NCBI RefSeq assembly: GCF_964213995.1
Contig: NC_135820.1
Span: 1,054,001-1,118,000, forward strand
Source of the DNA: Mustelus asterias
Taxonomy: Eukaryota
Reading direction: 5' to 3'
DNA length: 64,000 bases
Part shown: positions 1 through 64,000 of the stretch, piece after piece
Layout of the letters: each line of letters starts with the position of its first letter
How positions within the stretch are numbered: position 1 is the first letter of the stretch
Program-made: the position numbers and the translations under genes
Notes under the pieces: generated by a model
What the model saw: the letters and a program-made list of their open reading frames with translations, nothing else
Database searches by the model: none
Told to the model about the DNA's origin: nothing

Positions 1-129
1 TAATATTTCTGAAATGTTAATATTTATTGATGATAATACTTCTCTCCTTGTTGTCAAAATTGTCACAAAGTGCTTCAGCAAACAGGACACGTCACCCTGT
101 GCCTCCACGTTGACATTCTTTTAGGATTC

Positions 130-747
130 AGTTCTGGGACCTGGGTGTCGCTGGCCGGGTCCAGCATTTATTGCCCATATCTAATTGCCCCCTGAGAAGG
201 TGGAGTGTGAACCGCCATCTTGAACCCGCCGCGGTCCCTGAGGTGTAGGTACACCCACAGTGCTGTTAGGGAGGGAGTCCCAGGATTTAGACCCAGCGTC
301 AGTGAAGGAACGGCCGATATATTCCCAAGTCGGGATGGTGAGTGACTCGGAGGGGAGCCTCCAGGTGGGGGTGTTCCCAGGTATCTGCTGCCCTTGTCCT
401 TCTAGATGGTAGCGGTCGTGGGTTTGGAAGGTGCTGCCTAAGGAGCCTTGGTGAGATGCTGCAGTGCATCTTGTAGATGGTACACACGGCTGTCACTGTG
501 CGTCAGCGGTGGAGGGAGTGGATGTTTGTGGTTAGCGTGTCGATCAAGCGGGGCTGCTTTGTCCTGGATGGTGTCGAGCTTCTTGAGTGTTGTTGGAGCC
601 GCACCCATCCAGGCAAGTGGGGAGTTTTCCATCACACTCCTGACCTGTGTCCTTGTTGATCGTGTCAGACTTTGGGAGTCAGGAGATGAGTTACTCACCG
701 CAGGATTCCCAGCCTCTGAGCTGCTCTGGGAGCCACTGTGTTTATAT
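130..747 (-). mobile_element. CR1/L2-group LINE, 3' part of ORF2 plus 3'UTR (degraded); continues near 2845-3275 beyond a younger insertion
   Basis: Minus-strand peptide QVRSVMENSPLAWMGAAPTTLKKLDTIQDKAA. The same family recurs at 52525-53080 and 60820-61390. Confidence 0.8.
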
Positions 748-2745
748 CAGGGAATGCATCAAGGCAAAAGAGAGAGCCTATAATGTGGCAAAGAGTAGTG
801 GGAAGTCAGAAGATTGGGAAGGCTATAAAAACAAACAGAGGATAACAAAGAGAGAAATAAGGAAGGAGAGGATCAAATATGAAGGTAGGCTAGCCAGTAA
901 CATTAGGAATGATAGTAAAAGTTTCTTTAAATACATTAAAAACAAACGGGAGGCAAAAGTAGACATTGGGCCGCTCCAAAATGACGCTGGTAATCTAGTG
1001 ATGGGAAACAAGGAAATAGCTGAGGAACTTAATAAGTACTTTGCGTCAGTCTTCACAGTAGAAGACATGAGTAATATCCCAACAATTCAGGAAAGTCAGG
1101 GGGCAGAGTTGAATATGGTTGCCATCACAAAGGAGAAAGTGCTAGAGAAACTAAAAGGTCTGAAAATTGATAAATCTCCGGGCCCAGATGGGCTACATCC
1201 TAGAGTTCTAAAGGAGATAGCTGAAGAAATAGTGGAGGCGTTAGTTATGATCTTTCAAAAGTCACTGGAGTCAGGGAAAGTCCCAGAGGACTGGAAAATC
1301 GCTGTTGTAACCCCACTGTTCAAGAAGGGAACAAGAAAAAAGATGGAAAATTATAGGCCAATTAGCCTAACCTCAGTTGTTGGCAAAATTCTAGAATCCA
1401 TCATTAAGGATGAGATTTCTAAATTCTTGGAAGTGCAGGGTCGGATTAAGACAAGTCAGCATGGATTTAGTAAGGGGAAGTCGTGCCTGACAAACCTGTT
1501 AGAGTTCTTTGAAGAGATAACAAATAGGTTAGACCAAGGAGAGCCAATGGATGTTATCTATCTTGACTTCCAAAAGGCCTTTGACAAGGTGCCTCACGGG
1601 AGACTGCTGAGTAAAATAAGGGCCCATGGTATTCGAGGCAAGGTACTAACATGGATTGACGATTGGCTGTCAGACAGAAGGCAGAGAGTTGGGATAAAAG
1701 TTTCTTTCTCAGAATGGCAACCGGTGACAAGTGGTGTCCCGCAGGGTTCAGTGTTGGGGCCACAGCTGTTCTCTTTATATATTAACGATCTAGATGACGG
1801 GACTGGGAGCATTCTGGCCAAGTTTGCCGATGATACAAAGATAGGTGGAGGGGCAGGTAGTATTGAGGAGGTGGGGAGGCTGCAGAAAGATTTAGACAGT
1901 TTAGGAGAGTGGTCCAAGAAGTGGCTGATGAAATTCAACGTGGGCAAGTGCGAGGTCGTACACTTTGGAAAAAAGAATAGAGGCATGGACTATTTTCTAA
2001 ACGGTGACAAAATTCATAATGCTAAAGTGCAAAGGGACTTGGGAGTCCTAGTCCAGGATTCTCTAAAGGTAAACTTGCAGGTTGAGTCCGTAATTAAGAA
2101 AGCAAATGTAATGTTGTCATTTATCTCAAGAGGCTTGGAATACAAAAGCAGGGATGTACTTCTGAGGCTTTATAAAGCACTGGTTAGGCCCCATTTGGAG
2201 TACTGTGAGCAATTTTGGGCCCCACACCTCAGGAAGGACATACTGGCACTGGAGCGGGTCCAGCGGAGATTCACACGGATGATCCCAGGAATGGTAGGCC
2301 TGACATACGATGAACGTCTGAGGATCGTGGGATTATATTCATTGGAGTTTAGGAGGTTGAGGGGAGATCTGATAGAAACTTACAAGATAATGAACGGCTT
2401 AGATAGGATGGACGTAGGGAAGTTGTTTCCATTAACAGGGGAGACTAGGACGCGGGGGCACAGCCTTAGAATAAAAGGGAGTCACTTTAGAACAGAGATG
2501 AGGAGAAATTTCTTCAGCCAGAGAGTGGTGGGTCTGTGGAATTCATTGCCACAGAGGGCTGTGGAGGCCGAGAAGTTGAGCGTCTTCAAGACAGAAATTG
2601 ATAAATTCTTGATTTCTCGAGGAATTAAGGGCTATGGGGAGAGAGCGGGTAAATGGAGTTGAAATCAACCATGATTGAATGGTGGAGTGGACTCGATGGG
2701 CCGAATGGCCTTACTTCCGCTCCTATGTCTTATGGTCTTATGGTC
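748..2745 (+). mobile_element. 5'-truncated young CR1/HER1-type LINE with uninterrupted RT frame to stop 2662
   Basis: Motifs KSPGPDGLHPRVLKE, NYRPISLTS, YLDFQKAFDKVPH, GVPQGSVLGP, KFADD and RRNFFSQRVV. 3' tail (CTTATGGT)n. TTATAT on both sides (742-747, 2746-2751). Confidence 0.95.
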
Positions 2746-2844
2746 TTATATGATGAGAGGTGAACGACACCAGGTTTATATGAAATCACAAAGCTTCAGA
2801 GTGCTCTCCTTCACCAGGTGAGGTCCACATCATGGCCAACGTCT

Positions 2845-3275
2845 GTGGTTATATAGCTAGTTCAGGTCAGTTTCTGCTCAATGTTAACCCCCAGGATGTT
2901 GACAGTGGGGGATTCAGTGACGGTTACACCATTGAATGCCAAGGGGCGGTGGTTAGAGTGTCTCTTATTGGTGGTGGTCATTGCCTGGCATTTGTGTGGC
3001 ATGAATGTTATTTGCCACTTGTCAGCCCAAGCCTGGATATTGTCCAGATCTTGATGCATTTGAACATGGACTGTTTCAGTATGTGAGGAGTCGCGAATGG
3101 TGCTGAACATTGTGCAATCATCGGCGAACATCACCACTTCTGACCTTATGACAGAGGGAAGGTCATTGATGAAGCAGCTGAAGATTGTTGGGCCAAGGAC
3201 ACTACCCTGAGGGACCCCTGCAGAGATGTCCTGGAGCTGAGGTGACTGCCCCTCCACAGCCACAGCCATCTTCCT
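2845..3275 (-). mobile_element. CR1/L2-group LINE RT fragment (upstream part of the element at 130-747)
   Basis: GVPQGSVLGPTIFSCFINDLP...MFADD...NILGVNIEQKL, which in this family runs directly into INTVA..RLGIL seen at 690-747. Confidence 0.8.
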
Positions 3276-3284
3276 TTGTTTTAG

Positions 3285-3565
3285 TTTAGTTTAGAAACAT
3301 AGAAGATAGGAGCAGGAGGAGGCCATTCGGCCCTTCGAGCCTGCTCCGCCATTCATTACAATCATGGCTGATCGTCCAACTCAATAGCCTAATCCCACTT
3401 TCTCCCCATAACCTTTGATCCCATTCGCCCCCAAGTGCTCTATCCAGCCGCCTCTTCAATACATTCAATGTTTTGGCATCAGCTACTTCCTGTGGTAATG
3501 AATTCCACAGGCTCACCACTCTCTGGGTGAAGGAATGTCTCCTCTGTCCTAAATGGTCTACCCCC
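3285..3565 (-). mobile_element. CR1-type LINE 3' end
   Basis: SFTQRVVSLWNSLPQEV followed by the GGGCCGAATGGCCTCCTCCTGCTCCTAT tail on the minus strand. Confidence 0.8.
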
Positions 3566-3599
3566 AATCAGACTGGTTTATTTTGTAGTTCATTTAGTT

Positions 3600-3886
3600 T
3601 ATTAAATAACAGGCCTTACATTAACACTGCAATGAAGTTGCTGTGAAAATCCCCTAGTCGCCACACTTCGGCGCCTGTTCGGGTAACACTGAGGGAGAAT
3701 TTAGCATGGCCAATGCACCATAACCAGCACGTCTTTCAGAGTGTGGGAGGAAACCAGAGCACCCGGAGGAAAACCACGCAGACACGGGGAGAATGTGCAG
3801 ACTCCACACAGACAGTGACCCGAGCTGGGAATCGAACCCGGGTCCTTGGCGCTGTGAGGCAGCAGTGCTAACCACTGTGCTGCCCA
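3600..3886 (-). mobile_element. V-SINE (HE1-like head and core, alternative type-B tail)
   Basis: tRNA-like head CAGTGGTTAGCACTGCTGCCTCACAGC...GGGTTCGATTCC, V-domain core, tail GGGGATTTTCACAGCAACTTCATTGCAG. Confidence 0.85.
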
Positions 3887-4086
3887 AGGTTGAATAGCTG
3901 ATTGGCTTTGGGGCAATTCGCATTCAAAGCTCTGGAACCTTGCATTAGGAGGGACTGGGAGGGTGTGGATTTGGGATTGGGACAGGGTTGGGGGGTGGAG
4001 ACTGGTACAGAGGGGGGAGAGGATTAAACATCAAACCCCACACTGTGCGCAAACCCAAACTTTAACACCATCTCCTTCCCTTTCAG

Positions 4087-4139
4087 GGTGGAAGCGTTTC
4101 TCCTCGGACTCTGGGTGTCAGTCGCTGCTACGGAGTCAG
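4087..4139 (+). CDS. Signal-peptide exon of B7-family gene
   Basis: Acceptor TCTCCTTCCCTTTCAG and donor CAG|GTGGGT. 53 nt, phase 2 in and phase 1 out. Encodes xVEAFLLGLWVSVAATES(G), in frame with the IgV exon. Confidence 0.75.
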
Positions 4140-4705
4140 GTGGGTATTATCCCGTTCAGAATTGGGGCGGTTTACATGGAGAGGCCGGGAAAAGCCGGGA
4201 TGGTTCTCCTCGGAGCAGGGAAGGACAAGTGGGAGAATGAATCGAGGCGTTCACAATCACGTGGGATAAATGAGGAGAAAGTGTTTCCAGTGACAGGAGG
4301 CTCGGTAACCAGAGGGGACACAGATTGAAGAGAATCAGGAAAAGAACCAGAGCGGGGGGAGATGAGGAGAATTTTATTTCACACTGAGAGAGATCTCACA
4401 AAGAGCTAGCACAGGAAAGATGGACCAAATGGCCCCCTTGTGCTGCTTGATTCTCAGCTGTCCAAAATCTTGACCACCCTGGGGGCGGGGGGGGGGGGGG
4501 GGGGGGGGGGCGGTATCAGGAGGCTGTTTTGATTGGGTTAAAATAGATTAAAATACCGGGGGGTTGGCATTACTGTCAGTTTCCACCCTCCTCCCAACAT
4601 TGTGGCTTTACCTGCCTCAGCTGATCCACAATTAAGAGGCGAATTACTGTAATCTATAGATCTGAGGCATAGGGTTGGAGCCTAACTGCTGTGACCAAAC
4701 ATCTG

Positions 4706-5178
4706 GAGGACAGTCAGAGACTAATTGCTGTAAGACACATTGTGAGGACAGTTAGAGACTATTGGTTGTAAGACACATTATGAGGACAGTTAGAGGTTAA
4801 TTGCTGTGAGACACATTGTGAGGGCAGTTAAAAGCTAATTGCTGTAAGACACTTTGTGAGGACAGTTAGAGGCTAATTGCTGTAAGACACTTTGTGAGGC
4901 CAGTTAGAGGCTAATTGCTGTGAGACACATTGCGAGGACAGTTAGAGACTAATTGCTGTGAGACACACTGTTGAGGACAGTAAGAGGCTAATTGCTGTGA
5001 GACACATTGTGAGGACAGTGAGAAGTTAATTGCTGTAAGGCACATTGTGAGGACAGTCAGAGGTTAATTGCTGTAAGGCACATTGTGAGGACAGTAAGAG
5101 GCTAATTGTTGTGAGACACATTGTGAGGACACATTGCTGTGACTGACATATCTTTGGGACAGTTAGAGGTTAACTGCT
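4706..5178 (+). repeat. 38-bp tandem minisatellite, about 12 copies
   Basis: Unit GAGGACAGTTAGAGGCTAATTGCTGTGAGACACATTGT; starts at 4706 and 4744. Confidence 0.9.
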
Positions 5179-5686
5179 TTCTTTGTGCAGGAACCTATGT
5201 CCATTCTAGGCCCTGAGCTTTGGTCAAAAATTCGGCCATAAGACCATCACCGTTGAGGCCAAGCTGCGATTGTTGCAAATTGTGACGATCCAACATTATT
5301 TGCAACAATCCATCTTAACTTCAGCGTCGGCGTGGAGGGACCAGGGCAGGTTGTTGGTGATCCGGACACCGAGAAACCTGAAGCTCTCGACCATTTCCAC
5401 GTCATCCCCGTTGCCTGAGATTGTGTGGGGGAGGCAGGTCCAACTTCAGAAGGGGAATCGGATTTTTAATCTGAAGAGGGGAAAATGTTCAGAGATCGGG
5501 GAGGGTGGGGAGAAGGTCGGTGGGAGGTATGGGAAAGGGGGTGGGACAGGGACTGGGCCAATTGCTCATGCAGGGAGCTAGCATCGACACGATGGACTCA
5601 ATGGCCTCCTCCAGTGCTGTATCTGCCCCGCAATTCTCTGACCGTTGATTCCTGCTCTGTATCGATTCAATTCTCTTGTCTGGCAG

Positions 5687-6013
5687 GCTCTACAATTAAC
5701 GTGACCGGGTCTTACCAGGGAGAAGTGGTGCTGCCCTGCAGAGCCTCTGAACAATTGGTCAAGAGGGTGTATTGGCAGAGGACTGACGGTGAATTGGAAG
5801 TGGCGATGGCAGCATATTTCAAGAACGGGGATAGATGCACCACGTGCAGTCCTGGCTACGCAAATCGAACCAGCTTCACCGGTGACTTAGCACATGGCAA
5901 TTACTCTCTCAACCTCGGCAACCTCAGCCTCACCGATGAAGGCCGCTATAATTGTGTGGTTCAACTACATAATGCACCTGTCAAACACCATAACGTACAG
6001 CTGAAAGTCATTG
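5687..6013 (+). CDS. IgV-domain exon of ICOSL/CD276-like B7-family protein
   Basis: Acceptor TTCTCTTGTCTGGCAG, donor G|GTAAGA, phase 1-1, 327 nt. VVLPC...VYWQ...YANRTS...GNYSLNLGNLSLTDEGRYNCVV...VQLKV. Confidence 0.92.
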
Positions 6014-6072
6014 GTAAGACAGGTTTAAACTGCCTTCCTTTGTCATCCCGGTGACCGGCGCCGCAAGGGGTT

Positions 6073-6410
6073 TTTTTTATTCATTCGTGGGACACGGGCA
6101 TCGCCGGCTGGGCCAGCAGTTATTGCCCATCCCTAGGTGCCCGAGGGTAGCTGAGAGTCAACCACATTGCTCTGGAGTCACATGGAGGCCAGACCGCTTA
6201 AAGACGGCAGATTTCCTTCCCTAAAGGACATTAGTCAACCAGATGGGTTTTTCCGACAATGGTTTCATGGTCATCAGTAAATTCGTAATTGCATATTTTT
6301 TATTGAATTCAAATTCCACCAGCGGGATTCGAACCCGGGTCCCCAGAACATCAGCTGAGTTTCTGGATTAATAGTCTGGCGATAATACCGCTCGGCCATC
6401 ACCTCCCCTT
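6073..6410 (-). mobile_element. 3'UTR remnant of CR1/L2-group LINE
   Basis: Begins TTTTTTATTCATTCGTGGGACACGGGCATCGCCGGCTGGGCCAGC, matching the ends at 130, 52525 and 60820. Confidence 0.65.
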
Positions 6411-6688
6411 TAAATGACGTCACAAAAGACCACAGGCCTGTGCTGACCTCACGCCTCGTGGGGCTGGAGGTGTTTAAAGGGGTTTTCGAATATAGAACAG
6501 TACAGGAACAGGCCCTTCGGCCCACAATGTTGTGCTAAACATGACGCCAAATTCAACAAATTCTTTCTGCCTGCCCGTGCTCCATATCCCTCTCTTCTTG
6601 CATATTCATATACTTATCTAAAAACCTCTTAAACGCCAACCCTGGCAGTGAGTTCCACATACCTACCGCTCTCTGTGTAAACAAAATT

Positions 6689-6949
6689 AGTAAGAGTTTT
6701 AACAACACCAGTTTAAAGTCCAACAGGTTTATTTGGTAGCAAATGCCATTAACTTTTGGAGCGCTGCTCCTCTGTCAGATGGAGTGGAAATGTGCTCTCA
6801 AACAAGCAGATATTCACTCCATCTGATGAAGGGGCAGCGCTCCGAAAGCTAATGGCATTTGCTACCAAATAAACCTGTTGGACTTTAACCTGGTGTTGTG
6901 AGACTTCTTACTGTGTTCACCCCAGTCCAACGCCGGCATCTCCACATCA
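6689..6949. mobile_element. Non-autonomous Penelope-like element made of two inverted pseudo-LTRs plus tail
   Basis: 6689-6790 is an imperfect reverse complement of 6815-6912. Tail GTTCACCCCAGTCCAACGCCGGCATCTCCACATC. Flanked by TAAACAAAATT and TAAAAAAAATT. Confidence 0.85.
6819..6855 (+). ncRNA. Minimal type I hammerhead ribozyme motif in Penelope pLTR
   Basis: CCAT-CTGATGA-A-GGGGC-AGC-GCTCC-GAAA-GC-TA-ATGG: stem I CCAT/ATGG, both core boxes, 5-bp stem II, predicted cleavage after CUA. Confidence 0.7.
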
Positions 6950-7415
6950 TAAAAAAAATTACCCCTCACATCTCCTTTTAACTTTCCACTCTCACCCTGA
7001 GTGCATGCCCCCAGACCTTTCAACCCTGGACAAAGATTCTGACTGTCTATCTATCTCTGCCTCTCATAATTTTAGAGACTTCTATCATGTCTCCTCTCAG
7101 CCTCCGCCACTCCAGAGAAAACAACCCGAGTTTGTCCAGCCTCTCCTTACAGCTCACACCCTCTAATCCAGGCAGCATCCTGGTAAACCCCTTCTGCACC
7201 CTCTCCAAAGCGTCTACATCCTTTCTGTAATGTGGCGACCAGAATTGAACGCAATACTCTAATTGCGTCCTAGCCAAAGTTTTCTAAAGCTGCAACATGA
7301 CATCCTGACTTTCATACTTATTGCCCTGACCAATAAAGGCAAGTATGCCACACGCCTTCTTTACCACCCTATCTACTTGTGTGGCCTCTTTCAGGGAGGT
7401 ACGGACTTGAACCCC

Positions 7416-7734
7416 AAGAACATAGAATCCCTACAGTGCAGAAGGAGGCCATTTGGCCCATCGAGTCTGCACCCATGGCAATCCCACCCAGGCCCTATCC
7501 CCATAACCACATGCAATTACCCTCCTAATCCCCCTGACACTAAGGGGCAATTTAGCATGGCCAATCCACCTAACCCGCACATCTTTGGACTGTGGGAGGA
7601 AAACGGAGCACCCGGAGGAAACCCACGCAGACACGAGGAGAATGTGCAAACTCCACACAGACAGTGACCCCAGCTGGCAATCGAACCCAGGTCCCTGGCG
7701 CTGTGAGGCAGCAGTGCTAACCACTGTGCCACCC
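7416..7734 (-). mobile_element. HE1 V-SINE, full length, CR1/HER1-like tail
   Basis: Head, V-core and tail GGTGCAGACTCGATGGGCCAAATGGCCTCCTTCTGCACTGTAGGGATTCTATG. Confidence 0.9.
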
Positions 7735-8119
7735 TATGTATCCCTCTGTATGTCAGTGCTGTTCAGGGTCCTGCCATTAACTGTATCATTACCCTGAATA
7801 TTTGATCTCCCAAAGTCCAACACTTGACACTTGCCCGGATTAAACTCCATCTGCCATTTCTCCGCCCATATCCGCGACTGATCGATATCCTGCTGTATCC
7901 AGAGTTTGACAACAGTAAGCAGAGTGAGAAGGGGTGGAGGGGGAAGAGTCCAGAACCAGGATGAAGAAAAGTAACAATGGGAGCCATAAGACTTGGGGCA
8001 GAATTAGGCCATTCGGCCCATCGTCTCAGCTCCGCCATTCGATCATAGCTGATAAGTTTCTCAATCCCATTCTCCCACCTTTTCCCCCGTAAATCCACCC
8101 GCCACCTCCCCCCTCCGAA

Positions 8120-8613
8120 ATCTCACCAACCTTCACAGACGCACCATAGAAAGCATCCTTTCTGGCTGTATCACAGCTTGGTATGGCTACTGCTCTGCCC
8201 AAGACTGCAAGGAACTACAAAGGTCGTGAGTGTAGCCCAATCCATCACTCAAACCAGTCTCCTATCCATTGACTCTGTCTACACTTCCCACTGCCTCGGG
8301 AAAAGCAGCCAGCATAATTAAGGACCCCACTCACCCCGGACATTCTCTCTTCCACCTTCTTCCATCGGGAAAAAGATAGAAAAGTCTGAGATCACGTACC
8401 AACCGACTCAAGAACAGCTTCTTCCCTGCTGCTGTCTGACTTTTGAATGGATTTACCTTGCATTAAGTTGATCTTTATCTACACCCTGGCTATGTCTGTA
8501 AAACTGCATTCTGCACTCTCTCCTTTCCTTCTCTATGAACAGTATGCTTTGTCTGTATAGTGCGTAAGAAACAATACTTTTCACTACACACGTGACAATA
8601 ATAAATCAAATCA
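8120..8613 (+). mobile_element. Rex1/Babar-like LINE 3' fragment
   Basis: TIESILSGCITAWYG...IIKDPTHPGHSLFHLLPSG...TNRLKNSFFPAA; ends GTGACAATAATAAATCAAATCAA. Confidence 0.75.
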
Positions 8614-8922
8614 ACTCACAGCTCCAGGGACCTGGGTTCGATTCCCGGCTTGGGTCACTGTCTGTGTGGAGTTTGCACATTCTCCTCGTGTCTGCGTGGG
8701 TTTCCTCCAGGTGCTCCAGTTTCCTCCCACAGTCCAAAGATTTGCGAGGTAGGTTGATTGGCCATGCTAAAAATTGCCCCTTAGCGTCCTGAGATGCGTA
8801 GGTTAGAGGGATTAGCGGGTAAATATGTAGGGATATGGGGGTAGTGCCTGGGTGGGATTGTGATCGGTGCAGACTCGATGGGCCGAATGGCCTCTTTCTG
8901 CACTGTTGGGTTTCTATGATTC
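8614..8922 (+). mobile_element. HE1 V-SINE, 5'-clipped
   Basis: GGGTTCGATTCC B-box, V-core and HER1-like tail. Confidence 0.85.
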
Positions 8923-9454
8923 TAACTCAAAAACCTTTAATTCCATTACCAATCAAGAACCTATCTATCTCTGTCTTAAATGCACTCAATGACCCGGCCT
9001 CCACAGCCCCCTGTGGCAATGAATTCCACAGATTCACCACCAGACAGGCCATTCGGCGGGAGAGCAGGATATCTGGAAGCCCAAATGGGAGTTGGACATC
9101 TGGAACTCCCTTCCCTAACCCCCACCCCAAAATAAATTCAGTCGAGGTGGGTGGGAGGGTCAGTTGGAAATTTCAAAACAAGGAAGTTGTTTTTCTGGAG
9201 TTTGTTTTTTGCCGGTGCGGACAGCGTCTGAGGGGTCGAGTTGGGTTCCGGGGAATTTTAAGACCCGGGGGACCCGCCCCACAACGGGGAAGGGGGGGGG
9301 GATGGACAGAATGGCCTCCTCCTCTTCCCGTATCCCTCCGTGCCCCCCCCCCTTCCCAATGGAGCGAGGCGCCGACTGCCAGTGGATGGCGTTTGCCAGT
9401 GGCGATGCCCCTGGCGGTCGAATAGCCCATCGAAATCGATGCAGACTGAGGCAG

Positions 9455-9650
9455 GTGGGGTGGTGGTAGTGGGGGGAGGGTGGAGGTGGGGGCGGAGGGG
9501 GGGTGATGGGGGCGGAGGGGGGGTGGTGGTAGTGGGGGGAGGGTGGAGGTGGGGGCAGAGGGGGGGTGGTGGTAGTGGGGGGAGGTTGGAGGTGGGGGCG
9601 GAGGGGGGGGGTGGTGGGGGTGGAGGGGGGGGGGGGTGGTGGGTGGGGAG
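9455..9650 (+). repeat. G-rich low-complexity repeat
   Basis: Reiterated GGTGGTGGTAGTGGGGGGAGGGTGGAGGTGGGGGCGGAGGGGGG. Confidence 0.9.
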
Positions 9651-9713
9651 GCAATTGGTTGGCCGATCTCCCGCTCACCGTGACTGACTCCCTGTCTTTC
9701 ATCAAAATGGCAG

Positions 9714-10004
9714 CACAGTACAGCGAGCCGAGCATCAACGTGACGAGGCTGGAGAACAGGCATCCAAGCAAGCAGGCTGAACTCACCTGCTCGAGCCAAG
9801 GGGGCTACCCAGAGGCGAGAGTGCGCTGGGTAAACATAACCGACAACGGCACTTTCCCCGAGGAGCTCATACAGACAGAGACCAAGGTTGACGCACTGGG
9901 ACTGTACGTGCTAACCAGCATCCTGAGAGTTAATGCCAGCAGTGACCCCATCGCCTGTCACATCATCACCAACATGGCAAAAGACGTCAAAAAATCCTCA
10001 GAAG
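9714..10004 (+). CDS. IgC-domain exon of ICOSL/CD276-like B7-family protein
   Basis: Acceptor ...GGCAG, donor G|GTGAGT, phase 1-1, 291 nt. AQYSEP...LTCSSQGGYPEARVRWVNITDN...GLYVLTSILRV...IACHI resembles ICOSL GYPRPNVYWINKTDN and GLYDVVSVLRI. Confidence 0.92.
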
Positions 10005-10155
10005 GTGAGTGTGTGAGGAGCGCTCCAGGAGCTGGCAAAAGTGTTTCATTGTCACGTTACCCCGGGAGTGATCCATTGGGAGAATCGAGGGGGTTGTCAA
10101 GGGAACTATCGTGGGAAGGATTCCCAGGATCCTCCGGGTTCAACATGAAACGGAA

Positions 10156-11730
10156 AGGGAGTGCCGCACTGTCAGAGGGTCAGTGCTGAGGGAGTGCCGC
10201 ACTGTCAGAGGGTCAGTGCTGAGGGAGTGCCGCACTGTCAGAGGGTCAGTGCTGAGGGAGTGCCGCACTGTCAGAGGGTCAGTGCTGAGGGAGTGCTGCA
10301 CTGTCAGAGGGTCAGTACTGAGGGAGTGCCGCTCTGTCAGAGGGTCAGTACTGAGGGAGTGCCGCTCTGTCAGAGGGTCAGTACTGAGGGAGTGCCGCTC
10401 TGTCAGAGGGTCAGTGCTGAGGGAGTGCCGCACTGTCAGAGGGTCAGTACTGAGGGAGTGCCGCACTGTCAGAGGGTCAGTACTGAGGGAGTGCCGCTCT
10501 GTCAGAGGGTCAGTACTGAGGGAGTGCCGCACTGTCAGAGGGTCAGTACTGAGGGAGTGCTGCACTGTCAGAGGGTCAGTACTGAGGGAGTGCCGCTCTG
10601 TCAGAGGGTCAGTACTGAGGGAGTGCCGCTCTGTCAGAGGGTCAGTACTGAGGGAGTGCCGCTCTGTCAGAGGGTCAGTACTGAGGGAGTGCCGCACTGT
10701 CAGAGGGTCAGTACTGAGGGAGTGCCGCTCTGTCAGAGGGTCAGTGCTGAGGGCGTGCCGCACTGTCAGAGGGTCAGTACTAAGGGAGTGCCGCACTGTC
10801 AGAGGGTCAGTACTGGGGGAGTGCCGCACTGTCAGAGGGTCAGTACTGAGGGAGTGCCGCACTGTCAGAGGGTCAGTACTGAGGGAGTGCTGCACAGTCA
10901 GAGGGTCAGTGCTGAGGGAGTGCTGCACTGTCAGAGGGTCAGTGCTGAGGGAGTGCCGCACTGTCAGAGGGTCAGTACTGAGGGAGTGCCGCACTGTCAG
11001 AGGGTCAGTACTGAGGGAGTGCCGCACAGTCAGAGGGTCAGTACTGAGGGAGTGTCGCACTGTCAGAGGGTCAGTACTGAGGGAGTGCCGCACTGTCAGA
11101 GGGTCAGTACTGAGGGAGTGCTGCACTGTCAGAGGGTCAGTACTGAGGGAGTGCCACACTGTCAGAGGGTCAGTGCTGAGGGAGTGTTGCACTGTCAGAG
11201 GGTCAGTACTGAGGGAGTGCCGCACTGTCAGAGGGTCAGTACTGAGGGAGTGCTGCACTGTTAGAGGGTCAGTGCTGAGGGAGTGTTGCACTGTCAGAGG
11301 GTCAGTGCTGAGGGAGTGTTGCACAGTCAGAGGGTCAGTACTGAGGGAGTGCCGCACTGTCAGAGGGTCACTACTGAGGGAGTGCTGCACTGTTAGAGGG
11401 TCAGTACTGAGGGAGTGCCGCACTGTCAGAGGGTCAGTACTGAGGGAGTGCCGCATTGTCAGAGGGTCACTACTGAGGGAGTGCTGCACTGTTAGAGGGT
11501 CAGTACTGAGGGAGTGCCGCACTGTCAGAGGGTCAGTACTGAGGGAGTGCTGCACTGTCAGAGGGTCAGTACTGAGGGAGTGCCGCACTGTCAGAGGGTC
11601 AGTACTGAGGGAGTGCCGCACTGCCAGAGGGTCAGTGCTGAGGGAGTGCCGCACTGTCAGAGGGTCAGTACTGAGGGAGTGCCGCACTGCCAGAGGGTCA
11701 GTACTGAGGGAGTGCCGCACTGTCAGAGGG
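10156..11730 (+). repeat. 33-bp minisatellite, about 47 copies, filling most of an intron
   Basis: Unit GAGGGAGTGCCGCACTGTCAGAGGGTCAGTACT. Confidence 0.97.
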
Positions 11731-11812
11731 TCTGCTGGGAGTGTGAAGTTACAGGAACAGGAGGAAGCTTTATCTAATCACTCTCTCTCTTTCTTCCCTG
11801 TTTTTCACTCAG

Positions 11813-11931
11813 TGCATCTCAAAGAACAGTGTTCAGAAATGTTCACAAATATTGCTGCAGCAACCAACCTGAAGATGCCGTCCTTCCTCTTGTGTTTGCT
11901 GATGAGTTCCCCCTCACTCTTTGTGAACTAA
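11813..11931 (+). CDS. Terminal coding exon of B7-family gene, GPI-signal-like C-terminus
   Basis: Strong pyrimidine tract ending TTTTTCACTCAG, phase 1. (V)HLKEQCSEMFTNIAAATNLKMPSFLLCLLMSSPSLFVN-stop. Confidence 0.72.
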
Positions 11932-12177
11932 CTCACTCCCTCCTCAGCTGTGAGTGAGTCTGCACTGTGGGCAGTGCGTGGACACAGACTGGCACATGCC
12001 ACATCTCCCCCCACACCCCCCGTCTCCTCTCCCCCTGCCCCTTTGCTGAAACACCCTTGTGCATGCACATCATGGTCGAATAATCTCCCTGACAAGAGCC
12101 ATCTCGGTTCACACCAGAGTGTGGGGAGCTGAGCCACACATGGGGAGATTCGCATAGTGTGTGAGTGTGTGTGTGAG

Positions 12178-12453
12178 TTTTATTAGTGTCACAAGTAGAC
12201 TTATGTTAACACTAAAATGAAGTTACTGTGAAAATCCCCTAGTCGCCCAACTCCAGCGCCTGTTCGGGTAACACTGAGGGAGAGGTTAGCACGGCCAATG
12301 CACCGACCAGCACGTCTTTCTGTGGGAGGAAATCAGAGCACCCGGAGGAAACCCACGCAGACACGGAGAGAACGGGGAGACAGTGACCCAACCGGGAATT
12401 GAACCCGGGTTCCCTGGAGCTGTGAGGCAACAGCGCTAACCACTGTGCCACCC
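12178..12453 (-). mobile_element. V-SINE with type-B tail
   Basis: Head, partly deleted core, tail ending CTACTTGTGACACTAATAAA. Confidence 0.85.
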
Positions 12454-12484
12454 TGAGGGTTTGTGAGAGTGCAAGAGAGTGCGT

Positions 12485-12865
12485 GCGAGAGAGAGTGGGC
12501 GCGGGTGCGAGAGAGAGTGCGCGCGGGTGCCAGAGAGAGTGGGCGCAGGTGCGAGAGAGAGTGGGCGCGGGTGCGAGAGAGAGTGGGCGCGGGTGCGAGA
12601 GAGAGTGGGCGCAGGTGCGAGAGAGTGTGCGCGCAGGTGCGAGAGAGAGTGGGCGCGGGTGCGAGAGAGAGTGCGCGCGGGTGCGAGAGAGAGTGGGCGC
12701 AGGTGCGAGAGAGAGTGCGCGCGGGTGCGAGAGAGAGTGGGCACGGGTGCGAGAGAGAGTGGGCGTGGGTGCGAGAGAGAGTGGGCGCGGGTGCGAGAGA
12801 GAGTGGGCGCGGGTGCGAGAGAGAGTGGGCGCGGGTGCGAGAGAGAGTGCGCGCGGGTGCGAGAG
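12485..12865 (+). repeat. 22-bp CpG-rich minisatellite, about 17 copies
   Basis: Unit GCGAGAGAGAGTGGGCGCGGGT. Confidence 0.92.
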
Positions 12866-13789
12866 TGTGAGCGCATGCGAGAGAGAGTGTGTGTGACTGA
12901 GTGTTGGTGGGGGGGGTAAGTGATGAAATTCCTCTTGCATTCAGCGATCTCTGGACTGCGATGAATCCTGGACTTGCTCCGACTGCGCTGTCTGGGAACG
13001 CGGTCGCTCTCTGTCTTGCCGGGAGCTGGAAACGGTGACACCGCTCCGGGTGTGGGATAGCGTGCGATGCTTTTGATTCGAATTTGGATCAACAGTTACA
13101 AGTTGGAATGAATTTGAAATCGAATTGGGGGAATTTGACTCTGGCAGAGAGGCGGCGGCTACGTGAATGCGGGTTGTTGCTGCTGCTGAGGAGTCATGTT
13201 GAGCCTGGTTGCCGTGGTGACTGAGGAATGGGAGGACGTTCAGGAGATTGAGGGGGGGTTTTGTTCGGTTGGTGAAGCAGCCTGGAGGGAGCGGGCCTGA
13301 GCCCGAGGCTGGATTACAGCAGCCTGAGGCCGAGGCCCCAAACCAGAGCCTGTCGTCGAGTGGTGCTGATCTCCCGTCTGGAATATCGGGAAGAGACAAT
13401 GACCAGTTCTGGCATTCCCTCCACAGCGGAAACCACCCCCCCGCCCGGTGCGTGCACCTGCCCCCCGAACAGCAACAGAGCCACAGAGCTCAGTCCGGGC
13501 CTAGCAGAAATGCAGCTCCTGCCGAGGCCTCACCAACACCTGACAGAAACGCGAGGGAACGGACAAAACTATTGTGAAACTGCGGCCTCTGCCTCATTGG
13601 GAATGTCGGATTCACTGTTTTGAGACATATTAAACCACGATGATGAAGCATTGGGTGATTATTTCACATCCCACTGACATGGCATCAATGCTGAATTCTG
13701 GCTCACCAGCGCAGACTCAACCCGCTACACACCTCCCACCCTCCAAAACATCAGCATGTCCAAATCTCTGCATCTCCCCCCCCTCCCCC

Positions 13790-14710
13790 ACCATCTGTAA
13801 CCTCCCCCAGACCCTACACCCCTCCCTATCTCTGTAACCTCCTCCAGACCCTACACCCCTCCCTATCTCTGTAACCTCCTCCAGACCCTACACCCCTCCC
13901 TATCTCTGTAACCTCCTCCAGACCCTACACCCTTCCCTATCTCTGTAACCTCCTCCAGACCCTACACCCCTCCCTATCTCTGTAACCTCCTCCAGACCCT
14001 ACACCCCTCCCTATCTCTGTAACCTCCTCCAGACCCTACACCCTTCCCTATCTCTGTAACCTCCTCCAGACCCTACACCCCTCCCTATCTCTGTAACCTC
14101 CTCCAGACCCTACACCCCTCCCTATCTCTGTAACCTCCTCCAGACCCTACACCCTTCCCTATCTCTGTAACCTCCTCCAGACCCTACACCCCTCCCTATC
14201 TCTGTAACCTCCTCCAGCCCCTACACCCCTCCCTATCTCTGTAACCTCCTCCAGACCCTACAACCCTCCCTATCTCTGTAACCTCCTCCAGCCCCGACAA
14301 CCCTCCTTATCTCTGTAACCTCCTCCAGCCCCTACAGTCCTCCCTATCTCTGTAACCTCCTCCAGACCCTACACCCCTCCCTATCTCTGTAACCTCCTCC
14401 AGACCCTACATCCCTCCCTATCTCTGTAACCTCCTCCAGACCCTACACCCCTCCCCATCTCTGTAACCTCCTCCAGACCCTACAACCCTCCCTATCTCTG
14501 TAACCTTCTCCAGACCCAACACCCCTCCCTATCTCTGTAACCTCCTCCAGCCTCTACAACCCTTCCTATCTCTGTAACCTCCTCCAGCCCCGACAACCCT
14601 CCTTATCTCTGTAACCTCCTCCAGCCCCTACAATCCTCCCTATCTCTGTAACCTCCTCCAGTGCCGACACCCCTCCCTATCTCTGTAACCTCCTCCAGCC
14701 CCTACACCCC
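13790..14710 (+). repeat. 37-bp minisatellite, about 25 copies
   Basis: Unit ATCTCTGTAACCTCCTCCAGACCCTACACCCCTCCCT; starts at 13828 and 13865. Confidence 0.95.
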
Positions 14711-14850
14711 TCCGAGATCTCTGCGCTCCTCCAATTCCGGCCTCTTGAGCATTCCCCGATTCCCATCGCTCCACCATTGGCGGCCGTGCCTTCAGCTGCC
14801 TCGGGGTGGCCCTCAGCTCTGGAATTCCCTCCCTAAACCTCTCCACTTCT
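14675..14850 (+). mobile_element. L2 LINE ORF2 C-terminal remnant
   Basis: PPRSLRSSNSGLLSIP...TIGGRAFSC...LWNSLPKPL, the typical L2 ORF2 end. Confidence 0.75.
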
Positions 14851-14931
14851 CTTTCTGTCTTTCTCCCTTGCTCTGTTTTTCTCTCCCTCTTCCTCCCTCT
14901 CCGTGTCCCTCCCTCCCTCTCCCTCCCTCTC

Positions 14932-15223
14932 TGTGGTGAACCATCGTTGGTTCCCACTGGATAGTACTGAGCCAGGGTCTGGCCAGTACTACAAGGATGT
15001 ACATATGTTGCTGTTGGGTTAGGGATGGGTTGTTACACCTTTGTACTGTAGTGTTGTGGCACATCCCAGTTAGGCTCCGCCTCCTGGGAGAGGTATAAAG
15101 GTCCCTGCTCTGGCTGGGACCCCTCAGCCTGGGATCGTGTATATAATTGTTGGCTGCTTCGTTACAGCAAATAAAAGCCTTTATTTCCTGAGCATCGAGC
15201 CTCGTGTATGATAACGCGCATCA
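14932..15223 (+). mobile_element. Probable solo LTR (292 bp)
   Basis: TG...CA ends, TATAAA near 15093, AATAAA 15170-15175. Left flank CTCTC; right flank CTC then gap, compatible with a 5-bp TSD. Confidence 0.65.
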
Positions 15224-15226
15224 CTC

Positions 15227-15938
15227 NNNNNNNNNNNNNNNNNNNNNNNNNNNNNNNNNNNNNNNNNNNNNNNNNNNNNNNNNNNNNNNNNNNNNNNNNN
15301 NNNNNNNNNNNNNNNNNNNNNNNNNNNNNNNNNNNNNNNNNNNNNNNNNNNNNNNNNNNNNNNNNNNNNNNNNNNNNNNNNNNNNNNNNNNNNNNNNNNN
15401 NNNNNNNNNNNNNNNNNNNNNNNNNNNNNNNNNNNNNNNNNNNNNNNNNNNNNNNNNNNNNNNNNNNNNNNNNNNNNNNNNNNNNNNNNNNNNNNNNNNN
15501 NNNNNNNNNNNNNNNNNNNNNNNNNNNNNNNNNNNNNNNNNNNNNNNNNNNNNNNNNNNNNNNNNNNNNNNNNNNNNNNNNNNNNNNNNNNNNNNNNNNN
15601 NNNNNNNNNNNNNNNNNNNNNNNNNNNNNNNNNNNNNNNNNNNNNNNNNNNNNNNNNNNNNNNNNNNNNNNNNNNNNNNNNNNNNNNNNNNNNNNNNNNN
15701 NNNNNNNNNNNNNNNNNNNNNNNNNNNNNNNNNNNNNNNNNNNNNNNNNNNNNNNNNNNNNNNNNNNNNNNNNNNNNNNNNNNNNNNNNNNNNNNNNNNN
15801 NNNNNNNNNNNNNNNNNNNNNNNNNNNNNNNNNNNNNNNNNNNNNNNNNNNNNNNNNNNNNNNNNNNNNNNNNNNNNNNNNNNNNNNNNNNNNNNNNNNN
15901 NNNNNNNNNNNNNNNNNNNNNNNNNNNNNNNNNNNNNN
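15227..15938. other. Assembly gap, 712 N
   Basis: Run of N. Confidence 1.
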
Positions 15939-17859
15939 CCACTCGATCACGATTGTAGCCACACTGAGTTCCAGTGAAGCAGCCTGGTACAAATCACAGA
16001 TGTTAAAGGTGCTATGTCAATGCAATCTGTTGTTGTTGATATGCTGTGGACAGTCAGAATGCAGAGAGACAGGAGCCATAACTGCAGCCTCTCAAAATTA
16101 TTACTGGCTGACATTCCAAAAATCCAAGCAAACGCCATTCCGATTCGCTGCTCAAATTCACCCATCCTGAATTCCAGGAGGCAGGAATGTTCAATAAAAA
16201 CAGAACATGACTTCACATCAGCAACACAAGATATTGGGGAAGGAAACTCAACACTGTCCCCATCAAACACTCCCAGGACAGGTACAGCACGGGGTTAGAG
16301 ACAGAGTAAAGCTCCCTCTACACTGTCCCCCATCAAATACTCCCAGGACAGGTACAGCACGGGGTTAGATACAGAGTAAAGCTCCCTCTACACTGTCCCC
16401 ATCAAACACTTCCAGGACAGGTACAGCACGGGGTTAGATACAGAGTAAAGCTCTCTCTACACTGTCCCCATCAAACACTCCCAGGACAGGTACAGCACGG
16501 GGTTAGATACAGAGTAAAGCTCCCTCTACACTGTCCCCCATCAATCACTCCCAGGACAGGTACAGCGCGGGCTTAGATACAGAGTAAAGCTCCCTCGACA
16601 CTGTCCCCATCAAACACTCCCAGGACATGGACAGCACGGGGGTGGATACAGAGTAAAGCTCCCTCTACACTGTCCCCATCAAACACTCCCAGGACAGGAA
16701 CAGCACGGGGGTGGATACAGAGTAAAGCTCCCTCTACACTGTCCCCCATCAAACACTCCCAGGACAGGTACAGCACGGGGTTAGATACAGAGTAAAGCTC
16801 CCTCTACACTGTCCCCATCAAACACTCCCAGGACAGGTACAGCACAGGGTTAGATAGAGAGAAAGCTCCCTCTACACTGTCCCCCATCAAACACTCCCAG
16901 GACAGGTACAGCACGGGGTTAGATAGAGAGAAAGCTCCCTCTACACTGTCCCCATCAAACACTTCCAGGACAGGTACAGCACGGGGTTAGATAAAGGGTA
17001 AAGCGCCCTCTACACTGTCCTCATCAAACACTCCCAGGATAGGTACAGCAACACGTTAGATACAGAGTAAACTCCCTCCACACGGTCCCCATCAAACACT
17101 CCCAGGACAGGTACAGCACGGGGTTAGATACAGAGTAAATCTCCCTCTACACTGTCCTCATCAAACACTCCCAGGACAGGTACAGCACGGGGTTAGATAC
17201 AGAGTAAAGCTCCCTCTACACTGTCCCCATCAAACACTCCCAGGACAGGTACAGCACAGGGTTAGATAGAGAGAAAGCTCCCTCTACACTGTCCCCCATC
17301 AAACACTCCCGGGACAGGTACAGTACGCGGTTAGATACAGAGTAAAGCTCCCTCTACACTGTCCTCATCCAACACTCCCAGGACAGGTACAGCACGGGGT
17401 TAGATACAGAGTGAAGCTCCCTCTACACAGTCCCCCATCAAACACTCCCAGGACAGGTACAGCACAGGGTTAGATAGAGAGAAAGCTCCCTCTACACTGT
17501 CCCCATCAAACACTCCCAGGACAGGTACAGCACGGGGTTAGATAAAGGGTAAAGCGCCCTCTACACTGTCCCCCATCAAACACTCCCAGGATAGGTACAG
17601 CAACACGTTAGATACAGAGTAAACTCCCTCCACACGGTCCCCATCAAACACTCCCGGGACAGGTACAGCACGGGGTTAGATACAGAGTAAAGCTCCCTCG
17701 AAACTGTCCACCATCAAACACTCCCAGGACAGGTACAGCACGGGATTCGATACAGAGTAAAGCTCCCTCTACACTGTCCCCATCAAACACTCCCAGGACA
17801 GGTACAGCACGGGATTCGATACAGAGTAAAGCTCCCTCTACACTGTCCCCATCAAACAC

Positions 17860-18881
17860 GATGTGGAGATGCCGGCGTTGGACTGGGGTGAACACAGTAA
17901 GAAGTCTCACAACACCAGGTTACACGGGACACGGTGGACAGAGTACCCTTCGTCGTCCAGTACTTCCCCGGAGCGGAGAAGCTACGGCATCTCCTCCGGA
18001 GCCTTCAACATATCATTGATGAAGACGAACATCTCGCCAAGGCCATCCCCACACCCCCACTTCTTGCCTTCAAACAACCGCACAACCTCAAACAGACCAT
18101 TGTCCGCAGCAAACTACCCAGCCTTCAGGAGAACAGTGACCACAACACCACACAACCCTGCCACAGCAACCTCTGCAAGACGTGCCGGATCATCAACACG
18201 GATGCCATCATCTCACGTGAGAACACCATCTACCAGGTACATGGTACCTACTCTTGCAACTCGGCCAACGTTGTCTACCTGATACGCTGCAAGAAAGGAT
18301 GTCCCGAGGCATGGTACATTGGGGAAACCATGCAGACGCTACGACAACGGATGAATGAACACCGCTTGACAATCACCAGGCAAGACTGTTCTCTTCCTGT
18401 GGGGGAACACTTCAGCAGTCACGGGCATTCAGCCTTGGATCTTCAGGTAAGCGTTCTCCAAGGCGGCCTTCACGACACACGACAGCGCAGAGTCACTGAG
18501 CAGAAACTGATAGCCAAGTTTCGCACACATGAGGACGGCCTAAACCGGGATGTTGGATTTATGTCACACTATCAGTAACCCCCACAGCTTGACTCCTGGA
18601 CTTACACAATTTCATAAGCTGTACTGTCTGGAGACAATACACATCTCTTTAACCTGTGTTGAATGCTCCCTCCACCCACATTGTCTGTGCATTTAAGACC
18701 TGGCTGGCTGTAGAGATTTGCATTCTAATCAGTATTCTGTAATTTGATTTCTGTGTCTGTGCCCTGTTTGAGAACAGAGACCACTCCATCTGACGAAGGA
18801 GCAGTGCTCCGAAAGCTTATGGTATTTGCTACCAAATAAACCTCTTGGACTTTAACCTGGTGTTGTGAGACTTCTTACTGT
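17860..18881 (+). mobile_element. Penelope-like (probably Neptune-clade) fragment, copy 1: inverted pLTR end, GIY-YIG endonuclease frame 17934-18578, pLTR
   Basis: Cys-rich linker PCHSNLCKTC, NVVYLIRC...WYIGET, RMNEH, GEHF, GLN. Inverted 29-mer ACAGTAAGAAGTCTCACAACACCAGGTTA. CCCATCAAACAC duplicated at both ends. Confidence 0.92.
18786..18822 (+). ncRNA. Minimal hammerhead ribozyme motif, copy 1
   Basis: CCAT-CTGACGA-A-GGAGC-AGT-GCTCC-GAAA-GC-TT-ATGG. Confidence 0.7.
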
Positions 18882-21800
18882 CCCATCAAACACTCCCAGG
18901 ACAGGTATAGCATGGGGTTAGATACAGAGTAAAGCTCCCTCTACACTGTCCCCATCAAACACTCCCAGGACAGGTACAGCACGGCGTGAGATACAGGGTG
19001 AAGCTCCCGCTACACTGTCCCCATCAAACACTCCCGGGACAGGTACAGCACGGGATTAGATACAGAGTAAAGCTCCCTCTACACTGTCCTCATCAAACAC
19101 TCCCAGGACAGGTACAGCACAGGGTTAGATAGAGAGTAAAGCTCCCTCTACACTGTCCCCATCAAACAATCCCAGGACAGGTACAGCACGGGGTTAGATA
19201 AAGGGTAAAGCTCCCTCTACACTGTCCCCCATCAAACACTCCCAGGATAGGTACAGCAACACGTTAGATACAGAGTAAACTCCCTCCACACGGTCCCCAT
19301 CAAACACTCCCAGGATCGGTACAGCACGGGGTTAGATACAGAGTAAATCTCCCTCGAAACTGTCCACCATCAAACACTCCCAGGACAGGTACAGCACGGG
19401 ATTAGATACAGAGTAAAGCTCCCTCTACACTGTCCCCACCAAACACTCCCAGGACAGGTATAGCATGGGGTTAGATACAGAGTAAAGCTCCCTCTACACT
19501 GTCCCCATCAAACACTCCCAGGACAGGTACAGCACGGCGTAAGATACAGGGTAAAGCTCCCTCTACACTGTCCCCATCAAACACTCCCGGGACAGGTACA
19601 GCACGGTATTAGATACAGAGTAAAGCTCCCTCTACACTGACCTCATCAAACACTCCCAGGACAGGTACAGCACGGGGTTAGATAGAGAGTGAAGCTCCCT
19701 CTACACTGTCCCCATCGAACACTCCCAGGACAAGTACCACACGGGGTTAGATACAGAGTAAAGCTCCCTCTACACTGTCCCTATCAAAAACTCCCAGGAC
19801 AGGTACAGAATGGGGTTAGATACAGAGTAAAGCGCCCTCCACACTGTCCCCCATCAAATACTCCCAGGACAGTTACAGCACGGGGTTAGATGCAGAGTAA
19901 ATCTCCCTCTACACTGTCCCCATCAAACACTCCCGGGACAGGTACGGCACGGGATTAGATAGAGAGTGAAGCTCCCTCTACACTGTCCCCATCAAACACT
20001 TCCAGGACAGGAACAGCACGGGGGTTAGATACAGAGTAAAGCTCCCTCTACACTGTCCCCCATCAAACACTCCCAGGACCGGTACAGCGCGGGGTTAGAT
20101 ACAGAGTAAAGCTCCCTCTACACTGTCCCCATCAAACACTCCCGGGACAGGTACGGCACGGGATTAGATAGAGAGTGAAGCTCCCTCTACACTGTCCCCA
20201 TCAAACACTCCCAGGACAGGTACAGCACGGGGTTAGATACAGAGTAAAGCTCCCTCTACACTGTCCTCATCAAACACTCCCGGGACAGGTACAGCACGGG
20301 GTTAGATAGAGAGTGAAGCTCCCTCTACACTGTCCCCATCGAACACTCCCAGGACAAGTACCACACGGGGTTAGATACAGAGTAAAGCTCCCTCTACACT
20401 GTCCCTATCAAAAACTCCCAGGACAGGTACAGAATGGGGTTAGATACAGAGTAAAGCGCCCTCCACACTGTCCCCCATCAAATACTCCCAGGACAGTTAC
20501 AGCACGGGGTTAGATGCAGAGTAAATCTCCCTCTACACTGTCCCCCATCAAACACTCCCTTTACAGGTACAGCGCGGGGTTAGATACAGAGTAAAGCTCC
20601 CTCTACACTGTCCCCATCAAACACTCCCGGGACAGGTACGGCACGGGATTAGATAGAGAGTGAAGCTCCCTCTACACTGTCCCCATCAAACACTTCCAGG
20701 ACAGGAACAGCACGGGGGTTAGATACAGAGAAAAGCTCCCTCTACACTGTCCCCCATCAAACACTCCCAGGACAGGTACAGCGCGGGGTTAGATACAGAG
20801 TAAAGCTCCCTCTACACTGTCCCCATCAAACACTCCCGGGACAGGTACGGCACGGGATTAGATAGAGAGTGAAGCTCCCTCTGCACTGTCCCCATCAAAC
20901 ACTCCCAGGACAGGTACAGCACGGGGTTAGATACAGAGTAAAGCTCCCTCTACACTGTCCTCATCAAACACTCCCGGGACAGGTACAGCACGGGGTTAGA
21001 TACAGAGTAAAGCTCTCTCTACACTGTCCCCATCAAACACTCCCAGGACAGGTACAGCACGGGGTTAGATACAGAGTAAAGCTCCCTCGACACTGTCCCC
21101 ATCAAACACTTCCAGGACATGGACAGCACGGGGGTGGATACAGAGTAAAGCTCCCTCTACACTGTCCCCATCAAACACTCCCAGGACAGGAACAGCACGG
21201 GGGTGGATACAGATTAAAGCTCCCTCTACACTGTCCCCCATCATACACTCCCAGGACAGGTACAGCACGGGGTTAGATACAGAGTAAAGCGCCCTCCACA
21301 CTGTCCCCCATCAAATACTCCCAGGACAGTTACAGCACGGGGTTAGATGCAGAGTAAATCTCCCTCTACACTGTCCCCCATCAAACACTCCCAGGACAGG
21401 TACAGCGCGGGGTTAGATGCAGAGTAAAGCTCCCTCTACACTGTCCCCATCAAACACTTCCGGGACAGGTACGGCACGGGATTAGATAGAGAGTGAAGCT
21501 CCCTCTACACTGTCCCCATCAAACACTTCCAGGACAGGAACAGCACGGGGGTTAGATACAGAGTAAAGCTCCTTCTACACTGTCCCCCATCAAACACTCC
21601 CAGGACCGGTACAGCGCGGGGTTAGATACAGAGTAAAGCTCCCTCTACACTGTCCCCATCAAACACTCCGGGGACAGATACGGCACGGGATTAGATAGAG
21701 AGTGAAGCTCCCTCTACACTGTCCCCATCAACACTCCCAGGACAGGTACAGCACGGGGTTAGATACAGAGTAAAGCTCCCTCTACACTGTCCTCATCAAA

Positions 21801-23252
21801 CACTCCCGGGACAGGTACAGCACGGGGTTAGATACAGAGTAAAGCTCTCTCTACACTGTCCCCATCAAACACTCCCAGGACAGGTACAGCACGGGGTCAG
21901 ATACAGAGTAAAGCTCCCTCTACACTGTCCCCCATCAATCACTCCCAGGACAGGTACAGCGCGGGCTTAGATACAGAGTAAAGCTCCCTCGACACTGTCC
22001 CCATCAAACACTTCCAGGACATGGACAGCACGGGGGTGGATACAGAGTAAAGCTCCCTCTACACTGTCCCCATCAAACACTCCCAGGACAGGAACAGCAC
22101 GGGGGTGGATACAGATTAAAGCTCCCTCTACACTGTCCCCCATCATACACTCCCAGGACAGGTACAGCACGGGGTTAGATACAGAGTAAAGCTCCCTCTA
22201 CACTGTCCCCATCAAACACTCCCAGGACAGGTACAGCACAGGTTTGATAGAGAGAAAGCTCCCTCTACACTGTCCCCCATCAAACACTCCCAGGACAGGT
22301 ACAGCACGGGGTTAGATACAGAGTGAAGCTCCCTCTACACTGTCCCCCATCAAACACTCCCAGGACAGGTACAGCACAGGGTTAGATAGAGAGAAAGCTC
22401 CCTCTACACTGTCCCCATCAAACACTTCCAGGACAGGTACAGCACGGGGTTAGATAAAGGGTAAAGCGCCCTCTGCACTGTCCTCATCAAACACTCCCAG
22501 GATAGGTACAGCAACACGTTAGATACAGAGTAAACTCCCTCCACACTGTCCCCATCAAACACTCCCAGGACAGGTACAGCACAGGGTTAGATAGAGAGAA
22601 AGCTCCCTCTACACTGTCCCCCATCAAACACTCCCAGGACAGGTACAGCACGCGGTTAGATACAGAGTAAAGCTCCCTCTACACTGTCCTCATCAAACAC
22701 TCCCAGGACAGGTACAGCACGGGGTTAGATACAGAGTAAAGCTCCCTCTACACTGTCCCCATCAAACACTCCCAGGACAGGTACAGCACAGGGTTAGATA
22801 GAGAGAAAGCTCCCTCTACACTGTCCCCCATCAAACACTCCCAGGACAGGTACAGCACAGGGTTAGATAGAGAGAAAGCTCCCTCTACACTGTCCCCATC
22901 AAACACTCCCAGGACAGGTACAGCACGGGGTTAGATAAAGGGTAAAGCGCCCTCTACACTGTCCCCCATCAAACACTCCCAGGATAGGTACAGCAACACG
23001 TTAGATACAGAGTAAACTCCCTCCACATGGTCCCCATCAAACACTCCCGGGACAGGTACAGCACGGGGTTAGATACAGAGTAAAGCTCCCTCGAAACTGT
23101 CCACCATCAAACACTCCCAGGACAGGTACAGCACGGGATTCGATACAGAGTAAAGCTCCCTCTACACTGTCCCCATCAAACACTCCCAGGACAGGTACAG
23201 CACGGGATTCGATACAGAGTAAAGATCCCTCTACATTGTCCCCATCAAACAC

Positions 23253-24274
23253 GATGTGGAGATGCCGGCGTTGGACTGGGGTAAGCACAGTAAGAAGTCT
23301 CACAACACCAGGTTACACGGGACACGGTGGACAGAGTACCCTTCGTCGTCCAGTACTTCCCCGGAGCGGAGAAGCTACGGCATCTCCTCCGGAGCCTTCA
23401 ACATGTCATTGATGAAGACGAACATCTCGCCAAGGCCATCCCCACACCCCCACTTCTTGCCTTCAAACAACCGCACAACCTCAAACAGACCATTGTCCGC
23501 AGCAAACTACCCAGCCTTCAGGAGAACAGTGACCACAACACCACACAACCCTGCCACAGCAACCTCTGCAAGACGTGCCGGATCATCAACACGGATGCCA
23601 TCATCTCACGTGAGAACACCATCTACCAGGTACATGGTACCTACTCTTGCAACTCGACCAACGTTGTCTACCTGATACGCTGCAAGAAAGGATGTCCCGA
23701 GGCATGGTACATTGGGGAAACCATGCAGACGCTACGACAACGGATGAATGAACACCGCTCGACAATCACCAGGCAAGACTGTGTTCTTCCTGTGGGGGAG
23801 CACTTCAGCAGTCACGGGCATTCAGCCTTGGATCTTCAGGTAAGCGTTCTCCAAGGCGGCCTTCACGACACACGACAGCGCAGAGTCACTGAGCAGAAAC
23901 TGATAGCCAAGTTTCGCACACATGAGGACGGCCTAAACCGGGATGTTGGATTTATGTCACACTATCAGTAACCCCCACAGCTTGACTCCTGGACTTACAC
24001 AATTTCACAAGCTGTACTGTCTGGAGACAATACACATCTCTTTAACCTGTGTTGAATGCTCCCTCCACCCACATTGTCTGTGCATTTAAGACCTGGCTGG
24101 CTGTAGAGATTTGCATTCTAATCAGTATTCTGTAATTTGATTTCTGTGTCTGTGCCCTGTTTGAGAACAGAGACCACTCCATCTGACGAAGGAGCATTGC
24201 TCCGAAAGCTTATGGTATTTGCTACCAAATAAACCTCTTGGACTTTAACCTGGTGTTGTGAGACTTCTTACTGT
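23253..24274 (+). mobile_element. Penelope-like fragment copy 2 (hammerhead 24179-24215)
   Basis: Same junctions as copy 1; open frame 23327-23971. Confidence 0.92.
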
Positions 24275-26218
24275 CCCATCAAACACTCCCAGGACAGGTA
24301 TAGCATGGGGTTAGATACAGAGTAAAGCTCCCTCTACACTGTCCCCATCAAACACTCCCAGGACAGGTACAGCACGGCGTGAGATACAGGGTGAAGCTCC
24401 CTCTACACTGTCCCCATCAAACACTCCCGGACAGGTACAGCACAGGGTTAGATACAGCGTAAAGCTCCCTCTACACTATCCCCCATCAAACACTCCCAGG
24501 ACAGATACAGCACAGGGTTAGATACAGAGTAAAGCTCCCTCTACACTATCCCCCATCAAACACTCCCAGGACAGGTACAGCACGGGATTAGATACAGAGT
24601 AAAGCTCCCTCTACACTGTCCTCATCAAACACTCCCAGGACAGGTACAGCGCGGGGTTAGATACAGAGTAAAGCTCCCTCTACACTGTCCCCATCAAACA
24701 CTCCCGGGACAGGTACGGCACGGGATTAGATAGAGAGTGAAGCTCCCTCTGCACTGTCCCCATCAAACACTCCCAGGACAGGTACAGCACGGGGTTAGAT
24801 ACAGAGTAAAGCTCCCTCTACACTGTCCTCATCAAACACTCCCGGGACAGGTACAGCACGGGGTTAGATACAGAGTAAAGCTCTCTCTACACTGTCCCCA
24901 TCAAACACTCCCAGGACAGGTACAGCACGGGGTTAGATACAGAGTAAAGCTCCCTCGACACTGTCCCCATCAAACACTTCCAGGACATGGACAGCACGGG
25001 GGTGGATACAGAGTAAAGCTCCCTCTACACTGTCCCCATCAAACACTCCCAGGACAGGAACAGCACGGGGGTGGATACAGATTAAAGCTCCCTCTACACT
25101 GTCCCCCATCATACACTCCCAGGGCAGGTACAGCACGGGGTTAGAGACAGAGTAAAGCTCCCTCTACACTGTCCCCATCAAACACTCCCAGGACAGGTAC
25201 AGCACAGGTTTGATAGAGAGAAAGCTCCCTCTACACTGTCCCCCATCAAACACTCCCAGGACAGGTACAGCACGGGGTTAGATACAGAGTGAAGCTCCCT
25301 CTACACTGTCCCCCATCAAACACTCCCAGGACAGGTACAGCACAGGGTTAGATAGAGAGAAAGCTCCCTCTACACTTTCCCCATCAAACACTTCCAGGAC
25401 AGGTACAGCACGGGGTTAGATAAAGGGTAAAGCGCCCTCTGCACTGTCCTCATCAAACACTCCCAGGATAGGTACAGCAACACGTTAGATACAGAGTAAA
25501 CTCCCTCCACACTGTCCCCATCAAACACTCCCAGGACAGGTACAGCACAGGGTTAGATAGAGAGAAAGCTCCCTCTACACTGTCCCCCATCAAACACTCC
25601 CAGGACAGGTACAGCACGCGGTTAGATACAGAGTAAAGCTCCCTCTACACTGTCCTCATCAAACACTCCCAGGACAGGTACAGCACGGGGTTAGATACAG
25701 AGTAAAGCTCCCTCTACACTGTCCCCATCAAACACTCCCAGGACAGGTACAGCACAGGGTTAGATAGAGAGAAAGCTCCCTCTACACTGTCCCCCATCAA
25801 ACACTCCCAGGACAGGTACAGCACAGGGTTAGATAGAGAGAAAGCTCCCTCTACACTGTCCCCATCAAACACTCCCAGGACAGGTACAGCACGGGGTTAG
25901 ATAAAGGGTAAAGCGCCCTCTACACTGTCCCCCATCAAACACTCCCAGGATAGGTACAGCAACACGTTAGATACAGAGTAAACTCCCTCCACATGGTCCC
26001 CATCAAACACTCCCGGGACAGGTACAGCACGGGGTTAGATACAGAGTAAAGCTCCCTCGAAACTGTCCACCATCAAACACTCCCAGGACAGGTACAGCAC
26101 GGGATTCGATACAGAGTAAAGCTCCCTCTACACTGTCCCCATCAAACACTCCCAGGACAGGTACAGCACGGGATTCGATACAGAGTAAAGATCCCTCTAC
26201 ATTGTCCCCATCAAACAC

Positions 26219-27240
26219 GATGTGGAGATGCCGGCGTTGGACTGGGGTAAGCACAGTAAGAAGTCTCACAACACCAGGTTACACGGGACACGGTGGACAG
26301 AGTACCCTTCGTCGTCCAGTACTTCCCCGGAGCGGAGAAGCTACGGCATCTCCTCCGGAGCCTTCAACATGTCATTGATGAAGACGAACATCTCGCCAAG
26401 GCCATCCCCACACCCCCACTTCTTGCCTTCAAACAACCGCACAACCTCAAACAGACCATTGTCCGCAGCAAACTACCCAGCCTTCAGGAGAACAGTGACC
26501 ACAACACCACACAACCCTGCCACAGCAACCTCTGCAAGACGTGCCGGATCATCAACACGGATGCCATCATCTCACGTGAGAACACCATCTACCAGGTACA
26601 TGGTACCTACTCTTGCAACTCGACCAACGTTGTCTACCTGATACGCTGCAAGAAAGGATGTCCCGAGGCATGGTACATTGGGGAAACCATGCAGACGCTA
26701 CGACAACGGATGAATGAACACCGCTCGACAATCACCAGGCAAGACTGTGTTCTTCCTGTGGGGGAGCACTTCAGCAGTCACGGGCATTCAGCCTTGGATC
26801 TTCAGGTAAGCGTTCTCCAAGGCGGCCTTCACGACACACGACAGCGCAGAGTCACTGAGCAGAAACTGATAGCCAAGTTTCGCACACATGAGGACGGCCT
26901 AAACCGGGATGTTGGATTTATGTCACACTATCAGTAACCCCCACAGCTTGACTCCTGGACTTACACAATTTCACAAGCTGTACTGTCTGGAGACAATACA
27001 CATCTCTTTAACCTGTGTTGAATGCTCCCTCCACCCACATTGTCTGTGCATTTAAGACCTGGCTGGCTGTAGAGATTTGCATTCTAATCAGTATTCTGTA
27101 ATTTGATTTCTGTGTCTGTGCCCTGTTTGAGAACAGAGACCACTCCATCTGACGAAGGAGCATTGCTCCGAAAGCTTATGGTATTTGCTACCAAATAAAC
27201 CTCTTGGACTTTAACCTGGTGTTGTGAGACTTCTTACTGT
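26219..27240 (+). mobile_element. Penelope-like fragment copy 3 (hammerhead 27145-27181)
   Basis: Same junctions; frame 26293-26937 with peptide identical to copy 2. Confidence 0.92.
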
Positions 27241-29950
27241 CCCATCAAACACTCCCAGGACAGGTATAGCATGGGGTTAGATACAGAGTAAAGCTCCCTC
27301 TACACTGTCCCCATCAAACACTCCCAGGACAGGTACAGCACGGCGTGAGATACAGGGTGAAGCTCCCTCTACACTGTCCCCATCAAACACTCCCGGACAG
27401 GTACAGCACAGGGTTAGATACAGCGTAAAGCTCCCTCTACACTATCCCCCATCAAACACTCCCAGGACAGATACAGCACAGGGTTAGATACAGAGTAAAG
27501 CTCCCTCTACACTATCCCCCATCAAACACTCCCAGGACAGGTACAGCACGGGATTAGATACAGAGTAAAGCTCCCTCTACACTGTCCTCATCAAACACTC
27601 CCAGGACAGGTACAGCACAGGGTTAGATAGAGAGTAAAGCTCCCTCTACACTGTCCCCATCAAACACTCCCAGGACAGGTACAGCACGGGGTTAGATAAA
27701 GGGTAAAGCTCCCTCTACACTGTCCCCCATCAAACACTCCCAGGATAGGTACAGCAACACGTTAGATACAGAGTAAACTCCCTCCACACGGTCCCCATCA
27801 AACACTCCCAGGATCGGTACAGCACGGGGTTAGATACAGAGTAAATCTCCCTCGAAACTGTCCACCATCAAACACTCCCAGGACAGGTACAGCACGGGAT
27901 TAGATACAGAGTAAAGCTCCCTCTACACTGTCCCCATCAAACACTCCCAGGACAGGTGTAGCATGGGGTTAGATACAGAGTAAAGCTCCCTCTACACTGT
28001 CCCCATCAAACACTCCCAGGACAGGTACAGCACGGCGTAAGATACAGGGTAAAGCTCCCTCGACACTGTCCCCATCAAACACTCCCGGGACAGGTACAGC
28101 ACGGTATTAGATACAGAGTAATGCTCCCTCTACACTGACCTCATCAAACACTCCCAGGACAGGTACAGCACGGGGTTAGATAGAGAGTGAAGCTCCCTCT
28201 ACACTGTCCCCATCGAACACTCCCAGGACAAGTACCACACGGGGTTAGATACAGAGTAAAGCTCCCTCTACACTGTCCCTATCAAAAACTCCCAGGAAAG
28301 GTACAGAATGGGGTTAGATACAGAGTAAAGCGCCCTCCACACTGTCCCCCATCAAATACTCCCAGGACAGTTACAGCACGGGGTTAGATGCAGAGTAAAT
28401 CTCCCTCTACACTGTCCCCCATCAAACACTCCCAGGACAGGTACAGCGCGGGGTTAGATGCAGAGTAAAGCTCCCTCTACACTGTCCCCATCAAACACTC
28501 CCGGGACAGGTACGGCACGGGATTAGATAGAGAGTGAAGCTCCCTCTACACTGTCCCCATCAAACACTTCCAGGACAGGAACAGCACGGGGGTTAGATAC
28601 AGAGTAAAGCTCCTTCTACACTGTCCCCCATCAAACACTCCCAGGACCGGTACAGCGCGGGGTTAGATACAGAGTAAAGCTCCCTCTACACTGTCCCCAT
28701 CAAACACTCCGGGGACAGATACGGCACGGGATTAGATAGAGAGTGAAGCTCCCTCTACACTGTCCCCATCAACACTCCCAGGACAGGTACAGCACGGGGT
28801 TAGATACAGAGTAAAGCTCCCCCTACACTGTCCTCATCAAACACTCCCGGGACAGGTACAGCACGGGGTTAGATACAGAGTAAAGCTCTCTCTACACTGT
28901 CCCCATCAAACACTCCCAGGACAGGTACAGCACGGGGTCAGATACAGAGTAAAGCTCCCTCTACACTGTCCCCCATCAATCACTCCCAGGACAGGTACAG
29001 CGCGGGCTTAGATACAGAGTAAAGCTCCCTCGACACTGTCCCCATCAAACACTTCCAGGACATGGACAGCACGGGGGTGGATACAGAGTAAAGCTCCCTC
29101 TACACTGTCCCCATCAAACACTCCCAGGACAGGAACAGCACGGGGGTGGATATAGAGTAAAGCTCCCTCTACACTGTCCCCCATCAAACACTCCCAGGAC
29201 AGGTACAGCACGGGGTTAGATACAGAGTGAAGCTCCCTCTACACTGTCCCCCATCAAACACTCCCAGGACAGGTACAGCACAGGGTTTGATAGAGAGAAA
29301 GCTCCCTCTACACTGTCCCCATCAAACACTTCCAGGACAGGTACAGCACGGGGTTAGATAAAGGGTAAAGCACCCTCTACACTGTCCTCATCAAACACTC
29401 CCAGGACAGGTACAGCACGGGGTTAGATACAGAGTAAAGCTCCCTCTACACTGTCCCCATCAAACACTCCCAGGACAGGTACAGCACAGGGTTAGATAGA
29501 GAGAAAGCTCCCTCTACACTGTCCCCCATCAAACACTCCCAGGACAGGTACAGCACAGGGTTAGATAGAGAGAAAGCTCCCTCTACACTGTCCCCATCAA
29601 ACACTCCCAGGACAGGTACAGCACGGGGTTAGATAAAGGGTAAAGCGCCCTCTACACTGTCCCCCATCAAACACTCCCAGGATAGGTACAGCAACACGTT
29701 AGATACAGAGTAAACTCCCTCCACATGGTCCCCATCAAACACTCCCGGGACAGGTACAGCACGGGGTTAGATACAGAGTAAAGCTCCCTCGAAACTGTCC
29801 ACCATCAAACACTCCCAGGACAGGTACAGCACGGGATTCGATACAGAGTAAAGCTCCCTCTACACTGTCCCCATCAAACACTCCCAGGACAGGTACAGCA
29901 CGGGATTCGATACAGAGTAAAGATCCCTCTACATTGTCCCCATCAAACAC

Positions 29951-30972
29951 GATGTGGAGATGCCGGCGTTGGACTGGGGTAAGCACAGTAAGAAGTCTCA
30001 CAACACCAGGTTACACGGGACACGGTGGACAGAGTACCCTTCGTCGTCCAGTACTTCCCCGGAGCGGAGAAGCTACGGCATCTCCTCCGGAGCCTTCAAC
30101 ATGTCATTGATGAAGACGAACATCTCGCCAAGGCCATCCCCACACCCCCACTTCTTGCCTTCAAACAACCGCACAACCTCAAACAGACCATTGTCCGCAG
30201 CAAACTACCCAGCCTTCAGGAGAACAGTGACCACAACACCACACAACCCTGCCACAGCAACCTCTGCAAGACGTGCCGGATCATCAACACGGATGCCATC
30301 ATCTCACGTGAGAACACCATCTACCAGGTACATGGTACCTACTCTTGCAACTCGACCAACGTTGTCTACCTGATACGCTGCAAGAAAGGATGTCCCGAGG
30401 CATGGTACATTGGGGAAACCATGCAGACGCTACGACAACGGATGAATGAACACCGCTCGACAATCACCAGGCAAGACTGTGTTCTTCCTGTGGGGGAGCA
30501 CTTCAGCAGTCACGGGCATTCAGCCTTGGATCTTCAGGTAAGCGTTCTCCAAGGCGGCCTTCACGACACACGACAGCGCAGAGTCACTGAGCAGAAACTG
30601 ATAGACAAGTTTCGCACACATGAGGACGGCCTAAACCGGGATGTTGGATTTATGTCACACTATCAGTAACCCCCACAGCTTGACTCCTGGACTTACACAA
30701 TTTCACAAGCTGTACTGTCTGGAGACAATACACATCTCTTTAACCTGTGTTGAATGCTCCCTCCACCCACATTGTCTGTGCATTTAAGACCTGGCTGGCT
30801 GTAGAGATTTGCATTCTAATCAGTATTCTGTAATTTGATTTCTGTGTCTGTGCCCTGTTTGAGAACAGAGACCACTCCATCTGACGAAGGAGCATTGCTC
30901 CGAAAGCTTATGGTATTTGCTACCAAATAAACCTCTTGGACTTTAACCTGGTGTTGTGAGACTTCTTACTGT
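29951..30972 (+). mobile_element. Penelope-like fragment copy 4 (hammerhead 30877-30913)
   Basis: Same junctions; frame 30025-30669. Confidence 0.92.
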
Positions 30973-33900
30973 CCCATCAAACACTCCCAGGACAGGTATA
31001 GCATGGGGTTAGATACAGAGTAAAGCTCCCTCTACACTGTCCCCATCAAACACTCCCAGGACAGGTACAGCACGGCGTGAGATACAGGGTGAAGCTCCCT
31101 CTACACTGTCCCCATCAAACACTCCCGGACAGGTTCAGCACGGGATTAGATACAGAGTAAAGCTCCCTCTACACTGTCCTCATCAAACACTCCCAGGACA
31201 GGTACAGCACAGGGTTAGATAGAGAGTAAAGCTCCCTCTACACTGTCCCCATCAAACACTCCCAGGACAGGTACAGCACGGGGTTAGATAAAGGGTAAAG
31301 CTCCCTCTACACTGTCCCCCATCAAACACTCCCAGGATAGGTACAGCAACACGTTAGATACAGAGTAAACTCCCTCCACACGGTCCCCATCAAACACTCC
31401 CAGGACCGGTACAGCACGGGGTTAGATACAGAGTAAATCTCCCTCGAAACTGTCCACCATCAAACACTCCCAGGACAGGTACAGCACGGGATTAGATACA
31501 GAGTAAAGCTCCCTCTACACTGTCCCCATCAAACACTCCCAGGACAGGTATAGCATGGGGTTAGATACAGAGTAAAGCTCCCTCTACACTGTCCCCATCA
31601 AACACTCCCAGGACAGGTACAGCACGGCGTAAGATACAGGGTAAAGCTCCCTCGACACTGTCCCCATCAAACACTCCCGGGACAGGTACAGCACGGTATT
31701 ACATACAGAGTAAAGCTCCCTCTACACTGACCTCATCAAACACTCCCAGGACAGGTACAGCACGGGGTTAGATAGAGAGTGAAGCTCCCTCTACACTGTC
31801 CCCATCGAACACTCCCAGGACAAGTACCACACGGGGTTAGATACAGAGTAAAGCTCCCTCTACACTGTCCCTATCAAAAACTCCCAGGACAGGTACAGAA
31901 TGGGGTTAGATACAGAGTAAAGCGCCCTCCACACTGTCCCCCATCAAATACTCCCAGGACAGTTACAGCACGGGGTTAGATGCAGAGTAAATCTCCCTCT
32001 ACACTGTCCCCCATCAAACACTCCCAGGACAGGTACAGCGCGGGGTTAGATGCAGAGTAAAGCTCCCTCTACACTGTCCCCATCAAACACTCCTGGGACA
32101 GGTACGGCACGGGATTAGATAGAGAGTGAAGCTCCCTCTACACTGGCCCATCAAACACTTCCAGGACAGGAACAGCACGGGGGTTAGATACAGAGTAAAG
32201 CTCCCTCTACACTGTCCCCCATCAAACACTCCCAGGACAGGTACAGCGCGGGGTTAGATACAGAGTAAAGCTCCCTCTACACTGTCCCCATCAAACACTC
32301 CCGGGACAGGTACGGCACGGGATTAGATAGAGAGTGAAGCTCCCTCTACACTGTCCCCATCAAACACTCCCAGGACAGATACAGCACGGGGTTAGATACA
32401 GAGTAAAGCTCCCTCTACACTGTCCTCATCAAACACTCCCGGGACAGGTACAGCACGGGGTTAGATAGAGAGTGAAGCTCCCTCTACACTGTCCCCATCG
32501 AACACTCCCAGGACAAGTACCACACGGCGTTAGATACAGAGTAAAGCTCCCTCTACACTGTCCCTATCAAAAACTCCCAGGACAGGTACAGAATGGGGTT
32601 AGATACAGAGTAAAGCGCCCTCCACACTGTCCCCCATCAAATACTCCCAGGACAGTTACAGCACGGGGTTAGATGCAGAGTAAATCTCCCTCTACACTGT
32701 CCCCCATCAAACACTCCCAGGACAGGTACAGCGCGGGGTTAGATACAGAGTAAAGCTCCCTCTACACTGTCCCCATCAAACACTCCCGGGACAGGTACGG
32801 CACGGGATTAGATAGAGAGTGAAGCTCCCTCTACCCTGTCCCCATCAAACACTTCCAGGACAGGAACAGCACGGGGTTAGATACAGAGTAAAGCTCCCTC
32901 TACACTGTCCCCCAGCAAACACTCCCAGGACAGGTACATCGCGGGGTTAGATACAGAGTAAAGCTCCCTCTACACTGTCCCCATCAAACACTCCCGGGAC
33001 AGGTACGGCACGGGATTAGATAGAGAGTGAAGCTCCCTCTACACTGTCCCCATCAAACACTCCCAGGACAGGTACAGCACGGGGTTAGATACAGAGTAAA
33101 GCTCCCTCTACACTGTCCTCATCAAACACTCCCGGGACAGGTACAGCACAGGGTTAGATACAGAGTAAAGCTCCATCTACACTGTCCCCATCAAACACTC
33201 CCCGGACAGGTACAGCACGGGGTTAGATACAGAGGTAAGCTCCCTCTATACTGTCCTCATCAAACACTCCCAGGACAGGTACAGCATGGGGTTAGATACA
33301 GAGTAAAGCTCCCTCTACACTGTCCCCATCAAACACTCCCAGGACAGGTACAGCACGGTGTTAGATACAGAGTAAAGCTCCCTCTGCACTGTCCTCATCA
33401 AACACTCCCAGGACAGGTACAGCACAGGGTTAGATACAGAGTAAAGCTCCCTCTACACTGTCCTCATCAAACACTCCCGGGACAGGTACAGCACGGGATT
33501 AGATACAGAGTAAAGCTCCCTCTACACTGTCCCCATCAAACACTCCCAGGACAGGTATAGCATGGGGTTAGATACAGAGTAAAGCTCCCTCTACACTGTC
33601 CCCCATCATACACTCCCAGGACAGGTACAGCACGGGGTTAGATACAGAGTAAAGCTCCCTCTACACTGTCCCCATCAAACACTCCCAGGACAGGTACAGC
33701 ACAGGGTTAGATAGAGAGAAAGCTCCCTCTACACTGTCCCCCATCAAACACTCCCAGGACAGGTACAGCACGGGGTTAGATACAGAGTGAAGCTCCCTCT
33801 ACACTGTCCCCCATCAAACACTCCCAGGACAGGTACAGCACAGGGTTTGATGGAGAGAAAGCTCCCTCTACACTGTCCCCATCAAACACTTCCAGGACAG

Positions 33901-34717
33901 GTACAGCACGGGGTTAGATAAAGGGTAAAGCGCCCTCTACACTGTCCTCATCAAACACTCCCAGGATAGGTACAGCAACACGTTAGATACAGAGTAAACT
34001 CCCTCCACACTGTCCCCATCAAACACTCCCAGGACAGGTACAGCACAGGGTTAGATAGAGAGAAAGCTCCCTCTACACTGTCCCCCATCAAACACTCCCA
34101 GGACAGGTACAGCACGCGGTTAGATACAGAGTAAAGCTCCCTCTACACTGTCCTCATCAAACACTCCCAGGACAGGTACAGCACGGGGTTAGATACAGAG
34201 TAAAGCTCCCTCTCCACTGTCCCCATCAAACACTCCCAGGACAGGTACAGCACAGGGTTAGATAGAGAGAAAGCTCCCTCTACACTGTCCCCCATCAAAC
34301 ACTCCCAGGACAGGTACAGCACAGGGTTAGATAGAGAGAAAGCTCCCTCTACACTGTCCCCCATCAAACACTCCCAGGACAGGTACAGCACGGGGTTAGA
34401 TAAAGGGTAAAGCGCCCTCTACACTGTCCCCCATCAAACACTCCCAGGATAGGTACAGCAACACGTTACATACAGAGTAAACTCCCTCCACATGGTCCCC
34501 ATCAAACACTCCCGGGACAGGTACAGCACGGGGTTAGATACAGAGTAAATCTCCCTCGAAACTGTCCACCATCAAACACTCCCAGGACAGGTACAGCACG
34601 GGATTCGATACAGAGTAAAGCTCCCTCTACACTGTCCCCATCAAACACTCCCAGGACAGGTACAGCACGGGATTCGATACAGAGTAAAGATCCCTCTACA
34701 TTGTCCCCATCAAACAC

Positions 34718-35739
34718 GATGTGGAGATGCCGGCGTTGGACTGGGGGAAGCACAGTAAGAAGTCTCACAACACCAGGTTACACGGGACACGGTGGACAGA
34801 GTACCCTTCGTCGTCCAGTACTTCCCCGGAGCGGAGAAGCTACGGCATCTCCTCCGGAGCCTTCAACATGTCATTGATGAAGACGAACATCTCGCCAAGG
34901 CCATCCCCACACCCCCACTTCTTGCCTTCAAACAACCGCACAACCTCAAACAGACCATTGTCCGCAGCAAACTACCCAGCCTTCAGGAGAACAGTGACCA
35001 CAACACCACACAACCCTGCCACAGCAACCTCTGCAAGACGTGCCGGATCATCAACACGGATGCCATCATCTCACGTGAGAACACCATCTACCAGGTACAT
35101 GGTACCTACTCTTGCAACTCGACCAACGTTGTCTACCTGATACGCTGCAAGAAAGGATGTCCCGAGGCATGGTACATTGGGGAAACCATGCAGACGCTAC
35201 GACAACGGATGAATGAACACTGCTCGACAATCACCAGGCAAGACTGTGTTCTTCCTGTGGGGGAGCACTTCAGCAGTCACGGGCATTCAGCCTTGGATCT
35301 TCAGGTAATCGTTCTCCAAGGCGGCCTTCACGACACACGACAGCGCAGAGTCACTGAGCAGAAACTGATAGACAAGTTTCGCACACATGAGGACGGCCTA
35401 AACCGGGATGTTGGATTTATGTCACACTATCAGTAACCCCCACAGCTTGACTCCTGGACTTACACAATTTCACAAGCTGTACTGTCTGGAGACAATACAC
35501 ATCTCTTTAACCTGTGTTGAATGCTCCCTCCACCCACATTGTCTGTGCATTTAAGACCTGGCTGGCTGTAGAGATTTGCATTCTAATCAGTATTCTGTAA
35601 TTTGATTTCTGTGTCTGTGCCCTGTTTGAGAACAGAGACCACTCCATCTGACGAAGGAGCATTGCTCCGAAAGCTTATGGTATTTGCTACCAAATAAACC
35701 TCTTGGACTTTAACCTGGTGTTGTGAGACTTCTTACTGT
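34718..35739 (+). mobile_element. Penelope-like fragment copy 5 (hammerhead 35644-35680)
   Basis: Same junctions; frame 34792-35436. Confidence 0.92.
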
Positions 35740-38700
35740 CCCATCAAACACTCCCAGGACAGGTATAGCATGGGGTTAGATACAGAGTAAAGCTCCCTCT
35801 ACACTGTCCCCATCAAACACTCCCAGGACAGGTACAGCACGGCGTGAGATACAGGGTGAAGCTCCCTCTACACTGTCCCCATCAAACACTCCCGGACAGG
35901 TACAGCACGGGATTAGATACAGAGTAAAGCTCCCTCTACACTGTCCTCATCAAACACTCCCAGGACAGGTACAGCACAGGGTTAGATAGAGAGTAAAGCT
36001 CCCTCTACACTGTCCCCATCAAACACTCCCAGGACAGGTACAGCACGGGGTTAGATAAAGGGTAAAGCTCCCTCTACACTGTCCCCCATCAAACACTCCC
36101 AGGATAGGTACAGCAACACGTTAGATACAGAGTAAACTCCCTCCACACGTTCCCCATCAAACACTCCCAGGATCGGTACAGCACGGGGTTAGATACAGAG
36201 TAAATCTCCCTCGAAACTGTCCACCATCAAACACTCCCAGGACAGGTACAGCACGGGATTAGATACAGAGTAAAGCTCCCTCTACACTGTCCCCATCAAA
36301 CACTCCCAGGACAGGTATAGCATGGGGTTAGATACAGAGTAAAGCTCCCTCTACACTGTCCCCATCAAACACTCCCAGGACAGGTACAGCACGGCGTAAG
36401 ATACAGGGTAAAGCTCCCTCGACACTGTCCCCATCAAACACTCCCGGGACAGGTACAGCACGGTATTAGATACAGAGTAAAGCTCCCTCTACACTGACCT
36501 CATCAAACACTCCCAGGACAGGTACAGCACGGGGTTAGATAGAGAGTGAAGCTCCCTCTACACTGTCCCCATCGAACACTCCCAGGACAAGTACCACACG
36601 GGGTTAGAGACAGAGTAAAGCTCCCTCTACACTGTCCCTATCAAAAACTCCCAGGACAGGTACAGAATGGGGTTAGATACAGAGTAAAGCGCCCTCCACA
36701 CTGTCCCCCATCAAATACTCCCAGGACAGTTACAGCACGGGGTTAGATGCAGAGTAAATCTCCCTCTACACTGTCCCCCATCAAACACTCCCAGGACAGG
36801 TACAGCGCGGGGTTAGATGCAGAGTAAAGCTCCCTCTACACTGTCCCCATCAAACACTCCTGGGACAGGTACGGCACGGGATTAGATAGAGAGTGAAGCT
36901 CCCTCTACACTGTCCCCATCAAACACTTCCAGGACAGGAACAGCACGGGGGTTAGATACAGAGTAAAGCTCCCTCTACACTGTCCCCCATCAAACACTCC
37001 CAGGACCGGTTCAGCGCGGGGTTAGATACAGAGTAAAGCTCCCTCTAAACTGTCCCCATCAAACACTCCCGGGACAGGTACGGCACGGGATTAGATAGAG
37101 AGTGAAGCTCCCTCTACACTGTCCCCATCAAACACTCCCAGGACAGGTACAGCACGGGGTTAGATACAGAGTAAAGCTCCCTCTACACTGTCCTCATCAA
37201 ACACTCCCGGGACAGGTACAGCACGGGGTTAGATAGAGAGTGAAGCTCCCTCTACACTGTCCCCATCGAACACTCCCAGGACAAGTACCACACGGGGTTA
37301 GATACAGAGTAAAGCTCCCTCTACACTGTCCCTATCAAAAACTCCCAGGACAGGTACAGAATGGGGTTAGATACAGAGTAAAGCGCCCTCCACACTGTCC
37401 CCCATCAAATACTCCCAGGACAGTTACAGCACGGGGTTAGATGCAGAGTAAATCTCCCTCTACACTGTCCCCCATCAAACACTCCCAGGACAGGTACAGC
37501 GCGGGGTTAGATACAGAGTAAAGCTCCCTCTACACTGTCCCCATCAAACACTCCCGGGACAGGTACGGCACGGGATTAGATAGAGAGTGAAGCTCCCTCT
37601 ACCCTGTCCCCATCAAACACTTCCAGGACAGGAACAGCACGGGGTTAGATACAGAGTAAAGCTCCCTCTACACTGTCCCCCAGCAAACACTCCCAGGACA
37701 GGTACATCGCGGGGTTAGATACAGAGTAAAGCTCCCTCTACACTGTCCCCATCAAACACTCCCGGGACAGGTACGGCACGGGATTAGATAGAGAGTGAAG
37801 CTCCCTCTACACTGTCCCCATCAAACACTCCCAGGACAGGTACAGCACGGGGTTAGATACAGAGTAAAGCTCCCTCTACACTGTCCTCATCAAACACTCC
37901 CGGGACAGGTACAGCACAGGGTTAGATACAGAGTAAAGCTCCATCTACACTGTCCCCATCAAACACTCCCCGGACAGGTACAGCACGGGGTTAGATACAG
38001 AGGTAAGCTCCCTCTATACTGTCCTCATCAAACACTCCCAGGACAGGTACAGCATGGGGTTAGATACAGAGTAAAGCTCCCTCTACACTGTCCCCATCAA
38101 ACACTCCCAGGACAGGTACAGCACGGTGTTAGATACAGAGTAAAGCTCCCTCTGCACTGTCCTCATCAAACACTCCCAGGACAGGTACAGCACAGGGTTA
38201 GATACAGAGTAAAGCTCCCTCTACACTGTCCTCATCAAACACTCCCGGGACAGGTACAGCACGGGATTAGATACAGAGTAAAGCTCCCTCTACACTGTCC
38301 CCATCAAACACTCCCAGGACAGGTATAGCATGGGGTTAGATACAGAGTAAAGCTCCCTCTACACTGTCCCCCATCATACACTCCCAGGACAGGTACAGCA
38401 CGGGGTTAGATACAGAGTAAAGCTCCCTCTACACTGTCCCCATCAAACACTCCCAGGACAGGTACAGCACAGGGTTAGATAGAGAGAAAGCTCCCTCTAC
38501 ACTGTCCCCCATCAAACACTCCCAGGACAGGTACAGCACGGGGTTAGATACAGAGTGAAGCTCCCTCTACACTGTCCCCCATCAAACACTCCCAGGACAG
38601 GTACAGCACAGGGTTTGATGGAGAGAAAGCTCCCTCTACACTGTCCCCATCAAACACTTCCAGGACAGGTACAGCACGGGGTTAGATAAAGGGTAAAGCG

Positions 38701-39485
38701 CCCTCTGCACTGTCCTCATCAAACACTCCCAGGATAGGTACAGCAACACGTTAGATACAGAGTAAACTCCCTCCACACTGTCCCCATCAAACACTCCCAG
38801 GACAGGTACAGCACAGGGTTAGATAGAGAGAAAGCTCCCTCTACACTGTCCCCCATCAAACACTCCCAGGACAGGTACAGCACGCGGTTAGATACAGAGT
38901 AAAGCTCCCTCTACACTGTCCTCATCAAACACTCCCAGGACAGGTACAGCACGGGGTTAGATACAGAGTAAAGCTCCCTCTCCACTGTCCCCATCAAACA
39001 CTCCCAGGACAGGTACAGCACAGGGTTAGATAGAGAGAAAGCTCCCTCTACACTGTCCCCCATCAAACACTCCCAGGACAGGTACAGCACAGGGTTAGAT
39101 AGAGAGAAAGCTCCCTCTACACTGTCCCCCATCAAACACTCCCAGGACAGGTACAGCACGGGGTTAGATAAAGGGTAAAGCGCCCTCTACACTGTCCCCC
39201 ATCAAACACTCCCAGGATAGGTACAGCAACACGTTACATACAGAGTAAACTCCCTCCACATGGTCCCCATCAAACACTCCCGGGACAGGTACAGCACGGG
39301 GTTAGATACAGAGTAAATCTCCCTCGAAACTGTCCACCATCAAACACTCCCAGGACAGGTACAGCACGGGATTCGATACAGAGTAAAGCTCCCTCTACAC
39401 TGTCCCCATCAAACACTCCCAGGACAGGTACAGCACGGGATTCGATACAGAGTAAAGATCCCTCTACATTGTCCCCATCAAACAC

Positions 39486-40507
39486 GATGTGGAGATGCCG
39501 GCGTTGGACTGGGGGAAGCACAGTAAGAAGTCTCACAACACCAGGTTACACGGGACACGGTGGACAGAGTACCCTTCGTCGTCCAGTACTTCCCCGGAGC
39601 GGAGAAGCTACGGCATCTCCTCCGGAGCCTTCAACATGTCATTGATGAAGACGAACATCTCGCCAAGGCCATCCCCACACCCCCACTTCTTGCCTTCAAA
39701 CAACCGCACAACCTCAAACAGACCATTGTCCGCAGCAAACTACCCAGCCTTCAGGAGAACAGTGACCACAACACCACACAACCCTGCCACAGCAACCTCT
39801 GCAAGACGTGCCGGATCATCAACACGGATGCCATCATCTCACGTGAGAACACCATCTACCAGGTACATGGTACCTACTCTTGCAACTCGACCAACGTTGT
39901 CTACCTGATACGCTGCAAGAAAGGATGTCCCGAGGCATGGTACATTGGGGAAACCATGCAGACGCTACGACAACGGATGAATGAACACTGCTCGACAATC
40001 ACCAGGCAAGACTGTGTTCTTCCTGTGGGGGAGCACTTCAGCAGTCACGGGCATTCAGCCTTGGATCTTCAGGTAATCGTTCTCCAAGGCGGCCTTCACG
40101 ACACACGACAGCGCAGAGTCACTGAGCAGAAACTGATAGACAAGTTTCGCACACATGAGGACGGCCTAAACCGGGATGTTGGATTTATGTCACACTATCA
40201 GTAACCCCCACAGCTTGACTCCTGGACTTACACAATTTCACAAGCTGTACTGTCTGGAGACAATACACATCTCTTTAACCTGTGTTGAATGCTCCCTCCA
40301 TCCACATTGTCTGTGCATTTAAGACCTGGCTGGCTGTAGAGATTTGCATTCTAATCAGTATTCTGTAATTTGATTTCTGTGTCTGTGCCCTGTTTGAGAA
40401 CAGAGACCACTCCATCTGACGAAGGAGCATTGCTCCGAAAGCTTATGGTATTTGCTACCAAATAAACCTCTTGGACTTTAACCTGGTGTTGTGAGACTTC
40501 TTACTGT
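39486..40507 (+). mobile_element. Penelope-like fragment copy 6 (hammerhead 40412-40448)
   Basis: Same junctions; frame 39560-40204 with peptide identical to copy 5. Confidence 0.92.
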
Positions 40508-43500
40508 CCCATCAAACACTCCCAGGACAGGTATAGCATGGGGTTAGATACAGAGTAAAGCTCCCTCTACACTGTCCCCATCAAACACTCCCAGGACAGG
40601 TACAGCACGGCGTGAGATACAGGGTGAAGCTCCCTCTACACTGTCCCCATCAAACACTCCCGGACAGGTACAGCACGGGATTAGATACAGAGTAAAGCTC
40701 CCTCTACACTGTCCTCATCAAACACTCCCAGGACAGGTACAGCACAGGGTTAGATAGAGAGTAAAGCTCCCTCTACACTGTCCCCATCAAACACTCCCAG
40801 GACAGGTACAGCACGGGGTTAGATAAAGGGTAAAGCTCCCTCTACACTGTCCCCCATCAAACACTCCCAGGATAGGTACAGCAACACGTTAGATACAGAG
40901 TAAACTCCCTCCACACGTTCCCCATCAAACACTCCCAGGATCGGTACAGCACGGGGTTAGATACAGAGTAAATCTCCCTCGAAACTGTCCACCATCAAAC
41001 ACTCCCAGGACAGGTACAGCACGGGATTAGATACAGAGTAAAGCTCCCTCTACACTGTCCCCATCAAACACTCCCAGGACAGGTATAGCATGGGGTTAGA
41101 TACAGAGTAAAGCTCCCTCTACACTGTCCCCATCAAACACTCCCAGGACAGGTACAGCACGGCGTAAGATACAGGGTAAAGCTCCCTCGACACTGTCCCC
41201 ATCAAACACTCCCGGGACAGGTACAGCACGGTATTAGATACAGAGTAAAGCTCCCTCTACACTGACCTCATCAAACACTCCCAGGACAGGTACAGCACGG
41301 GGTTAGATAGAGAGTGAAGCTCCCTCTACACTGTCCCCATCGAACACTCCCAGGACAAGTACCACACGGGGTTAGAGACAGAGTAAAGCTCCCTCTACAC
41401 TGTCCCTATCAAAAACTCCCAGGACAGGTACAGAATGGGGTTAGATACAGAGTAAAGCGCCCTCCACACTGTCCCCCATCAAATACTCCCAGGACAGTTA
41501 CAGCACGGGGTTAGATGCAGAGTAAATCTCCCTCTACACTGTCCCCCATCAAACACTCCCAGGACAGGTACAGCGCGGGGTTAGATGCAGAGTAAAGCTC
41601 CCTCTACACTGTCCCCATCAAACACTCCTGGGACAGGTACGGCACGGGATTAGATAGAGAGTGAAGCTCCCTCTACACTGTCCCCATCAAACACTTCCAG
41701 GACAGGAACAGCACGGGGGTTAGATACAGAGTAAAGCTCCCTCTACACTGTCCCCCATCAAACACTCCCAGGACCGGTTCAGCGCGGGGTTAGATACAGA
41801 GTAAAGCTCCCTCTACACTGTCCCCATCAAACACTCCCGGGACAGGTACGGCACGGGATTAGATAGAGAGTGAAGCTCCCTCTACACTGTCCCCATCAAA
41901 CACTCCCAGGACAGGTACAGCACGGGGTTAGATACAGAGTAAAGCTCCCTCTACACTGTCCTCATCAAACACTCCCGGGACAGGTACAGCACGGGGTTAG
42001 ATAGAGAGTGAAGCTCCCTCTACACTGTCCCCATCGAACACTCCCAGGACAAGTACCACACGGGGTTAGATACAGAGTAAAGCTCCCTCTACACTGTCCC
42101 TATCAAAAACTCCCAGGACAGGTACAGAATGGGGTTAGATACAGAGTAAAGCGCCCTCCACACTGTCCCCCATCAAATACTCCCAGGACAGTAACAGCAC
42201 GGGGTTAGATGCAGAGTAAATCTCCCTCTACACTGTCCCCCATCAAACACTCCCAGGACAGGTACAGCGCGGGGTTAGATACAGAGTAAAGCTCCCTCTA
42301 CACTGTCCCCATCAAACACTCCCGGGACAGGTACGGCACGGGATTAGATAGAGAGTGAAGCTCCCTCTACACTGTCCCCATCAAACACTCCCAGGACAGG
42401 TACAGCACGGCGTAAGATACAGGGTAAAGCTCCCTCGACACTGTCCCCATCAAACACTCCCGGGACAGGTACAGCACGGTATTACATACAGAGTAAAGCT
42501 CCCTCTACACTGACCTCATCAAACACTCCCAGGACAGGTACAGCACGGGGTTAGATAGAGAGTGAAGCTCCCTCTACACTGTCCCCATCGAACACTCCCA
42601 GGACAAGTACCACACGGGGTTAGAGACAGAGTAAAGCTCCCTCTACACTGTCCCTATCAAAAACTCCCAGGACAGGTACAGAATGGGGTTAGATACAGAG
42701 TAAAGCGCCCTCCACACTGTCCCCCATCAAATACTCCCAGGACAGTTACAGCACGGGGTTAGATGCAGAGTAAATCTCCCTCTACACTGTCCCCCATCAA
42801 ACACTCCCAGGACAGGTACAGCGCGGGGTTAGATGCAGAGTAAAGCTCCCTCTACACTGTCCCCATCAAACACTCCTGGGACAGGTACGGCACGGGATTA
42901 GATAGAGAGTGAAGCTCCCTCTACACTGTCCCCATCAAACACTTCCAGGACAGGAACAGCACGGGGGTTAGATACAGAGTAAAGCTCCCTCTACACTGTC
43001 CCCCATCAAACACTCCCAGGACCGGTTCAGCGCGGGGTTAGATACAGAGTAAAGCTCCCTCTACACTGTCCCCATCAAACACTCCCGGGACAGGTACGGC
43101 ACGGGATTAGATAGAGAGTGAAGCTCCCTCTACACTGTCCCCATCAAACACTCCCAGGACAGGTACAGCACGGGGTTAGATACAGAGTAAAGCTCCCTCT
43201 ACACTGTCCTCATCAAACACTCCCGGGACAGGTACAGCACGGGGTTAGATAGAGAGTGAAGCTCCCTCTACACTGTCCCCATCGAACACTCCCAGGACAA
43301 GTACCACACGGTGTTAGATACAGAGTAAAGCTCCCTCTACACTGTCCCTATCAAAAACTCCCAGGACAGGTACAGAATGGGGTTAGATACAGAGTAAAGC
43401 GCCCTCCACACTGTCCCCCATCAAATACTCCCAGGACAGTTACAGCACGGGGTTAGATGCAGAGTAAATCTCCCTCTACACTGTCCCCCATCAAACACTC

Positions 43501-45099
43501 CCAGGACAGGTACAGCGCGGGGTTAGATACAGAGTAAAGCTCCCTCTACACTGTCCCCATCAAACACTCCCGGGACAGGTACGGCACGGGATTAGATAGA
43601 GAGTGAAGCTCCCTCTACCCTGTCCCCATCAAACACTTCCAGGACAGGAACAGCACGGGGTTAGATACAGAGTAAAGCTCCCTCTACACTGTCCCCCATC
43701 AAACACTCCCAGGACAGGTACAGCGCGGGGTTAGATACAGAGTAAAGCTCCCTCTACACTGTCCCCATCAAACACTCCCGGGACAGGTACGGCACGGGAT
43801 TAGATAGAGTGAAGCTCCCTCTACACTGTCCCCATCAAACACTCCCAGGACAGGTACAGCACGGGGTTAGATACAGAGTAAAGCTCCCTCTACACTGTCC
43901 TCATCAAACACTCCCGGGACAGGTACAGCACAGGGTTAGATACAGAGTAAAGCTCCATCTACACTGTCCCCATCAAACACTCCCCGGACAGGTACAGCAC
44001 GGGGTTAGATACAGAGGTAAGCTCCCTCTATACTGTCCTCATCAAACACTCCCAGAACAGGTACAGCATGGGGTTCGATACAGAGTAAAGCTCCCTCTAC
44101 ACTGTCCCCATCAAACACTCCCAGGACAGGTACAGCACGGTGTTAGATACAGAGTAAAGCTCCCTCTGCACTGTCCTCATCAAACACTCCCAGGGCAGGT
44201 ACAGCACAGGGTTAGATACAGAGTAAAGCTCCCTCTACACTGTCCTCATCAAACACTCCCGGGACAGGTACAGCACGGGATTAGATACAGAGTAAAGCTC
44301 CCTCTACACTGTCCCCATCAAACACATCCAGGACACGTACAGCACGGGGTTAGATACAGAGTAAAGCTCCCTCTACACTGTCCACATCAAACACTCCCAG
44401 GACAGGTACAGCACGGGGTTAGATAGAGAGTGAAGCTCCCTCTCCACTGTCCCCATCAAACACTCCCAGGACAGGTACAGCATGGGGTTAGATACAGAGT
44501 AAAGCTCCCTCCACACTGTCCCCATCAAACACACCCAGGACAGGTACAGCACGGGGTTAGATACAGAGTAAAGCTCCCTCTACACTGTCCCCATCAAACA
44601 CTCCCAGGACAGGTACAGCATGGGGTTAGATACAGAGTAAAGCTCCCTCGAAACTGTCCACCATCAAACACTCCCAGGATAGGTACAGCAACACGTTAGA
44701 TACAGAGTAAAGCTCCCTCTACACTGTCCCCCATCAAACACTCCCCGGACAGGTACAGCATGGGGTTAGATACAGAGGAAAGCTCCCTCTACACTGTCCC
44801 CATCAAACACTCCCAGGACCGGTACAGCATGGGGTGAGATACAGAGGAAAGCTCCCTCTCCACTGTCCCCATCAAACACTCCCAGAACAGGTACAGCACG
44901 GTGTTCGATACAGAGTAAAGCTCTCTCTACACTGTCCCCATCAAACACTCCCAGGACAGGTACAGCAACACGTTAGATACAGTGTAAAGCTCCTTTGACA
45001 CTGTCCCCCATCAAACACTCCCAGGACATTCTGGGGATCATTTTTTTTTTTTTGCTTGGGAAATGTTAAATTTGGTTGAGTGGCCGGTGTGGAACCTGT

Positions 45100-45340
45100 A
45101 ACGAGGGAAGTGAAATCAGGTCCGCGGAGGTGAAGTTGCCATGACGACGCTCCAGCTGGTCACATGGTCAGCAAAGGGAAGGAAGGAAGTCTCCTTGAAA
45201 ACCGCGCTCTCCCCTCCCCCCTCCCCCCCTGCTCCCCCTCTCCGCCCTGCCCCCCCCCTCCCCCGCCGCCAACCCGCCCACTGCCACCCCACTGTAACCG
45301 ACTTGATGGAAAGCAGAACAGAAAGTGACGTGAGTCACTG
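45100..45340. promoter_or_regulatory. Candidate immune enhancer/promoter (Ets-IRF composite, X-box-like, E-box, GC-rich tract, CRE/AP-1)
   Basis: GGAAGTGAAA 45106-45115, GTTGCCATGACGAC 45135-45148, GTCACATG 45159-45166, TGACGTGAGTCA 45326-45337, all in CpG-rich unique sequence. Confidence 0.45.
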
Positions 45341-45513
45341 TCACACAACACGTCTAAGAAACACTTCTCCAGCCCTCCCCCCGCCACCCCCACCCCTCAG
45401 GACGTCCCAAAGCCACGAACAGACAATGACCAACTTGTTGTGCGGTGAGGTCACAATTCGAAGGTCGGAAGTTCAGCAGGCAATTTACGCACGGCAAGAT
45501 CCCACAAGCAGCA

Positions 45514-45830
45514 CAGCGGCACCGTGGTTAACACTGCTGCCTCACAGCGCCAGGGACCCGGGTTCGATTCCCGGCTCGGGTCACTGTCTGTGTGGAGTTT
45601 GCACATTCTCCCCGTGTCTGCGTGGGTTTCCTCCGGGTGCTCCAGTTTCCGCCCGCAGTCCGAAAATGTGCGGGTTAGGTGGATTGGCCATGATAAATTG
45701 CCCTTCAGTGTCAGGGGATTGGTAGGGTAAATACGTGGGGTTACGGGCATGGGGCCTGGGTTGGATTGTGGTTGGTGCAGACTTGATGGGCCAAATGGAC
45801 TCCTTCTGCACTGTGGGGATTCTATGATTT
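45514..45830 (+). mobile_element. HE1 V-SINE, full length
   Basis: Head, core and HER1-like tail. Confidence 0.9.
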
Positions 45831-45834
45831 TTAT

Positions 45835-45945
45835 GATGACACAGACCATCTTTTTTGTTCAGTGATCATGGTTGAGAGATGCATCACCCTACCCCGCCTG
45901 CTCTCATTCTGAAAGACAACACCTCTGACAGTGCAGCACTCCCTC
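45835..45945 (-). mobile_element. Deu-domain SINE (SacSINE1/AmnSINE-like) remnant abutting the 33-bp array
   Basis: Minus strand GAGGGAGTGCTGCACTGTCAGAGGTGTTGTCTTTCAGAATGAGA resembles the recalled Deu-domain start. Confidence 0.55.
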
Positions 45946-46941
45946 AGTGCTGACCCTCTGACAGTGCGGCACTCCCTCAGTACTGACCCTCTAACAGTGC
46001 GGCAGTCCCTCAGTTCTGACCCTCTGACAGTGCGGCACTCCCTCAGTACTGACCCTCTGACAGTGCGGCACTCCCTCAGTACTGACCCTCTGACAGTGCG
46101 GCGCTCCCTCAGAACTGACCCTCTGACAGTACAGCACTCCCTCAGTACTGACCCTCTGACAGTGCGGCACTCCCTCAGTACTGACCCTCTGACAGTGCTG
46201 CACTCCCTCAGTACTGACCCTCTGACAGTGCGGCACTCCCTCAGTACTGACCCTCTGACAGTGCTGCACTCCCTCAGTACTGACCCACTGACAGTGCTGC
46301 ACTCCCTCAGTACTGACCCTCTGGCAGTGCGGCACTCCCTCAGTACTGACCCTCTGACAGTGCGGCACTCCCTCAGTACTGACCCTCTGACAGTGCGGCA
46401 CTCCCTCAATACTGACCCTCTGACAGTGCGGCACTCCCTCAGTACTGACCCTCTGACAGTGCGGCACTCCCTCAGTACTGACCCTCTGACAGTGCGGCAC
46501 TCCCTCAGTACTGACCCTCTGACAGTGCGGCACTCCCTCAGTACTGACCCTCTGACAGTGCTGCACTCCCTCAGTACTGACCCTCTGACAGTGCGGCACT
46601 CCCTCAGTACTGACCCTCTGACAGTGCGGCACTCCCTCAGTACTGACCCTCTGACAGTGCGGCACTCCCTCAGTACTGACCCTCTGACAGTGCGGCACTC
46701 CCTCAGTACTGACCCTCTGACAGTGCGGCACTCCCTCAGTACTGACCCTCTGACAGTGCGGCACTCCCTCAGTACTGACCCTCTGACAGTGCAGCCCTCC
46801 CTCAGTACTGACCCTCTGACAGTGCGGCACTCCCTCAGTACTGACCCTCTGACAGTGCGGCACTCCCTCAGCACTGACCCTCTGACAGTGCAGCACTCCC
46901 TCAGCACTGACCCTTTGACAGTGCGGCACTCCCTCAGTACT
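45922..46941 (-). repeat. 33-bp minisatellite
   Basis: Reverse complement of the unit at 10156-11730. Confidence 0.97.
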
Positions 46942-48426
46942 AACTATTCAGGTGAGCGTTCATTTTCGGCACTGAAGAGGATCAAAATCTATTTGCTCTC
47001 AACAATGAGCGATGAGAATCTGGCCCTCATGCACATTGAATCAAAGAACAAAGAACAGTACAGCACAGGAAACAGGCCCTTCGGCCCTCCAAGCCTGTGC
47101 CGCTCCTTGGTCCAACTAGACCAATCGTTTGTATCCCTCCATTCCCAGGCTGCTCATGTGACTATCCAGGTAAGTCTTAAACGATGTCAGCGTGCCTGCC
47201 TCCACCACCCTACTTGGCAGCGCATTCCAGGCCCCCACCACCCTCTGTGTAAAAAACATCCCTCTAATATCTGAGTTATACTTCGCCCCTCTCAGCTTGA
47301 GCCCGTGACCCCTCGTGATCGTCACCTCCGACCTGGGAAAAAGCTTCCCACTGTTCACCCTATCTATACCCTTCATAATCTTGTATACCTCTATTAGATC
47401 TCCCCTCATTCTCCGTCTTTCCAAGGAGAACAACCGCAGTCTACCCAATCTCTCCTCATCGCTAAGACTCTCCATACCAGGCAACATCCTGGTAAACCTT
47501 CTCTGCACTCTCTCCAATGCCTCCACGTCCTTCTGGTAGTGCGGCGACCAGAACTGGACGCAGTACTCCAAATGTGGCCTAACCAGCATTCTATACAGCT
47601 GCATCATCAGACTCCAGCTTTTATACTCTATACCCCATCCTATAAAGGCAAGTATACCATATGCCTTCTTCACCACCTTCTCCACCTGTGTTGCCACCTT
47701 CAAGGATTTGTGGACTTGCACACCTAGGTCCCTCTGTGTTTCTATACTCCTGATGACTCTGCCATTTATTGTATAACTCCTCCCTACATTATTTCTTCCA
47801 AAATGCATCACTTCGCATTTATCCGGATTAAACTCCATCTGCCACCTCTCCGCCCAATTTTCCAGCCTATCTATATCCTGCTGTATTGCCCGACAATGCT
47901 CTTCGCTATCCGCAAGTCCAGCCATCTTCGTGTCATCCGCAAACTTGCTGATTACACCAGTTACACCTTCTTCCAAATCATTTATATATATCACAAATAG
48001 CAGAGATCCCAGTACAGAGCCCTGTGGAACACCACTGGTCACAGACCTCCAGCCGGAAAAAGACCCTTCGACCACTACCCTCTGTCTCCTGTGGCCAAGC
48101 CAGTTCTCCACCCATCTAGCCACATGCTTTGATCTGTTGATTCACATGCTGTTATCGACACTTTTGTAAACCAAAATACATGGAAGCTTTTTAAAGTACA
48201 TATTGTGAAGAAAGTGAAAAATAAATGAATAAAAGGGCTGTAATTGATCCATATAACTTTATGATATTATACATGTTGTACATTGTACTTTGTACAACGA
48301 CATAAGTTATCTAACATCACTTAAAATCACTTTATTCTATTCAACGAAGGGTGGGGCAGGGGGCAAGGTCAGGGGGCCTTACTAAAGCTCAGCCTCGGGG
48401 TCCGGGTGGTAGTTAATCCGCCACTG
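46940..48426 (+). mobile_element. hAT transposon right-end fragment, copy 1, split by a CR1 insertion
   Basis: NYSGERSFSALKRIKIYLLSTMSDENLALMHIES (hAT C-terminal dimerisation motif); ends TAATCCGCCACTG (TIR-like). Confidence 0.75.
47044..48121 (-). mobile_element. 5'-truncated young CR1-type LINE with uninterrupted RT frame
   Basis: GVPQGSVLG, KFADD, LEYCVQFWSP, FFTQRVVGAWNALP; tail (GTTCTTT)n. Confidence 0.93.
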
Positions 48427-48429
48427 ACT

Positions 48430-49168
48430 TCCCCAGTACTGACCCTCTGACAGTGCGGCACTCCCTCAGTACGGACCCTCTGACAGTGCAGCACTCCCTC
48501 AGTACGGACCCTCTGACAGTGCAGCACTCCCTCAGTACTGACCCTCTGACAGTGCGGCACTCCCTCAGTACGGACCCTCTGACAGTGCAGCACTCCCTCA
48601 GTACTGACCCTCTGACAGTGCAGCACTCCCTCAGTACTGACCCTCTGGCAGTGCGGCACTCCCTCAGTACTGACCCTCTGACAGTGCGGCACTCCCTCAG
48701 TACTGACCCACTGACAGTGCGGCACTCGCTCAGTACTGACCCTCTGACAGTGCGGCACTCCCTCAGTACTGACCCTCTGACAGTGCGGCACTCCCTCAGT
48801 ACTGACCCTCTGACAGTGCAGCACTCCCTCAGTACTGACCCTCTGACAGTGCAGCACTCCCTCAGTACTGACCCTCTGGACAGTGCGGCAGTCCCTCAGT
48901 ACTGACCCTCTGACAGTGCGGCACTCCCTCAGTACTGACCCTCTGACAGTGCGGCACTCCCTCAGTATTGACCCTCTGACAGTGCGGCACTCCCTCAGTA
49001 CTGACCCTCTGACAGTGCAGCCCTCCCTCGGTACAAACCCTCTGACAGTGCGGCACTCCCTCAGTACTGACCCTCTGACAGTGCGGCACTCCCTCAGTAC
49101 TGACCCTCTGACAGTGCGGCACTCCCTCAGCACTGACCCTCTGACAGTGCGGCACTCCCTCAGTACTA
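48430..49168 (-). repeat. 33-bp minisatellite
   Basis: Same unit. Confidence 0.95.
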
Positions 49169-49573
49169 ACTATTCAGGTGAGCATTCATTTTCGGCATTG
49201 AAGAGGATCAAAATCTATTTGCGCTCAACAATGAGCGATGAGAATCTGGCCCTCATGCACATTGAATCAGACATGCTTTGATCTGTTGATTCACGTGCTG
49301 TTATCGACACTTTTGTAAACCAAAATACACGGAAGCTTTTTAAAGTACAAATGTAAAGAAAATGAAAAATAAATGAATGAAAGGGTTTAATTGATCCATA
49401 TAACTTTATGATATTATACATGTTGTACATTGTACTTTGTACAACGACATGAGTTATCAAACATCACTTAAAATCACTTTATTCTATTCAACGAAGGGTG
49501 GGGCAGGGGGCAAGGTCAGGGGGCCTTACTAAAGCTCAGCCTCGGGGTCCGGGTGGTAGTTAATCCGCCACTG
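49167..49573 (+). mobile_element. hAT transposon right-end fragment, copy 2 (uninterrupted)
   Basis: NYSGEHSFSALKRIKIYLRSTMSDENLALMHIESDML; ends TAATCCGCCACTG at 49561-49573. Confidence 0.75.
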
Positions 49574-50277
49574 ACTCCCTCAGTACTGACCCTCTGACAG
49601 TGCGGCACTCCCTCAGTACTGACCCTCTGACAGTGCGGCACTCCCTCAGTACTGACCCTCTGACAGTGCGGCACTCCCTCAGTACTGACTCTCTGACAGT
49701 GCGGCACTCCCTCAGTTCTGACCCTCTGACAGTGCGGCACTCCCTCAGTACTGACCCTCTGACAGTGCGGCACTCCCTCAGTACTGACCCTCTGACAGTG
49801 CTGCACTCCCTCAGTACTGACCCTCTGACAGTGCAGCACTCCCTCAGTACTGACCCTCTGACAGTGCGGCACTCCCTCAGCACTGACCCTCTGACTGTGT
49901 GGCACTCCCTCAGTACTGACCCTCTGACAGTGCCGCACTCCCTCAGTACTGACCCTCTGACAGTGCGGCACTCCCTCAGTACTGACCCTCTGACAGTGCG
50001 GCACTCCCTCAGCATTGGCCCTCTGACAGTGCGGCACTCCCTCAGTACTGACCCTCTGACAGTGCGGCACTCCCTCAGTACTGACCCTCTGACAGTGCGG
50101 CACTCCCTCAGCACTGACCCTCTGACAGTGCGGCACTCCCTCAGTACTGACCCTCTGACAGTGCGGCACTCCCTCAGTACTGACTCTCTGACAGTGCGGC
50201 ACTCCCTCAGTACTGACCCTCTGACAGTGCGGCACTCCCTCAGTACTGACCCTCTGACGGTGAAGCACTCCCTCAGT
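49574..50277 (-). repeat. 33-bp minisatellite
   Basis: Same unit. Confidence 0.95.
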
Positions 50278-50949
50278 TTGTCTCGATGGTTTTCCCCCTC
50301 TCACCCCCATATCTCCCTTCCAGTATTTCTCCAATTCCCCTTTTGAAAGCTCCAATTGAATCTGCTTCCACCGCCCTTTCAGGGAGGGTCTCCCCTCTGA
50401 AACTGGGCCAATCTGCATGACTGGATTTCTGTGTTGAATTTTTTTATCCTGCTGATGTGGGAATTGTATAATTTTAACTTTACCACAATCCAGTTTTGGC
50501 ATCAGTCCCTATCATAATCAGGAAAACCCCTCATTTCCATGTTCAAGGGTCAAACCGTCAGCAGCAATTGGCAAGGTCAAACTTAGGCCTCAGCCTGTCC
50601 TAGGAGTAAATTTCTGAGGAGTCCCAGGCAGGAGTGCACCCATCCTGGGACCACCCCCTGTCAGTTCCATACCCCGCCCCTCCCCCCCACCAAACTTCTT
50701 GCTGTTAAGGTCAAAACTGTTTGGAAATCATTTTTAAAATCCCCCGTAGTTCTACCTGGAAAGACCCTGTTACTCATTTGTTCAGGCAAAGGGGAAGATA
50801 TTCGATTCTGATCCAATGATATCATGCTGGGACCAGTTTATCAGTCCCGTGGGCAAAGTTCCCTCCCATGTTTTTGCTCGGGTATTGAGCAGATCCGGAA
50901 TCAGGAGACCGTTCTACCTGCGGGGCCACTGGCCCAAGCCTCATTGGGA

Positions 50950-51787
50950 GTCACATTCGCGCTACACAAGCCCCAAGCAATGACCATTATCCAACAAGTT
51001 AGGGACTCTCACCATCTCCCCCTTGACAGTCAATGGCATCACCGCCACTGAATCCCCCACAGTCAACATTCTTGGGTTTACCATTGACCAGAAACACATC
51101 CCCATCACTGAATCCCACCCCCTCCCTCCTCCCCTGCACTACCCACCCCCCCCAACCTCCCCCCCCCCCTTCCTCCCGCCCCGCCGCAACTATCAACATC
51201 CTGGGGGTCACCATTGACCAGAAACTCAACTGAACCCAGCCTTATAAACACAGTGGCGACAAGCGCATGTCAGGGGCTGGGAATCCTGCGGCGAATAACT
51301 CACCTCCTGACTCTGACTCCCCCCAAAGCCTGTCCGCCATCGACAAAGACACAAGTCAGGAGTGTGATAGGTGTGGATAAAGTAGGCGTGGAGCGGATGC
51401 TTCCTCTTATGGGGCATTCTAGGATGGGGGACCATAGTCTTAGGATCAGGGGCAGCAAATTTAAAACAGAGTTGAGGAGAAACTACTTCTCCCAGAGGGT
51501 TGTGAACCTGTGGAATTCACTATCCTAAAGTGCGGTGGGTGCTGGGACAGTGAGTACATTTAAGGAGGAGTTAGACAGATATTTAATTGGGAATGGGGTT
51601 GAAGGGTTATGGGGAGAAGGCAGGAAAATGGGGATGAGGAGCATATCAGCCATGATTGAATGGCGCAGCAGATTCGACGGGCCGAATGGCCTAATTCTGC
51701 TCCTATACCTTATGAACTTATGAATAGTCTCCACTTGCCTGAATGGGTGCGGCTCCAACAACACTCAAGAAGCTCGACACCATCCGG
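50950..51787 (+). mobile_element. CR1/L2-group LINE fragment with nested CR1 3' end (about 51370-51722)
   Basis: TESPTVNILG...QVRSV, then inserted RRNYFSQRVVNLWNSL plus tail, then resumes SPLA..GAAPTTLKKLDTI. Confidence 0.75.
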
Positions 51788-52520
51788 TGCGGCCAAATTC
51801 CCCTCCAATTCGATTTTCAAGTTTGCTGACGACACCACCGTAGTGGGTCGGATCTCAAACAATGACGAGACAGAGAACAGGAATGAGATAGAGAATCTGG
51901 TGAACTGGTGCGGCAACAATAATCTCTCCCTCAATGTCAACAAAACGGAGGAGATTGTCATCGACTTCAGGAAGCGTAAAGGAGGACATGCCCCTGTCTA
52001 CATCAACGGGGACGAAGTAGAAAGGGTCGAGAGCTTCAAGTTTTTAGGTGTCCAGACCACCAACAACCTGTCCTGGTCCCCCCATGCCGACACTATAGTT
52101 AAGAAAACCCATCTGAAGACTAAGGAACTTTGGCATGTCAGCTGCGACTCTCACCAACTTTTACAGATGCACCATAGAAAGCATCCTTTCTGGTTGTATC
52201 ACTGCTTGGTCTGGCTCCTGCTCTGCCCAAGACCGCAAGAAACTACAAAAGGTCGTGAATGTAGCCCAATCCATCACGCAAACCAGCCTCCCATCCATTG
52301 ACTCTGTCTACACTTCCCGCTGCCTCGGAAAAGCAGCCAGCATAATTAAGGACCCCACGCACCCCGGACATTCTCTCTTCCACCTTCTTCTGTCAGGAAA
52401 AAGATAAAAAAGTCTGAGGTCACGTACCAACCGACTCAAGAACAGCTTCTTCCCTGCTGCCGTCAGATCTTTGAATGGACCTAAAATATTAAGTTGATCT
52501 TTCTCTAAACCCAACTATGA
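51788..52520 (+). mobile_element. Rex1/Babar-like LINE RT fragment; its 3'UTR appears to resume at 53422-53566
   Basis: IFKFADDTTVVGRISNNDETE...WCGNNNLSLNVNKT...IDFRK...CTIESILSGCITAW. Confidence 0.85.
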
Positions 52521-52524
52521 CTTT

Positions 52525-53080
52525 TTTTTATTCATTCGTGGGACATGGGCGTCACTGGCTGGCCAGCATTTATTTCCCATCCCTAGTTGCCCTTGAGAAG
52601 GTGGTGGTGAGCTGCCTTCTTGAATCGCTGCAGTCCATGTTCTGTGGGATGATCCACAATGCCGTTAGGGAGGGAATTCCAGGATTTTGACCCAGCGACT
52701 GTGAAGGAACAGCGATATATTTCCAAGTCAGGATGCTGAGCGGCTTGGAGAGGAAAGTGCAGGTGGTGGTGTTCCTATGTATCTGCTGCCCTTGTCCTTC
52801 TAGATGGAAGTGGTCATGGATTAGGAAGGTGCTGTCTAAGGATCTTTGGTGAATTGCTGCAGTGCATCTTGTAGATAGTACACACTGCTGCTACTGAGCG
52901 TCGGGGGGTGGAGGGAGTGAATGTTTGTGGTTAGCGTGTCGATCAAGCGGGGCTGCTTTGTCCTGGATGGTGTCGAGCTTCTCGAGTGTTGTTGGAGCCG
53001 CACCCATCCAGGCGAGCGGGGAGTATTCCATCACACTCCTGACTTGTGTCCTTGTAGATGGTGGATAGGCTTTGGGGAGG
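52525..53080 (-). mobile_element. CR1/L2-group LINE 3' fragment
   Basis: Homologous to 130-700. Confidence 0.8.
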
Positions 53081-53106
53081 CAGGATGTAATACTGTAATA
53101 TCACAA

Positions 53107-53421
53107 AGTTAAAGGTAAAGTTTATTTATTAGTCACAAGTAGGCTTACATTCACACTGCAATGAAGTTACTGTGAAAATCCTCCAGTCGCCACACTCCGG
53201 TGCCTGTTCGGGTACACTGAGGGTGAATTTACCATGGCCAATGCACCCTAACCAGCACGTCTTTTGGACTGTGGGAGGAAACCAGAGCACCCGGAGGAAA
53301 CCCACGCAGACACGGGGAGAACGTGCAGACTCCACACAGACAGTGACCCAAGCCGGGAATGGAACCCGAATCCCTGGCGCTGTGAGGCAGCAGTGCTAAC
53401 CACTGTGCCACCGTGCTGCCC
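53107..53421 (-). mobile_element. V-SINE with type-B tail
   Basis: Full head, core and tail CCTACTTGTGACTAATAAATAAACTTT. Confidence 0.9.
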
Positions 53422-54149
53422 CATTCTGCACTCTCTCCTTTCCTTCTCCCCTATGTACTCTATGAATGGCATGTCTGTATTTTGCCTGCTTTGTCTGCAT
53501 AGCGCGCAAGAAACAATACTTTTCACTGTATCCCAATACATGTGACAATGGTAAATCAAATCAAACACCACTATCTGCCGTTTTGGGATTTGAACCCAGC
53601 TCCCCAGAGCATTACCTGAGTTTCTGGGTTAATGAGCTGGCAATAATACCACTGGGCCATCGCCTCCCCGCAATCCTGGGCCTAATTATACAATGCAATA
53701 GGTGCCACTGTGACATCTGATGTTGACATAGTTGAGGGGAAACAGGTTTGGGGCCTAGTGAGTCAGGTTCCCACAATATGGCCTCCCCCACACCTGGACT
53801 GCTTCATTATCACCACAAACCCAGCCTCAATTCAGTCACTTCCTTTCATTTCCACATCACCATGACGATCTCATTCAAGATATACAACAACTAATTAATT
53901 TGGATACTTGAGGAGAATAAACATCCGTTCAACGCATTCTTATCAGGACTCCTGATCTCAAACTGTGATTGGAAGACTTGGGCACATTGAAGGCCAAAAG
54001 GATAGATCAAATATTCCGGGCAGGCTGATGTGGAGCCTGACAGGGGACATATCAGTCAAATATTTGCCCCGGGATCCCTCTCAGGAGATATCAGGGACAG
54101 GTGACCAAATACTGGATCAAAGAGTTTTTATGTAGGAAGGGGGTGAGAC

Positions 54150-54520
54150 GGGCTTTAGGGAGGGAATTCCACAGCTTAGCCGCCCGACCCCCCAGGCAGC
54201 TGAAGGCACGGCTGCCAATGGTGGAGCGATGGGACTCGGGAGATGCTCAAGAGGCCGGAACCGGAGGAGCGCAGAGACCTCGGAGGGTCACAGGGGGCTG
54301 GAGGAGGTTACAGAGATAGGGAGGGTTGGAGGGGCTGGAGGAGGTTACAGAGATAGGGAGGGGTGTAGGGGCTGGAGGAGGTTACAGAGATAGGGAGGGG
54401 TGTAGGGGCTGGAGGACGTTACAGACATAGGGGGGTTTGTAGGGGGCTGGAGGAGGTTACAGAGATAGGGAGGGTTCAGGGGCTGGAGGAGCTTACAGAG
54501 ATGGGGAGGGTTGTAGGGGG
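54150..54520 (-). repeat. L2 remnant with short 37-bp array (about 6 copies)
   Basis: Reverse-strand equivalent of 13790-14850. Confidence 0.8.
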
Positions 54521-55214
54521 CTGAATGGGGCCTCCTCCTATTCCTGTGTAACAGGCTCGAGGGGGCTGAAATACTCCTGAGGCTAAGGCTCCAACCAGTC
54601 TGGAGTGTGTGCATAAACTCCATATCCTCTGTCCTACACTCTGTCTCTTCCTCCTCTCTCTATATTTCCTTCTCTGCTTCCCCTTCACTACCACCTCCAG
54701 CGTAGAAACTCCGACACCCGTGACTTGGTCGCTGGTTTCAACATGTGTTTCCTGCAGCGTGCCAGGGTACAGGATGAAGCAGAAACCAAAACCAAGGAGA
54801 GAGTGTGACATCTGTGAACCGAAAACCACAAATGTTTTGTTTCAGCCGAAGTTGCACATTGGCACAGAAGGGCGAACTTAAACCTTCTCTCTCAGTGACG
54901 AATTACAGAAACCCCGCCCCCGCTTCTATCTGCTGAGTGACAGTCCATAACTCTGACATCAGTCTCCCGACAGCTCAGAATCTCAGGAATGAATTCTATT
55001 CACCATTCCACAAAGCTCCCTTTTAAAAAAATGTCATCTGAAACTCTGGTTCCTGAGAATGAGGGGCACGAATGAGGGGCGAGAATGCGTGAGCAAAAGT
55101 ATTTGATCTACATGTTCAGTCCCAGCCAAAGAACTCTACAGACAACGCAATACTTCAGTCACTTTATTAATATCGGAAATTCCCATCGACTACTGGATTC
55201 CCAACCAAAGGCTC

Positions 55215-55775
55215 CCATTGAAGACCATTCCTCTAATCTCCTAACTGTCCCATCAAAGACCATCCCTCTAATCCCATAACTCTTCCATCGAAGACCGTCC
55301 CTCTAATCCCATAACTCTCCATCGAAGACCATCCCTCTAATCTCCTAACTCTCCCATCGAAGACCATCCCTCTGATCCCCTAACTCTCCCATCGAAGACC
55401 GTCCCTCTAATCCCATAACTCTCCCATCAAAGACCATCCCTCCAATCCCCTAACTCTCCCATTGAAGACCATCCCTCTAATCCCCTAACTCTCCATCGAA
55501 GACCATCCCTCTGATCCCATAACCCTCCCATCGAAGGCCATCCCTCCAATCCCCTAACTCCCACATCGAAGACCATCCCTCTAATCCTTAATTGTCCCAT
55601 CGAAGACCGTCCCTCTCATCCCCTAACACTCCCATCGAAGACCATCCCTCTAATCCCTAATTGTCCCATCGAAGACCATCCATCTCATCCCCGAACCCTC
55701 CCATCAAAGATCATCCCTCTAATCCCCTAACTCTCCATCGAAGACCATCCCTCCAATCCCCTGACTCTTCCATCT
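55215..55775 (+). repeat. 34/35-bp minisatellite, about 16 copies
   Basis: Unit ATCGAAGACCATCCCTCTAATCCCCTAACTCTCCC; starts at 55321, 55356 and 55391. Confidence 0.92.
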
Positions 55776-56289
55776 TGGATGTCCTTTGGCCGATTATGAA
55801 AGTAGTGCAGGTGATCATGTGATAGAAACTAGCCTCCATTTATGGAGAGGCACATGTCATAGAGTCATAGAGTAGTTGTAGTTGTGCCTCCTTCACTATT
55901 ACCTGCTTCCACAAAGCCTACATTCCTACGTGCTATTCTAGAGATGCAATGACCATAATGTGAAGCAAACCGCAGACCCCTTTTGGCTTGGCCCTCTAAT
56001 GTGCTGGTGTGGGAGCGAACAGGAATCAGCTTAGTTAGAAGGGAAGAAGACTTCCTTCAGAAGACAGTTGTTCATCTCTTGAGTAACACACAGCAATGTA
56101 GACTTGTCGACAATAATGATGGATAATTATAGCAACACATTGCATAGAATGCATTAGGGATAGTTTCCTAGAACAATACGTAATGGAGCCAATCAGGGAA
56201 CAGGCTATCCTGGGCCTGGTAATGAGGCAGGTTTCATAAATTACCTCATAGTCTAAGATCTGCTCAGAAGTAGTGACCATAGCATGATG

Positions 56290-56607
56290 GGTGGCACGGT
56301 GGCACAGTGGTTAGCACTGCTGTCTCACAGCTCCAGGACATGGGTTCGATTCCCGGCTTCGGGTCACAGTCTGTATGGAGTTTGCATATTCTCCCCGTGT
56401 CTGCGTGGGTTTCCTCCGGGTGCTCCGGTTTCCTCCCACAGTCCAAAGATGTGCGGGTTAGGTTGATTGGCCGTGGTAAATTGACCCTAATGTCAGGGGG
56501 ATTAGCAGGGTAAATGAGGGTAGTGGGAATAGGGCCTGGGTGGGATCGAGGTTGGTACAGACTCGATGGGCCAAATGGTCTCCTTCTGTACTGTAGGAAT
56601 TCTATGA
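56290..56607 (+). mobile_element. HE1 V-SINE inserted in a degraded CR1 ORF2 fragment (about 56140-56920)
   Basis: Head, core and tail. Flanks read FLEQYVMEP..EQAILGL and WLSEEAKESITLKEKA..DWDEFKIQQRRTKKII. Confidence 0.8.
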
Positions 56608-56919
56608 AACAATTAAATGAGGATAGAGTTGGTTAAAGTGGACTGGGCGGAGAGGTTAGCAAGAAAGACAGTAAGCGAGCAGCGGCAAACATATTGAGGA
56701 GGTAATTCCTAATTCTCAGCCAAAATATATCCCAGTGAGGAGGAAAGATTCTAAGAGAGAGATAAACCAACTATGGCTCAGTGAGGAAGCTAAGGAGAGT
56801 ATTACGTTGAAAGAAAAAGCACAGAAAGGAGTCAAAGTCAGCCATAGCCCGAAAGATTGGGATGAATTCAAAATCCAGCAAAGGAGGACCAAAAAGATAA
56901 TACAAAGAGAGAAAAAAAT

Positions 56920-57320
56920 TAAAAGTTTATTTATTAATGTCACAGGTCAGCTTACATTAACACTGCAATGAAGTTACTGTGAAAGTCCCCTAGACGCCAC
57001 ACTCCGGCGCATGTTCGAGTACACTGAGGGAGAATTTAACACGGCCGCTGTACCTAACCAGCGTGTCATAGACTCGAATAGAATCATAGAATCCCTACAA
57101 TGCAGAAAGAGGCCATTCAGCCCATCGAGTCTGCACCAACAACAATCCCACTTAGGCCCGATACCCGTAACCCCACGTATTTACCCTGCGAGTCCCCCGA
57201 CACTAAGGGACAATTTATCACGGCCAGTCCACCTGCACATCTTTGGAGTGTGGGAGGAAACCGGAGCACCCGGAGGAAACCCACGCGGACACGGGGAGAA
57301 CATGCAAACTCCGCACAGAC
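56920..57320 (-). mobile_element. Two adjacent partial V-SINEs (type-B tail, then HE1 tail and core)
   Basis: Both tail types are present back to back. Confidence 0.7.
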
Positions 57321-57354
57321 AATGGGGCAGCATAAAACTGACAATAAGAGCTTC

Positions 57355-57915
57355 TCAGTTAAATGCGAGGTGATGCATTTTGGAAGATCAAATTCAAGTG
57401 TGAATTATACAGTAAATGGCAGAACCCTTGGGAGCATTGACACCACAGAGGGATCTGGGTGTACAGGTCCACAGTTCCCTGAAAGTGGCCACTCAAGTGG
57501 ATAAGGTGATCAAGAAGGCGTGCTTGCCTTTATCAGGCTCCAGCTCCAGAAACCTTTAGTTAAGCCACATTTAGAATATTGCGCACAGTTCTGGTTGCCA
57601 CACTGCCAGAAGGACGTGGATGCTTTGGAGAGAAAGTGCAAAGAAAGTTCACCAGGATGTTGCCTGGTCTCGAGGGCGTTGGCTACGAGAAGAGGTTGAA
57701 TAAACTAGGATTGTTTTCACGGAAAGGCGGAGGCTGAGGGGTGACCTGATAGAGATCTACACAATGATGAGAGGCGTAGACAGAGTGGATAGTCAGAGGC
57801 TTTTTCCCCAGGGTGGAAGTGTTAATTACAAGGGGGCACAGGTTCAAGGTGAGAGGGGGAAGTTTTTCACGCAGAGAGCGGTGGGTGCCTGGAACGCGCT
57901 GCCAGAGGAGACAGC
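57355..57915 (+). mobile_element. Degraded CR1 3' fragment
   Basis: KCEVMHFGRSN...LEYCAQFW...FFTQRAVGAWNALP with frameshifts. Confidence 0.8.
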
Positions 57916-58407
57916 GGAATGGCAAGTTCAAAGGGCAACGAGAGGGGCGCAATAAATGCTGGCCCAGCAATGCCCACATCCCACAACTGAATTTAAATTT
58001 AAATTTACTACAATTAGGTGAGATCACCGATTGGTCAGCTTTGTTTGGTAAATAAATCTTACCGAATATGGTTGCCGTGTGGGGGAGGCTTATTTAAGAT
58101 GGATCCACACATCCTCTCAGTCACCGATCTGGAAGTATCGATGTCGTAACGCACCTTGCAGAGCTAACGCAGGAATGCAGTTTACGCTTAGGGCTACTTT
58201 ATTCGGTTACATCACTGACTGAGGAATGCAGTCAGGCAAGGACTAACTCAGAGTACCGTACCCTGGCAATAGCTCTGCTGTCCAATCCCATCATCGGAGG
58301 TGTTAATGGCATCAAACAAACTCTCCAAGGGGCCAATGGAGTGCTTCCTGTCCCAATCACACATCACAAGGAAAGGCCATTCAGCCCCCATCGTTCCTGC
58401 ACTAAAT

Positions 58408-59066
58408 CTTAAAGTTTACTTATTAGTGTCATAAGTAGGCTTACATTAACACTGCAATGAAGTTACTGTGAAAATCCCCGAACCGCCACACTCCACCGTC
58501 TGTTCGGGTACACGGAGGGAGAACTTAGCACCTAACCAGCACGTCTTTTGAACTGTGGGAGGAAACCGGAGCACCCGGGGGAAACCCACGCAGACACGGG
58601 GAGAATGTGCAAACTCCACACAGACAGTGACCCAAGCCAGGAATTGAACCCAGGTCCCTGGGGCCGTGGGGCCGCAGTGCTAACCACTGTGCCACCCAAA
58701 AAGAAACAGGCCCTTTGGCCTACCATGTCTACACCAACCACCAAATACCTATACTAATCCCATTTCATTTATATATTAGTGTCACAAGTAGGCTTACATT
58801 AACACTGCAATGAAGTTACTGTGAAAATCCCCGAACCGCCACACTCCGGCGCCTGTTGGGGTACACTGAGGGAGAATTTAGCACAGCCAATGCACCTAAC
58901 CAGCACGTCTTTGGACTGTGGGAGGAAACCGGAGCACCCGGAGGAAACCCACGCAAACACAGGGAGAATGTGCAAACTCCACATAGACAGTGACCCAAGC
59001 TGGGAATCTGACCAGGGTCCATGGTGCTGTGAGGCAGCAGTGCTAACCACTGTGCCACTGTGCCGC
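58408..59066 (-). mobile_element. Two tandem type-B V-SINEs (58408-58697, 58770-59066)
   Basis: Two heads, cores and tails. Confidence 0.85.
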
Positions 59067-59109
59067 CTAGTTCTTATGTCCTCTACATGTTCATTGAAGG
59101 ACCTCATTT

Positions 59110-59458
59110 GGGCGGCACGGTAACACAGTGGTTAGCACTGCTGCTTCACAGCTCCAGGGACCCCGGTTGGATCCCGGCTCGGGTCACTGTCTGTGTGAAG
59201 TTTGCACATTCTCCTCGTGTCTGTGTGGGTTTCCTCCGGGTGCCCCGGTTTCCTCCCACAGTCCAAAGATGTGCGGGTTAGGTTGATTGGCCAGGTTAAA
59301 ATTGCCCCTTAGTATCCTGAGATGCATAGGTTAGAGGGATTAGCGGGTAAATATGTAAGGATATGGGGATAGGGCCTGGGTGGGATTGTGGTCGGTGCAG
59401 ACTCGATGGGCTGAATGGCCTCTTTCTGCACTGTAGGGTTTCTATGCTTCTATGGTTC
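59110..59458 (+). mobile_element. HE1 V-SINE, head-to-head with the preceding SINE
   Basis: Head, core and HER1-like tail. Confidence 0.88.
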
Positions 59459-59783
59459 TGATACCTGAAACGGTTCATTACATCACCCCCACTCATTCCT
59501 CCGCCACGGGGAGGATTATAAATCCGAGCCTCAGGCAGACTGAGTAACCTCCCTCGATGGTGCTCACTGATCTAGGGTGTAAATTGTTTTGGGGAGTGGG
59601 GGGGAGGAATGTGTGTGTGGGGTGGGGGGTGGTGTTTACACACATGTTGATATCCCTCCAGCCGCTGGCAATGATTGACTCCACTGCCTTCAGGCCGAGG
59701 GGGGTGCATTGTGCAATGAATCTCACTGCGCTTGGTCCACATGTGTGCAGCTGGTGATCTCAGAGGAGGGAGGAGCCTCTCGA

Positions 59784-59963
59784 GGGGAAAGTCCATGTTT
59801 TCCTTTTCGGTTTCAGCCGACAATATCCAACAGTTCTCTGGTGAGGAATACACTTGATCTGAGGCTGGCCGAGTGAGTGGATCACACATTTCTCTCCTGC
59901 TGACAACACGGACAATCCCTCGGGTGACAAGCTCTCAGCCTTCTCTACGTGCCCTAGGTAAGT
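59784..59963 (+). promoter_or_regulatory. Candidate NF-kB plus ISRE promoter and non-coding exon ending at donor 59957|59958
   Basis: GGGGAAAGTCC 59784-59794; TTTTCGGTTTC 59804-59814 (contains GAAACCGAAA on the minus strand); consensus donor AG|GTAAGT; all three frames closed. Confidence 0.45.
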
Positions 59964-60239
59964 CCCACAGAGACGTTTAGACCTGATGAAACAGATCTTA
60001 AAACTCCTGAGACAAAAATAAAACCTTGTGCGAAACAGCTTGCCAAATTCCTTTGAGAATAATTTCTATCTGAAGCAGAACTTCTGCGAATAGTTAATAA
60101 ATTGAGTTAAATTTAAATCTGACCTTTGTTTAAAATGCACAGTGAGAATTAAATTAAATGTAAATTCAGCATTTGAGAATCGTCTGAAGTGAATGATAAT
60201 TTTCATGGGGCAATAATTTCTCTCCAGAGAGAAATGTTT

Positions 60240-60542
60240 CTTTTAACTTTAATTTATGAGTGTCACAAGTAGGTTTACATTAACACTGCAATGAAGTTAC
60301 TAGGGGATGAAAATCCCCTAGTCGCCACACTCCGGTGCCTGTTCGGGTACACTGAGGGAGAATTTCGCACCTAACCAGCATGTCTTTCGGACTGTGGGAG
60401 GAAACCGGAGCACCCGGAGGAAACCCACGCAGACACGGGGAGAACGTGCAGATTCCGCACAGACAGTGACCCAAGCCGGGAATCGAACCCGGGTCCCTGG
60501 CGCTGTGAGGCAGCAGTGCTAACCACTGTGCCACCGTGCCAC
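60240..60542 (-). mobile_element. V-SINE with type-B tail
   Basis: Head, core and tail. Confidence 0.88.
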
Positions 60543-60819
60543 CCACACTAGGGGCAATAATTTCTACTTGGAGAGAAATGTTTGGGAATAATTTAACACT
60601 TGAGTGAAGTTTTTGTCTGAGAATTATTCAGTTTTTTTTGTGAATAGTTCAAAATTGAATTTAAACTTTTGATTTTCATCTAAACTTCTTGGAATTATTT
60701 CAAGTTAAAATTAAAATTTGGGGAAATTTTTTGCAAGTAAATTTTCAAGTATCTTAAAACTGTTAACAGTCAATTGATATTTTTATAAAAATAAATCTGT
60801 TGTGTGAACTTAATTTTTT

Positions 60820-61390
60820 ATTCTTTTGTGGGCTGTCGCTGGCCGGGTCCAGCATTTATTGCCCATCCCTAATTGCCCCTTGAGAAGGTGGAGGGTGAGC
60901 CGCCATCTTGAACCCGCCGCAGTCCCTGAGGTGTAGGTACACCCACAGTGCTGTTAGGGAGGGAGTTCCAGGATTTAGACCCAGCCACAGTGAAGGAACG
61001 GCCGATATATTTCCAAGTCGGGATGGTGAGTGACTTGGAAGAGAACCTCCAGGTGGGGGTGTTCCCAGGTATCTGCTGCCCTTGTCCTTCTAGATGGTAG
61101 CGGCCGTGGGTTTGGAAGGTGCAGCCGAAGGAGCCTTGGTGAGATGCTGCAGTGCATCTTGTAGATGGTACACACGGCTGTCACTGTGCGTCGGGGGTGG
61201 AGGGAGTGAATGTTTGTGGTTAGCGTGTCGATCAAGCGGGGCTGCTTTGTCCTGGATGGTGTCGAGCTTCTTGAGTGTTGTTGGAGCTGCACCCATCCAG
61301 GCAAGTGGGGAGTATTCCATCACACTCCTGACTTGTGTCCCTGTAGACGATGGACAGGCTTCAGGGAGTCAGGAGGTGAGTTACTCGGGC
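60820..61390 (-). mobile_element. CR1/L2-group LINE 3' fragment
   Basis: VMEYSPLAWMGAAPTTLKKLDTIQDKAA; homologous to 130-700. Confidence 0.82.
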
Positions 61391-61453
61391 ATCTTGAGTG
61401 TTGTTGGGGGTTTGGTATAATGGAGAATTCCTGACAGAGAATTCCATGGAAAA

Positions 61454-61505
61454 ATGCTTCATCTCCACGTGTTTGGACTCCATTTTTTGGTACTGTCAAC
61501 AATTG
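61454..61505 (+). CDS. Candidate signal-peptide exon of a second gene
   Basis: ATG-initiated MLHLHVFGLHFLVLSTI, then phase-1 donor G|GTAATC. The acceptor at 61437 is weak and a competing ATG lies at 61446. Confidence 0.25.
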
Positions 61506-61676
61506 GTAATCTTGCAGTTGATCAATCTTCCCCCCGTCAGGGGAAGCAGGGAAGAGTCCAAACGGATTCAATGAGACCACAACAGGGAATACTGTGCCCA
61601 GTCTTAGTCTTCTTATCTCAGGAGAATTAGACCTGTCTCAGATGGAGTGTGGCAAAACCTCACTAGCCAGATTCCG

Positions 61677-62345
61677 GGGCTGGCACGGTGGCACAGTGGT
61701 TGGCACTGCTGCCCCACAGCCCCAGATTCAATTCCCGGCTTGGGTCACTGTCTGCGTGGAGGTTGCATGTTCTCCCCGTGTCTGCGTGGATTTCCTCCGG
61801 GTGCTCCGGTTTCCTCCCACCGTCTGAAAGATGTGCAGGTTTGGTGAATTGGCCATGCTAAATTGTCCCTTAGTGCCCAAAGATGTGTAGGTTAGGTGGA
61901 TTGGCCATGCTAAATTGTCCCTTAGTGCCCAAAGATGTGTAGGTTAGGTGGATTGGCCATGCTAAATTGTCCCTTAGTGCCCAAAGATGTGCAGGTTTGG
62001 TGAATTGGCCATGCTAAATTGTCCCTTAGTGCCCAAAGATGTGTAGGTTAGGTGGATTGGCCATGCTAAATTGTCCCTTAGTGCCCAAAGATGTGTAGGT
62101 TAGGTGGATTGGCCATGCTAAATTGTCCCTTAGTGCCCAAAGATGTGCAGGTTAGGTGGATTGGCCATGCTAAATTGTCCCTTAGTGCCCAAAGATGTGT
62201 AGGTTAGGTGGATTGGCCATGCTAAATTGTCCCTTAGTGCCCAAAGATGTGTAGGTTAGGTGGATTGGCTGTGCTAAATTGACCATTAGTGTCCAAAGAT
62301 GTGCAGATTAGGGCAGAGGGCCTGGGTAAGATGATCTTTCGGGGA
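61677..62345 (+). mobile_element. HE1 V-SINE with an internal 52-bp segment expanded about 9 times (61827-62310)
   Basis: Unit AAAGATGTGTAGGTTAGGTGGATTGGCCATGCTAAATTGTCCCTTAGTGCCC; starts at 61879 and 61931. Confidence 0.9.
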
Positions 62346-62769
62346 GATGGGGGAGATGGTGGCATAGTGGTAATGTCACTGGACTAGTGATCCAGAGACA
62401 CCCATGCTGGGTTCACAGGTTCAAATCCAAGCATGGCAACTGGTGGAAGTCTAATTCAATTAATTTGTGACTTTTACCCAGGAATAGGATGGGAATAAAG
62501 GGATATAGTCCCCCGGAAAGGTAGAGGGTTTTAGTTCAGATAGGCAGCATGGTTGGTGCAGGTTTGGAGGGGTGAAGGGCCTGTTCCTAGGCTGTAATTT
62601 TCTTTGTTTTTTAAGTCAGTGCAAACTGGATGGGCCAAACAGCCACTCTCTGCACTGTTGGGATTCTGTGGTGCTGTGAAGAGGGGTGTCTTATGACGAG
62701 ATATGGAGGAGTTTTGGCCGATGTCTGCCAGAGGTCAGAAGATCTAGTGAGGCAAATAGCTAAAGATGA

Positions 62770-63320
62770 GCTGAATGCGAGGTAGGCCCATTCACAAGTC
62801 TGATGGCAGCAGGGAAGAAGCTGTTCTTGAGTCGGTTGGTACGTGACCTCAGACTTTTGTATCTTTTTCCCGATGGAAGAAGGTGGAAGAGAGAATGTCC
62901 GGGGTGCGTGGGGTCCTTGATTATGCTGGTTGCTTTTCCGAGGCAGCGGGAAGTGTAGACAGAGCCAATGGATGGGAGGCTGTTTTGCGTGATGGACTGG
63001 GCTACATTCACAACCCTTTGTAGTGCCTTGCGGTCTTGGACAGAGCAGGAGCCATACCAAGCTGTGATACAACCAGAAAGAATGCTTTCTATGGTACATC
63101 TGTAAAAGTTGATGAGGGTTGTAGCTGACATGCCGAATTTCCTTAGTCCTCTGAGAAAGTAGAGGCGCTGGTGGACTTTCTTAACTATAGTGTCGGCATG
63201 GGGGGACCAGGACAGGGTGTTGGTGATCTGGACACCTAAAAACGTGAAGCTCTCGACCATTTCCACTTCACCCCCGTTGATGTCGACAGGGGCATGTTCT
63301 CCAATACACTTCCTGCAGCT
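62770..63320 (-). mobile_element. Rex1/Babar-like LINE fragment
   Basis: VESFTFLGVQIT...QRLYFLRGLRKFGMS...FYRCTIESILSGCITAWYG...RLKNSFFPAAIR. Confidence 0.85.
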
Positions 63321-64000
63321 GATGACGATGTTTTTTAAGGACTGAGCAAAACATCCTCTCCACATCCACCCTGCCACATCCTGTGGGAATTTGTAAATGT
63401 TTATCGAGGTCTCCCCCTCATTATTTGAAATTCACGGGAATACAAACCCAGTCTCTTGGATCTCTCCTCAATCCTGGGGTTCAATCTGGCGAACCTCCAC
63501 TGCACGCCCTCTGTGGCAAGTACAATAGAGTGACACCCCCTCAAGCGACGTCAAGGTACTTCAGGTTGTAGGAACAGAAGGAATTCTGGGTACAGGGGGT
63601 CACAGCCATTGTCTACCTTGCAGTCAAGCTCCAGCCTTTACAAATTGACTACGTGGCTTCCGGATGATTCTGCCTCAGGGGGGACTCCACCCTGTGGGCT
63701 GATCACTCGCTCTCTGTCCCCATTAGTCCCTCAAGTCAGGTGACCCTCTTCTTCCGTGCTGTCTTAAAGAGACAGACCCCACAATTACTCCAGCGACAAT
63801 ATCCCTCCCTAAATAAGGAGACCAAAACAGCGCACAATACTTACCAGGCCCTGGATAACTGCAGCTTGACATCTGTACTTCGTGCAGAGGAGGTTAAGGG
63901 GGAGATTGAATCGAGGCGTTCAGAATCACGAGGGGGGCGCGGGGTTTGGATGGAGTGAATGAGGAGAAAGTGTTTCCAGTGACAGGAGGCTCGGTAACCA

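Follow-up and report, generated by a model that had tools for sequence, protein, structure and literature searches.

The window, i.e., the whole stretch of 64,000 nucleotides of the Mustelus asterias genome that was analysed, carries four exons (4087-4139, 5687-6013, 9714-10004 and 11813-11931) with AG/GT ends throughout, which join through three phase-1 junctions into a single open frame ending in ...SPSLFVN-stop, just as an earlier note on this DNA had described. The signal-IgV-IgC-tail layout given there stands, but not its confinement to four exons: none of these contains the start codon, which is supplied by a fifth exon lying 1.6 kb before the window begins. With this ATG exon the spliced protein is exactly XP_078092350.1 (270 residues; NCBI, Mustelus asterias), automatically named 'CD276 antigen homolog'. 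The features are:

G000:C20:1052368-1052390, outside the window: coding exon 1, 23 coding bases with the ATG (MRICQCS, phase 2); from the sequence and the NCBI model
4087..4139, + strand: coding exon 2, bulk of the signal peptide VEAFLLGLWVSVAATES, role read from the letters
5687..6013, + strand: IgV exon, C43-C115, R52-x-Y54-W55-Q56 on the C strand, extra C76/C79, 4 sequons (Pfam V-set, 6.9e-13)
9714..10004, + strand: IgC exon (CD80-like C2-set), C160-C216, 4 sequons (Pfam PF08205, 1.5e-8; PF22705, 2e-8)
10156..11732, no strand: tandem array of a 33-base unit (47.8 copies) within the last coding intron
11813..11931, + strand: tail exon, coding part, with linker, predicted GPI signal and stop
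11848..11862, + strand: predicted omega region N244-I-A246-A-A (omega = N244 or A246), from a custom rule and alignment
11884..11928, + strand: terminal hydrophobic stretch F256-N270, best 19-mer hydropathy 1.51
11932..11955, + strand: 3' UTR of 18 bases, then a GT donor at 11950; possible 3' UTR intron, from sequence only

All eight N-glycosylation sequons announced earlier were located as N-x-S/T in the spliced protein (residues 30, 85, 97, 104, 143, 175, 179 and 208). By inspection, residues 11-22 are hydrophobic, a helix covers residues 10-21 in the structure model, and the signal peptide would be cleaved near A22. The concealment of the tail exon in a repeat frame was likewise confirmed: the exon is the end of a 619-codon open frame running through the tandem array, and it was missed in lists of open reading frames because the array is open in its frame. 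Reading through the IgC intron would give a 61-residue soluble tail, and no evidence was found for such read-through. A candidate acceptor for the putative 3' UTR intron lies at 12944, again on the bare sequence.

The Mustelus asterias protein falls into a single clade with nine shark and ray orthologues, supported at 100/100 under two models from IgV and IgC alone. The ten proteins come from ten sources, including five named sharks and four named rays; the orthologues stem from a full HMMER search (best 150 of 1994), word-seeded searches having returned the query only or 7 proteins. Neither among these best 150 of 1994 nor among the 7 was there a clade member from chimaeras or bony fish, which does not prove absence. 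The clade has an extra cysteine in the C'-C'' region (C70, 9/10), and in the atlas the Carcharodon orthologue resembled generic Ig clusters.

Membership in the B7 family, as claimed before, is upheld: Pfam, PDB profile matches and the fold model (pLDDT 83.4, with ICOSL as top fold match) support a B7-type ectodomain of signal peptide, IgV and CD80-like IgC, and in a tree that contained no named PD-L1, VTCN1 (B7-H4) or HHLA2 it grouped with CD80/ICOSL-type ligands (99/98 with the mixture model and 85/95 with LG). Of the designation 'ICOSL-like', the resemblance holds, ICOSL being closest by PDB profile and fold; orthology is unsupported: a join of the clade with tetrapod ICOSL reached 21/73 in one tree and was absent from the other, the AU test left both a CD80 join (p 0.33) and a tandem-paralogue join (p 0.49) unrejected, and the gene is not at TRAPPC10/PWP2. 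CD276 was also considered and rejected. It is the top phmmer match for single exons, and the AU test alone leaves a CD276 join unrejected (p 0.088); a separate gene at C70:14.51 Mb groups with CD276 at 100/99, this other gene of the genome takes the CD276 place in the tree, and 'CD276 antigen homolog' is a best-hit label. The gene of the window is an additional paralogue of the CD80/ICOSL class, with an ordinary transmembrane copy next to it.

The special feature of the protein is its C-terminus, which lacks the type I transmembrane helix and cytoplasmic tail that are otherwise a B7 trait. In all ten clade tails, small residues lead into a spacer and then into a hydrophobic end that is short and weak, so that this part of the earlier description extends to the nine orthologues, GPI attachment itself being predicted. 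The best 19-mer hydropathy is 1.26-1.88 with 0-6 residues beyond in 10/10 clade members, versus 2.29-3.37 with 14-69 residues beyond in 14/14 transmembrane comparators, and the summed insertion score is 0.9-6.7 versus -6.2 to 0.7; 0-1 basic residues follow the hydrophobic stretch. At a best 19-mer of 1.51, the Mustelus asterias stretch falls short of what a typical B7 transmembrane helix shows. It can be asked whether the terminal stretch is nevertheless a short membrane anchor with a near-absent cytoplasmic tail, as later reported for B7-H4; this precedent and the tails of Scyliorhinus, Stegostoma and Narcine, whose 19-mers reach 1.82-1.88, speak in its favour, yet with every clade member below every comparator in hydropathy, with the insertion scores and with so few basic residues past the stretch, such an anchor is quite improbable.

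A home-made omega/spacer/tail rule, with thresholds chosen after the sequences had been seen, was passed by 8/10 clade members (mutually related tails rather than independent samples), 0/14 comparators, 17/709 mock last exons drawn from 404 kb of the Mustelus asterias genome and 6-15% of tail shuffles. Carcharodon (11-mer 1.78, cut-off 1.8) and Hypanus failed. In Mustelus asterias N244 and A246 both pass, and A246 aligns with the SGA/SSA/SGS motifs of the orthologues. Because only 17/709 mock exons pass and the tail type recurs in 10/10 clade members, the GPI-like tail exceeds chance; its presence in all ten shark and ray proteins therefore marks it as ancient and conserved, and a GPI signal is the best reading of it. 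The Mustelus asterias tail ranks with the weaker of the ten (its best 11-mer scores 1.92; FLLCLLM followed by SSPS), and this, together with a tailless Stegostoma model isoform (P0026) and the decoy role of soluble B7-H4 in mice (PMC2760136), fits a protein that escapes GPI processing and is secreted or released at once, competing in soluble form for the receptor of the transmembrane paralogues. A purely secreted protein would have no reason to retain, in both sharks and rays, a small-residue motif 21-30 residues before the end together with a hydrophobic terminus, and we regard this alternative to GPI anchoring as unlikely.

Two of the predicted junctions were recovered in a relative. A spliced contig from its run X1 (probably RNA, by guess; depth 91) spans the whole IgC exon, its loose ends matching the end of the IgV exon on one side (junction 6013/9714) and, on the other, the beginning of the tail exon (junction 10004/11813), whose first 26 bases directly follow the IgC exon, with the stop beyond the contig. 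It differs from Mustelus asterias by 15 differences in 288 bases; the 11 listed ones (7 non-synonymous, 4 synonymous) are too few for selection to be read from them. A run search with the 8 kb stretch listed no RNA run containing it. Of the four runs searched with the IgC exon, X22 and X16 yielded no match, and X21 yielded a single intronic fragment. A main transcript using a downstream transmembrane exon would reduce the GPI form to a minor product or an annotation artefact; the donor site after the stop, the 712 unreadable bases (N) downstream, where such an exon might lie, and the loss of rare variants from contigs leave some room for it. Against it, the X1 contig runs unbranched from the IgC into the tail exon, none of the 12 clade models examined, full-length or isoform, carries a transmembrane tail, and none of the 10 phase-1 hydrophobic candidates between the IgC exon and the next gene combines a transmembrane helix with a basic flank (eight 19-mers exceed hydropathy 1.8, seven in repeats and one in a unique stretch judged non-exonic by eye). 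The downstream exon is thus highly improbable.

As to the receptor face, R52, Y54, W55 and Q56 are invariant in 10/10 clade members, and the R-x-Y-W-Q motif, present also in several transmembrane shark paralogues, aligns with RIYWQ of CD80; ICOSL binds its receptor via Y51, Y53 and Q55 of the C strand (PMC7545189). When the protein was modelled in complex with one CD28/CTLA4-like V domain from the same genome, the score was 0.73 versus 0.01 for the best of 3 controls; the model is silent on which receptor binds. The runs agree in at least 97% of contacts, the partner pLDDT is at least 83, and the PPPY loop of the CD28/CTLA4-like domain sits on Y54/Q56. The mark applied is reached by 51/78 solved versus 2/108 mismatched pairs (eukaryotes: 71/105 versus 2/126), and the pass may reflect memory of solved CTLA4-B7 and ICOS-ICOSL structures. 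The protein likely binds a CD28/CTLA4-type receptor. Sharks have many CD28-family genes and no ICOS orthologue (PMC11599192); with the clade's own C70 and the single receptor modelled, this would suit a GPI-anchored protein with another partner, be it a different CD28-family member, an unrelated receptor or an adhesion contact. Given the invariant C-strand face and the complex model, such a partner is decidedly unlikely.

The gene lies on contig C20 among Siglec and Ly6/uPAR-type genes. Transmembrane paralogues are present in the genome, one of them 70 kb downstream, and for this reason the GPI-type protein has not replaced the transmembrane ligand. For the C21 transmembrane paralogue no neighbour was identified within the 140 kb around it. 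Human ICOSLG lies beside TRAPPC10-PWP2-GATD3 / AIRE; here TRAPPC10 is on C17 and HSR-domain genes are on C3, and the gene itself, on C20, does not share the ICOSLG location. No B7-type V exon was seen within 300 kb beside TRAPPC10, and genome searches with one ICOSL-like and one CD80 protein found, among the best candidates, no B7 near TRAPPC10 or ILDR genes. Markers of a 19q13-like synteny could not be placed: an LSR/ILDR-type gene is on C3520 and XRCC1 is on C1702.

Taken together, we favour, with a probability of roughly 60%, a GPI-anchored B7 protein of the CD80/ICOSL class that likely engages a CD28/CTLA4-type receptor. Its C-terminal 25-27 residues would be exchanged for a GPI anchor by transfer at A246 or N244, and the two Ig domains, free of transmembrane helix and cytoplasmic tail, would face such a receptor on shark T cells from the outer membrane leaflet. 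The co-signal would be one-way, without reverse signalling or tail-based control, and phospholipases could release the ligand. The shedding and decoy role proposed in the earlier note are likewise predictions, and the protein may act as agonist or as decoy. Its most probable origin is the duplication of a transmembrane B7 gene and a shortening of the transmembrane exon before sharks and rays split. At slightly better than even odds, it represents a dedicated GPI-anchored CD28/CTLA4 ligand kept in elasmobranchs since before that split: a B7 subfamily that is naturally lipid-anchored, has its transmembrane sister in the Siglec/Ly6 region and has no counterpart among the bony-vertebrate matches seen.

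NCBI already lists the gene models with misleading names. Switches of anchor are known from other Ig families; in the literature searched, GPI anchoring has not been shown for any natural B7 ligand, and no paper describing a B7 of GPI type from cartilaginous fish was found, the B7-evolution papers (Flajnik 2012, Zhang 2009, Hansen 2009) and one CEACAM paper outside its scope perhaps bearing on novelty. One supplement file of the elephant shark genome paper, possibly not the relevant one, gave no matches. The pairing of ligands with the shark CD28/CTLA4 cassette is left open in PMC11599192, and the gene is a concrete candidate with an unusual predicted anchor; in this genome the cassette is on C14 and CD28H-like genes are on C17. 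If the reading is true, shark T cells would have a one-way, releasable or transferable co-signal known in mammals only as an engineered construct, GPI-CD80, which retains T-cell co-stimulation (review PMC5036375). GPI and transmembrane paralogues side by side would offer a natural matched pair for asking what the B7 tail is for.

Among known systems, ICOSL gives the clade profile its highest-scoring single V+C match in the PDB (120 bits, against 97-101 per pair for CD276, 88 for CD86, 80 for CD80 and 76 for PD-L1) and shares the YWQ face and the W-x-N-x-T/S-D-N motif in IgC. The signal peptide of ICOSLG is split across two exons, as in the shark gene; unlike ICOSLG, the shark protein has no transmembrane helix or tail. 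With CD80/CD86 and teleost CD80/86 it has in common the IgV-IgC layout, R-x-Y-W-Q and the wider group (99/98); in contrast to CD80/CD86, the gene is not on the contig bearing two ILDR-type genes, and these ligands are type I transmembrane proteins, grass carp included (PMC9245511). CEACAM5/6 (GPI) beside transmembrane CEACAM1 are closely related Ig paralogues whose anchors differ with functional effect (PMC2175204), an analogy from another family for the shark GPI/transmembrane pair. Within the B7 family itself the parallel is B7-H4 (VTCN1), initially described as GPI-linked and then reported to be transmembrane (PMC2760136); the shark protein, if the prediction is correct, would be the natural GPI-linked B7 that B7-H4 was once claimed, and later disputed, to be.

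The four exons of the B7-family gene at window positions 4087-11931, encoding the signal part, IgV, IgC and tail, carry canonical AG/GT ends on inspection of the sequence and join through three phase-1 junctions into a single open frame ending SPSLFVN-stop. The in-frame splicing claimed in the earlier note thus holds, as do its eight N-glycosylation sequons and its last exon hidden in a repeat ORF, since the tail exon terminates a 619-codon frame running through a 33-base tandem array. ATG is absent from all four exons in the window; the IgV exon is 100% identical to its counterpart in the 270-residue NCBI model XP_078092350.1 ('CD276 antigen homolog [Mustelus asterias]'), and the exon for the eight extra N-terminal residues of that model was found 1.6 kb upstream of the window, with a phase-2 donor. 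None of the runs recorded as RNA that were searched contains the gene stretch. Among four runs compared with window 9660-10135, X1, taken by guess to be RNA and derived from another organism, gave one contig (1162 bases, depth 91) spanning 9713-10000 with 15 differences, which continues at one loose end into the final bases of the IgV exon and at the other into the first bases of the tail exon. This contig is a spliced molecule from a close relative of M. asterias, in which both predicted joins, 6013/9714 and 10004/11813, are seen; it does not include the stop codon, and contigs lose rare forms. The unpaired C238 is not conserved, as its codon reads otherwise in the X1 relative. In Stegostoma, one of the model isoforms has no tail exon.

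Membership of the B7 family, as first proposed, is borne out by Pfam matches to V-set and CD80-like C2-set and by the trees. Among the matches listed by a full HMMER search, full-length relatives came from Scyliorhinus torazame, Carcharodon, Heterodontus, Stegostoma, Narcine, Pristis, Hypanus and one Logan protein, and a Mobula orthologue was added from a separate protein search; NCBI names the orthologues ICOS ligand-like, CD276-like or CD86-like. On IgV and IgC columns only, the ten proteins form one clade (100/100 under LG with 35 rows; 100/100 under a mixture model with 32 rows, without bowfin, the intronless C22 gene and P0138). It groups with CD80, ICOSL and three further shark lineages (85/95 under LG, 99/98 under the mixture model), apart from CD276. 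We take P0137 to be ICOSL-like and P0073, P0146 and P0147 to be CD276. The genome's CD276 orthologue is another gene (contig C70, 14.51 Mb). Sister-group tests gave p-AU values of 0.33 for CD80, 0.49 for the tandem paralogues and 0.088 for CD276, rejecting none of these joins. Of the original label 'ICOSL/B7-like', the closest similarity to ICOSL stands (120 bits for a single V+C pair, top three fold matches); a sister grouping with ICOSL received 21/73.

The claimed absence of a transmembrane helix and cytoplasmic tail is upheld across the clade: all ten members lack a cytoplasmic part, their highest 19-residue hydropathy being 1.26-1.88 followed by 0-6 residues, versus 2.29-3.37 followed by 14-69 residues in 14 transmembrane proteins that the same searches supplied as comparators. 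Small-residue motifs lie N-terminal to the hydrophobic end, 21-33 residues from the C-terminus (AAA or NIA in M. asterias; SGA, SSA, GTA, NAA, SGS, GSA and SGG in others). A rule scoring omega (the residue of predicted GPI transfer), spacer and tail, built on general features of GPI signals with thresholds chosen after the data were seen, was passed by 8/10 clade members, 0/14 comparators, 17/709 mock last exons, 6-15% of shuffled tails and the terminal exon of a Ly6/uPAR-type gene nearby; Carcharodon failed by 0.02, Hypanus on omega or spacer terms. The tails retain their layout with poorly conserved sequence, as expected of GPI signals. Against a GPI anchor stand the weak hydrophobic end of the M. 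asterias protein and the precedent of B7-H4, first called GPI-linked and later reported as transmembrane in passages of PMC2760136. No convincing alternative transmembrane exon was found between IgC and the next gene, where a downstream N stretch is unreadable. We put the probability that the protein is GPI-anchored and tailless, displaying a CD28-type binding face, at roughly three in five.

A second B7 gene, 70 kb downstream (IgV C20:1132751, IgC 1136870), possesses a true transmembrane exon, after which comes KKRR (1141910-1142086), and an IgC closely similar to the one in another paralogue, on unplaced C3057. Since further transmembrane or unplaced paralogues exist (C21, 29.82 Mb; C3057), the gene is an additional paralogue rather than a GPI replacement of a sole ligand.

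Features flanking the gene on contig C20 of M. asterias
0.12-0.99 Mb, directly upstream: MAG/Siglec-type V and C2 exon cluster
1128925-1142086 (L012, L013), same strand as the gene: transmembrane B7 paralogue (signal part, both Ig domains, and transmembrane exon bearing KKRR)
1172468-1196084 and 1241989-1252016, downstream: minus-strand exons of Ly6/uPAR type, of which one has a GPI-like end, followed by a gene for a tectonin (fish-egg-lectin-like)

A nectin-like V exon follows at 3.97 Mb; human genes of the Siglec, Ly6/uPAR and nectin sort are located at 19q13. In Heterodontus, the accession numbers of the transmembrane orthologue directly follow those of the GPI-type one, which suggests the same tandem pair. 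No B7-type V exon was found in 300 kb beside the TRAPPC10 and PWP2-like exons on C17, and a weakly scoring C2-set exon there is presumably CADM-like. Tandem repeats make up roughly half of the 264 kb region, including a very long 69-base array (window 16251-45028) broken by copies of a single dispersed element, and a retrotransposon pol frame (RNase H, integrase) lies upstream (L004:3519-5095; C20:1.017-1.019 Mb). Some 290 bases at window 14932-15222, 3 kb past the stop, with TG start, CA end, TATA-like box and AATAAA, look like a retroelement LTR that could supply a poly(A) signal.

R52, Y54, W55 and Q56 are invariant in all ten clade members and align with RIYWQ of CD80; passages of PMC7545189 describe ICOSL binding ICOS through C-strand Y51, Y53 and Q55 and the receptor PPP motif. 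A CD28/CTLA4-like V exon with HPPPY lies at C14:90.27 Mb, with a second, diverged copy 75 kb away. Modelled with residues 26-231, its V domain scored 0.73 against 0.01 for the best control (a mark reached by 51/78 solved versus 2/108 mismatched pairs; in eukaryotes, 71/105 versus 2/126), with at least 97% of contacts shared between runs, a partner pLDDT of 83 or more and the PPPY loop placed against Y54 and Q56. Since similar complexes are already solved, the model shows resemblance to them, which is less than binding and does not single out a receptor. According to PMC11599192, the cassette receptors of sharks are not single orthologues of CD28, CTLA4 or ICOS, which fits the sister-group ambiguity of the ligand tree. 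In the IgV exon (window 5687-6013), position 70 is a cysteine in nine of the ten members, which carry another cysteine a few residues on; M. asterias has F70 and a new C79 near C76 (CTTC), as if the extra disulfide had moved. Elsewhere, two CD28H-like V exons with EIPPP adjoin a B7-type gene (L045, L046, L035; C17:70.77-70.95 Mb), a receptor beside its possible ligand; another B7-like gene encodes two V+C pairs in a single uninterrupted frame of ~494 codons, with no introns between domains (L038; C22:12.49 Mb), and LSR/ILDR-family genes form a tandem pair (L042, L043; C17:72.20-72.25 Mb).

The finding is real and conserved. A literature search covering key B7-evolution papers in part found no account of the clade, and the word GPI is absent from the main text of PMC11599192, PMC13262535 and PMC12151841. 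The phase-1 acceptor and the GT donor that remains 18 bases past the stop codon suggest that the tail exon may be a shortened transmembrane exon. Anchored by GPI, the protein would present a CD28-type binding face without a cytoplasmic tail, and release from the membrane would yield a soluble competitor. By analogy, a tailless ligand need not act as a decoy, because engineered GPI-CD80 co-stimulates T cells (passages of PMC5036375) and tail removal barely changes ICOSL internalisation (PMC8597029); CEACAM paralogues with different anchors can differ in effect, as described in part of PMC2175204.

Follow-up and report, generated by a model that had tools for sequence, protein, structure and literature searches.

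How a satellite array in the shark Mustelus asterias came to hold six nearly identical transposon fragments, each with an endonuclease frame and a hammerhead motif, is the question raised by this locus: they may have arrived separately, have been copied with the surrounding DNA, or belong to a unit that spreads through RNA. The window, that is, the whole stretch of 64,000 nucleotides analysed here (NC_135820.1, positions 1,054,001 to 1,118,000), stems from a genome of 3.68 Gb and harbours a 69-bp satellite between about 16247 and 45028, with 326 monomers of 116 types. Six cassettes of 1022 bp were recovered at the six predicted positions, with start-to-start spacings of 5393, 2966, 3732, 4767 and 4768 bp and a copy number that is given as assembled:

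16251-45028, + strand: 69-bp satellite array of 326 monomers with irregular higher-order structure, interrupted by six cassettes
17860-18881, + strand: cassette 1, outgroup among the six, with 7 private changes
23253-24274, + strand: cassette 2, equal to cassette 3 in sequence
26219-27240, + strand: cassette 3
29951-30972, + strand: cassette 4
34718-35739, + strand: cassette 5
39486-40507, + strand: cassette 6, one base from cassette 5
17848-17859, + strand: left copy of the 12-bp target-site duplication of cassette 1, CCCATCAAACAC
18882-18893, + strand: right copy of the 12-bp target-site duplication of cassette 1, CCCATCAAACAC

As foreseen in the original prediction, all six cassettes (6/6) have one orientation, equal outer and inner junctions and the same flanking duplication. 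The further claim of identical variant monomers on each side held for the right flank of all six and for the left flank of copies 2 to 6, but not for the left flank of copy 1, which is two bases off. Upstream of the array and on the same strand, a V-set/C2-set gene has its apparent stop near 11930, with the array beginning about 4 kb beyond; a position of the array inside a host gene was rejected after 101 frames had been scanned and no host exon was seen past ~11930, short exons being able to escape such a scan. The same strand also carries, upstream of the array, an LTR-like stretch containing a TATA-like motif.

Comparison with a long copy of the same family (L021) identified the cassette as a head-to-head, doubly truncated Penelope-like insertion, in which the 34-bp tail is present on the short arm only:

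17860-17922, - strand: short arm of copy 1, the 3'-terminal 63 bp of the element with its 34-bp tail, inverted (reference 2438-2500)
17922-18881, + strand: long arm of copy 1, 5'-truncated and tail-less, 959 bp (cassette bases 63-1022; reference 1507-2466)

This head-to-head anatomy is the norm in a family that counts 83,993 exact tail 15-mers genome-wide: an inverted tail-less partner was present at 57 of 92 tail ends outside the satellite, and 52 of these 57 were accompanied by a duplication of 9-15 bp with a mode of 12. Inverted arm and target duplication agree with the Penelope-like anatomy as published (PMC8557442; PMC3846280). The combination of inverted 5'-truncated arm, one-sided 34-bp tail and 12-bp duplication is that of EN+ Penelope-like elements of the Neptune/Nematis type, and a single frame with reverse transcriptase (RT) and C-terminal GIY-YIG was found in copy L021 (RVT_1, E=1.6e-9), the RT being absent from the cassette. 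Judged by motifs and anatomy, the element is probably a Neptune-type Penelope-like element. As characterised in PMC8557442, Neptune/Nematis-type elements share with it one RT-then-GIY-YIG frame, a CX2-5CxxC linker, CCHH, 5' truncation, an inverted truncated arm, a one-sided tail of 30-40 bp and a pLTR hammerhead, whereas the cassette, unlike the full elements, comprises the EN end only. The insertion is ~1-1.5% diverged from a young family in which near-complete RT-EN frames exist.

The long arm carries a reading frame and a ribozyme motif:

17934-18578, + strand: 214-codon frame with linker, CX4CxxC motif and GIY-YIG endonuclease with CCHH, without ATG start and without RT
18786-18822, + strand: minimal type-I hammerhead motif of copy 1, predicted cut after 18818

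As had been claimed, the frame is stop-free from GTG to TAA in 6/6 cassettes and contains no RT, the GTG is the 12th codon past a TAA, and the first in-frame ATG is situated downstream of the GIY-YIG motif. The Pfam GIY-YIG match on the cassette (E=2.3e-4) scores 21.8 bits, slightly below the cut-off of 22.6, and 213 of 218 residues are identical to the C-terminus of the RT-bearing copy L021. In translation, a CHSNLCKTC linker, a C-x3-C within the motif and HFSSH downstream correspond to CCHH and CX2-5CxxC as defined in PMC8557442. A satellite reading frame continuing into the endonuclease frame was dismissed, as a TAA blocks it in 6/6 copies. Selection acting on the frame was likewise rejected, since the nine amino-acid-changing and four silent codon changes are near the neutral expectation of 69:28 and the probability of zero stops by chance is 0.62; the frame is open, too, in 34/34 young dispersed arms. 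In the hammerhead, the core CUGANGA/GAAA/UH is intact in 6/6 cassettes, with helices I and II of 4 and 5 bp and a palindromic loop 3, a minimal type-I arrangement for which self-cleavage is predicted. Helix I opens with U-A in 22 of 45 family variants and with C-G in 18, and none of the 45 has a G as cleavage base (H17). An Rfam scan of the window gave 0 matches at gathering score. The motif folds at -11.4 kcal/mol, and the 81-nt hammerhead regions are no stabler than shuffles (z -0.44 and -0.74; z -1.49 for the 44-nt core), so that folding energy gives no support. It is the youth of the insertion, not selection at this locus, that accounts for the intact state of frame and hammerhead.

That one insertion was amplified together with the satellite had been deduced from orientation, junctions, duplication and flanking monomers. 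The conclusion is upheld, but a common orientation, common outer junctions and a common 12-bp duplication are insufficient alone, because independent insertions genome-wide use the same site: the left junction has 199 matches in the genome, and the loci examined differ in their truncations and range from 79 to 99% in identity to a young copy, and hence represent independent insertions. Six independent insertions at a satellite hot spot would accordingly draw on a hot spot that is real, and eight of 20 other clusters with multiple junctions do hold independent insertions. Nevertheless, this explanation is refuted by the internal junction, whose breakpoint is identical in all six cassettes and which, with one mismatch allowed, has six matches genome-wide, every one within the window, and by the derived bases that the cassettes share, and their shared flanking variants also speak against it; its probability is negligible. 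Seven bases common to all six depart from the majority of the young family, and five of the seven are absent from all young dispersed arms that span them (35-36 arms; top BLAST matches, re-fetched duplicates included). It is the uniqueness of the internal junction, along with the derived bases common to the six, that demonstrates co-amplification. The close flanks agree with it, as the 276-bp flanks show 0-5 differences on the left and 0-11 on the right, compared with a median of 27 (5th percentile 17) in 300 random in-phase pairs.

The cassettes vary at 15 sites, copy 1 differing from the others at 10-15 and copies 2 to 6 mutually at 0-5, and the variants yield a nested tree that follows the order of the cassettes along the array, (1,(2,3,(4,(5,6)))). 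The six cassettes have one origin and a physically ordered, nested descent, and no other copy is present in the assembly. The tree of the right flanks conflicts with that of the cassettes in placing copy 1 nearer to copies 4-6 than to 2-3, which indicates a mosaic history and not a simple serial duplication. Spacers differ through gains and losses of blocks, and these changes, together with the conflict between the trees, are what repeated unequal exchange would predict. Three private bases of copy 1, at cassette positions 31, 33 and 945, agree with the states of older subfamilies, and an older copy at 6886-6948 is identical to the short arm of copy 1 (63/63); conversion or polishing error may account for these bases.

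That the six copies are partly an artefact of assembly, produced by expanded or merged haplotypes, is improbable. Copies 2 and 3 are equal, copies 5 and 6 are one base apart, and paired contigs elsewhere carry two versus one copies of one composite, all of which would fit such an artefact; however, the substitutions are nested, the block orders of the spacers are distinct, and even the two most similar spacers, 4-5 and 5-6, are 12 substitutions apart in 3746 columns. In four of 24 available sequencing runs, all of them contigs of relatives, the element family and the empty satellite site were present, and none of the pieces, which were short, crossed a cassette.

Very probably, then, a single truncated insertion was locally multiplied to six copies that are likely inert and owe their intact frame and ribozyme to youth. 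The head-to-head Penelope-like fragment would have entered the 69-bp satellite once, and cassette and adjoining monomers would have been multiplied to six, most likely by unequal exchange or a similar local DNA duplication, with the copies as passengers whose inertness we infer. Local co-amplification of such inserts is common in this genome, the other 12 of the 20 clusters being co-amplified with identical breakpoints and 98.6-100% identity. The six-cassette locus is real, co-amplified and an ordinary outcome in this genome. For composite satellites, the literature, judged at title level, offered general precedents only. In the Drosophila Rsp loci, units of G5 Jockey and Doc5 are described as likewise copied at the DNA level with surrounding repeats and shared breakpoints, whereas the shark array consists of six direct copies in an irregular higher-order unit of 3-5.4 kb, with a ribozyme motif in each (compare PMC5411766). 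The locus is a clear, datable case in which a fragment of a transposon has converted a minisatellite to a higher-order repeat of kilobase period, and such inserts are good markers for array turnover.

The original prediction had also suggested, more speculatively, a retrozyme-like composite, in which read-through RNA would be cut by the hammerheads into units of 3-5.4 kb and reinserted by an autonomous Penelope RT, thereby spreading the satellite. Such mobility is unsupported and we consider it very improbable. The reading can draw on a minimal hammerhead intact on one strand in 6/6 units with family-wide covariation (U-A/C-G in 22 and 18 of 45) and never a G at the cleavage position, on the existence of near-complete RT-EN frames within this young family, on the LTR-like stretch with its TATA-like motif upstream on the same strand, and on trans-mobilisation of pLTR-framed DNA by Penelope machinery, which is treated as possible in PMC3846280. 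Against it, the genome-wide search for the cassette-specific junction found this locus only, with 0/6 matches outside the array and thus zero dispersed copies of the composite. Two further composites are present on more than one contig (one with 12 matches on 7, the other with 3 on 2), but in each case the unique sequence outside is common to the contigs at 95-99.9%, so that these are duplicated or allelic loci; two apparently unrelated flank groups of the 12-match composite were traced by longer walks to opposite ends of a single duplicated array locus. Array ends are spread around the monomer (49 left and 50 right, not all independent), so that a coincidence of array ends with the cut site was rejected. 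Nor would a cleaved RNA end in pLTR sequence at the RT start sites, since the predicted cut lies 63 nt short of the arm's end; cleavage after 18818 would put the RT start site close to the unit RNA's 5' end. The sense strand of the cassette is without the 34-nt tail and the sequence downstream of it, whereas the anole element is reported to require RNA past its start sites and, in vitro, not to need ribozyme cleavage for insertion (PMC11167929). Minimal hammerheads, moreover, are portrayed as poor cutters that depend on dimers (PMC4209133).

With regard to non-LTR retrozymes, hammerheads in at least two consecutive units, as in that group, were found in 6/6 units, and the units themselves, at 2966-5393 bp, are unequal and not the short, uniform ones of 51-972 bp. 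Newt satellite 2 belongs with the non-LTR retrozymes. As far as described in the preprint reporting the 51-972 bp range, obtained with a pipeline whose period limit is 1000, tandem units that each contain a Penelope-derived type-I hammerhead are shared, whereas the shark units of 3-5.4 kb are unequal, consist mostly of unrelated satellite and lack dispersed monomers (bioRxiv 10.64898/2026.07.22.740005).

The target rule that the satellite displays is of wider value than the locus itself. Each 69-bp monomer holds one CTG-N17-CAG site, which surrounds CCCATCAAACAC and whose halves are separated by cassette 1:

17843-17845, + strand: CTG half of the spaced palindrome, which reads CTG-N17-CAG in a monomer without insertion
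18897-18899, + strand: CAG half of the spaced palindromic target

Scans for satellite followed by tail gave 121 matches for monomer positions 53-83 and 0 each for 15-45 and 33-55; among the 100 of 121 matches listed, the gap was 14-20 (possible 0-30) in 98, and all 100 end at or just past AAACAC. Scans for tail followed by satellite gave 220 matches for starts at monomer positions 39-69 and 1 for starts at 6-36, and among the 100 of 220 listed, 100/100 join within the same 12-bp word. Altogether, 341 of the 342 satellite-element junctions found in these scans fall within two search windows covering this one word. With 146,386 satellite anchors genome-wide, the chance expectation is ~1.7 per site and orientation and 231 in total, an approximate figure (one anchor counted, longer tail word), so that the satellite is struck about 1.5x the average overall (342 vs 231 expected), nearly always at one word. 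The element does not have most of its copies in the satellite, as a satellite-specific retrotransposon would, the 342 junctions being set against 83,993 tail ends. Among dispersed insertions, CTG-N16/17-CAG is centred on the duplication at 26/52 sites (background 0.5%), and half-sites are present in 69/104 cases (background 6.4%) and throughout three age classes (20/26, 29/46 and 20/32); by the half-site rule, 23 of the 52 sites have both halves, 23 have one and 6 have none. The likely reason that the hot spot is confined to a single word is that the monomer carries one CTG-N16/17-CAG, the arrangement that is preferred at dispersed sites as well.

A hot spot caused by primer-template microhomology or selective survival, instead of recognition by the endonuclease, appears unlikely. 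Junctions often run 1-9 element-derived bases beyond the tail and match the duplicated word over short stretches, as microhomology would have it, yet the duplicated bases are without strong consensus, and CTG and CAG, which are conserved, flank the duplication symmetrically and recur in the dispersed sites of all three age classes. Recognition by the endonuclease is thus the preferred reading. The enzyme, likely dimeric, would recognise the monomer's sole CTG-N17-CAG and set two nicks 12 nt apart on opposite strands, each 2-3 nt 5' of a CAG. Each 3' end would then prime reverse transcription, which would begin at either of two start sites separated by 34 nt, and the use of both start sites would yield a tailed arm, a tail-less arm and the 12-bp duplication. 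On the whole, we think it probable that the Penelope-like endonuclease is a cutter of interrupted palindromes, with CTG and CAG 16-17 bp apart, 12-nt 3' overhangs and priming from both ends, and that the satellite, with one site in each of ~146,000 monomers, reports hundreds of independent insertions of several ages on one word and hardly any in the remainder of the monomer, which the arrays then multiply into ribozyme-bearing macrosatellites.

A defined two-sided site makes the way in which Penelope-like elements cut DNA and assemble their head-to-head inserts directly testable, and the 69-bp monomer, which carries such a site, is a ready substrate. The CTG-N16/17-CAG rule was not found in published literature in our literature search. 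Targets described for Neptune/Nematis-type elements are AT-rich DNA, microsatellites and rDNA, in contrast to the spaced CTG/CAG palindrome of the shark family (PMC8557442). The anole element Poseidon PAc, as reported from in vitro work, shares with the proposed course the cutting and extension of both strands, two RT start sites that set the tail and a predicted dimer; as far as described, it favours AT-rich DNA (ATT) and has no fixed two-sided site (PMC11167929).

Cassette 1, the first of the six truncated Penelope-like inserts in the 69-bp satellite array, was compared with an older insertion in the same window:

6689-6948: older insertion, also head-to-head and from the Penelope-like family of the cassettes, with a separate hammerhead motif

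The tail arm of this insertion and the short arm of cassette 1 were identical in 63 of 63 positions, and three bases private to cassette 1 (17890, 17892 and 18804) matched states of the older subfamily, for which either a short gene conversion or else a polishing error is possible.

A locus of about 70-110 kb of the 69-bp array was found in several copies on seven contigs of the genome assembly G000 (C42, C66, C208, C606, C909, C923 and C1106), and these copies are duplicated or allelic. Each contained one older insertion of the element, present in one to three copies apiece. In a second composite repeat, 69-bp satellite blocks alternated with a TG-rich simple repeat:

G000 C208, 154784-187234 (L209-L216): second composite repeat, period of about 2-5 kb

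The Penelope-like family was also inserted repeatedly at the same few sites within LINE repeats (loci L083, L091, L094, L095, L098, L110, L111, L030 and L133), the same hot-spot effect as seen for the 69-bp satellite, in which insertions concentrate in one 12-bp word of the monomer.

Further features of the window were as follows:

~14935-15226 (+): LTR-like stretch that contains AATAAA and TATA-like motifs
10156-11732, 45922-50277, 13794-14713, 55212-55774: more dispersed minisatellite families, units of 33, 37 and 35 bp
5687-6013, ~9715-10005, ~11812-11931 (+): exons from a gene encoding two Ig domains (V-set and C2-set)

The LTR-like stretch, 1 kb upstream of the 69-bp array, immediately precedes an N stretch. 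Many loci were occupied by the 69-bp family and these minisatellite families. The C2-set domain of the two-Ig-domain gene was CD80/butyrophilin-like, and the gene probably has a short final exon, ending in a hydrophobic tail and then a stop; this ending may resemble a GPI-anchor signal.
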